Shown here in pieces: positions 1 to 64,000 of a stretch of 64,000 nucleotides of DNA. The position numbers were made by a program, and so were the translations under genes. The stretch covers positions 17,050,001-17,114,000 of the forward strand of contig NC_073384.1 in the NCBI RefSeq assembly GCF_028641065.1. The letters run 5' to 3'. How positions within the stretch are numbered: the first letter of the stretch is position 1; each line of letters begins with the position of its first letter. Origin of the DNA: Leucoraja erinacea (Eukaryota). The notes under the pieces are model-generated. The model saw only the letters and a list, made by a program, of their open reading frames with translations. It was not told the DNA's origin and searched no databases.

Positions 1-1757
1 AATCACAGAAATAGTAAGATAAGAAGAACTAGGATACCAGTTGACCTTTATAATTGAGGGTGGGAGCGGAGGGCATGTAATCCCCCATCGTAACTCTTCA
101 TAAAATAAAGATCAAACTTCAAACTGGTAAGTTCTCGTTTACTATGTTACTATTTTACTGCGGAGTCACGTGAGTGACTATGTGAAGATTTTAAAGATCT
201 GTGATTTCAAGCCATGGAACAATCCATGCTTCACTCACTGCCGAAGTCATCCAAGGGAGGAATTATGTTATCGCAATTAAACATGAATCAATTTTTTAAA
301 AACAATAACGATTTTTCTTTTTGAAACAAAGAAAAATAATGCTCCCTCGGGCTAAATTATATATTTGTAGAACTTAAATTTTTTCTGCAAACACTGCAGG
401 TTTTGCAATCGGCTTGTTATAAAATATTTGGAAAGTCCTTTCCGTAGACCATCCTGCTGTTGCCAGAATATATTCCATTGGTACCTCCATATTTCTGGTC
501 GCCGATGTTGCTGCTGCCCTGGTGGAGTGAGCTTTTAAAATGTCAGTATCCACCCCAGCAGCCCCCAGAACCTGTCTGAGCCATCTTGAGATGGTTTGTA
601 CTGACACCCGACCATGAGGCTGTTTGAAGCTAACCCATAATGCCATTTCGCTTCCTCTTCAGTTGTCCTAAGGTAAAGCAGTAGATGCGACATGACACAC
701 AAACGGGGGTCAGATGGGTACGCCCGGAATTCCAAAGTCAGTCCCGAAGTTCCCGGTCTACTCTGTTTGACCAGCTCCAAGATTCTGAATGTTATCTTGT
801 CAGTTGATGTTGCCATATTGTCCAGTCTTAATTTGTATAGGGACTGGACCCTTTGGGCTGAGACCAAGGCCATCAGCATAGAGTGAGCTGTTCCAGGGAC
901 AGGGACCTGGCTGGTGACCAACCCCTTAGTAATGTCAGGATGACACTGACATCCCAGATCTGGGTGTACCTTGGTCTAGGGGGATTGGTGTTATAGATAC
1001 CCATCATTTGTTTGGCCACCAGAGGGTGAGATCCTATGGACTGCTGTCCTGGTGCCTTCCATAGATAAGCTGACAGAGCACTCCTAGCACTGTTGATTGT
1101 GCTGTAACTCAGTCCTTCATCGAAGTGAAGGCTGGATAGGAACTCCAGGATGTTGGTAATTGTAGTTGATCTGTATGCTACCCCAGTCCTCGAGCAGTAC
1201 GCTTCCCACTTCCGAATGCTGGAGAGGTACTGCTTCTTGGTCAATTCTCAGTAGGCCGCCATGATCATCATTCATGGTCCTGTCCGATAATCCCAGATCC
1301 AACAGAGGCCATTTCAAATTCTGCAAGCCAACAGATTTATCCTGTCATGGCACGGATGACTTTCGCCCGTAACAGGATGGGCCAACAGATCTGGTCTTTT
1401 GGAAATGGCCATGGGTGGTTCAGTGACCATGTCGAGGACCACAGGGAACCATGGCTGTGTAGGACAGTCAGGTACTACCAAAATACCTGAAGCTGAGTCC
1501 ATTTGTATTTTGCGTAGGATCCGACTGATGAGGCAGAAGGGGTGAAAGGCATTGAAAAACAATTTTCCCCAATTCAGCGAAAAAGCGTCCATCATTGCTG
1601 CCTCAAGGTCTGGTTCCCAAGCAACATATGTTGGTAACTGGTGATTCAGTCGGGATGCAAAGAGATCGATATCAGGTGTTCCATACCGCTTTGTAATATC
1701 AGCAAACACTTTATGGTTCAACATCCATTCGGTGTTGTCATTAAATTTTCGTGTTTC
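1..1757 (-). mobile_element. DIRS1-like tyrosine-recombinase retrotransposon, 3' part, degenerate
   Basis: ORF 1314..1724 (PDIDLFASRLNHQ...FNAFHPF, methylase-like domain). ORFs 873..1244, 535..921 and 374..646 (YR; HSTRAAATS...GWS). ICR-like sequence at about 80-190 matches the ICR of the 52368-56766 element. Confidence 0.9.
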
Positions 1758-1759
1758 TG

Positions 1760-3131
1760 AAAATCCCGACCTAGAATTATATCGCTACACAAATCTTTCA
1801 AAATATCAAGACATACAGATTTCTAACTAGTTTTGTTCAGAATAAAGTCTACAATACAAGATCCAATAATTTGTGTATTGAGAGTTGTCAGAGCCATTGA
1901 GATTTCTCTATTTGAAGAAATTATAGTTAGATTTAGACAAGACACAAGTTGTTCATTTATAAAACTTTCTGAACTGCCAGAATCAAGTACAACATTAAAT
2001 GTATGTCCATTGACGGATACCGTTGTAACTGCATGAGACAAGCTCTGAGGAAATGCAGCTGTAATTGCACATAAAGAAGGCATATACATAGCAGCAGTCA
2101 CACTTTTAGTTATTGCTTTGGACTTGCATGCCCTAGAATCATGTCCCTTCTTGCTACAACTATTAAAAGTTGCCTCTCAAGCTGGATATATCTCTCTATT
2201 GTGAATATTACCCCCGCAAAAGTAACACTTCCTTTTTGAATAAGTATATGCTGCAGCAGGGGCACTTTTATCAGTAGAAATTGTTTCAGCTTGTTCCATA
2301 TTAGTACGTGGGTGAGATTCTTTTGTAGTAGTTGCAGCAGAAACACATTAGATGAGCCATAAGCATCTTAATTTTTCTGAGCCAAGTCGAATGAGTAAGC
2401 TTGATTGTACGCTGACTGTAAATCCAAGGTTTTGTTTTCAAATTGTCAAACCATGCCAAACCATTGATAAAAGAGTCTCAAATAAGTTCCTGTCGATATT
2501 GATCAGCTGTATCTGCTTTGAAGGCACAGTCTTTGAAGTTCTTGTAAAAATTCATCACGTGACTCACCAGGTTTTTGTTTACGAGTACCAAGGAGGTGTC
2601 GAGCAAATATTGGGTGTCTTAACGAAGAGTCTGCTTAGTACATCAATAGCAGAATCATAAGTTGTCCATTCCTCTATGTAATCATATACATCATAAGAGA
2701 CAGAACTTATTAATGTCCTGAATTTGTCTGGTGCATTGTCGCCACACTCATCAAAGAAGTTATTTAGTGTACGAAGCCAGTGCTTCCATTCCTTTGCAGC
2801 AGTAGGTGAGTTGGGATCCAGATCCAAGCGTTGTGGTTTCAATAGTTTCTCCATCTCGATGTCACACTGCTTCACTTCTGAGATTGAGTGGCTTAAATTG
2901 TTGTGAGGCAAATGAAACCTTTACAGTACTTGTAATTTACTTAAACTTTATTTAAGCTTTAAGCAACTCATTTCTGTAATACACATCTTCAAGACCCCTG
3001 GAAATTATCGCTGATTCCGCAGGCCACACTGCCCGAGCCCCCGCACATGCACCCACTTCACAAAGTTAACAGTTTTTCTTCCACTTTTAAACAATGAGGC
3101 CTCATTTGCTCCCCTCCAATGTACGGAAACA
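1760..3131 (-). mobile_element. Gypsy-like LTR retrotransposon remnant (putative 5' LTR about 2899-3131, gag, protease)
   Basis: gag start MEKLLKPQRLDLDPNSPTAAKEWKHW (ATG 2854) and aspartic protease motif VVLDSGSSESFI (ORF 1823..2101). TG...CA segment with AATAAA upstream of gag. Confidence 0.8.
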
Positions 3132-3657
3132 ATTCCAAAATCTCTAGAACTTTGGAAAGTGATAACCAGATTATCTTCAAACTGAATGAAGCAGGGGGAA
3201 GAAAACTGGATAAGAAGTGGGGTGAGACAAAGCCCGGCAAGTGATGGGAGGATACACAAGAGGGAGGTTTTTCTTGGCAGATGGGTGAGCAGAGGGCAGA
3301 GATGAAAAGGAAACAAAAGGATGCGCGGTAAGGGAAGACAAAACGGTCTAATATCTATCTCCTATGCCATTCCTTTCAACTCTGTGATGAAGATCATTGA
3401 GTCCTCTGGATTTATTCATTTTAGACAATAGACCATAGACAATTGGTGCAGGAGTAAACCATTCGGCCCTTCAAGCCAGCTCCAGATTATCAGGCTATTA
3501 AACCTCTTGGGTGGCGTTTAATATCAGAAGCAAAGGTTTTTTTTCACTTTTACATGAGGTTATCTAATGACCAAAGATGAATGTATTTTAAGTTGAAATG
3601 TAAAGTATTTAGCAAACTCAACATTAGTGCTAATGTAATGACATTTTCCCTTTCAAG

Positions 3658-4003
3658 TTGCAAATCCTCCGATCCTGATCCAATTCCCGAGGCTGGAGCG
3701 TGTCACTGAGGGTCCACACGGCACGGTTACGGTGCTCCATGGAGAACGCTGAAGTGGGAAACACTGACGTCCACTGGTACCGAGAATTACCCGGGCAGGA
3801 CATGGAGTGGGTTTTAACACACGAGGCAGGAGGCAGCGTACGAAGGAGACCAGGCTTCACTGAGCGGTTCCAGCTGTTCAAAGACGCCTCCAACAGCAGC
3901 TTCATCCTGACGGTCACAAACGTGACGCTCAATGACTCTGCCGTCTATTACTGCACAGTGTGGGGAGATATCAGAGGGAATGGAACCCAACTCAACGTAA
4001 CCA
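3658..4003 (+). pseudogene. Gene A V2a exon: VJ-type V domain with a +1 frameshift
   Basis: Acceptor ttttccctttcaag|TT and donor ACCA|gtgagt as in gene B V2, but 346 nt. An extra C at 3714/3715 (GGTCCACACG vs GGTCACACG) leads to TGA at 3750-3752. Could be a sequencing error. Confidence 0.85.
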
Positions 4004-4029
4004 GTGAGTACAAATTATAGTTGGTTTTA

Positions 4030-5720
4030 TTCATCTTTTATATTGGAAAATAATGGATGAGCTTCAAGAAGCTGAATGTTGACTTCGGGAAGGGAAAGCT
4101 AAGGGTCCATGAACCTGACTACCTCGGCAGGATGGAGGAGGAGAGAGGCCACAGCTTCATGTTCCCGAGCATACTCATCTCTGATGATCTGTACTGGGCC
4201 CACCACATCGATACAATCCCAAAGAAAATGTATCAAAGCCTCTACTTCCTCAGAGGTGTGAGGGGTATGTTGCTGAATACTCCATCGTGCACAGTAGCGA
4301 GCACACTTACTGGTTGTATCATGGTCTTGAATGCCCAAGAATAAATTAGGTTGCAGAAAGAAGTTAACATTTTTGGGGTCATTATAGATATTAACCAATA
4401 GACAATAGACAATAGGTGCAGGAGTACCAGTACCACCATTCACTGTAATCATGGCTGATCATCCAAATTCAGTACCCCGTTCCTGCCTTCTCATCATATC
4501 CCATGACTCCGCTTTCTTTAACAGCTCTATCTAACTCTTGTCTTGAAAGCATCCAGAGGATTGGCCTCCACTGCATTCTGAGGCAGAGAATTCCACAGAT
4601 TCACAACTCTCTGGGTGAAAACGTTTTTCCTCATCTCTGTTCTAAATGGCCTACCGTAATACATAAACTGTGGTCCCTGGTTCTGGACTCCCCCAACATC
4701 GGGAACCTCCCAGATGTTAAAGTGATGTACAGGAACGACTGCTTCTAGAAGGCAGTTAGAAACATAGAAACATAGAAAATAGGTGCAAGAGTAGGCCATT
4801 CGGCCCTTCGAGCCTGCACCGCCATTCAATATGATCATGGCTGATCATCCAACTCAGTATCCCGTACCTGCCTTCTCTCCATACCCCGTGATCCCTTTAG
4901 CCACAAGGGCCACATCTAACTCCCTCTTAAATGTAGCCAATGAACTGGCCTCAACTACCTTCTGTGGCAGAGAGTTCCATGAGATTCACCACTATGAAAA
5001 GGTAATGAAAATTGGTTTCTCACCTCGGTCCTAAAGGATTTCCCCTCTATCCTTAAGCTGTGACCGCTTGTCCTGGAATTCCCCAACATCGGGAAGAATC
5101 TTCCTGCATCTAGCCTGTCCAACCCCTTAAGAATTTTGTAAGTTTCTATAAGATCCCCCCTCAATCTCCTAAATATCATCAGGGACTACTGTATACTGTG
5201 TTTTACCGAGACATGGCTCCCCCTGCCTCACCTGATTGTGCCATTCAACCTGAGGGCTTCTCACTACTCAGGCAAGATTAAAGATGGATCAACTAAAGTT
5301 GATCAAAAGTTGATTAAAGATGGTTACTTTTTAATTAATTCCGCCTGGTCGCTTGGACGTGACTGTCCTGGCGAGCTCCTGCTCCCCAGAACTGGAATCT
5401 CTTACAGTGAAGTGTTTTCCTTACTACCCCTACTGTGGGAATTCACTTAGGCTCTCCTGACAGCAGTCCACATCCCGCCCCAGGATGATGGTAAGTTTGC
5501 ACGAGGAACTTCACACTTTAACCCAGTCTTGAAACGGTATCCCGAGGATTTGTTCAGATAATTGTCTGGGACTTCAAAATATTATCAGCAAGTCTCCTGC
5601 CCAACCAGAGGCCCTTGGACACTGCTGCACAGCCATACAGATGCATACTGTTCAATACCTAGACCACACTTCAGTAAATCTGATCACCAGGCTGTGTTTT
5701 TACTTCTTACTTACAAGCGG
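4030..5720 (+). mobile_element. Rex1/L2-like LINE fragments interrupted by two antisense CR1 3' ends (about 4396-4712 and 4757-5180)
   Basis: LYFLR...LTGCI and CFTETWL...SDH-type remnants. The CR1 ends show FTQRVVNLWNSLP and (ATTGTCT)n/(TTCTATGT)n tails. Confidence 0.7.
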
Positions 5721-5918
5721 ACTTACAAACTTACAAACAAAAGGAGTCTGGGCGACTTCCACAACTCTCCATTTGTTGGGATTGACTGTTTTTTAAGCTC
5801 ATTAAACTCTCCGATACATTTCTTCACCAGTACTGATTTCATTTGCCTCCTTGCCCAGGAATTAATGTCTAATGCTGTCTTTGAGTAAGGTAAGTTACAT
5901 TTTGTAAGTCCCAAACTT

Positions 5919-6220
5919 TAGTTTAGTTTAGTTTACAGATATATTGTAGCATGGAAACAGACCCTTCGACTCGCCGGTCCACGCCGACCAGCGATCACCC
6001 GTACACTGATTATAACCTACACACTCGGGACAATTTATAGAAGCCAATTAACCTACAAACCTGCACGTCCTTGGAATGTGTGAGGAAACCGGAACACCTG
6101 GAGGGAACCCACACATCCCCAGGGAGAACGTGCAAACTCCATACAGCCATCACTCATAGTCAGAATAAAACACGGGTCTGTGGCGCTGCAAGGCAGTAAC
6201 TCTACCACTGCGCCACTGTT
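5919..6220 (-). mobile_element. tRNA-derived V-SINE (HE1-like); further copies at about 13404-13718, 18010-18280, 18720-18897, 20350-22267 (split by Tc1) and 41665-41765
   Basis: tRNA-like head GTGGCGCAGTGGTAGAG...CCCGGGTTCGATCC, V-core GGAGTTTGTACGTTCTCCCCGTG and (CTAAA)n tail. Confidence 0.8.
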
Positions 6221-6280
6221 TTAAATAATTTCTAGCAACCCTTATATTCCAATGATAACCTATGATATCCTTCTTTAAAG

Positions 6281-6625
6281 ATGCAAATCCTCCAATCCTG
6301 ATCCAATTCCCGAGGCTGGACCATGTCACTGAGGGTCACACGGCACGGTTACATTGCTCCATGGAGAACGCTGAAGTGGGAAACACTGACGTCCACTGGT
6401 ATCGAGAACTACCTGGGCAGGACATGGAGTGGGTTTTAACACACGAGGCAGGAGGCAGCGTACGAAGGAAACCAGGCTTCACTGAGCGGTTCCAGCCGTT
6501 CAAAGACGCCTCCAACAGCAGCTTCATCCTGACGGTCACAAACGTGATGCTCAATGACTCTGCCGTCTATTACTGCACAGTGTGGGGAGATATCAGAGGG
6601 AATGGAACACAGGTCAATGTCACTG
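6281..6625 (+). CDS. Gene A V2b exon: intact VJ-type V domain
   Basis: Acceptor ccttctttaaag|AT, donor ACTG|gtaagt, 345 nt, phase 1-1. Motifs LHC, HWYR, DSAVYYC, WGDIRGNGTQVNVT (ORF 6262..6669). Confidence 0.92.
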
Positions 6626-8044
6626 GTAAGTTCAGTTTACACAATACTAAACGATCTCCGTTAGTGTAGATATGGAACATGCAAGGGCTGGGACTGCAGT
6701 TTTACAAATTAATTTAAGGTTTAACCTATGATGCATTTCAGTGTTTTAAAAAATATGATATATTCAATCTTTTGTTTATCTGAATTTCATTTATGCTTTC
6801 TTCTAATGCATTTAAAATTTAGGAAGTTCTAAGACCCTGCAATATTGGGCAGAGAAATACACATAGAGTCAAAGAGCATGGGGACAGGCCTTTCGGCCAA
6901 ACTTGTTCACGCCGACCAACGTACCCCAACTACATCTACTCTATCTATACCTCTTTAAAATGTATATATTTGTATAGGAACACACCTCAGTATCTGATAC
7001 TCCAAGCTTATCCAACTGTGCCTTATAGCTAATACCATTGAATGCAGGCAGGGTTGGCAGGACACGTACATGCATCTTGGGGTGCAAGTCCATGTCTCCC
7101 TAAAAGTGCTATTCAAGTAGGTAAGGTAATAAAAGATTCTCCAGCAAACTTGCCTTCTGTGGACAAGGTGTTAAGGATTAATGCAAGCAGATCTTGTTGT
7201 TTCTGTATAAAAATATGGTTCAGCCAAATTTGGAGTGTGTCAGCCAGCATCTCTGGAGAAAAAGGATGGGTGACGTTTTGGGTCAGCGACCCTTCATCAG
7301 ACACAGTAACAGTGCAAGGTCTAAACACGGGTTGTGCTGGACCACATTAAAACGTCACCCACCCGATTTAACCAGAGATGCTGCCTTACCCACTGACTTA
7401 CTCCAGCACTTTGTGCATGTAGGCGGTATAAACCAGCATTTGCAGTTCCTTTCTATACACATAGAGTGAATGCTTTGTGGAGTATTTCCACTCCATCTAC
7501 AGGAGTGACCTTTAGCTTCCTGATGTCACCACTCTGATCCCCTCTCCCGCTGCTACTCTGACCTCTCTGTGTGTCACCTCTGCACTGTTACAGCGAAACC
7601 CAATTCAAGCTCCAGGGTCAAATCTTGCTGACACTCAATGATTTCCAAATTAATGCTTATTTGGTTAATTTGAATGCATTCCAATACATGGCCAGGTAAA
7701 CTCACTGGTTTGTGAACACTCGGTGCTCCCCTTCCTTCATTTATTACAGTACATTTATATCAGAATGGTCAATGAAGGTTGAAGGAACAGGGTGCCTCTG
7801 GGAACTGCGCTTTATTCAGTGGCCAGTTGGGTCAGCTGGTGGACGCATGTTGAATAGCAACATTCCACCAGAAATTGGATAAATTCCAGTGAGAACCTAT
7901 TGCAGGACTCCGGGGAAATAAGTGGGTTAGGATCAGTGGACCACTCTTTCAAAGAGTTGGCACAGAACAATGGGCCAAATGGCTTCCTTCTGCACTGACA
8001 TTACTTTCCCCTGATGTTGACCCAATGATGTCATTTATTTGCAG

Positions 8045-8179
8045 TTTCTCAAACAAAGGAGAATCAAGTTGTGATGATGTACCTTGCCTGGATCATTCTA
8101 CCTTTGGTGCTGGGAGTTCTTGCTGTTACTGGAGCCATTTGCCTCATCAGATGCAGAGCTTCTGGAAGCCACCAGTCCT
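8045..8179 (+). CDS. Gene A transmembrane exon (SQTKENQVVMMYLAWIILPLVLGVLAVTGAICLIRCRASGSHQS)
   Basis: Acceptor tttatttgcag|TT, donor T|gtatgt, 135 nt, phase 1-1, hydrophobic helix. Confidence 0.88.
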
Positions 8180-8346
8180 GTATGTGTAACTAGATCATTC
8201 AGTCTGATCCAATCGCTGTGTGGAATTAGTGAAATTGGAAAGGGTGGTTCCGATTGTCAAAGAGCCGTCATTATGCTGTTGGGTAGCAAAGTGGGATTCA
8301 CAGCTCCAAGGCTGCTCTTGCTGAGACCTTGTTCTCTTTTTCACAG

Positions 8347-8420
8347 CCCAGTCCGGAGCAGCTGATGATCAGACCCCAGGAGCAGATTATGAAAACATTT
8401 CCGTGGCAAGAAATGTCCCG
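8347..8420 (+). CDS. Gene A cytoplasmic exon 1 (SQSGAADDQTPGADYENISVARNVP)
   Basis: Acceptor ctctttttcacag|CC, donor CCG|gtgagt, 74 nt, phase 1-0. Confidence 0.85.
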
Positions 8421-9779
8421 GTGAGTTCTAATAGTTTTCTGGGATAAGCAGACCTGTGCTGGGATCTCTCTCCCTGATGGTGTGCTATTAGCTTCCCATC
8501 AGGTATTTATTCCACCGTCTTTGTTAATCATTGAGTATTATCGCAATGTCTTTATGATTTGTAAATGTACATGGTGGATTGGTCAATGGAGAGTGGGACT
8601 TGCACTGCTCGTGAGCAGTGAGAACACAATGCCACGTCTCACAACCCGTCTGATGGTTCAGCTTCAGCTGAGAGGAGCTCAACCTCTGGACCTCTCCTGC
8701 TTTAGTCTATTTAGAACCTTCCTCTCTGGCCAAACATTTGGCCATTAGCTCCACCATTAGCTCAACTGCTTCAATTGTTGTCTGATAACTTCCATTCCAA
8801 ACGCCATGGAGTGTGTATCCATATAAACGGCAGGTTTAACATGGTCTCAGAATCCTTTCAAAGGACACTCCCCATGAAACGGCTGAATCCTCCATGACAT
8901 GAAATGTGTGGTGTGTATGTATGTGCTTGCTGTTCCTATTCCCATGCAGTATGTGTGGAGACATTATATTATTCTTATGAGTGTAGTTCTAACATCTCTC
9001 ATCATCATGCTGAAAATACTCAGCACTTGTTCTCCTGAAAAATTAATGGATTCCTCTCCAATATTTCAGGCCCTCGGCTCTGATATATTTCCTCCCACCC
9101 TTCAGTTGTTCTACCACAAACTGACTGTGTGTTTCAGAGATTGGGAAACAGACCAGACTCCCCACTATTAACTCCATCCACACTTCATATCGTTTTGGAA
9201 AAGCATCCAATATGATCAAAGACATCCCACCACATAATTTCTTCTTCTCCTCATTCCCATTGGGCAGAAGATACAAAAGTTTAAAGCACACATCACCAGA
9301 TTTAAGGGCCTGTCCCACTTTCATAACCTAATTCACGACCTTTTTTACTCGTGGACATTTTTCATCAGACTTGACAGGCCCTTTAGGAACTTCTTCCTCC
9401 TTCATCAGGCTTCTGAATGGTCCTTTATAGGGTACTGGCAGATTCACCTCTACCCTATGGCAGATTTTGGTCTTTGTCTATAGAACTCGTTCACTACAAT
9501 GTTGAGAACTATAAATGCTGAGAACTATATTCAGCACCTGTACCTTTCCATCTGATCAACATATTGTTTGTGAGTTTGACGATTATATTGGTATAGTATT
9601 ATCTGGTTAATTGAATAGCATGTGAAACAAAGCTTTTCACTGCACCTCGATACACATGATGATATTACACTTCAACCTAAACCTATTGACCAAAGTACAA
9701 GCACAAGTAAGACTGTCTTGACAAACCCATTGTATCTGTTTGGCCCTGCCTCACCAATACCTCTTCAAATGTCTTGTTC

Positions 9780-10690
9780 CCCCGTCTCTTGTTCCCACGC
9801 CCATGTCTCTTCTGTGTCCAGCAGTTCTGATCTCACCCCCTATTCCTACAGACGGAAGAAGGATAAAGATCCCTGTTCCTCACCTTTCACCCCACCAACT
9901 TTGCATTCAGTATGACATCCTACAATATTTCCGTTACCTCCAAGGTGATTCTACCAACAGTCATATCTTCGCATCTCCACCCATTGCACCGTCTGCAGAG
10001 GTTGCTCCCTCTGCAACTATTTGCTTCACTCATCCCTCCCCACCTAAACCATAGGAGACACCTGTCCCTAAATCTCCTCCCTCACTTCCATCTTGTGACC
10101 CTAGCAGCCCTTCCAGGTGAAGCAGAGTATCACAGCGGATGCTATAATCTCATCTACTACATTTGCTCCCAACGTGGTTTACTTTATCTCGGTGAGACCA
10201 GGCATAGACTAAGCGGTTCTTTCATGCTCAGTCTCCCAAGACCTGCTGTAACTCCTTGTTGAGAAGATATGAACTCTTGTTCCCATCCCGATGTTTCTGC
10301 TTGGGTCTCCTCCATTGCCAGAGTGAAGCCACACACAAACCAGTGGAACAGCACCACATATTCTACTTGTGTGGCTAACAACCCAACAGTATGAACGGTA
10401 AATTCTCCAATTTTGTTAAGCACCTTCCTTTTTGATGACCCCCCGCCCCATCTCTCTTTCCCGTATCTTTCCACCTTAGTGCCTGATCATTTTTCCCATT
10501 ATTCCGCCCTCTTTTATCTCCCTTCCTCTTTCACTTTTATTGCTTACGTTTCACTAATGTATCTCACCTCTTCCCCCCTTACCTGACATTCCATGTGTCC
10601 TTGAGTCTGAAGAAGGGTCTCGAGCTGAAATATCAGCTACCCATGTTCTCCAGAGATGCTCTCTGACCTACTGAGTTACTTCGTATCCTT
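9780..10690 (+). mobile_element. Old degenerate Penelope-like element
   Basis: NLIYYICSQRGLLYLGETRHRL (GIY-YIG remnant) and pLTR with CTGAAGAAGGGTCTCG. Confidence 0.75.
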
Positions 10691-11041
10691 GTGTTCTTTT
10701 TGTCTCCTATTTTCCCTTTTTCTCACCCTTTTGTCTCCTTTTCATCTCTAGCCTTTGTCCGCTCATCTGTCAATCAAAAGACACCTGACCCGTATCTACC
10801 TATCACTTTGGTTACACAAAAAAGCTGGAGAAACTCAGCGGGTGCCGCAGCATCTATGGAGCGAAGGAAATAGGCAACGTTTCGGGCCGAAACCCTTCTT
10901 CAGACTGATCGGGGGCGGGGGTGGGTGGGGACAAGAAAGGGAAAAGGAGGAGTAGCCAGAAGGCTGGGGAATGGGAGGAGACAGCAGGGGGGCTGAGGAA
11001 GGGGAGGAGACAGCAAGGACTAACAAAATTGGGAGAATTCG

Positions 11042-12439
11042 ATGTTCAATCCTCTAGGCCCTCACCCCCTCATCTTCACCATGGACGTCCAATCACTATA
11101 CACCTCCATCCCCCACCACGATGGTCTCACAGCCCTCCGGTTCTTCCTCGACCAGAGAAGCAACCCATACCCAGCCACTGACACTCTCCTCCGCCTAGCG
11201 GAGCTGGTCCTTACCCTCAATAACTTCACGTTCGACTCCTCCCACTTCCTCCAAATACAAGGCGTAGCTATGGGCACACGCATGAGCCCCAGCTACGCCT
11301 GCCTATTTGTAGGTTACGTCGAGCAATCCTTGTTCAATACATACCAGGGCCCCATCCCCAACCTCTACCTCCGCTACATCGACGACTGCTTTGGTGCCAC
11401 CTCCTGCACCCGCACACAACTGACTGACTTCATCCACTTCACCACTAACTTCCATCCGGCACTCAAATACACCTGGACCATTTCCGACTATTCCCTACCA
11501 TTCCTTGACCTCACTATCTCCATTGCAGGTGATAGACTTCTAACCGACATACACTATAAACCCACTGACTCCCATGGCTATCTGGACTACACTTCTTCCC
11601 ACCCTGCTTCCTGTAAGGACTCCATCCCCTACTCCCAATTCCTCCGTCTACGCCGCATCTGCTCCACGGATGAGGCGTTCCACACCAGGACATCTGAAAT
11701 GACCTCACTATTCAGGGAACGGGGGTTCCCCTCCTCCACCATAAATGAGGCCCGCACCAGGGTCTCTTCCATACCCCGCAACACTGCTCTCTCTCCCCAT
11801 CCCCGCACTCGCAACAAGGGCCGAGTCCCCCTAGTCCTCACCTTTCACCCCACCAGCCGTCACATACAAAAAGTAATCCTCCGTCAGTTTCGCCACCTCC
11901 AACGTGACCCCACTACTCGCCACATCTTCCCATCTCCCCCCATATCTGCCTTCCGCAAAGACCGCTCCCTCCATAACTCCCTTGTCAATTCTTCCCTTCC
12001 CTCTCGGTCCACCCCCTCCCCGGGCACTTTCCCTTGCAACCGCAAGAGATGCAACACTTGTCCCTTTACCTCCCCCCTCGACTCCGTTCAAGGACCCAAG
12101 CAATCGTTCCAGGTTCGACAGAGGTTTACCTGCATCTCTTCCAACCTCATCTATTGCGTCCGCTGCTCTAGATGTCAGCAGATCTATATCGGTGAGACCA
12201 AGCGGAGGTTGGGCGATCGTTTCGCCGAACACCTCCGCTCGGTCCGCAATAACCAAGCTGACCTCCCGGTGGCTCAGCACTTCAACTCCCCCTCCCACTC
12301 CGTCTCCGACCTCTCTGTCCTGGGTCTCCTCCATGGCCACAGCGAGCAGCACCGGAAATTGGAGGAACAGCACCTCATATTCCGTTTGGGGAGTCTGCAC
12401 CTCGGGGGCATGAACATCGAATTCTCCCAATTTTGTTAG
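11042..12439 (+). CDS. Penelope-like RT + GIY-YIG endonuclease (uninterrupted 465 aa, N-terminally truncated)
   Basis: RT motifs MDVQSLYTSI, QGVAMG, YLRYIDD, FLD; CCHH-type linker CNRKRCNTC; GIY-YIG NLIYCVRC...YIGETKRRLGDRFAEH. Confidence 0.93.
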   Translation: MFNPLGPHPLIFTMDVQSLYTSIPHHDGLTALRFFLDQRSNPYPATDTLLRLAELVLTLNNFTFDSSHFLQIQGVAMGTRMSPSYACLFVGYVEQSLFNTYQGPIPNLYLRYIDDCFGATSCTRTQLTDFIHFTTNFHPALKYTWTISDYSLPFLDLTISIAGDRLLTDIHYKPTDSHGYLDYTSSHPASCKDSIPYSQFLRLRRICSTDEAFHTRTSEMTSLFRERGFPSSTINEARTRVSSIPRNTALSPHPRTRNKGRVPLVLTFHPTSRHIQKVILRQFRHLQRDPTTRHIFPSPPISAFRKDRSLHNSLVNSSLPSRSTPSPGTFPCNRKRCNTCPFTSPLDSVQGPKQSFQVRQRFTCISSNLIYCVRCSRCQQIYIGETKRRLGDRFAEHLRSVRNNQADLPVAQHFNSPSHSVSDLSVLGLLHGHSEQHRKLEEQHLIFRLGSLHLGGMNIEFSQFC

Positions 12440-12555
12440 TCCTTGCTGTCTCCTCCCCTTCCTCAGCCCCCCTGCTGTCTCCTCCCATTCCCCAGCCTTC
12501 TGGCTACTCCTCCTTTTCCCTTTCTTGTCCCCACCCACCCCCGCCCCCGATCAGT

Positions 12556-12583
12556 CTGAAGAAGGGTTTCGGCCCGAAACGTT
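12556..12583 (+). ncRNA. Minimal type I hammerhead-ribozyme-like motif in the Penelope pLTR (inverted copy at about 10876-10903)
   Basis: CUGAAGA-A-[GGGU UUCG GCCC]-GAAA-CGUU: conserved core, stem II with a UUCG loop and palindromic stem III AACGUU. Confidence 0.7.
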
Positions 12584-12922
12584 GCCTATTTCCTTCGCTC
12601 CATAGATGCTGCGGCACCCGCTGAGTTTCTCCAGCTTTTTTGTGTAACCTTCGATTCTCCAGCATCTGCAGTTCTCTCTTAAACTCTACCTATCACTTGC
12701 CAGGCTTAGTCCTGCTCCCACCTCTTTTCAAGCTTTCTGCTCCCTACTACAATCAGCCTGAAGAAGCGCCCTGACCTGAAACGTCACCTATCCATGTCAT
12801 CCAGAGATGCTGTCTGACCTGCTGAATTATCCATGTTCCATAATTCCATGTAGGATTCCATAATCTGCAGTTCCTTGTGTCTCTATTGACCAAAGTAACA
12901 GTTCGATTGTGTTGTGTTGTAG

Positions 12923-12964
12923 AATTCAGGAGATCACCAGGCAGATCCAAACACCATCTACATG
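12923..12964 (+). CDS. Gene A cytoplasmic exon 2 (NSGDHQADPNTIYM)
   Basis: Acceptor gttgtgttgtag|AAT, donor ATG|gtaaga, 42 nt, phase 0-0. Confidence 0.8.
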
Positions 12965-14129
12965 GTAAGAAATGTGACGTTTTGGACTCTGAAACATTTC
13001 ACTGAGCACGAGTTGCCAAGCTGCTGTTTCCAACATTTCTGTGTTTTCCGCTAGGATTTGCAAAGACCCACTCAGTCCATCTACGGTCATATCCAAGGTA
13101 CGTTCCAGTAACTGTTGACTGTTGCACCATATGATATCTGTTACCTGTGCAGATATGGCGAGACTGCAGGGAAGCTTCAGACAGGAACAACCAGCATGAA
13201 GGTGGGCCCAAAGGAGCTCAGTCTGATAACGGGTTTGGTGTAGAGAGTAAATTAACACCCATCATCGAGTCAGATCATTTAGTTATGAAAATACATCCTT
13301 GCAATTCTGGTAATGTTCGGTATCTAATCCAGGAGAAGGGAACCAGTGCAATTATATTTTTAATTCATTATCTCACCTTGGTTTTAGGATTAAGCAAGCT
13401 ATTTAGTTTAGTTTAGTTTAGAGATACAGCGCGAAAACAGGCTGTTCGTCCCACTGACTCCGCGCCGACCAGCGATCCCTGCACATTAATACTATCCCAT
13501 ACACACTAGTGACAGTTCACATTTACACCAAGCCAATTATTCCACAAACCTGTACATCTAGGATGTGTGGGAGGAAACCAAAGATCTTGGAAAAAAACCC
13601 ACGCAGGTCACAGCGAGAACGTACAAACTCTGTACAGACAGCACCATAGACAGGATCGAACCCGGGTCTCTGGCACTGTAAAGTAGTAGTTATACCACTG
13701 TGCCACCGTGCCGCCCATTGTCTCTGACCTTTCCAACAGCTGTTCCATGAATTGTTTGGGTTGGAAGGTAGTGATCAAGGTAATGCTCACAATCCCAGTC
13801 CACGTCCTGCCCCATGAACGTCGGTGATCGTTCACAGTGATTTCAAGGAGAGGGCATCTAACTTCTCCAAGATCTTTGTTTTGACCATTTGTACCTGAAC
13901 TACTGTCAGGACGCAGCAGGTTTCAATTATCTGGGCAAATCGTCACAAATTGGATTAAGTTCCTTCAGTTTAGACGGTGAAATTGTGATCTTACTGAAGT
14001 GGGTAAACATTTTAGTGGGTTCTTTATGCTGGAGAGAATGACGCCACTGGAGTGGCTATGAGTCCAGAACACAAGGGTGCAACAACATTAGAGCCCACTT
14101 CTTCAGGGTGATGTCAGGAAACTTAGTTT

Positions 14130-15810
14130 AGTTTGGTACAGTGCACATTATCTGCATGGAATTTAGCAAGGCCATTGACAAGATCCCCCACGGAAAGCCG
14201 GTCCAGAAGATTACATCACAAGGGATCCCGGGCAAGCTAGCCAATTGGATACAAAATTGGCTTGGTGGCAGGTCAGATGCTGATGGTGGAGGGTTGCTTT
14301 TCAGATTGGAGTCCAGTGATATGTCGTAGGGATTGGTGCTGAGTCTACTGTTGTTCATCATCTATATTAGCGATTTGGATGAGAATGTAGGTGGAAAGGT
14401 TAATAAGATTGTGGATTACAGCAAAGTGAATGGATAATGAAAAAAAGTTAATTAAGAAAACAACATGATCTAGATCAACCGGGAAGGTGGGCCAAGGGAT
14501 GGCAGATGATTTAACTCAGAAAAGTAGGCCAAAGACTGGTAGATACAATGGCGGGACTGACATATGATGAAAGAATGGGTCTACTGGGCTTATATTCACT
14601 CGTGGGGTGGAAGGTTGCAACCTTCACGTGATCCGCACGGTTTCGACTAATGCAATCAACTCGACGTGCACAAACGGAAGATCAAATAGAACAAGTTATC
14701 CAACAACTTTAGGCTGTGCACGCCACACAAAAGAAGAAGAAGATATTCGCTAGAATGCCGGAATAATGTTCCCCATGTTGGGGGAGTCCAGAACCAGGCG
14801 TCATAGTTTTGGCCATTTAGGACTGAGATGAACAAAAACTTTTTCACCCTGAGAATTGTGAATCTGTGGAATTCTCTGCCACGAAAGGCAGTGGAGGTCA
14901 ATTCACTGGATGTATTGAAGAGAGAGTTAGATATGGCTCTTAGGGTTAATGTAGTCAAGGGATATGGGAAGAAAGCAGGAACAGGGTACTGATTCTGGAT
15001 GATCAGCCATGACCAAATTGTATGGCGGTGCTGGCTCGAAGGGCCGAATGGGCAACTCCTGCACCTATTTTCTATGTTTCTAATTTAACTCGGAAAAGTG
15101 TAAAGTGTTGAATTTTGGTAAATTACACAAAGGCAGGCATTACATTCAATGATAAACCTTCAGAGTGTTTTAGCACAGAAATATAGAACACATTATTTCT
15201 GAAAGTGGTGACGCAGTTTGACAAGGTTGCATGTATGCCTTCATTTGTGAGTTGGTGAGGACAAGTGTTAGGATGTTACAATTGTGCACAACATTGGTAA
15301 GACCGCACTTGGAGTACTGTGAACAGTTCTGATCATCTAAGTAACAGAAGGATGATATTAAATTGGAAAGTGTGAAGAAAAGATTCACATCAATGTTAGC
15401 AGGACTTGAAGGCTTGACTTACAAGGAAAAGCTGGATAGTCTGAGGCTGCTTTCATTAGAGTGTAGGAGACTTTGAGGTGACATTATGGTGGTTAATGGA
15501 TAAGGTGAATTGTCACATTGTTTTTCTCCAGAAGAGAGTTTAAAACTAGAGGGCATAAATTTAACGGAGATGGGAAAGACTTAAAGGAGATTTGCGGGGC
15601 AACAGAGGCTGATGGGTATTTGGTACTAACAGCCAAAGTGGAAGAGAAGTGTGCAATTACAATGTTTCAAAAATAGATCCATGGATCCTACATTTTCAGT
15701 GGGATATGGGCCACATGCTGGTAGGTTGGACTAGATCAGGTAGGCAACTTGTTCAGCATTGAGAGGTTGGGCCGAAGGGCCTGTTTCCATGCTAGGCACC
15801 ATTATGACTC
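14130..15810 (+). mobile_element. Degenerate CR1 RT/3' region with nested younger CR1 end (about 14520-15082) and a short (GAA)n-tailed insertion (14601-14742)
   Basis: FSKAIDKIPH...LANWIQNWL remnant. The short insert is flanked by ATATTCACT/ATATTCGCT. Confidence 0.75.
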
Positions 15811-16381
15811 AGTGGGAATGTGTATCCCTCTCTCAGATAATCAGAAATTCCAGCATTGACCAAAAATTGATTTTTGTTGGGTTTGAGTTTCAGATGTGGA
15901 CAGAGATGGGTGATTAGAGTTGAGATAAGTCAGTCAGTTGATCAAATAACAGGAGAGACGTGAGGGTCGAATGGCCTGTTCTTCACATCCACTTTGCCTC
16001 CCCTTGACACAGAGTGTTCACTGCTCCATGCACCAGCGTTGAGGGTTGCTGATTGAGCCTCTAGTCAAGGCCACTTCCGTCCATGTCCCCTGCAACCAGC
16101 AGCAGCCCAGGGCAGTGGTGAGGACTGGCCATGTGAACTAGTTCCTTGTACCTGACCACACACCAGGCTCAGGAACAGCAGAGGCCACGCAGCCCTGAGA
16201 CCCAACCTCTGTGTTTAGATACTCGATGGAACGGTTCAGGCAATGTCTAGAACCGACTTTAACTCACACGTTGGAAGACACAGAGTGCTGGAGTAGCTCA
16301 GCGGGTCAGGAAACCTCTGGAGAACTTGGAGAGTGGATGTTTTTGGTTGGGAAACCTTAAACAGACACTAACATTCTTTGC

Positions 16382-16612
16382 CTTTAAGAAGGAACTGCAG
16401 ATGCTGGAAAATCAAAGGTACACAAAAATGCTGGAGAAACTCAGCGAGTGCAGCAGCATCTATGGAGCTAAGGAAATAGGCAACTTTTCGGGCCAAAACC
16501 CTTCTTCAGACCCTTCTTCGTCTGAGGAAGGGTTTCGGCCCGAAACGTTGCCTATTTCTTTCGCTCCATAGATGCTGCTGCACCCGCTGAGTTTCTCCAG
16601 CATTTTTGAGTA
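16382..16612. mobile_element. Palindromic non-autonomous Penelope-derived mini-element
   Basis: Back-to-back inverted pLTR halves, each with a hammerhead-like core. 15-bp TSD ACTAACATTCTTTGC at 16367-16381 and 16613-16627. Confidence 0.85.
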
Positions 16613-16673
16613 ACTAACATTCTTTGCTTGTTTGTTTTACGTAAATACTTTCTGTTTAATTTTGTTTAAGCAG

Positions 16674-16739
16674 GTAGTAAACGCACGTCCTACAGCTGAA
16701 CCACAGCTGGAATCTGTCTCTGCAGTCTCGTCTGGATAA
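16674..16739 (+). CDS. Candidate terminal exon of gene A (VVNARPTAEPQLESVSAVSSG*)
   Basis: Polypyrimidine tract and NAGNAG acceptor ttttgtttaag-cag|GTA; a homologous acceptor is present in gene B at 32339. Would complete TIYM-VV (or TIYM-QV). Confidence 0.35.
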   Translation, partial: VVNARPTAEPQLESVSAVSSG

Positions 16740-19700
16740 AGGAAGCTTGGATGGATTTCTGCACAGGCAAACACATCAGATGTGCAACGTTTTAAGGCCC
16801 AGATATTCCATTTCAATTATACATTGTTGTCTCATGCACCTAGGCACTGTGTAATGCTTTGTTTTGCAGACAACCCAGTAAAATCATACATCGGACCTCA
16901 CCTGGGCAGTACACAAGTGTGGCCATGTTTTTGGCACCGTCAAAGTCACAAAAGTTCACCGAACAGTCCTATCTTCTACCTCCCCCCTTCCCCCCTCCCC
17001 CACTGCCACATCCCCCTTCATTCTCAGTGGCCCCCTCCACCTAGTCCCCCTGTTTTACCCTGTTCTTGGCAGCCTTCCTCGCTCAACGGCGGCCTCCTTT
17101 GGCTCTCCAACGGCTATCCGATGGTGTGACAAGAGAACTCTATCCAAAGCAATATCCTTCCTGGCGGCGGATGGAGATCAAAAGGTGAAAGGTCATCGAG
17201 ACCGAGCTGCTCAAGGTCCCGTTTGGAGACATTTCATCACATCACAGCCAATGGGAATGTAATTGTCATAGATTCATAAAGTGAAATAGCCCAGACACAG
17301 GTCCTTCCGCCCAACTCGTCCATACCCACCAGGGTGCTTATCTCAGCAAGTCCCATTTCCCTGTATTTGGCCCATATCCTCAAAACCATTACTATCCATG
17401 GACCTGCTCAACTTGAAGCATTGCGGTCATACCCACTTCTACCATTTCATTTTGCACTGCGCTCCACACACTCACCACCCTCTGCTTGAATAACTTGCCC
17501 CTCAAAACCCCTTTAATTATTTTTCCCCTCTTACCTTAAAACTTTGCCCTCTAGTTTTACATTTCCCAGATTTTGGGGCGTGTGAACCTTATCTATGCTC
17601 CTCCTGTCCTCTAGGAAAACAATCCCAACATATCCAATCTCTCCGTATAACTCATACCTTACAATCCCATCAACCTCCTTTGTAAATCACTCCTACACCC
17701 TTTCCAGAGTTAGTGAGGCAGGTCAAATAGCCCTGCAGCTGCAGCATTTCTGAGTCCTACATGTCATTGTGGTCAAGACATGACACTCGTTCTTTGAGCA
17801 GATGTTATTGATGTTTTAAATACCATGCATAAACATACATAAAAGTGATTCTGGTGTTTCTTAATATCATTACCGATAAGGAGCAATGTTTCATAGATTA
17901 TCAAAGGAAGGGTGTGATGTGTCACTTAAGTATTAGCATGGAGCAACGTTAAGAAGCAAAGGAGAAGTGGTGCTAAGATCAGAAATGGAAAGAGACGGTG
18001 TTATTTTTTTAGTTTTTAAGATACAGCGCGGAAACAGGTCCTTCGGCCCATGCCGACCAGCGATCTCTGCTCATTAACACTACTCCACGCACACTGGGGA
18101 CAACTTCCCATTTAGACCAAGACAATTACCCTACAAACCTATACATCTTTGGAGTGTGGGAGGAAACCAAAGATCTTGAAGAAAACCCATGCAGGTCACG
18201 GGGAGAACGTACAAACTCCATACAGACAAGGATCGAGCCTGGGCCTCTGGTGCTGCAAGGCAGTAGCTCTACCACTACGACACTGGACTTGAGAAAAGAT
18301 AACTGGGACAGAACAGTTTTCTACCCTCCAAAGATGAGACCCTATGCAAGCAAACACAAGAATATTGGAGCAGCAGTACGCCACATGGCCCCTCAATCCT
18401 GCCCCACCATTCAATATAATCTGACCACCGCTCTCAATCCCTCACATATTCAAACCTTCTCCGACATCTACTTTAAATAATCTGGTCTCTGCAACTCTCT
18501 ACGGTAAAAACATTCACCACCCTATGTGAGAATAGTGCATACCTCAGCTTTAAACAATCACTCTCTGACCTTGAAACTGTGTCCCCTTGTTTGAGATTTT
18601 CCCTTTGGTGAAAACATCTCATCATCCACCCTCTCTCTCCATCCCCTCCCCCTTCCCAGTTCTCCCACCAGTCTAACTGTCTCTGACTACATTCTATCTC
18701 TGCCCCCCCCCCCTGCCTAATCTGCAAACCCGCACGTCTTTGGGATGTGGGAATAAATTGGAACACCCGGAAGAAACCCACACAGTCTCAGGGAGAACGT
18801 ACAAACTCCACACAGACAGTACCCGAGGTCAGGATCAAATCCAGGTCTCTTACACTGTGAGGCAGTATCTCTACCAGCTGTGCCACTGTGCTGCCCAATT
18901 ACATCCAACATGATTAAAGCCCACTTATGCCAACTTCCTGTTTTCTATTTGAGGACCAGCTTTAAATCCTTCCTAAAATTCACCCTGTAATACAATGTGC
19001 ACCATCTTTAGTGTCAAATGCCTTTAGAAATGTAAATACTCTCTATCTACAGGGTCTCCTCCCTTCCCTCTGCTTGTAACATCCTCAAAAAATACAAAAG
19101 AATACACACAAAATAAGATCATGTTGACATGGATTAATTAAATCAAACCTTCCTAAATGATGAGCTATTTCTTATTTCACTCAGTGAAGGGATGAGGGCT
19201 TTGCAGGGTGAGATAACTTTTCATTAACCATCCCTCATTGCCCTTGAGAAGAGCTGAACACTATGATCCTGGAGGTCATAACGTCATAAGTGATTGGAGC
19301 AAAATTAGGCCATTTGGCCCATCAAGACTACTCCACCATTCAATCATGGCTGATCTATTCTCTTCCCCTCAACCCCTATTCTCCTGCCTTCTCCTCATCG
19401 CCCCTTTCACCTGTACTAATCAATGTACACCCACAATGCTATGAGGGAGAGAGAGTTCTAAGTTGTTGAACCAGCAATGGTGAAGGAACATCGTTATTTT
19501 TCCAGGTCAGGATGATGTGTGGATTGGAACACAACTTCTAGGTGGGTGGCGTTCCCATGCTTTTGCTGCCCTTGTCCTTCTATCTGGGAGAGATTGAAAG
19601 GTCCAGGGTTGGGCAGGTGCTGCAGAAGGAGTCTTGATGAGTTGCTGCAATGTATCCTGAAGATGCTACAATCCACTGCTACTGTGTACCTGTGGTGGAG

Positions 19701-20428
19701 TGGGTGAATGTTGAGGATGGTTCAATGGTTTTTTTATTCAAGATTCTCCATCACCCTCAAACAGCTCAGCCCACTGACCAAAGTCCCTCTCCTCGCCTGT
19801 CCGTCTCTGTGTCTCAGGGAACACTTATTGCAGCTGACCCTGAAGGTGCTGGAGTCAACATCCCTGCCTCTCTGCTACCAGCCCAAACCGTTCTATTCTC
19901 ACCCATAAGGTTAAAGGTAAAGTGCTGTGAATTGGAAGAGATAGGGATCTGTGGCAGGTATCCCCATTACCACCAGAGGGCAGTGCTGTTCCATTATTTC
20001 ATTTGAATTGTTATTTTTCCAAAGATACATTTTATTCTGCTTATCAATCTCCAAAGTGATCTTAAGTGGTTCTCCACTTACCAATGAAATTGCAATATAA
20101 GCATTTTGGATCATAGTTTTTCCCAATTCAAAGCATGATATTTTAACCTTCCTAATATAGGCCGGGACTGCAATAGTTTTAAAGGCTTAGATGGGATGGA
20201 ATGTGTTGAATGTGTTCAGAATGGTTTCACCACACATAATAGAGGACTCTGCTATGGAGAGGGCAGGGCTTAACCTACTCTTGGGAAATAGAACAAGTGA
20301 CTGACGTGTCAGTGAGGTAGTGCTTTGGAAAAATGATCAGAGGTCTATTAGTTTAGTTTGGTTTAGTTTAGACAGTGCGGAAACAGGCCCTACACAAGCC
20401 TACACACACTGGAGACTATTTACACATA

Positions 20429-22053
20429 CAGTGACTTCAGAAAATATTCAAACACCTTCACTTTTTCTGCATTTTGTTACATTACAGCCCTATTCTAAAA
20501 TTCATTAAATTCATTTTTGTTATCATCAATCTACACACAATACTCCATTATTTAAAAAAAAAAAACAGGTGTTTAGAAACTTTTGCAAAGTAATTAAAAG
20601 GAAATAACTGAAATATCACATGTACATAAGTATTCATGTAAGTATTCATACCCTTTACTCAGTACTTTGTTGAGGCACGTTTGGCAGCGATTACAGCCTC
20701 AAGTCTTCTTGGGTATGACACTACAAGCTAGGCACACCTGTATTTGGGCAATTTCTCCCATTCTTCTCTGCAGATCCTCTCAAGCTCTGTCAGGTTGGAT
20801 GGGGAGCGTCGATGCACAGCTATTTTCAGGTCCCTCCAGAGATGTTCGATCAGGTTCAAGTCCGGGATCTGGCTGGGCCACTCAAGGACATTCACAGACT
20901 GGTCACGAAGCCACTCCTGCGTTGTCTTGGCTGTGTGCTTAGGGACATTGTCCTGTTGGAAGGTGAATCTCTTCCCCATGCATGCTCTGGAGCAGGTCCT
21001 GCATGCTCTGGAGCAGATTTTCATCAAGGATCTCTCTTTACTTTGCTCCGTTCATCTTTCCCTCAAACCTGACTAGTCTCCCAGTTCCTGCTGCTGAAAA
21101 ACATCCCCACAGCATGATGCTGCCACCACCATGCCTCACCGTAGGTATGGTATTGGCCAGGTGATGAGTGGTGCCTGGTTTCATCCAGACGTGACGCTTT
21201 GCATTCAGGCCAAAGAGTTCAATCTTGGTTTCATCAGACTAGAGAATCTTGTTTCTCATGCTTTTTGGCAAACTCCAAGCACGCTGTCATGTGCCTTTGA
21301 CTGGGGAGTGGCGTCCGTCTGGCCACTCTACCATAAAGGTCTGATTGGTGGAGTGCTGCAGATATAGTTGTCCTTCAGAAGGTTCTTCCATCTCCACAGA
21401 GGAACTCTAGAGCTCTGTCAGAGTGACCATCAGGTTCTTGGTCACCTCCCTGACCAAGGCCCTTCTCCCCCGATTGCTCAGTTTGGCCGGGCGGCCAGCT
21501 CTATGAAGAGTCGTAGTGGTTCCAAAGTTCTTCCATTTAAGAATGACGGAGACCACTGTGTTCTTCGGGACCTGCAATGCTGCAGAAATTGTGTTATAGC
21601 CTTGCCCAGATCTGTGCTCGACACAATCCTGTCTCGGAGGTCTACGGACAATTCCTTCGTCTTCATGGCTTGGTTTTTGCTCTGACATGTACTGTCAACT
21701 GTGGGACCATATATAGACAGGTGTGTACCTTTCCAAATCATGTACAATCAATTCAATTTACCACTGGTGCTCTAATAAAGTTGTAGAAAAATCTCAAGAA
21801 TAATCAGTGGAAACAGTATGCAAACAAGCTCAATTTTGAGTGTCATAGCAAAGGGTCTGAATACTTATGTAAATGTGATATTTCAGTTATTTCTTTTTAA
21901 TACTGCAAAAATTTCTAAACACCTGTTTTCGATTTTTTATTAAGGGATATTGTGTGTAGGTTGATGATTAAAAAAATAGAATTTTAGTAAAAGGCTGTAA
22001 CATGACAAAATGTGGAAAAAGTGAAAGGGTCTGAATACTTTTTGAATGCACTA
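20429..22053 (-). mobile_element. Tc1-like DNA transposon (IR/DR type), defective
   Basis: TA-flanked long TIRs beginning CAGTG. Transposase fragments MKTKELSVDLRDRIV and FQQDNVPKH...PDLNLIEHLW. Inserted into a SINE. Confidence 0.92.
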
Positions 22054-22749
22054 TATACCTAGTATGCAAACCAAAGCCAATTAACCGACAAACCTGTACG
22101 TCTTTGGAGTGAGGGAGGAAACCGAAGATCTCGGAGAAAACTCATGTGGTCACGGGGAGAACGTACAAACTCCGTAGGGACAGCACTTGTGTTCGGGATT
22201 GAACCCGGGTCTCCAGCGCTGCAAACAGTGTAAGTCAGCAACTCTACCTGCGCCACCGTGCCGCCCCATTTTAAAATAGCTATGGAAAAGAACTGATCTG
22301 ATCACAATTTAAGTTTTAAATTAGGGCAAGGCTAATTTTAACAGTGTTAGTCAAGAGCTTGCAAAGGTTAATTGGAGTAAGATGTTTGCTGGCAAACACA
22401 CAATTGATCCATTACAATTCACCCAGCAACAAAACAGATCCTTGGCAGACACCATCTCCCTGGCCCGACACACATTTGTATTGATATTAGTTTATTATTA
22501 ACCCGTGTACTGAGAGACAGTGAGAAAACGTTGTTTTGTGTGCTATCCATGCAAATCATACCACACATGAGTACAATCACACCAGGCACAAGTACAACAG
22601 GGAGTGCAAAAATATCAAGCGTACAGAATACAATGTTACAGACACAGAGAAAGTCCAAATAAAATTGTACAATGTACCTACCGAAGTGAGTAGGTTGGGA
22701 GATCGAGACTATAACATTATTATGTACTTCCAAGCTATCTTTGAGTCCT

Positions 22750-24289
22750 GGCAAAATCCTCGTAAATCTTCTCTGCGCCCATTTTCAGCTTGATAACATC
22801 TTTCCCATAACATGTTTACAAAAACTGGGGACAATACACTAAATGCAGCCTCACCAACGTCTTATACGTGTACAACATGACCTCCCAACTTCTATACAGG
22901 GCTCTAACTGATGAAGGCAAATGTGCCAAAAGCCTTTTTGACCACCCTATCTACCAGTAATGCCACTTTCAATTACCTATATACCTGTGCTCCTAAATCC
23001 CTCTGCTCTACCATTTACTGTGTAGATTCTGCCCATGTTAGTGCTCGCAAATGCAACACCTCACATTTTTCTGTATTAAATTCTATCAACAATTGCTCAG
23101 CCCACCTGCCCAACCAACAAGATTCTGCTGCAACTTTTGATAACCATGTTCACTGTCTACAATACCAACCACTTTTGTGTCATCTGCAAACTAGCTAACC
23201 ATGCCATGCACGTTCTCGTACAAATCATTGATACAGATGACAAACAGCAGTGGGCCCAGCATTAAACCCTGAGTCACACCACCAGTCACAGGCCTCCAGT
23301 CTGAAAAAACAACCCTCTACCATCACCCTCTGCTTCTTTCAATGACGTCAATTACCCATCCATTCATCGATATCTCCATGAATTCCATTGGATCTAACCT
23401 TCTCGAGCATCCTACCATGCGGTACCTTGTCAAATGACTTACTAAAAGGCATGTATACAATGTCCACAGCTCTACCTTCATCGACCTTTTTGGTCACATC
23501 CTCAAATAACTCAAACAGATTCGGGCGACACAACCTCCCATGTACAAAACCATATTGACTATCCCAAATCAGCCCCTGTCCATCTAAGTGCAGATATATA
23601 TATATTGTATCGTATCCCCCAGAATACTCCCTAGTAACTTTCCAACCACAAATGTTAAACTCACTGGCCTGAAGTATCCAGCCTTTTCCCTGCAGCCCTT
23701 CTTGAATAGAGGCACAACATTTGCCTCCCTCTACTCTTCCGGCAACTTGGCGGTATTGAACAATGATTCATAAGTCTCTGCAAGGGCTCCTCGTTTTCCA
23801 CAGTGCCTGACGATATAACGGATCAGACTCGGGAAATTGGCTATCTTCATACGCTTCAGGTACCTTCAGCACCTCTGCGAACTCTGCCACATGTTCCAAA
23901 TGTTGGGGGAGTCCAGAACCAGGGGCCACTTAGAACGGAGACGAGGAAACACTTTTTCTCACAGAGAGTTGTGAGTCTGTGGAATTCTCTGCCTCAGAGG
24001 GCGGTTCTCTGGATAATTTCAAGAGAGAGCTAGATAGGGCTCTTAAAGGTAGCTGAGTCAGGGGATATGGGGAGAAGGCAGGAACGGGGTACTGAATGGT
24101 GATGATCAGCCATGATCACATTGAATGGCGGTGCAGGGTCGAAGGGCCGAATGGCCTACTCCTGCACCTATTGTCTATTGTCTATTGGCCATAATACTGA
24201 CTGCTCTCAAGCCACTTCCAGTGACTACCCCAAGATCCCTCATCCTCCTGTCTTTCTCCACGATAAAAACTCTCGTTGAAGACCTTGCC
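22750..24289 (-). mobile_element. Degenerate CR1 RT region with nested plus-strand CR1 3' end (about 23885-24186)
   Basis: ORF 23348..23533 FEDVTKKVDEGRAVDIVYMPFSKSFDKVPH. Confidence 0.8.
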
Positions 24290-25332
24290 TAGGTATGTTA
24301 CAAAACTTACCTTCAGCGGCGCTGCAGTTCTGCCACTGGCTGTGTGTGCGACTTTGGCACCTTTGAGAGGGGGGCAGGATTAAAATACCATTTTCTTCTG
24401 CCTGTCGGAGTTGATCTTTCTCAGCCTGTTCAGCTGCTGCAGAAAAATCGCTCCGACTTCCGTTCTCTGAAGTTGTTTTAAAACATCGCTGGACAATTTA
24501 ATGGGTGGAGTAAAATAAAAATCGACTTCTAACGCCGCCAATGCGGACAACAGGACGGATCTCCCGTACAGGACAAATAAACGTAAGCCATTTATTTTAC
24601 ATATAAACTTGCTTCTTAGGATTACTTTAATCCAAACTTTACGTTGTGAAAAGGTGATTTAGGCCCCATACAAAACAGCAGTGGTTTTCCTGCCGATATG
24701 GGGTTTAAATTCACCGCAAACCGCAACGTTCCAAACAATCGCGTTCCACAAAAATCCACTCGCAAGATGATTTAATAGGCCATTAATTTATGGGAATTAA
24801 ACACTAAATTCCTTCCATTTGGCCTATAAATTCATGACAATGAGATTTAAAAATCATGTTATATTGTGAGTTCTTGTGTGAATGTTATTTGGACACCTGG
24901 GCTATTTAAAAAAGTTAACCTTTTCTTAAGAAATGGATAGATGTTTAGATCTAGTAATTGAATTTTATAATTAGCTACAATTAGGTAACTAACTAAATAT
25001 ATGCTTTAATTTCAGGACATCCAAGTAAGATTGTTTCATATTTGTTTCAGAATGCTTCAATCTGTAATAACTGAAAATTTCATTCAGTTCTCTTAATTTT
25101 TAAGAAAGTTATGGGCTTTTGAGTGTCCTTGATCACAGCTTTCGAGTTAAGTCAATGGAAAAGCAATAGGGAACAATATGCTAATTTCTGAGTATGAAAA
25201 TGGCCATAACCTTTTTAATACTGAAGATATGAAAGTAAATTAGGTGTCAAATTAAACATATTTTTATGCTTTATCTGATGGGATAAATTTCAGACTTGAT
25301 TTTTAAAATCTCAAAATTTTGTAACTTTGCTA
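24290..25332. mobile_element. Non-autonomous DNA transposon with TAGGTATGTTACAAAA-type TIRs; truncated second copy at about 60586-60875
   Basis: Left TAGGTATGTTACAAAA, right TTTTGTAACTTTGCTA, flanks CCTTGCC/TCTTGCC (7-8-bp TSD). The host LINE sequence resumes across it. Confidence 0.75.
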
Positions 25333-26224
25333 TCTTGCCCATCTCCTGTGACTCCACACAGAATTGACCACTACATACAGAATTGATCCTGAGGGGTCCC
25401 ACACTTTTGCTGGTTACCCTTTTTCCTTTTATGTGCTTTTAATATCTCTTGGGATTATTCTTAGTGCTGTATACCAGAGCCATCTCCTGTCCCCTTTTTG
25501 CCCTTCAGATTTCCCTTATTAGCTTAGTTCCCGAAACTCCTACCGGGATACACTTGATCCCAGCTGCCTAGATCTGTCCAATGCATTTTTCTTCAAACTC
25601 CTGACCATTACAAAAGTACTCTTGACCATATAAAAAAATTGGGACATCATGATATTTCTGTACAAATTATTAGTGAGACCACACTTGGAATACTGTGTGT
25701 AGTTCCAGTCGCTAGTTATTGGAAAGATGTCACAACGTTGGAGAAGGTGCAGAAGATTCACCAGGATTTTACTGATCCTTGCCGGTCTAAGTTATAAAGT
25801 GAAGCTGGATTGGCTGTGACCTTTTTCCTTTGGAGCATAGGAAACTGAAGGGTGATTGGCTTAAGGGTGAGATTTCTGAAGTATGTAAAATGACACGAGG
25901 CATGGATAAGGTGAACACACAGTTTATTTCCCCATGGTACAGATTGTAAAACTCGAGGACATTGGCTTAAGGTGAGAGGGGTGATATTTAAGAGAGAGCA
26001 CAATGCAACATTTCACTCAGCCCTCTCCTATATTATCTTAAAAATAGCGTCACAGTTTAAGCTGCATGTTTATTAGAAAGCAGCAACATCTATATTCAAG
26101 CAATTGAACAATTTGAACAATCAATACAATATTTTAAAGCAGTAAACAATAACGAGGAAGTCTATACAACCATTGGAAAGTCTCCATATACTTGATTGTC
26201 TTTAAATTTTTATCTTACGAAGGT

Positions 26225-27148
26225 GAAGGGGGCGCTGTTCTGGCGGCAGCCATGGCAGCAGCGCGTCAGCCTTTCAATTTTATTTTTTATTTTTAGTATG
26301 TTTTAAAGTGTGTATTTAGTGGGGTTTTTTGTGTTTTGTGTGGGGGGTGGTGTGGGTGGTGTAAGGGGGAAACCGCTTCGGTCGCCTCCTCCATGGAGAG
26401 GCGACTTTTTCCAGGTCGCCTCCCCCGTGGCCTACCATCAAGGATCGGCGAGGTCTTTCCCGGAGACGTGCCCGGGGCTTCAGCAGCAGGCGCAGTGTGG
26501 ACTCGGCATGGAGCGGGTGAGCCCTCGCTGGGGCTCGCCGGAGGGCAGTGCTCCGTTTCACTGGCCCGGGGCAGCCGGCAGCCTGAAGTCGCAGCCTGAA
26601 GCCGCGGTCTGCAGAGTTCCAGCTGCTGCGGCGTCTACAGCCCGGGATCCCTCGTGGGGGACCCGGGGGAAGAAGAAGCCGTCATTGCCGGCCCGCGGAT
26701 AACTTCTACCGCGGGGCCAGCATGGACTTACCATCACCCCTGGAGGGGAGCTTCGACCGCCGGCCCTGCAGTCTACGGTGCTTCTGGCTGCGGCGGGGTC
26801 TTTAAATCTCAACCGCCGACCTGCGGCCTACACAATCTTGAAGCCGCGGTCTCCGGTGAGGAAAGACCGGTCCTGGACTGGACTCTGGACTCTGGTCTTG
26901 ACCACGGGGGGGGGGGGAATGGAGGAGGACGGCCAAAATTTTTTTGTGCCTTCCACCACAGTGATGAATGCTGTGGTGGATGTTTATGTAACATGTTGTG
27001 TCCTGTTTATGCATTTTATTATTTTGTTAACCCATCTTTATGCTTTGTATGGAACTGATTTTTAAATTATGTAAAGCACTTTGGGGTCAATGAAAATTGA
27101 CTATAAATGTGCTATATAAATAAATTTATTATTATTATTATTATTATT
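26225..27148 (+). mobile_element. GC-rich, about 0.9-kb non-autonomous retroposon-like repeat with (ATT)n tail
   Basis: Clearly homologous inverted copy at about 36405-37342. AATAAA followed by (ATT)n at the 3' end. Confidence 0.7.
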
Positions 27149-27306
27149 ACTTTGGGAAGCAACTAACTAGCTGATACATGCCATCCAATCAACCAGCTTC
27201 AATGTAGATACCACTTATTTTTCCTATACTTCTATCAATGGGAGAATGATAAGGAAAGGGATGTTTTTTCTTGTTGCACATATCCCAAATGTCCCTTCTA
27301 ATAAAC

Positions 27307-27535
27307 CAGGGCTGTCTTAACATCATTCTAGGCCCCTGGGCAAAGCAGTGCCCTGGGGCCTCTACATTTCCAGTTTCTTTATTCTGAATCAAATATGGCG
27401 TCATGCACTTGCGATGTTTTTCTCTGTTTTCATGTTCTACAATAACATTCTACAATACATAGATTAGCATGTGGCCCCTGTGCTCGTGAGGCCCCGGACA
27501 ACTGCCCAGCGTGCCCATGTGTTAAGACGGCCCTG
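27307..27535. mobile_element. hAT-type MITE
   Basis: TIRs CAGGGCTGTCTTAAC / GTTAAGACGGCCCTG and 8-bp TSD TAATAAAC/TAATAAAT. Confidence 0.85.
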
Positions 27536-27581
27536 TAATAAATGTCTCTTGGGTCATACATAAAGCGAATGGAACCTCTGG

Positions 27582-27809
27582 CACAGAGGCCCAGGGAGCC
27601 GTTGGAGCGAGAGGAGGAGTTACCTGGGCGGTTAGTTAAAAATCGAGCTTGGGGCTTGCTTTCACAGAGGCCCGAGGAGCCGTTGGAGCAAGAGAAGGAG
27701 TTAGCTGGGCGATGAGTTAAAAATCGAGCTTGGGGCTTGCTTTCGCAGAGGCCCGAGGAGCCGTTGGAGCAAGAGGAGGAGTTACCTGGGCGATGAGTTA
27801 AAAATCGAG
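27582..27809 (+). repeat. About 2.8 copies of an 81-bp tandem repeat at the CR1 5' end
   Basis: Units start at 27582, 27663 and 27744 (CACAGAGGCCC..GGAGCCGTTGGAGC...AAAATCGAG). Confidence 0.9.
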
Positions 27810-29799
27810 TGCGAGGAGGAGTTACCCGATCTGCAGCGTTCCATCACACTTCCAGAGAAGGGGTCTGGTGGAAGCCTCTGATTGGTGGAAGCGGACCAGA
27901 GGAAGCAGCTGATTGGGTGCAACCCCAGGTTTGCCTTTCTGCTTTCAGGTTAAGGGTACAGTATTTATTAGTAAAGGTACAGTTTAAAGGATAAAGATTT
28001 TTATAGTGTGAGGGAGTTGATTTAATTTGGGGGTAAGCCATGTCAGTGGAGATTGACCCCGTGGTTTACTCAGTCTGCAACATGTGGGAGATCAGGGATA
28101 TGGTTGGTGTCCCTGGTGACTACGTTTGCAGGAAGTGTGTACAGCTGCAGCTCCTGGCAGACCACATTGAACGATTGGAACTGTGGCTGGATTCATACTA
28201 GAGCATCCACGATGCTGAGAAAGCCGTGGATAGCACGTACAGTGAGTTGGTCACACCGCAGGTAAAAGGTAAGAGGACAGAAAGGGAACGGGTGGCCACT
28301 AGCCAGCGTAGCAGTAGGCAGGTAGTGCAGGAGTCCCCTGCGGTTATCTCCCTCCTAAACAGGTATACCATTTTGGAAACTGTTGGGGGATATGGCTCAT
28401 CAGGGGAATGCAGCAGCAGCCAAGTTTATGGCACCATGGGTGGCTCTGCGGCACAGAAGGGGAGAAAAAAGAGTGGAAGGGCAATAGCAATTGGGGATTC
28501 AATTGTAAGGGGAATAGATAGGTGTTTCTGCGGCCGCAAATGAGACTCCAGGATGGTATGTTGCCTCCCTGGTGCAAGGGTCAGGGATGTCACTGAATGG
28601 CTGCAGAACAGTCTGGAGGGGGAGGGTGAACAGCCAGTTGTCATGGTGCACATTGGCACTAACGATATTGGAAAAAAAGGGATGAGGTCCTACAAGGTGA
28701 ATTTAGGGAGCTAGGAGATAAACTTAAAAGTAGGGCCTCGAAGGTAATAATCTCTGTATTACTACCAGTGCCACGGGCTAGTCAGAGTAGAAATAGGAGG
28801 ATATTGCAGATGAATACGTGACTTGAAAAATGGTGCAGGGGGGGGGCATTCAAATTTCTAGGGCATTGGATCCAGTTCTGGGGGAGGTAGGACCAGTACA
28901 AACAGGACGGTCTGCACCTGGGTGGAACGGAACCAATGTCCTTGGGGGAGTGTTTGCTAGTGCTGTCGGGGAGGATTTAAACTAATGTGGTGGGAGGACG
29001 GGTGCAAGAGCAGAGAGACAGAGTGGTGTAAAATGAGGGTAGAAGCAATAGTGAAAAGTAAAAATGGCAGTCAGACAAATCCAGGGCAAAAATCAAAAAG
29101 GGCCACTTTTCAACATAATTGTATAAGGGGTAAGAGTGTTGTAAAAACAAGCCTGAATGCTTTGTTTCTTAATGCAAGGAGCATTCGTAATAAGGTGGAT
29201 GAGTTGAATGTGCAGATAGTTATTAATGAATATGATATAGTTGGGATCACGGAGACATGGCTCCAGGGTGACCAAGGCTGGGAGATGAACATCCAGGGAT
29301 ATTCAATATTCAGGAGGGATAGACAGAAAGGAAAAGGAGGCGGGGTAGTGTTGCTGGTTAGAGAGGAGATTAATGCAATAGAAAGGAAGGACATTAGCTT
29401 GCAGGATGTGGAATCGATATGGGCAGAGCTTCGAAACACTAAGGGGCAGAAAACACTAGTGGGAGTTGTGTACAGGCCACCTAACAGTAGTAGTGGAATT
29501 GGGGATGGCATCAAACAGGAAATTAGAAATGCGTGCATCAAAAGTAAAACAATTATAATGGGTGACTTCAATCTACATATAAATTGGGTGAATCAAATTG
29601 GCAGGGGTGCTGAGGAAGATGATTTCTTGGAATGTATGCGGGACAGTTTTCTAAACCAACATGTAGTGGAACCAACGAGAGAACAGGCTATTCTCGACTG
29701 GGTATTGAGTAATGAGGAAGAGTTAGTTAGCAGTCTTGTTGTGCGTGGCCCCTTGGGCAAGAGGAACCTTATGATTATATGATAATATGGCTGAGTTCT

Positions 29800-30008
29800 T
29801 GTAGATGAGATATGCATGTGCCTTTAATATAGTTACCTCATCACTACTAACCACTCTCCATATCACAAGTATAATTACAACCTCCCCACCCACATATCGC
29901 TCTCTAGTTTACGTGACAGACCACGTACAGCTAGTGCTCTCTTTATAAAATACAGTATGAATAAAATGAAGTAAAGTTACAGTGTGTCGCTATCACTTCT
30001 TTACTACT
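29800..30008 (+). mobile_element. Solo LTR related to the LTR at 62945-63162, inserted in CR1 ORF2
   Basis: Starts TGTAGATG and shares ACCTCATCAC and AATAAA...TACAGTGTGTC with 62945-63162. CR1 sequence resumes at about 30008. Confidence 0.75.
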
Positions 30009-32230
30009 TCATTAGGATGGAGAGTAACATTGATAATTCAGAAACAAGGGTCCTGAACTTAAAGAAAGGTGACTATGAGGGTATGAGACGTGAATTGGCC
30101 AAGATAAACTGGCAATTGATTCTTAAAGGGTTGACGGTGGATATGCAATGGAAGGCATTTAAAAACTGCATGGATGAACTACAACAATTCTTCATCCCAG
30201 TTTGGAAAAATAATAAATCAGGGAAGGTAGTGCATCCGTGGACAACAAGGGAAATCAAAACAAAAGATGAAGCGTACAAATTAGCCAGAGGACTGGGAGA
30301 AATTCAGTCCAGCAGAGGAGGACAAAAGGCTTAATTACAAACGGTAAATTGATTTTGAAAGAAAACTGGCAGGGAACATAAAAACTGACTGCAAAAGTTT
30401 TTATAGATATGTGAAGAGGAAAAGATTAGTTAAAACAAATGTAGGTCCCTTGCAGTCAGAAACAGGTGGATTGATCATGAGGAACAAGGACATGGCAGCC
30501 CAATTGAATAACTGCTTTGGTTCTGTCTTCACTAAGGAAGACGTAAATAATCTGCCGGAAATAGCAAGGGACCGGGGGTTGAATGAGATGGAGGAACTGA
30601 GTGAAATCCAGGTTAGCCGGGAAGTGGTGTTAGGTGAAGTGAATGGATTAAAGGCCGATAAATCCCCAGGGCCAGATAAGTTGCAGCCCAGAGTACTTAA
30701 GGAAGTAGCCGCAGAAATAGTGGATGCATTAGTGATAATTTTTGAAAACTCTTTAGATCTGGAGTAGTTCCTGAGGACTGGAGGGTAGCTAATGTAACCC
30801 CACTTTTTAAACAGGGAGAGAGAGAGAAAACGGGGATTTACAGACCAGTTAGTCTAACATCGGTGGTGGGGAAAATTCTGGAGTCAGTTATTAAAGATGG
30901 GATAGCAGCACATTTGGAAAGTGGTGAATTCATTGGACAAAGTCAGCATGGATTTATGAAAAGTAAATCATGTCTGACGAATCTTATAGAATTTTTCGAG
31001 GATGTAATTAGTAGAGTGGATAAGGGAGAACCAGTGGATGTGTTATATCTGGACTTCCAGAAGGCTTTCGACAAGGTCCCACATAAGAGCTTAGTATGCA
31101 AACTTAAAGCACACGTTATTGGGGGTTCAGTATTGATGTGGATAGAGAACTGGCTGGCAGACAGGAAGCAAAGAGTAGAAGTAAACGGGCCCTTTTCTGA
31201 ATGGCAGGCAGTGACTAGTGGGGTACCGCAAGGCTCAGTGCTGGGACCCCAGCTATTTACAATATATATTAATGATCTGGATGAGGGAATTGAATGCAAC
31301 ATCTCCAAGTTTGCAGAAGACACGAAGCTGGGGGACAGTGTTAGCTGTGAGGAGGATGCTAGGAGGCTGCAAGGTGACTTGGATAGGTTGGGTGAGTGGG
31401 CAAATGCATGGCAGATGCAGTATAATGTGGATAAATGTGAGGTTATCCACTTTCGTGGCAAAAACAGGAAAGTAGACTATTATCTGAATGGTGGCCAATT
31501 AGGAAAAGGGGAGATGCAACGAGACCTGGGTGGCATGGTACACCAGTCATTGAAAGTAGGCATGCAGGTGCAGCAGGCAGTGAAGAAAGCAAATGGTATG
31601 TTAGCATTCATAGCAAAAGGATTTGAGTATAAGAGCAGGGAGGTTCTACTGCAGTTGTACAGCGTCTTGGTGTGACCACACCTGGAGTATTGCGTACAGT
31701 TTTGGTCTCCTAATCTGAGGAAAGACATTCTTGCCATAGAGGGAGTACAGAGAAGGTTCACCAGACTGATTCCTGGGATGTCAGGACTTTCACGTGAAGA
31801 AAGACTGGATAGACTTGGCTTGTAAACGCTAGAATTTAGAAGATTGAGGGGGGATCTTAAATGTACAAAATTCTTAAGGGGTTGGACAGGCTAGATGCAG
31901 GAGGATTATTCCCAGTTGGGGAAGTCCAGAACTAGGGGTCACAATTTAAGGATAAAAGGGAAGTCTTTTAGGACCGAGATGAGAAAATCATTTTTTACAC
32001 AGAGAGTGGTGAATCTCTGGAATTCTCTGCCACAGAAGGTGGTTGATGGCCAGTTCATTGGTTATATTTAAGAGGGAATTAGATGTGGCCCTTGTGGCTA
32101 AAGGGATCAGGGGGTATGGAGAGAAGGCAGGGATTGGTAACTGAGTTGGATGATCAGCCATGGTCATATTGAATGACGGTGCAGGCTCGAAGGGCCGAAT
32201 GGCCGACTCCTGCACCTATTTTCTATGTTT

Positions 32231-32338
32231 CTATACCTTTAGATGTCTGACGTGTCTGCCTGTGCAGATATCATCCAATCTTCCGTCATCTAAACGAGGA
32301 CACTGAGACAGTTCAGCTGTGGGATGCTTATTTGCTTC
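32231..32338 (-). CDS. Candidate terminal exon of gene B (EANKHPTAELSQCPRLDDGRLDDICTGRHVRHLKV*)
   Basis: Acceptor ttttctttaaacag|GAA at a position homologous to the gene A candidate (16674). The stop falls at the junction with the CR1 3' tail. Weakly supported. Confidence 0.3.
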   Translation of the reverse strand, partial: EANKHPTAELSQCPRLDDGRLDDICTGRHVRHLKV

Positions 32339-32889
32339 CTGTTTAAAGAAAATTAAACAAAACCCAGTTACACAAAGCAAAATGGTGAAGAATGCATGTC
32401 TGAAGGGTCATCTGTTCATGTTGTCCAGAGATGCTGCCCGACCCCCAGTGATAATACAGCACTTTCTGTGCTTCAATGCACGAGTTCAAATCAGTTCCAG
32501 TCATTGCCCGAACTGTTCCGTTGAGTGTCTGAACACAGGCCCAATCTATGGTATGTATCTCTGTTCTCGAATAATGTTGAGCCCCATGGGATCTTAAAGT
32601 CACAGTCACAGTCATGGTCACAGAGCTATATAGCATGGACTGGGCTTAAGCCCACCTTGTCCATGTCATCCAAGTTGTCATTCTGGGCTAATTCCACTTA
32701 CCTGCATTTGGCCCTCTCAACCCTTCCTATTCAAATATCACTTTATCCATGTCCCTCATCATCTTGAACACCACAATAAGACCGACAACCCCACAGACTC
32801 CTATGCTCCAAATATGAAAGTTCCAGCCAATGCACCTCTCCTTCGAGATTTGCCGCCCGACCAAGTTGCTGCTCTCTGCCCAGCATAGT

Positions 32890-33710
32890 CAGGTGAATTC
32901 CCGGGATGGCAGAACTGACATATGATGAAAGAATGGATTGACTGGGCTTATATTCACTGGAATCTAGAAGGATGTGAGGGAATCTTATAGAAACATATAC
33001 AATTCTTAAAGGATAGGACAGGTTAGATGCAGGAAAAATGTTCCTGGTGTTGGGGGAGTCCAGAACCAGGGGTCACAGTTTCAGAATAAGGGGTAGGCCA
33101 TTTAGGACTGATCTGAGGGGGTGGAAGATTGCGACCTTCACGTGGTCCGCCCTGTTTCGACAAATGCAATCAAGCCGGCATGCACAATCAAATAAGATCA
33201 ATAGAACAAGTTCTTGCCATAGAGGTAGTACAGAGAAGGTTCACCAGACTGATTCCTGGGATGGCAGGAGTTTCATATGAAGAAAGACTGGATAGACTTG
33301 GCTTGAAGTCGCTAGAATTTAGAAGATTGAGGGTGATCTTAAAGAAACTTACAAAATTCTTAAGGGGTTGGACAGGCTAGATGCAGGAAGATTGTTCCCA
33401 ATGTTGCCAAAGGATCCCAAAATTCCCCAGTTTAAGGATAAGGGGGAAGTCTTTTAGGACCGAGATGAGAACATTTTTTTTCACACAAAGAGTGGTGAAT
33501 CTGTGGAATTCTCTGTCACAAAAAGTAGTTGAGGCCAGTTCATTGGCTACATTTAAGAGGGAGTTAGATGTGGCCCTTGTGGCTAAAAGGATCAGGGGGT
33601 ATGGAGGGAAGGCAGGTACAGGATACTGAGTTGGATGATTAGCCATGATCATATTGAATGGCGGTGCAGGCTCGAAGGGCCGAATGGCCTACTCCCACAC
33701 CTATTTTCCA
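32890..33710 (+). mobile_element. CR1 3' fragments (two, tandem), with a short repeat at about 33117-33210
   Basis: VQRRFTRLIPGM and FFTQRVVNLWNSL motifs. Confidence 0.85.
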
Positions 33711-35807
33711 CAGCGCATTCCGAAAGTATTCAGACCCATTCACTTTTTCCACATTTTGTTATGTTACAGCCTTATTTTAAAATGGAGTAAATTCATTTTT
33801 TTCATCATCAATCTACACACAATACCCCAGAACGAAGAAGCAAAAACTGGTGTTTAGAAATTTTTGCAAAGTATTTAAAAATAAATAACTGAAATATCAC
33901 ATTTACATAAGTATTTAGACCCTTTGCTTTGACACCCAAAATTGAGCATAGGTTCATCCTGTTTCCATTGATTATCCTTGGGATGTTTCTACAACTTGAT
34001 TAGAGTCCATCAGTGGTAAATTAAATTGATTGGACATGATTTGGAAAGGCACACACCTGTCTATATAAGGTCCCCCAGTTGACAGTACTTCAGAGCAAAA
34101 ACCAAGCCATGAAGATGAAGGAATTGTCCGTAGACCTCCGAGACAGAACTGTGTCGAGACACAATAGACAATAGACAATATGTGCTGGAGAAGGCCATTA
34201 GGCCCTTCGAGCCAGTACCACCATTCAATGTGATCATGGCTGATCATCCCCAATCAGTAGCCCATTCCTGCTTTCTCCCCACATCCCCTATCTAGCTCTC
34301 ACTTGAAACCAGCCAGAGAACCTGCCTCCACCTGAGGCAGAGAATTCCACAGACTCACCACTGTCTGTGAGAAAAAGAGTTTTCTCGTCTCCGTTCTAAA
34401 TGGCTTACTCCTTATTCTTAAAGATCTGGGAAGGGTATAAAATAATCTCTGCAGCATTGCAGGTCCCGAAGAGCACAGTGGCCTCAGTCATTCTTAACTT
34501 TGGAACCACCAGGACTCTTCTGCCACAGAGGGTAGTTGAGGCCAGTTCATCTGCCACAGAGGGTAGTTGAGACCAGTTCATTGGCTATATTTAAGAGGGA
34601 GTTAGATGTGGCCCTTGTGGCTAAGGGGATCAGGGGGTATGGAGAGAAGGCAGGTACGGGATACTGAGTTGGATGATCAGCCATGATCATATTGAATGGC
34701 GGTGCAGGCTCGAAGGGCCGAATGGCCTACTCCTGCACCTAATTTCTATGTTTCTATGTTTCTATGTTTCATAGAGCTGGCTGCCCGGCCAAACTGAGCA
34801 ATCGGGTGAGAAGAGCCTTGGTCAGGGAGGTGACCAAGAACCCGATGGTCACTCTGACAGATCCCCAGACTTCCTCTGTGGAGATGGAAGAACCTTCCAG
34901 AAGGACAACTATATCTGCAACATTCCACCAATATGATAGATTGGTCAGACGGAAGCCACTCCTCAGTAAAACGCACATGACAGCCCGCTTGGAGTTTGCC
35001 AAAAGGCATGAGAAACAAGATTCTCTGGTCCGATGAAACCAAGATTGAACTCTTTGGCCTGAATGCCACGCATCATGTCTGGAGGAAACCAGGCTCCGCT
35101 CATCACCTGCCCAATATCATACCTACCGTGAAGTATGGTGGTGGCAGCATCATACTGTGGGGATGTTTTTTAGCGGCAGGAACTGGGAGACTATTCAGGA
35201 TCGAGGGAAAGATGTATGGAACAAAGTACAGAGATTTCTTTGATGAAAACCTGCTCCACAGCGTCCTGGACCTCAGACTGGGGCGGAGGTTTACCTTTGA
35301 ACAGGACAACAACCCCAAGCACACAGCCAAGACAACGCAGGAGTGGCTTCGTGACAAGCCTGTGAATGTCCTTGAGTCGCCCAACCAGAGCCCGGACTTG
35401 AACCCGATCGAACATCTCTGGAGAGACCTGAAAATAGCTGTGTACCGATGCTCCCCATCCAACCTGACAGAGCTTGAGAGGATCTGCAGAGAATAATGGG
35501 AGAAATTATCCAAATACATGTGTGCCAAGCTTGGAGCGTCATACCCAAGAAGACATGGCTGTAATCGCTGCCAAAGGTGCCTCAACAAAGTACTAAAGGA
35601 TCTGAATACTTATGTATTGTGATGTTTCAGTTATTTCTTTTCAATTACTTTGCAAATTTTTCTAAACACCTGCTTTTGCTTTTTTATTATGGGATATTGT
35701 GTGTAGATTGATGATAAAGAAATGAATTTAATCCAGTTTAGAATAAGGCTGTCACACAACAACATGTGGAAAAAGTGAAGGGTTCTGAATACTTTCTGAA
35801 TGCACTG
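33711..35807 (+). mobile_element. Tc1-like DD34E transposon, defective, with two nested CR1 3' ends (about 34163-34422 minus, 34519-34770 plus)
   Basis: TIRs CAGCGCATTCCGAAAGTATTCAGACCC / GAATACTTTCTGAATGCACTG-TA. WSDETK...QDNNPKH...PDLNPIE with 34 residues between D and E. Confidence 0.93.
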
Positions 35808-36404
35808 TATGCACTTTCTATGTTCTATGTTCTATGTTTCTATAGAGAACCCATTAAAATCGAGAACACTTCAGTAAGACCCCACTTTCACCACAATACT
35901 GAAGGCAACTTAAGTCTTGTAACTTTTGCCCAAAAAAATTAACCCTGCTTCACCCTGACGGTAATTAAGGTAAGAATGAGGTTGAGTTCTTGCTTAGTGA
36001 CAGATGCCCTCTCTCTGATGTCATTGTGACCAATCACTGAAGGATGTGGTCAGGGAATGCGAGTTTCATCTTGATCACTATCGTCTAATCCCCAACAATT
36101 CACGGAACAGCTTTTGTTAGAAATGTCAGAGACAATATCTGAAACCACGATGGGATAATGAATTAGAAATTGACTTGCTCTGGATCTTTTCACCCGGATT
36201 AAATACTCAGTGTTACCAGGATTCCAAGGCTGTGTGTTCATAGCCAGTTAATCCTACTCCGTGATGGGTGTTAATTTACTCTCTGAACCAAACATGTAGT
36301 CAGACTGAACTCCTGTCGGCCCATCTGCACGCTAGTCATTCTTGCCTGAAACCTCAACCTTTCTGCAGCAGTTGACAGATATCACATGGTGCAGATGCGT
36401 CATA

Positions 36405-37342
36405 CAACAATACAACAATACAATACGGTTTATTTGTCACATTGCACATAAAGTGCAAGTGAAATGAATATGTCAGCAGCGGTACAATGATAAAAAACAC
36501 ACACAAAAACACAATAAAAATTTAACATAAACATCCATCACAGCATTCATCACTGTGGTGGAAGGCACACAATTTGTCCAGTCCTCCTCCAATTTCCCCC
36601 GTGGTCGCGACCTCAACCCTCCGCAGCCGTCGCTGCGGGCGTCCAGATGGTAAAAGGACAAGGTACAAGTCCAGGTAAGTCCAGGATCGGCTCTTCCCCA
36701 CCGGAGACCACGGCTTTTTAGTTGGTGTAGGCTGCAGGCCGGCGGTCGAGATTTAAAGTTTAAAGTTCCCGCCGCGCCTCACCCAGAAGCACCGCAGACT
36801 GCAGGGCTGGCGATCGAAGCTCCCCTCCAGGGGTGATGGTAAGTGGCCACTGCGCCCGCGGTAGAAGTTGGCCACGGGCCGGCAGTGATGGCTTCTTCTT
36901 CCCCCGGGTCCCCCATGAGGGAGGCTGTAGTCGCCGCACCAGCTGGAGCTTTGCAGACCGCGCGCGGCTTCAGGCTGCCGGCTGCCCCGGACCAGTGAAA
37001 CGGAGCGCTCCCCTCCAGCGAACCTCAGCGAGCCCCAGCGAGGGCTCACCCGCTCCACGCCGAGGGTCCATGCTGCGCCCGCCGCTGAAGCCCCGGGCGC
37101 GTCTCCGGGAAAGGCCGCGCCGATCCTTGCTGTTAGGCCACGGGGGAGGCAACCTGGAAAAAGTCGCCTCTCCATGGAGGAGGCGGCTGAAACGGTTTCA
37201 CCCTCACCCCCCCACACCACCCTCCACACAAAACACACAAAGAAACATTAAAAACACACTTTAAAATATACTAAAAAAAATTTAAAAAGTTGAAAAAACT
37301 AACGCGCTGCTGACAGGGCTGCCGCCATTGCAGCGCCCCCAC
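36405..37342 (-). mobile_element. Second copy of the GC-rich retroposon-like repeat, with a (TTGTA)n-type tail
   Basis: Homologous to 26225-27148. Absent at the paralogous site in gene A (about 13118); possible ATGAC TSD. Confidence 0.7.
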
Positions 37343-37511
37343 CGATAGTAGTCATTGTCAACAGTTACTGGAACGTACCTTCGAGATGACCGTAGATGGA
37401 CTGAGTGGGTCTTTGTAAATCCTAGCAGAAAACACAGAAATGTTGGAAACAGCAACTTAGCAACTCGAGCTCATCGAAACGCTTCAACGTCTTAAATTGT
37501 ACTTTTCTTAC

Positions 37512-37553
37512 CATGTAGATGGCGTTTGGATCTGCCTGGTGATCTCCTGAATT
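37512..37553 (-). CDS. Gene B cytoplasmic exon 2 (NSGDHQADPNAIYM)
   Basis: Acceptor gttgtgttgtag|AAT, donor ATG|gtaaga, 42 nt, phase 0-0. Differs from paralog 12923-12964 at 1 nt. Confidence 0.8.
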
Positions 37554-38160
37554 CTACAACACAACACAATCAAACAGTTACTTTGGCCAAAAAGCTGGCT
37601 TCAGAATTCAGCTGGCAGCTCCCTTCATTGTTCAGGAGAACAAGTACTGAATATTTTTAGTGCGATGTTGAGACATGATGGAACTACACTCATAAGAAAA
37701 ATATAACTTCTCCACTGAAACGACTGTTATCTTTAATCTTGGACACACACTCCATGTCACGCAGGAGTCAACAGTTTCAGGAGAGCTGAAGTACTAAGAA
37801 TGATTATCATCAAAGTCATGGGGAGAGATTTTTGAAAGAATTCCGAAACCATATTAATCAGGAACCTGCCTTTACTGTGGTTAAACACTCCTATTAGTTT
37901 GAAGCGAACATTATCAGACAATTGTTGAAGTAGTTGTGCTAATGGTGGAGCTGATGGCCAAATGTTTGGCCAGAAAGGATGGTTCTGAGCAGACAAAAGT
38001 AGGAGAGATCCTGAGGTTGATCTCCTCTCAGGTTCAACAGCAGAAGCTGAACCTTCAGTGGATTGTTAGACCTGGTAGTGTGCTCTCACACACCTGCTCA
38101 CAAGCAGTGCATGTCCCACTCTCCATCAACAGATGCACCATGTACATTTACAATACCCAA

Positions 38161-39683
38161 TAGTCTGTGGGCCGAGGAGCTTTTTCGTTCACGTTCGTGA
38201 TCCATCTCACAGAACTATCCTGAATTTTTAACATATTGTGTAAAAATATAATATAAATCATACCTGAAACTCGTCAAGAACAAAACCTGCACATTTTATT
38301 TAAATATGACAAAAACTTCCAATTATCCGAGTAGTAATTGTCCAATCAATGCACGTTTGACATTGAGGTCGGACGCAAATTGACCAATCCCGCACACTGT
38401 TTGTTTTATGGTTGCTAGGCAGCGAGGACTCTGGGATCAAAGCTGACTCCTCATTACATCAATAGCAATAACAAGGTTTCCAAGGATAAAGGTAATGCTA
38501 ACCTTGTTGATAATTTTGTTTTTCAATTGATTTATCTATATAAAGTTTGGATGTTAAATAAAAATTATAATTAACAAATGTACAGCTAAAGTTAGGATTA
38601 GGGTTAGGTTCAGGGTTAGGGTCAGGGTTAGGGTCTGGGTTAGGGTCATGGCCAGGGTCAGGGTTAGAGTCAGTCAATCGGTCGGTCGGGCTTGTCGGTA
38701 GGCCGATGGATGCTGTGGAGGATCGGTCGGGGAATGGACCGCTAGTGGATGCTGCGAAAGGCTGGTTGGGCTGTCGGCCTGCTAGTGGATGCTGCGAGGG
38801 GTCGGTCAGGCAGTTGGTAGGCCTGTGAGTGCTGCGAGGGTTCGGTCAGGTTGTCGGCCGGCCGGTATTGCAACGAGCGAGCAGGCGGACTGACGGAGCT
38901 GGCGCTATGGGGTGCTGAAGGTGGCCTGGGCAGCATGCAAGGCAGTGCTACTCCCCACCATCATCACCACAATGATCCAGAAGGGCATGCTGGCCGAGGT
39001 GGACTCGCTGAGTGGCCACACGTACGGAGCCCGCAGCCGGTCCCAAAGCAGCACCAGCTCCAGCCGTGGGCAGCTCTGGAAGGGGGCGAGTTAGGGTTAG
39101 GGTTAGGCATTTTCCTCTCAGTGGAAGATGCCTTACCTTTCCCCCAGCCTGGCACTGTCCCAGTCCCACTATGGCCATGACCCCCATTCTGCACACTGGT
39201 AGTCAGTGGGGTTCAGTAAACAGGGGAACCCAGAAGAACTGCCCTCACCCATTAATTAGGCTGGTTCAGGAGCTGGACCTCTGCGGCACTCAGTCAAAAA
39301 GCGCAAAAAATTATATTATAAAAATTATATTATATTAATTATATTATTTTATATAATATAATTATACATAATTATATATGAATACAGTCATATTCACAAG
39401 TCATATATATATGGTATAATAATATATAGTTTAAATAGACTGCATCAGGGAAATAGGCTCCCCATGGTGTAATATGGGCATTGGACACTAGATGGCGCGT
39501 ACATTTTTTAATCTCATTTTCTAATTAGTTTAATTAATTAATGTGCAACTTTAGGCACTGACGAGTTATGACTTCCTTCTCAATTATATTCTATCTAAAT
39601 CTGTGCAAAATTTCAAGTAGTTCTGAGACATTGGTCACAAAAGTTGATTTCTAGACACATTTTTGATGCTCGGCCACAGCCTA
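38161..39683. mobile_element. TIR element with 3-bp TSD, carrying telomere-like repeats
   Basis: Termini TAGTCTGTGGGCCGAG / CTCGGCCACAGCCTA, flanked by CAA/CAA. Empty site in gene A at about 8531-8534. Confidence 0.75.
38591..38672 (+). repeat. Degenerate (TTAGGG/TCAGGG)n array; short second tract at about 39090-39106
   Basis: gttaggattagggttaggttcagggttagggtcagggttagggtctgggttagggtc... Confidence 0.85.
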
Positions 39684-39799
39684 CAATGATCCACAAAGCT
39701 AGTGGAGTAAATACCTGATGGGAAGCTAATAGCACACCATCAGGGAGAGGGACCCCAGCACAGGTCTGCTTATCACAGAAAACTCACATCAGAACTCAC

Positions 39800-39873
39800 C
39801 GGGACATTTCTTGCCACGGATATGTTTTCATAATCTGCTCCTGGGGTCTGATCATCATTCACTCCAGACTGGG
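39800..39873 (-). CDS. Gene B cytoplasmic exon 1 (SQSGVNDDQTPGADYENISVARNVP)
   Basis: Acceptor ttctctatttcacag|CC, donor CCG|gtgagt, 74 nt, phase 1-0. Contains YENI. Conserved in paralog 8347-8420. Confidence 0.85.
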
Positions 39874-40038
39874 CTGTGAAATAGAGAACAAGGTCTCACA
39901 ATGAGCAGCCTCAGAGCTGTGAATCCCACTTTGCTACCCAACAGCATAATGACGGCTTTTTGACAATCGGAACCAGCCCTTCCGATTTCAATAACCACAC
40001 AGCAATCAGCTCAGGCTGAATTATTTAGTTACACATAC

Positions 40039-40173
40039 AGGACTGGAAGCTTCCAGATGCTCTGCGTCTGATGAGGCAAATGGCTCCAGTAACAGCAAGA
40101 ACTCCCAGCACCAAAGGTAGAATGATCCAGGCAAGGTACATCATCACAACTTGATTCTCCTTCGTTTGAGAAA
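40039..40173 (-). CDS. Gene B transmembrane exon (SQTKENQVVMMYLAWIILPLVLGVLAVTGAICLIRRRASGSFQS)
   Basis: Acceptor ttctttgcag|TT, donor T|gtatgt, 135 nt, phase 1-1. Uncharged hydrophobic stretch followed by RRR stop-transfer. Paralog at 8045-8179 differs at 5 nt. Confidence 0.88.
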
Positions 40174-42749
40174 CTGCAAAGAAATCACATCATTGGGTCA
40201 ACATCAGGGAAAAGTAATGTCAGTGCAGCAGGAAGCCACTTGGCCCATTGTTCTGTGCCAGCTCTTTGAAAGAGTGATCCACTGATCCTAACCCACTTAT
40301 TTCCCCATCCTGCAATAGGTTCTCACTGGAATTTATCCAATTCCTAGTGGAATATTGCTATTCAACCAACGTCCACCAGCTGACCCAACTGGCCACTGAA
40401 AAAAGCGAAGTTCCCAGAGGCACCATGTTCCTTCAACTTTCATTGACCATTCTAATATAAATGTACTGTAATAAAGGAAAGAAGGGGAGCACCGAGTGTT
40501 CACCAGTGCGTTTACCTGGCCATGTATTGGAATACATCTTAATGAACCAAATAAGCATTAATTTAGAAATCATTAAATGTCAGCAAGCTTCAATTGGGTC
40601 CCGTTGTAACAGTGCGGAGGTGACATAGGGAGGTCAGGGTATCAGTGGAGGGGGATTAAAGTGGTGACAACAGGCAGCTCAAGGTCACTCCTGTAGATGA
40701 AGTGGAAATACTCCCCAAAGCATTCACTCCATCTGTGTAGAAATGAACTGCAGATGGTGGTTTATGCTGAAGACAGGCAAAAAGTGTTGGAGTTACTCAG
40801 CGGGTCAGGCAGTATCTCTGAATAAAAAGGATGGGTGACGTTTCGGGTTAGAACCCATGTTTACACCCTGCACTGTTACACTGTCTGAAAAACGTTTCTG
40901 ATCTGACCCATCTTTTTTCACCAGAAATGCTGCCTGACCCACTGAGTTACTCCAGCACTTTGTGTCAACTATGTTTAATTTCCTCCGTGTGGAAGAGACC
41001 ACGCAGAGAACACCAAATGCAGTACATCCGTTTGGAAAAAGTGCAAGTCATTCACTGCTTAACCTGGGAAGGCTATTTGTGGCCCTGGACGGTGGGAAGG
41101 GAAGAGGTGAAAAGTCAAGTGTTGCTTCTCCTGTGCTTTTGCATGGAGACATGCCATATGAGTGCGAGTGGTTGTTGGGGACGGACGAGGGATTTTATTG
41201 GATCTGGTGAAAAATGCAAAGAATGATCGGATAAATATGGCAGGTTTCTGGGTGGAAGGTAAGGAGCAAGGGAACTATGATCTTATCCATTCATGGAAAG
41301 ATGAAGAATGAGAGCATAGATGTGGGAAAATCAATAAGATGTGATTAAGGACTGTCCACTCCAGTAGAGGAGAAGCCACTGTTCAGAAAGAAGGAAGACA
41401 TTTCAGTGGCATCTCTCAGGGTAACTTATTGTTTCTTCCCATCATCATTTTAGCACAGTTTGTCCTGCTAGATGTGTCCTTGAGCACACTATTAACAACA
41501 CATCTCACAGCAAAGGAAGCATAATATGCTTACACATCCTCACATTGAATTCAATCAGAGATATTTCCTTTGTACTACCGATTCCTTCCTTCTCACAGAA
41601 ATGTTTTACTTCTGTTTTTCTTTCTCCACAGATGCTGCCTGGCCTTCTGGTGGTCACAGGGATAACATATAAACTCCGTACAGACAGCACTCCTAGTCAG
41701 GATTGAACATGGGTCTCTGGCACTATAAGGCAGCAACTCTACCACAGCGCCACTCTGCCGCCCCATTGACCATAAATCTGTATATTTCAAAATGGTTACG
41801 TAAAATGACAGAGATAGGTTGGAATAGGGGGCTTACTTTGGGGGAGGGCCAATTTCACAACATTAAGCCAGGACCTGGCAAATTTACTTATCTGTAAGTC
41901 AAAATCTGCACAGTGGGAAGCATTCAAAGGAGAAAAAAACAAGAACTTAAGGTCAACATATTTGTGTAAGGGTGATTGTCAAAAGTAACAAGAATAGGGA
42001 ACCAAGGATGCAGAGGGTTGGATAAAGAGAAAATAGGAAGCATATAGCTAACGGGGCCGGCAAGTGGGAGTGCAGCAGGCCCGAGTGGTGAAAAGAAAAT
42101 GTAATTTTTTAAAGGGAAATACTTTGTCAAATCGAACGAAAATCGCTACACCACACTCCAGGCGAATAGTGAGTAAATTGGGCCTAAAATAGTTGCGCTA
42201 TTGTGTACTGTTTTCATGGGTGGAAATCCCGGGGAGACATGGGGACACACGTCCCCTCCATGTTTTGAGAGGTGGGGGACATGTTTTGGAATCCGGATTT
42301 TGAAATTCGGCTAAAAAAAAATCTACAAAAAATCTCCGCTTTCCGCAAGACAGAGGGGGTGGGACGGATGTTCGAGGGCGCCGATTGGACTAGAGAGATG
42401 TCGGTTAGAAAGCAATGGGGGGGGGGGTGGGGGGACATGATGATTCAGCGCGATGATTGGAGGAGGGAGTGTCGGTCAGAGGCGGAAGTAGGGGGGTGGG
42501 ACTGAGTATAAAGCGCGGTGATTGGAGGAGGGAGGCGTCCTAGTGGAGCAAAGATCATAGAGCGGAGCATTAATCGGTCCGTTCGCGGGGCCTTTCATCA
42601 CCCGGCACAGACTGAAATCGGCCTCGGGCGATGAAAGGCCCCGTGAATGGGTCGATTCAAGCCCCACGATTCGGGGCGGACGAAGCTGCTGTTGCTGGAG
42701 TTTGGAGTTGGTCACCAACCAGGTCAGATCCCGATGTTATCGTGCACAG

Positions 42750-44426
42750 GGCCAAAAGGAAATTCAATTTGGAATCCTTGTATACTGTGCAGCATAAACT
42801 GATCGGATGTTATTCGTTGACATTCGTGCAAAAACAAGTGTAATCTATTACCAACTCGTAACTCATCCACACACACCATGTTTCGGAAAGAACCAGACCC
42901 ACATGGTTACCAGTGGTCTTATGGTAAGCCCAAAGGCCCCTGATGCGGATTCTGTTTCCATCCTCAGGTTCTAATTCCTTCCTTGAATTGGAGGATAGGA
43001 CTGCTGGGGTGCGTGGATTGCACATTTTCCCTCAGGGCCGGCTTGGGCATTGGACTAAAAGACATCTGCCCAGAGAATCAGCTTTCAAGCTGCCACCAGC
43101 TTCAGTGAACCACTTACTGCCGATGGAGGTGTAGGGGTGTTGTCGCCAAAACGGTGAGGCTTTTGCTCGTCGTAGGTACCTTGACTAGTCCGACAGCTTT
43201 ACTTCCTCATCCAGGTTTTTTACCCGTTTGGCTAGGTCTTCTCCAAGGAGAAGATTTGGCGGCTGGACATCGCTGGCCTCGCCATCCATAGTCTCCCCGG
43301 ATAGCGCTGTTCACTGCCGACACTTTGTTCCTGTAATGATGTGATGTGAGGTCACTGATGCTTACCAAGCTTGTAATGTGAGGGGAAATTCTGCACCCCC
43401 CCCCCCCGGATTTTCTGCTAGGCTGGAAGCCAACTCTTCCTTGCAGCGGCTCCTCCGTTTGCGTGGATATCGTAACCCTTGATGCCATAACAGGATTCTT
43501 GAACCTCATGCATGCATTCTAGTATGTTTCACAAACATACGTCCGAGTTTGTAGTCAGTCACACACTGACCCCTCGCACTCCCCTCCACAGAGAGGGAGA
43601 TTTGTAAGCAGCCCTGCAACAGACGCTGCTGCAGGTCCTCGATAAGACATGCGCTGATATGGCCCCGTCCACGGACCATGTCAGGATGGAGCATCTCCTC
43701 AGTGGGATGAACGCCCTGCGGACGCATCCATGCTCCACCTGGGTAAACGTCCGAAGACGTACCCATGGAGGGGAACCCTCCTTTTTACTTCACGCAGCTG
43801 GCGTGTCGTGGAATGTTCCCCAGACATACCACCGAACTACGAGCCAGCCCAAAACTGACTGCCTACGCTCCCCTCCTCAAAGAGGGAGATATAATGCAGC
43901 CCTGCACCAGGTGCTGCCGCAGACCCCCGAGACCCGCGCTGATATGACTCCGTTCCTTGGAGTATATCATGGTGGAGCATCTTTTCCATGAGATGCTCCA
44001 TCCGGGAAAGACGTCCACGTTCCCCACAGCAGGAGGTGAACCCTCCCGGCCGGACTCGTCCGAGTCAACCGGCCTGCCGAGCCGGGTACCCCCCACGGAG
44101 CCGGGATTCCCTGCGGTCTCCGTAGCCGGGTTTCCTCGAGCCGGGTTTCCCCCTGCGGAGCCAGGATTCCTGCGGTCTCCGTAGCCGGGTTTCCCCGACG
44201 AGACAGGATTTAGACCACGGAACGTCATCCAGCAGGAACTCTGTGAAAGAGAATCCTGCAAGTAATAAGCACAACCTGAAAAATAAGTTTGAAACTTACC
44301 TTCAGGTTTCGAAACTTAACGCTAGAGGAGCGACGTGCCTGCCAGCCAGTCGTGCGCCATGCTTTAGACGTAATGACGCGCTGGCGGGCTCTTCACGTAG
44401 TCACTCACGTGACTCCAAAGTAAAAT
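42750..44426 (-). mobile_element. DIRS1-like 5' fragment (left ITR, gag, start of RT)
   Basis: Reverse complement of the left terminus TTTTACTTTGGAGTCACGTGAGTGACTACGTGAAGAGCCCG at about 44385-44426. gag motif LLLGEDLAKRVKNLDEE (cf. LLFGKDLTKHMKDMEE in ORF 53217..53642). Internal short tandem repeats at about 44090-44200. Confidence 0.82.
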
Positions 44427-44789
44427 AACTCAAGTTATCCTCTTTCTCTCCTTATTCTGATTTGTTTCAGGAGGGATATGGGCCAAACGCAGGCAGGTGG
44501 GACTAGTGTAGTTGGGACATGTTGGCCGGTGTGGGCAAGTTGGGCAGAAGAGCATGTTTCCACACTGTATGACTATTTGACTTTCTGCTATTAGTTGGTA
44601 ATATCTTCCATCTCTGACAACTGAAACGCAAAGAATAATCCTTTTTCATTCACAAACCATTTGCGGAGACTATTTACACTTTTGATTTTAGTTTCCTTGT
44701 ACTCGTCCTTTCACACACTTTTCTATTTCCTAGCTGTTGCACTTTACTCATGGCTCAGGAAGAGGTCCGAGCAGGTGTGGAGGAAGAGT

Positions 44790-45590
44790 GTGTGAACAGG
44801 ACGGTGGGGCTCAGGCAGAGGATCATTAGAACACCTCCTCATCAGCTGTCCAAAGTCCCTTGGGGAAGGTCGCTATTGGCTGCGCCATGAGCAGGTGCTC
44901 AAGGTGGTTGCTGCGAGCATAGCCACTGCCAATGGTAACAGCAAACACCACAACGCCCCATAGAAATCAATCACATTTGTCAAAGCTGGAGAGAAAACTC
45001 GACCACAACCAAAAACATGGACGGGCCTCCTGTACACAGCCACTGACTGGCAGCTGCATGTCGATCTGGGCAAACAGCTGAAATTTCCACAGCACATCAC
45101 AGCAACATCACTCCGGCCAGACATGATCATCACCTCCGAAGTGACAAAACAGCTGATCATTCTGGAGCTGACAGTGCCCTGGGAAGAGCGTATTGAAGAG
45201 GCTAACGAGATGATACGTGCAAAGTACCAGGAACTGGTGGAGATGTGCCAGGACGGAGGCTGGAAGACATACTATGATCCCATAGAGGTGGGCTGTAGAG
45301 GCTTTGCAGGATGCTCACTCTGAAAGTCCTCAACCAGTTGGGCTTTACGGGGCTGGAAAAGAAGAGGACCATTCAATCCGCAAGCGAAGCCGCAGAGAAA
45401 GCCACTAGGTGGCTTTGGATTAAGAGGGCTGATCCGTGGGCGGTTGCTGCTTGGACGCAAGTTGGGACCTGATCAACCCTGGCTGGGACGCCTTGGCGAG
45501 GGTGCCTGATGTTGTGAGACCTGAAACACCCGATGACCCCAGGTCACATTATTGAGGATGCGTCCCAGTGCATCTAGAAGATGTATCTTT
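44790..45590 (+). mobile_element. HERO/R2-group non-LTR retrotransposon 3' fragment (restriction-like endonuclease)
   Basis: LEHLLISC...RHEQVL; LRPDMII...ILELTVPWEERIEEA...KY...PIEVGCRGF. Confidence 0.85.
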
Positions 45591-46379
45591 CATACTATGT
45601 GAACATACATGGAGCTTAATGGAAAGCATCATATTTTTCCAGCATTTAGTGTATAACAGATTCTAAAATTTGAATCCAACCACATACTGCCCAGGGAGGC
45701 TCAGGATAATTGAAGAGTAAGATTATCGAGGATGTCAGATATATACGTTCTCTGGACTTGCTGGCTGATCTTTTAAGTTACTCTTAAAAGGCTTGTGCCT
45801 TTTTTAAAAATATATATTGATTGCCTTCTAAACTGCTCATTCAATCTACATGTTTATCTTAAGTTATTTTGTGTATGGGAACACCCAGATTCTTCTGACA
45901 TTACAGTCTAACAACATTCAAAAAAATACTTTGCATGTGTGTTTTTCTTACAGAAGTGAATGATTATATTTTTCCAAGATATAGTCCATCTGGCTTGTCC
46001 TGCTCTTTATACTTGCCTGTGCCCCCTGCAGCCTCCTCACATGTTGCATCACCTACCAACTAACCTGGATATGTTATACATGATCTCCTCATCCTCGATT
46101 GTGAACAGAGAGGGTCCCAGCACCAAACCCTGCACCACCAATCACTAGTCACAGCCTCTCAGCTTGAATACCTGCTGCTAATTCTAGTTCCTCCAGGAGA
46201 TTCTTCCATCTATGTGTCTGCTTGTGATGAATAATGGTCAATCTCATCTACAGCTACTGTCTCCGTATGGCTCATTGAAAAACCCAACCCTACTTTGCTA
46301 GTTACAAACATCTAACAATGTGAGCTTTAAAATATTCCTCAACCATGATGTCTATTTCATACATCCACGTTGACCCTAT

Positions 46380-47150
46380 TCAAAGGTATCAAAGGTATTT
46401 TATTAGTCACATTCACATACACCCAGGTGTAGTGATGTGAAATGCTTTTTGCCATTTTGCAGCACACAAAAAAAGAATACAGACATAACACCAATAAGAG
46501 TCTTAAACACAAAGAACATCCCCCCACCATGGCTCCCACCATGAGGGAAGGCACAAAGTCCAGTCCCCAACCCCAGTTCACCCATAGTCGGGCCCATTGA
46601 GGCCTCAACAGTTGCCTCTATGGAGGCCCGATGTTCCAGGCCGTTCTCGCCGGGTGATGTAGCTCCGGCGTCGGGAGAGTCCTCCCAGCGGCTTGGGAAC
46701 CCTGGAACAGCCGCTTCCGCACTGGAGGCCGCGCCTTCCGAAGCCAACAAGGCCGCGCCGGTTGGAGCTCCACAACTGGCGATCTCATCTAGAGATCCCA
46801 GGCTCCCGTTGTTAAGTTCAGCGCCGCCGCCCGCAGCTGGTCACTCCACAGTCCCGCAGCTCCTCGATGTTTTACCCGGCGGTCTCAGCTCACCGGAGCT
46901 CCAGCGCGGCGACCCGGGCAAGGCATCGCCCACTCCGCGATAGCGCTCCAGCGCTGTGCCGCCGCCGAAGCATTGGTTCTGGATGATCCGCGACAGGAAA
47001 TGCCGCTCCAGGCCCGCTGGTAGGCGGCGAGGACGGGTCGAAGCTGCAGCCCGGAGAAAAGCTGCCTCTCCGACCAGGTAGGGACCCTGAAAGGTAGTTT
47101 CCTGGAGGCACCCCGGGACACAAAGATGGCCGGGCGAGGAGAGGAGAGGG
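46380..47150 (-). mobile_element. GC-rich retroposon-like repeat of a related family, with a (TACCTTTGA)n-type tail
   Basis: 3' region resembles 26225-27148 and 36405-37342 (TGTGCCTTCC...ATGGTGG...AATGTGAC.AATAAA). Confidence 0.55.
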
Positions 47151-47697
47151 ACATCGGTTTGTTGGAACTACTCCAGTACAACGAGCTGTAGGCTGACCGG
47201 ACGTTGCACTTTGAATGATCATGACGCCAAAACATGGCAGTGCCAGCATGTGTAATATATGTAAAACTAAATTCACTGCCCAGTTGCATATGTAACAAAT
47301 AAAGAACTATTGAACCATTGAAATAAGGAGGCAGCATTGGTTAATCTAAAGCCATGACAAGTTGTAGTTCTGCTCTCCTGTACCTTAACTCAAACAGATG
47401 TGAGCAGTGCCATGCTATTACACTGAGCACTGAACACTATTTCTAGTTTTCTCTACATTGAAGAACACACTGCACATTGAAATTTATTTCCCACAACCCA
47501 GATCTGACATCAGTTACCGTATCAGTGCTCACACCATTAGTGAGGGGCCACAATGTATTGGTCTCCAAAATCAGGGCTCCAGTATTATCTCCTTAATCTT
47601 TCAGTAATTCCGGCTCATGTGCCTAATCAAGGGAAGTGAATTACACCCAATATAGTTACACATGGGTGGAATAAAACCAACAATAATTTGTACTCAC

Positions 47698-48042
47698 TGG
47701 TTACGTTGAGTTGGGTTCCGTTCCCTCTGACATCTCCCCACACTGTGCAGTAATAGACGGCAGAGTCATTGAGCGTCACGTTTGTGACATTCAGGATGAA
47801 GCTGCTGTTGGAGGCGTCTTTGGACGGCTGGAACCGCTCAGTGAAGCCTGGTCTCCTTCGTACGCTGCCTCCTGCCTCGTGTGTTAAAACCCACTCCATG
47901 TCCTGCCCGGGTAGTTCTCGGTACCAGTGGACATCAGTGTTTCCCACTTCAGCGTTCTCCATGGAGCACCGTAACCATGCCGTGTGACCCTCAGTGACAC
48001 GCTCCAGCCTCGGGAATTGGATCAGGATCGGAGGATTTGCAA
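47698..48042 (-). CDS. Gene B exon 3: V-set Ig domain V2 (VJ-type)
   Basis: Acceptor ttttccctttcaag|TT, donor ACCA|gtgagt, 345 nt, phase 1-1, open. Motifs LRC, HWYR, DSAVYYC, WGDVRGNGTQLNVT. Confidence 0.93.
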
Positions 48043-48936
48043 CTTGAAAGGGAAAATATCAATAGATGAACAATAATGTTGGAGTTGCTAAATACTTCAT
48101 GTGTTTCAACTTAAAATACATTCATCCTTTGTCATTAAATAACCTCATGTAAAAGTGATGCTAACTTGGTTAGTATCTGATATTAAAATCATGATTGCAG
48201 CTGATTGCAACTGTTCACGATTATCTTTCAGTCTCTCTTTCTCTTTCTCTCCCTCCGGTGTTGCCTCACAATGGGGATTTCATTTTTCATTTAGCTTTGT
48301 TTAAACGTTTATTTAGTCCTTGGTTGCCTTCTACACAGAGTAAGATCTCTGTATATTGGAGGAATAAGAGGGTATGGAAATAGTACAGATAGATCATTGA
48401 GGTGGTAATGTTAGTTCACTTTAGTGTAGAGATGCAGCACGGAAACAGGTCCTTCAGTCTACTGAGCCCATGCTGACCATTGAGTTATTGATCTCAGTGT
48501 GGCAGATGGTGCAACTAATAGTGACTGTGCATAAACTGTGAATGGCTCGATTGTAATCATATATTGTCTATCCGCTGACTGGTTAGCAGGCAACAAAAGC
48601 TTTTCACTGTACCTCGGTAGACGTGACAATAAAGTAAACTCAAGCAAAGTGATTATAAATGAAGAAACTAGCCTACCTATACTGTAATTTCTTTACATTC
48701 ATCTGTTCACACTATGTGTACCTTTCTGGCAATGCCGAATTACATTCTCCATCCTGATCTCAGAACGCAGTAACGAGTGATCTGCATTATTCAGTTAAAA
48801 AATAAATTTGGCATATTTTCATTCTCTATTTTGCAGTGTGAACTTCTAATGATGTTTGTCTCTGTAAAACTGACAACATGACATCATGATTCCTCATGAT
48901 GTTAGGATTGGAAATAGAACCAATTTAAATACTCAC

Positions 48937-49299
48937 TGGTTACATTCAGCTTGGTTCCATCTCCAAATAAATTCCCCCAAAGGCCACAGATGTAATCAGC
49001 AGAGTCGGCAATCTTCACCTCTCTGATGGTCAGTGAGTAGCTGTTACTGATGACGTTCCTGGAAAGCTGAAATCGATCGGAGAAGCCCAGTGACCTGTAA
49101 ATGATGCCACTGACATAAAGACTAAGTTTGATTCCTGCATCAGTTAATTTATCACGTGAGTTGTACCAGTGAACGTGGTTTGATTTCACAATGTTATTCA
49201 CATTGGTGCTGTTCAGGACACACCGTATCTCCACTGTTTCACCTTCACGCACCACCAGAGCTCCTGGGGATTGGATCAGGGATGTGTTTGCTGTTAGAC
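48937..49299 (-). CDS. Gene B exon 2: V-set Ig domain V1 with germline-joined J-like strand
   Basis: Acceptor attacccacag|GT, donor ACCA|gtgagt, 363 nt, phase 1-1, open. Motifs: B-strand C (VEIRC), HWY, DSADYIC, WGNLFGDGTKLNVT. Lies within ORF 48902..49405. Confidence 0.93.
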
Positions 49300-52200
49300 C
49301 TGTGGGTAATAACAACCAAAGATCAGAACAGATGATGACAACAAAAATAATTTGAAATGACTGGCAGCATGAAAGCTCTTGGATATTTATGAATATTCTG
49401 CACATGTATCCTCAATTTGTAAACTCTTTTGTTTTCTCCTGAGCTTCGCTCTTTCACTCTGCACTGAAATGACAAACAATACCTTTTGTAAAATCAACAG
49501 CTTAAAAGTACAAACACTGAATATCAAAGGTTAAATCCTGCTCCATGTAAATGCTTGTTGACTGTACACAGTGTGTTAAACTGAGCAGTAAATCAGGAAC
49601 AAAGCTGGCAGTTCTAGTAACATCCGTTTAGTATATGTAACATTCTGTTGCAGAGTCAGATAAAGAAGACAAAGGATATTCAGCATGCTTCCAACAACTC
49701 TTACAAATGTCTACACATGGACCGCATAAAGCATCCTATTGATTACATCACAGCCTAGTTTGGCAATTACTTTAACCTACACTCCACACTGCCTTGTGAA
49801 AGCAACCAACATAGTGAAAGACCATTCACTTCCCTGTTATTCCTACTTGTCCCCTCTCCTGTCGGGCAGATGATACAAAAATTTACAACATCTGGCAGCA
49901 GTTTTACGATACGAAACGATAACATTTTATTCATCCCCGGAGGGAAATTTGTCTGCCAACAGTCACAACACCCAAGGTACACAAATACTTGAAATTAAAA
50001 GTGAAGAAAAAGAAAAAGACAAGCAACTGTTGGCTGGCGTGTGCACAGCGCCTTAACCAGAACGAACGAACAAACAAAACAAACAAATGCAGAAGAGGAT
50101 CCTAAAATTAAAGTTCCCACTTTGTTCGCCCACTGTCCCTCAATGCAATCCCCCCCATGCCGGGTCCCCGTTGTTCATTGCAAGAGTCCTCACTTTCCTT
50201 GGCTCCTACTCTTTCCCTGGTTACCCTCTTACTCTAATACAATTGTTCAATCCTTGGGATGCTTCTTAATTTTGACTGTCAGTGATATTTTTTCTTGCCC
50301 CTTTCCTCTCCTAATTTATATTTAAAGTAGTCTTTTGCTCTCTTTATACCCAAGTGTCTCTCCTGTTTTCTCATCCAGATAACAATATTGATTAGTACGA
50401 GTGTCAGATGTTATGGGGAGAAGGCATGAGAATGGGGTTAGGAGGGAGAGATAGATCAGCCATGATTGAATGGTGGAGTAGACTTGATGGGCTGAATGAC
50501 CTAATTCTGCTCCTATCACATGATCTTATGATATGATAATCATTTATATCAAGCTATCAAACAGGACATAACTTACAGCTTAATGTTCCAGGTTTTTTGA
50601 TGTTTCAAGTGTGGTTGAGAAGGAGGTAAATGTACTGGAGGAGTTGCACTATTAAGGTTAGGCAGTGGATGTTGTAGATATTGATTTTAGTAAGGTTTTT
50701 GATAATTTTCTCATGATAAGCTGATCCAGAAATGTAAGATGTCTAGAATTCACGATGACTTGTTCATATGCATTCAGAAATGGCTTATTCATAGAAGACG
50801 CAGGGGTGTGGAAGGAAGATATTCTGGCTGGAGGTCTGTGACTAGTGGGAATCTGCTATTCTAAGCCAATGTCCTTTGCCGCAATTACTCTGTGGGAAAA
50901 CCCTCATTAACAATGTGGAACTGACAGAGGTGGGAGATGAGGACAAGTGGAACCCTATCCTTGTTCTGGGTGGACGGAGAGGGATTGAGAGCAGAAATGT
51001 GAGACTTGGTACATGAACAGTTGAGAGTCTTGTCAGCAATCACAGTCTTTTTCACAGCCGGAGAGGAAGGAGATAGAGAGCTCAGTAATATGGCTTAAAG
51101 ACAACAACTCCTCCCTCATTGTCAGTGATGATGATGAAACTTTTGTGGATATTGCCTCCATTTAATTTGCACAAAGGATTTCATTAGGTTCCAAAAATGT
51201 GAACACACAAAATATGAGGTGATTTTGTAAAACAAGAGACAGAGAAGTTCCATGATTCGCTGAGTGTGTCAAATGGCAATCCTTGGTAATCCTTAGGGAT
51301 CTTCACTTTTAACCAAATGGGAGAATTCAGAGTTATATATAAAAGCAAAATCAGATCTGAAGGAAAATCCTGGAAGCATTTAGCGGTTCAGACAGCAAAG
51401 TTGCGAGTGAAACTCAGTTCATAGTTTAGACAGTGACCGGATGTTCACACTTGTTCACATGATGTTCCATGTTTACAGACACGACTGAATTAGGAAGCTG
51501 AGGATGTCGTGCAAATTACAAAGATACAGACAGAGGCATTGAGTGGCCAGACTATGGAAGATGGAATTTATTGAGGGAAAATATGTCGACATATATTTTA
51601 GATCCGTCAATATCAAACCACTCTCTTCTTAACGCATCATCCCAGTTATTTTGAACATCGTTTGGTGGTATATGTAAATTAATTATTCATGTATCCTAAT
51701 CTATCATTCATGCCAGAGTCACCTTTACTCACCAATGACTTTAAACAATAGTCTTATCTTTTCAGGATCTTCCAGTGTCCAGTTGCTCTCTAATGCCAAT
51801 CCCAAAGGAGTGGTGGTGTGCTCTGATCCAGAATGCCCAGATGCCATCAGGGGGTTCGGCTACAAGGAGTTAACCAAGTTGGCCCTGCCCAAAATCTATC
51901 ACTTCACTGTGTATAGGAAGGAACTGTAGATGCTGGTTTACACCGAAGGTAGACAAAATGCTGGAGTAACTCAGCAACTCTGGATAAAAGGAATAGGTGG
52001 CGTTTCAGGTCGTGACCCTTCTTCAGCCACAGAGGAGTAGCAGCGAGAAAGGGTGTTGCCGAACTCCCATCAGAGGAGAACCTCCATGAAATAGGCCTAC
52101 CTTGAGGAGATTTCACAGAGGTCGAGACCCTTCTTCTGACACAAAGAAGGTCTGAAGTTGGTCTGAAGAAGGGTCTTGACCCGAAATGTCACCTATCCTT

Positions 52201-52367
52201 TTCTCCAGAGATGCTGCCTGACCCACTGAGTTACTACAGCATGTTGTGTCCATCGATCACTTCACATTCTCTGGATTGAATTCCACATGCCACACAATCA
52301 ATGGACAATCTAGTGCTGCCCTCCAGTGGCAGCAAACATTATTCTTCACTATCAGTAACACTGCCAA

Positions 52368-55300
52368 TTTTACTTCGGAGTCACGTAAGTGACTACGTGA
52401 AGAGCCCGCTCAGCACGCTTGCGCGGGATTACGTTCAGCAGTGCAACAGCGGCGCACCGGGAGTCAGGTGCTCCCGCTACAGGTGAAAGAACGGATCATC
52501 AGGTAAGTACCCTGAGGTTGGGTTTTCGTTCACAGGGAGCCTTCTGCTTTCAGGCAGAGAAGAAAGGCTCTTGGACAAATCTGTCCCCCGCTCGACTCCA
52601 CGGAGGAGCATTCCATCTGGGGATGGGGCAGCAACAAGGCGGTAGGACCGCTTACTCGGCGCTCCGCTTTTTCCCGACACCGAGCCGAGCCCAGCCCGCT
52701 AGCGCCTGAGCAGCGGACTGGAAGTAAAGCCACGGAAGAGGCATCCGGCCGGTGGCTTCTGACTTATCGGACGGGGACGTCTCTCCACCCGCCCGAGGGA
52801 GAGACAGCTGCCTGGAGCGGCTCCTGGAGCAGGAGCTCCAGCGAGACGCACTTCGTGAGGGGCGCTCTCACAGGGGGAGATCACGCACTCCCTCCACAGT
52901 GCCTTGTGCACTGCCCATTGCTTCCTCCTTACCCGAGGGTAGCTTTGGTGACCAGGACTGGGCTGGTCAAGAAGAGGGGACGATGGCTGAAGATCTCGGG
53001 AGTATGCAAGGGGTGCAGGAACAGGAAGAGCTGCTAGGTGTGGTGGACCGCTACGTGGCAACCCCACGTGCAAGAGGTCGTTAAAGGCCAAACCAGCGGC
53101 CAGCTTTAACCACCTCTCCAACAGGCCCCTACAGGAGAGGTGGTCAATAAGGCCTTAGAAAACTGCAGCGGATCCTCAGGCTCCTGACATCAGCCATCAC
53201 ATCGTTTGCTCGTTCCGTGGACAAATACGGAGATGACCACAATCTTCATAAACAAATCATAAAACCTGCCATAAAATCCAAAATTTGCGGGGTTGTGCAT
53301 ATCCCAGCCACTGAGCCAGACCCACTGCTCTTTGGCAAAGACCTCACAAAGCATATGAAGGATATGGAAGAGGCTTTAAAAAACTTTTGGTCTCATGAGG
53401 GCAGGCCCGGGACGAGCAAACCAAAAACAATAATTCCTAAGCAGCAGCACCCCATCGCGTCCATCAGTCGACGTCTACCATATGGGACTGGTGTAAAGCT
53501 CGGGGTCCGCATTCTATCCCCGGAAGTCTTCTTTAGACCAGGGCCCATAGCGGACCCCATGGAAAATGCGCCACCCCCCAACATCACCGCCACGTCAGAC
53601 AACGTGCAAGACTCGTTGGACCGGCAGGAAACAGAACAATAGCCATAACCATGGAGGTAGTTGGGTCTGGTTACTACCAGCATATAGAAAATATGGGCTT
53701 AATACTAATAGCGGGGAGATTACACCTGTTTTAAGAAGCACGGGAGTCTATCACGAGTGATCAGTATATACTCAATGGCATTAGTGGATACAAAATACAA
53801 TTCATACTAGAAAAATTGCCACCAGTTCAACATTCACCCCAGAGGGTATTTTCCCTCTCCGTTAAGGAAACGAGAGGGACAAGCTGAACTGGTGAGACTA
53901 ATTACAAAGGGTATCATGGGAAAACATGAACCCTTGGAATTCATATCAAATATTCGTCACTAAACCCAAAAAAGATGGTGGATGTCGCATCATCATTGAC
54001 TTAACCTTACTAAATTTGTTTGTTAAGCATATACATTTCAAAATGGAAACGGTTGTTACTGCCAAACAACAAATTTCCAAAGGATACTTCATGGCAAGCA
54101 TTGATCTTAAAGATGTTTACTATTTAGGACCATTCACAAGGACCATCGCAGATACCTGAAATTTACCTGGATGGGGCAGCCATGGCAGTTTAAAGCGTTA
54201 CCCAATGGGTTCACATCAGCCCAAGATTATTCACCAAGATACTAAAACCAGCTCTGGCAATATTCAGAAGACAAAAACATATTGTCATGGCATAACTTGA
54301 TGATATCTTAAATAATAGGCAAGACCATGGAATTGACTATGTTAGCTGTATAAGCTACCAAACAGTTATTCAAAACCCTGGGATTGTCTTACATCCAGAT
54401 AAATCTAAGTTGAAGCCATCCACAATCATGGACTACTTGGGCTTCACAATTAATTCAGTCTACATGACTGTAACATTGCCAAGAGACAAAACAGTTGAAT
54501 TGGCACAATCATGCAACAATTTAATGATTCGGACCTTTGCACTGTCAAAATTTACAAAGAGCAAAGGTACAGGCACCAAAACGACATACAGGTCATTATT
54601 ACCGTGTCATAAAGTTACCCACTGAAGCAATATCAGAACTACAGGAGTGGGCAAAAAAACATTTGGCATTGTTTCAGCCCTATTATCATCACTAACCCTA
54701 CGTTAGTTATCCAAACAAATGCCAGTGCTCAAGGCTGGGGAGCAACTAACTCTATATCCAGCACAAGTAGTAGATGGACTAACCCAGAGTCATCGTCACC
54801 ATTTACACTGGGCATTAATTATCTAGAGATGTTGGGTGACTTTTATGGTTTAAAAGCATATGCACAAATATGCATCACTTGCATGTACGGTTACAAATAG
54901 ATAATACTACGGTGGTGGCCTACATTAACCAAATGGGCGGCATAAAATCGGTATCATGCGACAAGTTGGTCAACACAATTTGGCAATGGTGTGTCGAAAG
55001 ACATATTTGGCTATCAGCAACTTACCTGCCAGGTAAGCTAAATACAGTGGCAGACACCAGGTCACGTAAATTTAATGACAACATCGAATGGATGTTAAAC
55101 CCCAAAAAATTCACAAAAGTTATCAAGCAATATGGCACACCAGATATCGATTTATTTGCATTGGCTAAATCACCAGGTACCTATGTATGTCGCTTGGGAA
55201 CCAGACCCTGAGGCAGCAGCGGTAGATGTGTTCGCGCTGGATTGGGGTAATTCTTCTTCTATGCATTTCCTCCCTTCTGCCTCATCAGTTGGGGACTACA

Positions 55301-56766
55301 CACAATACAAATGGACTCTGCTTCAGGTATTTTAATAGTACCCGACTGGCCTATGCAGCCATTGTTCTCAATACTCCATGACATGGTTGTTGAAACTCCG
55401 ATGGTATTCCCCAATGACCCAGAGTTATTAACACCCAGTGTCGGGCACAAGCCACCCGTGCCATGAAAAAAATCAAACTCCTGGGTTGCAGATTCTGCAT
55501 AAACCACTTCTGGGGCTGGAATTATCAGAACAAACCGTCGACACCATGTCAGCATCCCTCCGAACATCCACTAAAAAACAGCACTTGTCCAGCAGCAAAA
55601 AATGGGAGAAGTACTGCTTGGTACAGGGACCACCTACTCAACCGCAACAGTTACCAACGTACTGGAATTCCTGGCGAACGTTCACCACGATGAAGGACTT
55701 CAGGTACAGAGCCATCAACACAGCTAGAAGTGCCCTGCCTGTCTATTTAAAACCAGCTCCAGGACAACAGGCCATGGGGTCCCACCTGCTGGTGGTCAAA
55801 CTAATGAAGGGTATTTACAACTCTAACCCCCTAGACCAAGGTACACCCATATATGGGATGTCAGTGTGGTCCTGACATACCTCAGGGGATGGCCACCAGC
55901 CAGATCCCTCAACCTGGAACAATCTATGCACAAAACACTCATGTTGATGGCACTTGTATCTGCACAAAGGGTCCAGTCACTACACCTATTGCGACTGGAC
56001 ACCATGCTCACAGCTCCAGACTGGCTCAAGCAGGTGCTAAAAGCTGCTGGGATAAACACTAACATGTACAAATCTCATTCCACCAGGGCAGCATCCATGT
56101 CGACGGCTAAAAGAATGGATGTGCCTATAGACCACATCCTGGCTACAGCAGGATGGTTGGGGGAAAGACCGTTCAGAAATTTTATAATAAGCCGTTGGCA
56201 AAACCTGTTTTATTTGCAAAAAAGATTTTACAGACTGCAAATATTTAATTTAAGCCCAGGGGAGCAATTTAATTTCTTTGTTGTTATTGTTAAAAAATAC
56301 CATTGTGTTTCTTTCTCCGAACAGATTCATTGGTTCATTACGATAACACACTTCCTCCCTCAAGGATTTCGACAGTGCGTGAAGTAATACCTGTTACACG
56401 GTTTGAAATCACAGAGCTTTGAAGTCTGTGATTTCACAGTCCGTGACTCCGAAGTAAAATAGTAAGATTAAACGAGAACTTACCAGTTTTAAGTTTGATC
56501 TGTATTTTATGAGGAGTTACGATGAGGGATTACGTGCCCTCCGCTCTCACCCTCAATAATATGGGTCAAACTGATAAACTGATGTCTCCTTTTCTTTACT
56601 ATGTTTACTTCAATAACTGTGTCTATCTGTGATTCCACACCGCTGCTTTGAAGTATGCCGCGCATGCGTGCTGAGCGGGCTCTTCACATAATCCCTCATC
56701 GTAACTCCTCATAAAACACAGATCAAACTTCAAACTGGTAAGTTCTCGTTTAATCTTACTATTTTT
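52368..56766 (+). mobile_element. Structurally complete DIRS1-like retrotransposon, coding regions disrupted
   Basis: Left ITR from 52368, ICR about 56440-56535, right ITR and extension about 56660-56766, TTT termini. gag (53217..53642), RT (KPKKDGGCRIIIDL, MASIDLKD, YLGF), RNase H (LQIDNTTVVAYIN), methylase-like and YR (HSTRAAS) remnants. Confidence 0.95.
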
Positions 56767-58159
56767 GATATTAACTACAAGCTTCATATATTTGGTATTT
56801 TATGTTCAAATCAAAGGAATCATTTCTAAAGCTCACAAGAAGCAAGAGGCTGGGGAGAACCAATCCACAGATCCTTCCATTTAAAAATTCTCTCAGCATC
56901 CGTCATCCTGTTTCACTCAAGCAGCTAGTTCTCAACCCCTCCCACTCTGCTGATATTTTTACCCACATCATGCCTCTAATGCTTCTGCAATTATTTTTAA
57001 TTTTGGTTCACTGTGTTTTGATCACACTACAAAGAGAAGTAGGTAATTCCTAACCAAGTCCCTCAAGCTTCCCTCACCATTCAATATGATCATGGCTGAT
57101 CTGCCCAGAACTCATCTCATGACATATGACAATAAAACACACTTGACACTTGACACACATCCTGCACTCCTAAAAACAAGGGGAAAATCCTCTTGTCCTG
57201 CACAGCGGAGAGGGACTGTGTCAGATGCCCAAAAATCACAGGCGTAAGTGGCAGCGTTTTTTCTAAAATTAATATACAGAACAACAGGAAGTGGTCAAGA
57301 TCATACTTTTAGTAATACAGATATATATATATATATCTGTATTACGTGCGTATTTAGAAACAAAAAGCTGGAGTAACTCAGTGGGGCAGGCAGCATCTCT
57401 GGAGAGAAGGAATGGGTGATTTTTCAGGTTAAGACCCTTCTTCAGATGTGATGTTTCAGGTTGAGATCATTCTTCAGATATATGTGTATATATACACACG
57501 CTGAAGCTTTTTTTTCTTGTTTATTATGTTGTTTACAGTATACCATGTTCACATATTTTGTTGTGCTGCTGAAATTAAGAACGTTGTTCTATCTAGGACA
57601 TATGACAATAAAATATTCTTGACACTTGACATCTATCCTGCACTGCAATAAACAATCTGCTTGATGGGCGCAATGGTGGATATTCTGCCACGATTTCTCC
57701 TGAATTTCCCCAACACTTAGAGAATGTTTAAACTTTTCCTAGCAGCCTGGAAAGTTGCTAGGACCTGCATGCCTTGCCACATGCGTCGGGGTTCGGAGTT
57801 GTTATTGAAGTGCTCCTCAATCGTTAGCTTGTAGCTATGCACTACAAGCTAAGTTGCTTGGACCTAGAGAGACCTGCCTTTTACAATTCATATTTTGAAA
57901 CATGTTTTGAAATAACAGTGTTCCTCATTTCTTAAATACAACTGCAATAATAGTTAGAAAAAGGAACTTGCAAGTCCATTTTAACTCTTGAACTTCTACA
58001 GATATACAGTTGAGAGCATATTGACTGGTTGCATCAGGGTTCGTCCACTCAAACACCCAGGAGTGAAGAAGATTGCAAAAACTGGTGATCGCTGCCGTCC
58101 ATCATGGCTTCTGACCTCCCCGCCATCAAAGGAATTTACAGGAATCACTGCCTCAAAAA

Positions 58160-59150
58160 GGCAATAGACCATAGACAATAGGTGCAGGTGTAGGCCATAT
58201 GGCCCTTTGAGCCAGCACCACCATTCAATTTGATCATGGCTGATCATCCCCAATCAGTACCCCTTTCCTGCCTTCTCCCCGTATACCCTGACTCCGCTAT
58301 CTTTTAGAGCAGTATCTAGCTCTCTCTTGAAAGTATCCAGAGAACCGAACTCCACCGCCCTCTGAAGCAGAGAATTCCACACTCACAATTCTCTGTGAGA
58401 AAAAGAGTTTCCTCGTCTCCATTTTAAATGGCTTACCCCTTAATCTTAAACTGTGGCCCCTGGTTCTGGACTCCCCCAACATCGGGAACATGTTTCCTGC
58501 CTCTAGCGTGTCCAAACCCTTAATAATCTTATTTGTTCCAATAGGATGCCTCTCATCCTTCTAAACTGTAGAGTATACAAGCCCAGCTGCTCCATTCTCT
58601 CAGCATATGATAGACCCGCTATCCCGGGAATTAACCTAGTAAACCTACGCTGCACTCTTGTTTCTTCTAAATAATTTTTTTTGTATAACTTATGTTAAGC
58701 TGGAAAAAGTGAAGAAATTAATTACAAGGAGGTCGCCAGGACTCGAGAGACTGTGTTATAGGGAGAAGTCGGGTAACAAGGACTTTATTCCATATGGGGA
58801 TTTCCTTATTCCTGAGGGGTGATCTTATTGAGGTGTACAAAATCATGGGAGACATAGATAGGATGAAAGCACACAGTCTTTTTTCCCAGGGGAGGGTAAT
58901 CAAAACCAAGAGAGCATAGGTTTAAAGTGAGAGGGGAATAATTTAATAGGAACTAGAAGGCTTGTAGGTGGTGTTTTGTACATGGAACATGCTGCCAGAG
59001 AAAGTGGTTGAGTCATGTGCAATTCAACATTTATAAGGCATTTGGAAAAACACATATAGGAAAGGGTTTGAGGGATGTGAACAAAACATGGGCAAATGTG
59101 ACTAGTTTAGTTAGGGCATCTTGGTCAGCAAAGATGGGTTAGACTGATCC
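58160..59150. mobile_element. Two CR1 3' fragments in opposite orientations
   Basis: ORF 58297..58515 MFPMLGESRTRGHSL on the minus strand; degenerate plus-strand copy from about 58680. Confidence 0.75.
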
Positions 59151-59579
59151 TAGTTCTACATCTCTCCATATCACCATCAATATCCACTATCCATTAAGCC
59201 ACTAGGGGCGCCGCATTGATGGCAGCCTCTGCCTACAGTCTGTCTGTTTTTCTATCTTTTTTTAATTTTCAGTCTGTTTTTAAATTATGTTTTGGAGGTT
59301 TCTTTAGTTTTTCTATGTGGGGAGGGGGGTAGGATAAAGACTATCGTGTTCTAGGGTGCTCTTTATTATTTGTATGGCTGTATGGTGACCCCTTTCCCCT
59401 TACTCTCAATCTGAAGAAGAGTCTCGACCCGAAACGTCACCTCTTCTTTTTCTCCAGAGATTTTGCCTGACCCATTGAGTTACTCCAGCATTTTGTGTCT
59501 ATCTTTGGTTTGAACCAGCATCTGCAGTTCCTTCCTACACGCCCTGTTTCCGTGCTGTATGACTATGACTTGTTACTCT

Positions 59580-59920
59580 TTAAATTCAAGAACACTTAGA
59601 AAGTCATCAAAAACAGTCTGAAGAAATTCCACATCACATCGAGCAACCAGGAGCACATTGCACTGGACATGCTTTCTTAGAGGACATCCATGCATGAAGG
59701 AGCTGCACGTCACGAAATGGAACAACGGCGTGTCTCAGAGACAAAGCGACAGCACTGTAAGGAGAGAGAGAAGGAGGTTCGATGGACTACGTTGCACCAA
59801 GGTGTGTGGATCGCGGATCGGCCTCTACCGACATCTGCAGACCCACAAGTAGACGACCCTGTGGAGAGGAGAGGACAGTCATACTCGTTTCGAGTGACTG
59901 CCGATGATGATGCTGATGAT
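59580..59920 (+). mobile_element. RTE-clade LINE 3' end
   Basis: C-terminal zinc finger CTKVCGSRIGLYRHLQTH followed by a (GAT)n-like tail. Confidence 0.75.
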
Positions 59921-60239
59921 GTTAAAATCAATTTTGTTGTGGAATACAGAGTTTTTTCTCATGATTTGTCATTTCCATGATCTATTTGAAAATCTTGCCT
60001 GGGTTTGACCTTATTGAATCTGATGAATGTTAATCTGCCTGAAACTAACTCGGTTTCTCTCCCCACCCGCAGCTCTGAGTGGCTGAGTGTTCCTGGCTTT
60101 TGTGTTATTATCCTTCCTGCCTCTGCAGTCTTTTGCCTGTATCTCTTTATTGGGACAACATTTCTCCCTGGGCAATGTTCTCTCTCCTAATAGATTTATA
60201 AAATCTTTTTGTCATTAGATCTGATATTCTTCACACTGG

Positions 60240-60583
60240 CTTTTAATGCAAACATATATGTCAGGCTATTGTTCATTGACTGTGGCACAGCGTTCAACAC
60301 CATTATCCTGTCCAAACTCAGGGATCTGGGTCTCTGCTCCACCCTATTCAACTGGTTGCTAGACTTCCCCATTGGCGGACCTCAGTCAGTATGTATTGGC
60401 AACAATATCTCCTCATCAGTGACCATCAGTACAGGTGCACCACAAGGCTGCGTGTTCAAACCCCTGCTCTACCCTCTGTATACCCGTGACTGTGTAGCCA
60501 GACGAAGCTCCAAAGTCATCTTTAAATTCTCTGATGATACCACCATCCTTGGATCAGTAATGGATAATGCTGAGTCAGGGTAA
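60240..60583 (+). mobile_element. Rex1/Babar-like RT fragment (another antisense fragment at about 62130-62460)
   Basis: [16 protein letters not shown]...[13 protein letters not shown]...FKFSDDTT. Confidence 0.8.
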
Positions 60584-60874
60584 TGTAGGTATGTTACAAA
60601 ACTTACCTTCTGCAGCGCTGCAGTTCTGCCACTGGCTGTGTGCGCGATTTTGCCACCTTTGAGGAGGGGGGTTAAAGCGCGGTTTTCTCCTACCTTGTCA
60701 TGGATTATATTTTCTCGGACTGCAAGCTTTTCCTGAAGAATTGTTCCGACGGCCGTTCTGTGTATTTTTTTTTTTAATCGCCCGACAAGTTCAGCGCTGG
60801 AGTAATTTTAAAATCAGCTTCTAAAGCCGTCAACGCCAGCAACAGGGATGGATTTCACGTACAGAACAGGTAAA

Positions 60875-61238
60875 CCAGGGGCCACAGTTTAAGAATAAGG
60901 AGTAAGCCATTTAGAATGGAGACGAGGAAACACTTTTTCTCACAGTTGTGAGTCAGTGGAATTCTCTGCCTCAGAGGGCAGTGGAGGCAGATTCTCTGGA
61001 TGCTTTCAAGAGAGAGCTAGATAGGGCTCTTAAAAATAGTGAAGTCAGGGGATTATTAGAATTAGAATTACCTTTATTGTCATTCAGACCTTACGGTCTG
61101 AACAAAATTTTGGATATGGGGAGAAGGCAGGAACGGGGTGCTGATTGGGGATGATTAGCCATGATCACATCGAATGGCGGTGCTGGCTCGAAGGGCCAAA
61201 TGGCCTACTCCTGCACCTATTGTCTATTGTCTATTGTC
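60875..61238 (+). mobile_element. CR1 3' end
   Basis: WNSLPQRAVEA and (ATTGTCT)n tail. Confidence 0.85.
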
Positions 61239-61800
61239 ACTCGGAGAAATCCCACATGGTCACACAGAGCACCTACAAACTTCGTACAGATTAATGTGCC
61301 TAAAGCTAGTAAGTAAGAAATGTTTTGCTCCAGTCCACTTCTGCCGCTTATGAAAAATAAACACTCTTCCTGTTATTATGTCCCCTTCACACATCTCATT
61401 ACTTTTATTCCCTCTATTACATTTGCCTGTTTAATCTCCACTCTTTCTTGCATTTAATGCATTTCTTTTAGATATGGATTGCGAATGCACATGTTTTTCC
61501 TATCTTCTGATATTTCATGCTAATAATTTTCTCAGAGATGAATCAGAACAGCCTCAGATTACTTCTAAACCTTGATTACCAAAGCAGAGAAACAAATTGA
61601 TATCCATGCTTGGTAGGAATCCCAGAGCAGTACACTTCAGTGTCCTTCTCACAGCTAACCAAGAACACAAAACATCTCAATTTTAAACAGAAATATTCAA
61701 CTGTAAAATAGTAGATACACATCACTGCAATATGTAAATTGAACTTGAAAGCAGATGAAACTAACCCAGACTGGGTGACCCATCCTGGGACTGTACTTAC

Positions 61801-61849
61801 CCACTGCACAGAGGGACAGACTCAAGATGGAGAATATCAGTGCAAACAT
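61801..61849 (-). CDS. Gene B exon 1: signal-peptide (leader) exon, MFALIFSILSLSLCAV(G)
   Basis: ATG at 61849, 16 hydrophobic codons plus 1 nt, then donor G|gtaagt (phase 1). Joins in frame to the V1 exon to give MFALIFSILSLSLCAVGLTA-NTSLIQSP, a typical split IgSF leader. The link across a 12.5-kb intron is inferred. Confidence 0.8.
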
Positions 61850-61980
61850 GTTGTTAAACTTGATTTGCAAGGATTAGACTTCAGTTCATTCAGACCCGAT
61901 GTTCCCGTTGCTGTTTAAGACGTGACTGCGTCCTCTTCTACTTCCCCACAAGATTGTTTCACATTAAATGTGTGCAGTGT

Positions 61981-61991
61981 AAAGAGGAAGT
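61981..61991 (+). promoter_or_regulatory. PU.1/Ets-type purine box AAAGAGGAAGT about 130 bp upstream of the gene B ATG
   Basis: Close match to the PU-box consensus at a proximal promoter position. An octamer-like ATTTGCAA (7/8) lies at 61863-61870. Motif match only. Confidence 0.4.
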
Positions 61992-62459
61992 CATGGGGCA
62001 AGTGGGCAGTGGAAACCACTGAAAATTTACTCTCAAACTGTAGGCAGATCACCAGAGTAGTTTTCACCATTCTCTCTCGATGCATCGACAATGGTCACAG
62101 ATGCAAGTTTCAGACGTACTGAGGACAAATCTTTGCAGTCACCCCTGATGCTGAAATAGGGTTGTACAGGGTGGTTCAAGAACTTGATGATTGATGGGAA
62201 GAAGCTGCTCTTCAACCTGGAGGTAACAGCCTTCAGGCTCCTTTACCTTCTTCCTAATGGTACAGGGAGATGAGAGTATGGCCACGGTGATGTGGGTCTG
62301 TTTAAAGGTTGTTTTCTTGGCACCATTTGGTCAGTTGATCGATCTCCCCCCAATACTCTGACTCATCATCATCATAATTTGCTCAACTACGGTGGTGTCA
62401 TCGGCAAATTTGAAGATGGAGAAGGAACTGTGTCTGGCCACACAGTAATAGGTACAGAG

Positions 62460-62944
62460 TAGAAACATAGAAACATAGAAAATAGGTGCAGGAGTAGGCC
62501 ATTCGGCCCTTCGAGCCTGTACCGCCATTCAATATGATCATGGCTGATCATCCAACTCAGTATCCTGTACCTGCCTTCTCTCCATACCCCCTGATCCCTC
62601 TAGCCACAAGGGCCACATCTACCTCCCTCTTAAATATAGCCAATGAACTGGCCTCAACTACTTTCTGTGGTAGAGAATTCCACAGATTAAACATTCTCTG
62701 TGTGAAAAAAAAGAATCTCATCTCGGTCCTAAAAGACTGCCCCCTTACCCTTAAACTGAGACCCCTTGTTCTGGACTTCCCCAACATCGGGAACAATCTT
62801 CTTGCATCTAGCCTGTCCAACCCTTTTAAGTTTCTATAAGAACCCCCCTGAATCTTCTAGCTAAATTCCAGCGAGTACAAGCCGAGTCTATCCAGTCTTT
62901 CTTCATATTAAAGTCCTGCCATCCCAGGAATCAGTCTTGTGAAC
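62460..62944 (-). mobile_element. CR1 3' fragment, interrupted by the LTR element at 62945
   Basis: ORF 62557..62820 and TTCTATGT tail. Confidence 0.88.
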
Positions 62945-64000
62945 TGTAGATGGTTTATGCATGCAACCTATAATGTCGCTACCTCATCACCATTAACACG
63001 CCCCATCATATCTGTATAACTATGATCTCCTCCCCTTCCTTCCTCCCATTTTGTCCTGGTACGCCTGAAGGCTGGATGCAGCCAGTGCTGGGACGTGTGT
63101 GCCATGTGCTATAATAAAGGCTCTAGTAAAGGCTACAGTGTGTCAGACTGAGTCCCTTTACATGGTGTCAGATAGTTAGACTCGCGCCTCCCTTTTACCG
63201 GTTTTCTTTTTATTCTTGCCCGGTATTCCCTGTCAGTTTTAATGGCCTCCTCGTGCAGGAAACCTTCTCCCCTTGTCTTTGATGCAGACATTGCGGAGCG
63301 ATGGGCTACTTTTGTTATGGACTATACCCACTTCGTCAATATTGTGCACAGAAAGACCCAGCTGCGGTCCGTGCCTCCCTCCTGCTTAATCTAGCAGGTC
63401 CCGATGCTATGAAGAGAGCTCAGGCTTTCGTCTATGATCCAGCGGTCCTGGATGACAATGGCCAGTCCGTCGTACCAGCGGAATCTGCCGACGACCCTGT
63501 ATGTCTTTTGCGTAAATTTGCCGAGATTTGCGACCAGCCCTCCAACCGCATATTGGAGCGGGCTAGGTTTTTCTCGCGGAAGCAACAGCCAGATGAACCT
63601 GTCGAGTGTTTCATCGCTGACCTGCGCTACCTTGCTCAGCGGTGCCGTTTTGAGAATATGCGTGACCAGCTCACCAGGGACATTCTAGTTACTGGCATGT
63701 TAGACCAGATGTTACGTGCTGATTTGCTGCAACGACCTGACCTGACCCTGACTCAGGCAATGCATGCGTGCCGCATCGCCGAGGTGGTAGCCCCTACGCA
63801 TGGGGTGAGGGGATCTGACAGCAGCGCTGTCCATCTGACTGGCGTTACCGGGCCACGACGTTTGCAGGACAACTCTCGCCCTCCACCGCGGCCCGCCCGT
63901 ACGGCTCAGGACCCGCGGGTACCTAAGTGTCCTAATTGTAACTATGCCCACCCCGTGCAGTCTCAGTGCCCGGCTTTCAGAAAATCCTGCAATTTCTGTA
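62945..64000 (+). mobile_element. Gypsy-like LTR retrotransposon 5' part: LTR 62945-63162, PBS 63163-63172, disrupted gag from 63242
   Basis: TG...CA LTR with AATAAA, then TGGTGTCAGA. gag KPSPLVFDADIAERW...ERARFFSRKQQPDEPVECFIADLRYLAQRCRF...CPNC..H...CPAFRKSCNFC. Runs off the window. Confidence 0.88.

What the first reader, a model, noticed from the sequence alone, without database searches (positions are those of the whole stretch)
3658..48042. Tail-to-tail inverted pair of receptor paralogs with different V-exon content
Gene A (+) and gene B (-) converge and share the TM exon (5/135 nt differences), cyt1 (6/74) and cyt2 (1/42). They also share intron blocks (about 7380-8620 vs 38090-40930; about 12880-13135 vs 37360-37590). 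A has two V2-type exons before the TM; B has V1 plus a single V2. Symmetric phase 1-1 V exons allow modular gain or loss of domains. Inference: part of a multigene cluster of paired receptors evolving by birth-and-death.
Basis: partly seen in the sequence, partly recalled or inferred. Interest (0 to 1): 0.75.

Follow-up and report, generated by a model that had tools for sequence, protein, structure and literature searches.

The report
Inverted pair of skate immune-receptor genes
Two neighbouring little-skate genes for cell-surface immune receptors built from antibody-tip-like domains lie tail to tail as an old inverted duplicate; one is intact and the other may be damaged, which is an ordinary layout for such gene clusters in a receptor family that no paper seems to describe.

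Summary
Genes A (+) and B (-) converge.

Additions and corrections:
- Both genes have two more shared 3' exons (cyt3 and a terminal exon).
- Gene B is complete. Its leader exon lies at 61849-61798, 12.5 kb upstream of V1.
- Gene A's first V2 exon (V2a) carries a one-base insertion at 3714 that breaks the frame. Short-read contigs could neither confirm nor refute it.
- Gene A has also lost the stop codon that B uses.
- The largest "shared" blocks in the spacer are transposons, not part of the duplication.

Both genes carry the same tail: an uncharged TM, a YENI motif and a YxxL-x7-YxxI/L pair with ITAM spacing. They are therefore not an activating/inhibitory pair with each other. A little-skate relative, LOC129699364, has nearly the same outer domains and an ITSM/ITIM tail, so "paired receptors" fits the family rather than this pair.

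Thorny-skate proteins of A-type and B-type suggest the duplication predates that species split. The V2a/B-V2 exon is far more alike than the flanking introns, which points to gene conversion.

This scan has already noted the family on other DNA of this genome. Six literature searches found no paper describing it. No RNA evidence was obtained.

The parts
3658..4003 (+). Gene A, V2a exon: V-set domain with fused J motif. It is 346 nt, with one extra base at 3714 that shifts the frame.
   Evidence: Alignment of the three V2 exons. tblastn hits split between two frames at 3713/3715. Translation runs into stops. Pfam V-set E 2e-15 on the downstream frame. Two of 2 X1 short-read contigs over 3714 lack the base, but at about 200-430x word depth against 22-35x for single-copy DNA.
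6281..6625 (+). Gene A, V2b exon: 345 nt, phase 1-1, open reading frame.
   Evidence: Pfam V-set E 1.6e-16. 94% identical to the third domain of thorny-skate P0011.
8045..8179 (+). Gene A, stalk and transmembrane exon: 135 nt, with no charged residue in the membrane span.
   Evidence: 5/135 differences from B.
8347..8420 (+). Gene A, cyt1 exon: 74 nt, carries DYENI.
   Evidence: 6/74 differences from B.
12923..12964 (+). Gene A, cyt2 exon: 42 nt, ends with the first tyrosine of the pair (TIYM).
   Evidence: 1/42 differences from B.
13055..13097 (+). Gene A, cyt3 exon: 43 nt (DLQRPTQSIYGHIQ). It completes YMDL-x7-YGHI.
13181..13416 (+). Gene A, terminal exon. The stop codon that B uses reads CAG here, so the frame runs on for about 79 codons.
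   Evidence: ORF listing (open frame to 13413).
61798..61849 (-). Gene B, leader exon: MFALIFSILSLSLCAVG, GTAAGT donor, phase 1.
   Evidence: tblastn with family leaders gives 88% identity to P0011's leader. Sequence read.
48937..49299 (-). Gene B, V1 exon: 363 nt, phase 1-1.
   Evidence: Pfam V-set E 1e-11. 100% identical to P0012, 84% to thorny-skate P0001, 72% to P0011.
47698..48042 (-). Gene B, V2 exon: 345 nt, phase 1-1.
   Evidence: Pfam V-set E 7e-16.
40039..40173 (-). Gene B, stalk and transmembrane exon.
39800..39873 (-). Gene B, cyt1 exon (DYENI).
37512..37553 (-). Gene B, cyt2 exon.
37379..37421 (-). Gene B, cyt3 exon (YMDL-x7-YGHL).
36332..36345 (-). Gene B, coding part of the terminal exon (GKND then stop).
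13417..36331 (.). 22.9 kb spacer between the two 3' ends. It is transposon-rich and holds no family exon.
   Evidence: Pfam hits: DDE_3 transposase copies at 20731-21051(-) and 34981-35493(+); LINE endonuclease and reverse transcriptase at 28961-31672. Zero tblastn hits of 8 family proteins outside the known exons at E<=0.05. No N in the window.

Best explanation
This is a genuine, old inverted (tail-to-tail) duplication of one gene of a cartilaginous-fish family of type I membrane receptors.

The ectodomains of this family are strings of germline-joined V-J immunoglobulin domains, one per phase 1-1 exon.

Gene B (61849 to 36332, minus strand) is intact. Its exons are leader, V1, V2, an uncharged transmembrane exon, and a four-exon tail. 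The exon lengths sum to 355 codons.

Gene A, within the window, has V2a, V2b, TM and the same tail. A is either a three-V version of the receptor or a decaying copy, because V2a is frameshifted in this assembly and the ancestral stop codon is lost.

Inferred mechanism, not shown here. Ligand binding by the V-J domains clusters the receptor. Src-family kinases phosphorylate the tail pair YMDL-x7-YGHI/L, which has ITAM spacing, and the upstream YENI. A Syk-type tandem-SH2 kinase and a Grb2-type adaptor are then recruited, giving an activating signal from the receptor's own tail with no charged-TM adaptor.

Inhibitory relatives with almost the same outer domains and an ITSM/ITIM tail (for example little-skate LOC129699364) would oppose it.

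After the duplication, the V2a/B-V2 exon was kept nearly identical by gene conversion while the introns diverged.
For: - Inverted collinear homology over about 10-12 kb per arm.
- All B exons are open in the expected phases, with AG/GT borders.
- V-set Pfam hits for all four V exons.
- 10, 56 and 96 family proteins were listed in three searches. Every organism named in those rows is a shark, ray, skate or chimaera; one row (P0006, a 'eukprot' entry) names none.
- P0012 (NCBI LOC129699366) is 100%/99% identical to B's V1/V2.
- Both genes carry the ITAM-spaced pair. It recurs in 23 of 113 fetched family proteins from many sharks and rays. 28 of 113 carry the other, ITSM/ITIM-type tail, and only 1 of 113 has a charged TM core.
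- Intron differences are 15-19% in distal blocks and 24% at the 3' end. TE content differs between the arms.
- B lacks any V2b relic.
- Thorny-skate P0011 (V1-V2-V2-TM, 'SHQS' after the TM as in A) and P0001 (V1 84% to B against 72% for P0011; its first exon maps to 56906-56835 upstream of B's V1) look like orthologues of A and B.
- Synonymous differences between V2a and B-V2 are 3.5 of 80 sites, against 147 of 900 in distal introns, Fisher p 0.001-0.005.
- An independent DNA sample (X10) holds single-copy intron pieces of arm A at >=98% identity.
Against: - No RNA support. In the one RNA run laid (X24, about 5% of it read), depth was zero on V2a, V2b and TM. A single read fell in the cyt1 bin, and it carries gene B's (or another paralogue's) letter at 8399.
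- The NCBI model of B (P0012) stops by reading through the V2 donor and has no TM. That may mean no spliced transcript was seen.
- I found no NCBI protein for gene A among the little-skate hits. Only P0012 and P0078 appeared.
- A has a frameshift and a lost stop codon.
- Neither the inverted orientation nor the spacer was checked with long reads.
- The ITAM reading rests on motif spacing only. The same tyrosines sit in ITSM-like (TIYMDL in A) and ITIM-like (SIYGHI/L) contexts.
- V2-domain identities across species are too close (89-97%) to give clean orthology.
Confidence: 0.8

Rival explanations
1. One working gene plus a relic. Gene A is a decaying or 5'-separated copy, so the 'pair' is gene B and a pseudogene. 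The extra V exon then has no functional meaning.
For: - V2a carries a +1 frameshift with an early stop.
- The stop codon that B and other family members use is lost in A, giving an extension of about 79 codons.
- No little-skate protein model matching A appeared in two searches covering 133-721 aa.
- No RNA reads fell on A's exons.
Against: - V2b, TM and cyt1-3 are open with intact splice sites.
- dN/dS against B is 0.28 for V2b and 0.43 for TM to cyt3, so there was purifying selection over most of the divergence.
- The V2a exon is symmetric (phase 1-1), so it could be skipped without breaking the frame.
- The frameshift is unsupported by short-read contigs and could be a long-read consensus error.
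- The thorny-skate A-type protein P0011 has an intact V2a.
Confidence: 0.4
2. The tail is inhibitory or dual rather than activating. The two tyrosines would act as ITSM (TxYxxL) and ITIM (SxYxxI/L) and recruit SHP-1/2 or SAP-type adaptors.
For: A reads NTIYMDL and QSIYGHI, and B reads QSIYGHL. These also fit the ITSM/ITIM consensus, which I cite from recall. Earlier notes of this scan called tails of this family inhibitory.
Against: - The tyrosines are 11 residues apart (YxxL-x7-YxxI/L). That is ITAM spacing. By recall, tandem ITIM/ITSM pairs usually lie 20-30 residues apart.
- B has A, not T, at the -2 position of the first tyrosine.
- The family has a separate, clearly different ITSM/ITIM tail type with its own TM, in 28 of 113 proteins. 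That makes a second inhibitory type less economical.
Confidence: 0.25
3. Assembly artefact, or two alleles left uncollapsed and joined in inverted orientation.
For: The orientation and the 22.9 kb spacer were not tested with long reads. The family is multi-copy: word depth over the V2 exons is 6-10 times single-copy, and such regions are prone to mis-joins. A perfect 239-nt inverted repeat sits at 10810-12649.
Against: - The arms differ by 15-24% in introns, far more than alleles would.
- The arms have different TE insertions.
- Exon content differs, and B has no V2b.
- B has its own V1 and leader.
- There is no N in the window.
- Distinct A-type and B-type proteins exist in an independently assembled skate.
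Confidence: 0.03

Closest known systems
Unnamed cartilaginous-fish tandem V-J receptor family (NCBI 'uncharacterized protein LOC...'; some members auto-named IgSF2/3-like, SIRP-alpha-like, pIgR-like or JAM-like)
   Same: Same V1 and V2 domain types, leader, TM and tail. P0012 is the annotated product of gene B. 83-97% identity to the V1 and V2 domains of skate relatives and 45-68% to sharks, rays and chimaera.
   Different: Nothing essential. This locus adds the inverted arrangement, a corrected model for B (true leader exon, TM and tail) and a possibly broken A.
Mammalian paired Ig-like receptor clusters (KIR/LILR, SIRP, CD300). What I state about them is recalled, apart from the abstracts listed.
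   Same: Clustered paralogues with very similar ectodomains and opposite tail types. Evolution by duplication plus homogenisation of the ligand-binding exons (abstract of PMC3210942 seen in the listing).
   Different: In those families the activating members have short tails and a charged TM that binds an ITAM adaptor. Here the TM is uncharged (1 of 113 family proteins has a charged TM core) and the ITAM-spaced motif is in the receptor's own tail. The domains are all V-J type, not C2/I or V-C1-C1.
Teleost NILT and NITR families
   Same: Non-rearranging V-type Ig receptors in multigene clusters. NILTs have one or two V-type domains and either an ITAM or ITIMs in their own tail (abstract of PMC3022915, listing). 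By recall, NITR V domains carry a J-like motif.
   Different: Those families are described in ray-finned fish only. The review PMC6795676 (passages read) mentions none in cartilaginous fish. NILT domains are NKp44/TREM-like. By recall, NITRs pair a V with an I-type domain and use a charged TM for activation.
Other non-rearranging V-J genes: NKp30, UrIg, PRARP (passages of PMC10751288)
   Same: V and J are encoded in one exon with no recombination signal break.
   Different: According to those passages, UrIg is VJ-C1 and NKp30 and PRARP are VJ genes of the MHC; that NKp30 has a single V domain is recalled. Here 2-3 V-J domains sit in tandem, there is no C1 exon in the window, and linkage to the MHC is unknown.
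Skate MDIR (modular domain immune-type receptors)
   Same: A multigene family in a skate with a variable number of Ig domains and activating or inhibitory forms (passages of PMC3031540).
   Different: MDIR domains are described there as CD300/TREM/pIgR-like. The domains here are antigen-receptor-like with a J motif.

Membership tests
Cartilaginous-fish tandem V-J receptor family (unnamed) | V-set domain with a fused J-like G-x-G-T-x-L/V-x-V strand, encoded in a single exon | tested here: met
   Pfam V-set E 1e-11 to 2e-16 for all four V exons. GNGTQLNV, GNGTQVNV and GDGTKLNV sit directly before the donor site.
Cartilaginous-fish tandem V-J receptor family (unnamed) | High sequence identity to annotated members, including leader, TM and tail | tested here: met
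   Searches listed 10, 56 and 96 proteins. tblastn of family proteins maps to every exon.
Cartilaginous-fish tandem V-J receptor family (unnamed) | Symmetric phase 1-1 V exons that allow the domain number to vary | tested here: met
   Exon lengths are 345, 345 and 363 nt, read in phase 1. Family proteins carry 0-5 J motifs, most often 2 (50 of 113). V2a is 346 nt and is the exception.
Paired activating/inhibitory receptors | The two members have opposite signalling motifs | tested here: not met
   A and B share the same uncharged TM and the same tail motifs. The feature is met only between B and P0078 (LOC129699364), which has PVYSTV, LYADI and TEYAAI.
Paired activating/inhibitory receptors | Near-identical ligand-binding domains in members with opposite tails | tested here: met
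   B against P0078: V1 104/120 (87%), V2 109/114 (96%). The map position of LOC129699364 was not checked by me.
Paired activating/inhibitory receptors | Shared ligand and opposite cellular effect | not testable with these tools
   Needs binding and cell assays.
ITAM-bearing receptor | YxxL/I, then 6-8 residues, then YxxL/I in the cytoplasmic tail (consensus recalled) | tested here: met
   A has YMDLQRPTQSIYGHI and B has YMDLQRPTQSIYGHL, split over cyt2 and cyt3. The motif is conserved in 23 of 113 family proteins.
ITAM-bearing receptor | Phosphorylation-dependent recruitment of Syk/ZAP-70 | not testable with these tools
   Biochemistry is needed.
NITR (teleost novel immune-type receptors) | A V domain followed by an I-type domain; activating forms have a charged TM (recalled) | tested here: not met
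   All ectodomain exons here are V-J type. The TM is uncharged. No sequence comparison with NITRs was possible. No listed hit names an organism outside the cartilaginous fishes, but the word-based search has limited reach.
SIRP family | V-C1-C1 ectodomain (recalled) | tested here: not met
   There is no C1-type exon in the window: tblastn of 8 family proteins found nothing outside the listed exons. Precomputed Pfam C1-set (PF07654) appears in only 2 listed family proteins, P0060 and P0091.
Rearranging Ig/TCR genes | Separate V and J segments with recombination signals, plus a C domain | tested here: not met
   V and J are continuous within one exon that ends at a GT donor. The next exon is another V or the TM.
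MDIR (skate) | CD300/TREM/pIgR-like Ig domains (passages of PMC3031540) | not tested
   No MDIR sequence was at hand. The best solved-structure matches of the V2 domain are antibody V domains, which argues against a CD300-like type but is not a direct test.

The most novel reading that the evidence does not exclude
Sharks, rays and chimaeras have their own large paired-receptor system built only from germline-joined V-J domains. Its activating members (such as A and B) signal through an ITAM in their own tail instead of through a charged-TM adaptor. Its inhibitory members use an ITSM/ITIM tail. The recognition exons are kept in step by gene conversion between paralogues, here between inverted ones. 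Such genes could be surviving relatives of the unsplit V-J precursor of antigen receptors.
Probability: 0.3. Interest if true: 0.75.

Novelty: new variant of a known kind. Interest (0 to 1): 0.5.

Why it matters
Paired immune-receptor clusters are well studied in mammals and bony fish, but hardly at all in the oldest jawed vertebrates.

This locus gives a clean, fully resolved example from the little skate. It has an intact receptor gene with two antibody-tip-like domains and a built-in ITAM-spaced tail, and an inverted sister copy that may be on its way out. There is also measurable exon-limited homogenisation.

If the signalling reading holds, the family shows another way to build activating and inhibitory receptor pairs, with the ITAM in cis. 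It also gives comparative immunologists concrete genes to clone.

The pair itself is ordinary for an immune gene cluster, and this scan has already flagged the family elsewhere in the same genome.

Tried and rejected
Steps that led nowhere or stayed inconclusive:

1. Thorny-skate loci. I tried to fetch the loci of P0011 and P0001 to test whether the inverted pair is conserved. Only the neighbouring LOC numbers and the protein comparisons stand.

2. Reads.
- No listed holder of the stretch was on record as RNA.
- The one bulk RNA run laid gave reads on transposon bins only.
- The two X1 contigs over 3714 lack the extra base, but they also carry C at 3787, as V2b and B-V2 do. Their depth is about 200-430x against 22-35x for single-copy DNA. 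They are therefore collapsed paralogue contigs and do not settle the frameshift.

3. Solved-structure sequence search of B-V2. There were 12532 matches and all 60 rows shown are engineered or natural antibody chains. It shows only that the domain is antigen-receptor-like and cannot rank SIRP, NITR or NKp30.

4. ESM Atlas on the TM-plus-tail part of P0024. The best scores were 0.79-0.83, below the level the tool calls meaningful. I dropped it.

5. Literature. Six answered searches and passages of three papers gave no description of this family. I did not read the little-skate genome paper.

6. Large inverted blocks I considered as part of the duplication and rejected:
- 20425-21507 / 35811-34768: DDE_3 transposase copies.
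- 26228-26891 / 37340-36668: a repeat inserted in B's cyt3-terminal intron. It breaks collinearity.
- 11-1753 / 56602-55063: 73-75% identity, and in different introns of A and B.

7. The first exon of the thorny-skate model P0001 maps to 56906-56835 with an ATG and a phase-1 donor. It is not hydrophobic, so I rejected it as B's signal exon in favour of 61849-61798.

8. I did not use the large representative protein search, structure prediction or fold search, because no claim here rests on them.

9. The spliced protein models of A and B were never sent to any search tool. Searches used single exons by reference or database proteins.

Full report
WHAT THE WINDOW IS. Earlier notes of this scan place the window in the little skate genome, inside a cluster of receptor genes built from V-J domains. 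The closest database protein, P0012, is named Leucoraja erinacea LOC129699366 and matches the window at 100% and 99%. The window has no N.

CHECK OF THE OBSERVATION. The repeat finder and a self-BLASTN show a collinear series of minus-strand matches between 3.5-13.4 kb and 48.2-36.1 kb:
- 3544-4032 / 48158-47669: 94.5%.
- 7297-8533 / 40888-39684: 87.7% over 1241 nt.
- 8559-8877 / 38153-37816: 78%.
- 12886-13119 / 37590-37357: 90%.
- 13176-13387 / 36350-36139: 76%.

I set exon borders from pairwise alignments and AG/GT sites. The interval ends given in the finding (3658 and 48042) are the first bases of V2a and of B's V2 exon. All four V exons are Pfam V-set domains. V2b and B-V2 are 345 nt, B-V1 is 363 nt, and all are read in phase 1.

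1. Two more shared exons follow cyt2. One is cyt3 (13055-13097 / 37421-37379, 3 of 43 differences). The other is a terminal exon (from 13181 / 36345).
2. Gene B's leader exon lies at 61849-61798 on the minus strand. It encodes MFALIFSILSLSLCAVG, 88% identical to the leader of thorny-skate P0011, and has a GTAAGT donor in phase 1. It sits 12.5 kb upstream of V1 (49299-48937). B's eight coding exons sum to 1065 nt, or 355 codons, and each is open in its expected phase. That length is close to full-length relatives such as P0024 (352 aa) and P0042 (355 aa). I did not send the joined model to any search.
3. The NCBI model of B (P0012) starts at an in-frame ATG inside the leader intron. It ends by reading through the V2 donor, so it lacks the TM and tail.
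4. V2a is 346 nt. It has one extra base at 3714 relative to V2b and B-V2. tblastn hits jump frame there, and the exon read in phase meets a stop soon after.
5. Where B ends with GKND and a stop, A reads CAG and runs on for about 79 codons.

WHICH BLOCKS ARE NOT PART OF THE DUPLICATION.
- The pair 20425-21507 / 35811-34768 consists of two DDE_3 transposase elements.
- A LINE with endonuclease and reverse transcriptase lies at 28961-31672.
- 4427-5174 is a repeat with many copies in the window. It showed enormous read depth.
- 26228-26891 / 37340-36668 is a repeat inserted in a B intron.
- With 8 family proteins, tblastn found nothing at E<=0.05 outside the exons listed.
- A sensitive search found no relic of V2b in B's V2-TM intron.

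The window therefore holds exactly two family genes. Their 3' ends are 22.9 kb apart.

THE FRAMESHIFT AND THE READS. I laid four runs on 3400-8500.
- Both X1 contigs that cover 3714 lack the extra base. They also read C at 3787, as V2b and B-V2 do.
- Their word depth is about 200-430x, against 22-35x in single-copy bins. They are collapsed contigs of several paralogues.
- Logan contigs drop rare paths, so the frameshift is neither confirmed nor refuted.
- X10, another sample of the same species label, holds single-copy intron pieces of arm A at >=98% identity. The arm therefore exists in a second data set.
- The RNA run (X24, oligo-dT, about 5% read) gave zero depth on V2a, V2b and TM. One read fell in the cyt1 bin, and it carries A at 8399, the letter of gene B.
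- There is thus no expression evidence, and one sparsely sampled run of unknown tissue says little either way.

WHAT THE GENES ENCODE. The V domains end in G-x-G-T-x-L/V-x-V directly before the donor site, so V and J are germline-joined. The best solved-structure matches are antibody V domains. The TM (VVMMYLAWIILPLVLGVLAVTGAICLI) has no charged residue.

The tail reads DYENI, then NTIYMDLQRPTQSIYGHI in A and NAIYMDLQRPTQSIYGHL in B. That is YxxL, seven residues, then YxxI/L, the spacing of an ITAM (consensus recalled). The same tyrosines also fit ITSM-like and ITIM-like contexts. I prefer the ITAM reading for two reasons:
- The spacing fits an ITAM.
- The family has a second, clearly different tail with its own TM and three ITSM/ITIM-type tyrosines.

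Among the 113 family proteins fetched:
- 23 have the ITAM-spaced pair.
- 28 have the second tail type.
- 62 have neither, and many of these are truncated models.
- Only 1 has a charged residue in the TM core.

PAIRED RECEPTORS? A and B have the same tail, so they are not an opposing pair. P0078 (little-skate LOC129699364) has V1-V2-V3 and the second tail type. Its V1 is 87% and its V2 96% identical to B's. The classic paired layout therefore exists in the family and probably in this cluster. I did not verify that it is the same gene.

AGE AND MODE OF EVOLUTION. Distal intron blocks differ by 15-19% (147 of 900 sites pooled), and the 3' terminal block by 24%. The exons differ by 2-8%.
- V2a against B-V2: dS is 0.045 (3.5 of 80 synonymous sites), significantly below the intron level (Fisher p 0.001-0.005).
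- V2b against either: dS is 0.13-0.16, which is at intron level.
- TM to cyt3: dS is 0.095, not significantly different (p 0.12).

This fits an old duplication followed by conversion limited to the V2a/B-V2 exon. It agrees with the separate note s1-877356 on mosaic V2 exons.

Thorny-skate proteins give an outside anchor.
- P0011 is V1-V2-V2-TM. Its third domain shares LHC, NVMLND and TQVNVT with V2b (94% identical), and it has SHQS after the TM, as A does.
- P0001 is V1-V2. Its V1 is 84% identical to B's, against 72% for P0011's V1. Its first coding exon maps to 56906-56835, upstream of B's V1.

The gene duplication and the V2a/V2b exon duplication therefore probably predate the split of the two skates. 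The V2 domains are too similar across all copies (89-97%) for firm orthology.

ARTEFACT? Uncollapsed alleles are very unlikely, for these reasons:
- The arms differ by 15-24% in introns.
- They carry different transposons.
- They differ in exon content.
- Each matches a different thorny-skate protein.

A mis-join in the spacer cannot be excluded without long reads. I give it a few per cent.

LITERATURE. Six searches and passages from three papers found no description of tandem V-J receptors with these tails in cartilaginous fish.
- PMC6795676 speaks of NITRs only in ray-finned fishes.
- PMC10751288 lists NKp30, PRARP and UrIg as non-rearranging V-J genes.
- PMC3031540 describes skate MDIRs as CD300/TREM/pIgR-like.

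The library lacks most subscription journals, and supplements were closed, so absence from print is not shown. Several earlier notes of this scan reached the same conclusion on other stretches of this genome.

LIMITS.
- Gene A's leader and V1 lie outside the window, and I know of them only from note s1-877331.
- There is no RNA support.
- The signalling mechanism is inferred from motifs alone.

Noticed in passing
window 10810-11048 and 12411-12649: A 239-nt inverted repeat, 100% complementary, flanks an ORF with a weak reverse-transcriptase match (11024-12436; RVT_1 at 23.8 bits, below Pfam's cut-off). It lies inside gene A's cyt1-cyt2 intron. It is either a very young element with inverted ends or a palindromic assembly artefact.
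   Followed up: partly
window 47630-49405 (-) and 61798-61849 (-): The public model of gene B (LOC129699366, P0012) looks mis-built. It starts at an ATG inside the leader intron and reads through the V2 donor. It therefore lacks the real leader, the TM and the tail found here.
   Followed up: yes
window 56835-56906 (-): A short ORF with an ATG and a phase-1 GT donor is 79% identical to the first 24 residues of thorny-skate model P0001. It is not hydrophobic. It is probably a mis-predicted first exon conserved only because the two skates are close.
   Followed up: partly
window 20425-21507 and 34768-35811: Two copies of a DDE_3 (Tc1/mariner-type) transposon, 86% alike, lie in opposite orientation within the spacer. 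They mimic part of the gene duplication on a dot-plot.
   Followed up: yes
window 28961-31672 (+): A LINE element with endonuclease and reverse-transcriptase ORFs lies in the spacer.
   Followed up: partly
window 27582-27809: A tandem repeat with a period of about 81 nt (93% between copies) lies inside a repetitive ORF on the minus strand.
   Followed up: no
window 11-1753 and 55063-56602: Inverted copies, 73-75% alike, of an element whose ORFs gave no clear Pfam match. They lie in different introns of A and B, so they are independent insertions and not part of the duplication. Another note of the scan (s1-877366) treats them.
   Followed up: partly
window 38153-39684: B's cyt1-cyt2 intron holds about 1.5 kb absent from A. 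It includes a low-complexity stretch that translates as PNPDPN repeats.
   Followed up: no
family proteins P0001-P0113: Only 1 of 113 fetched family proteins has a charged residue in the TM core. 23 have an ITAM-spaced pair in their own tail and 28 an ITSM/ITIM-type tail. The family seems to signal in cis rather than through charged-TM adaptors.
   Followed up: partly
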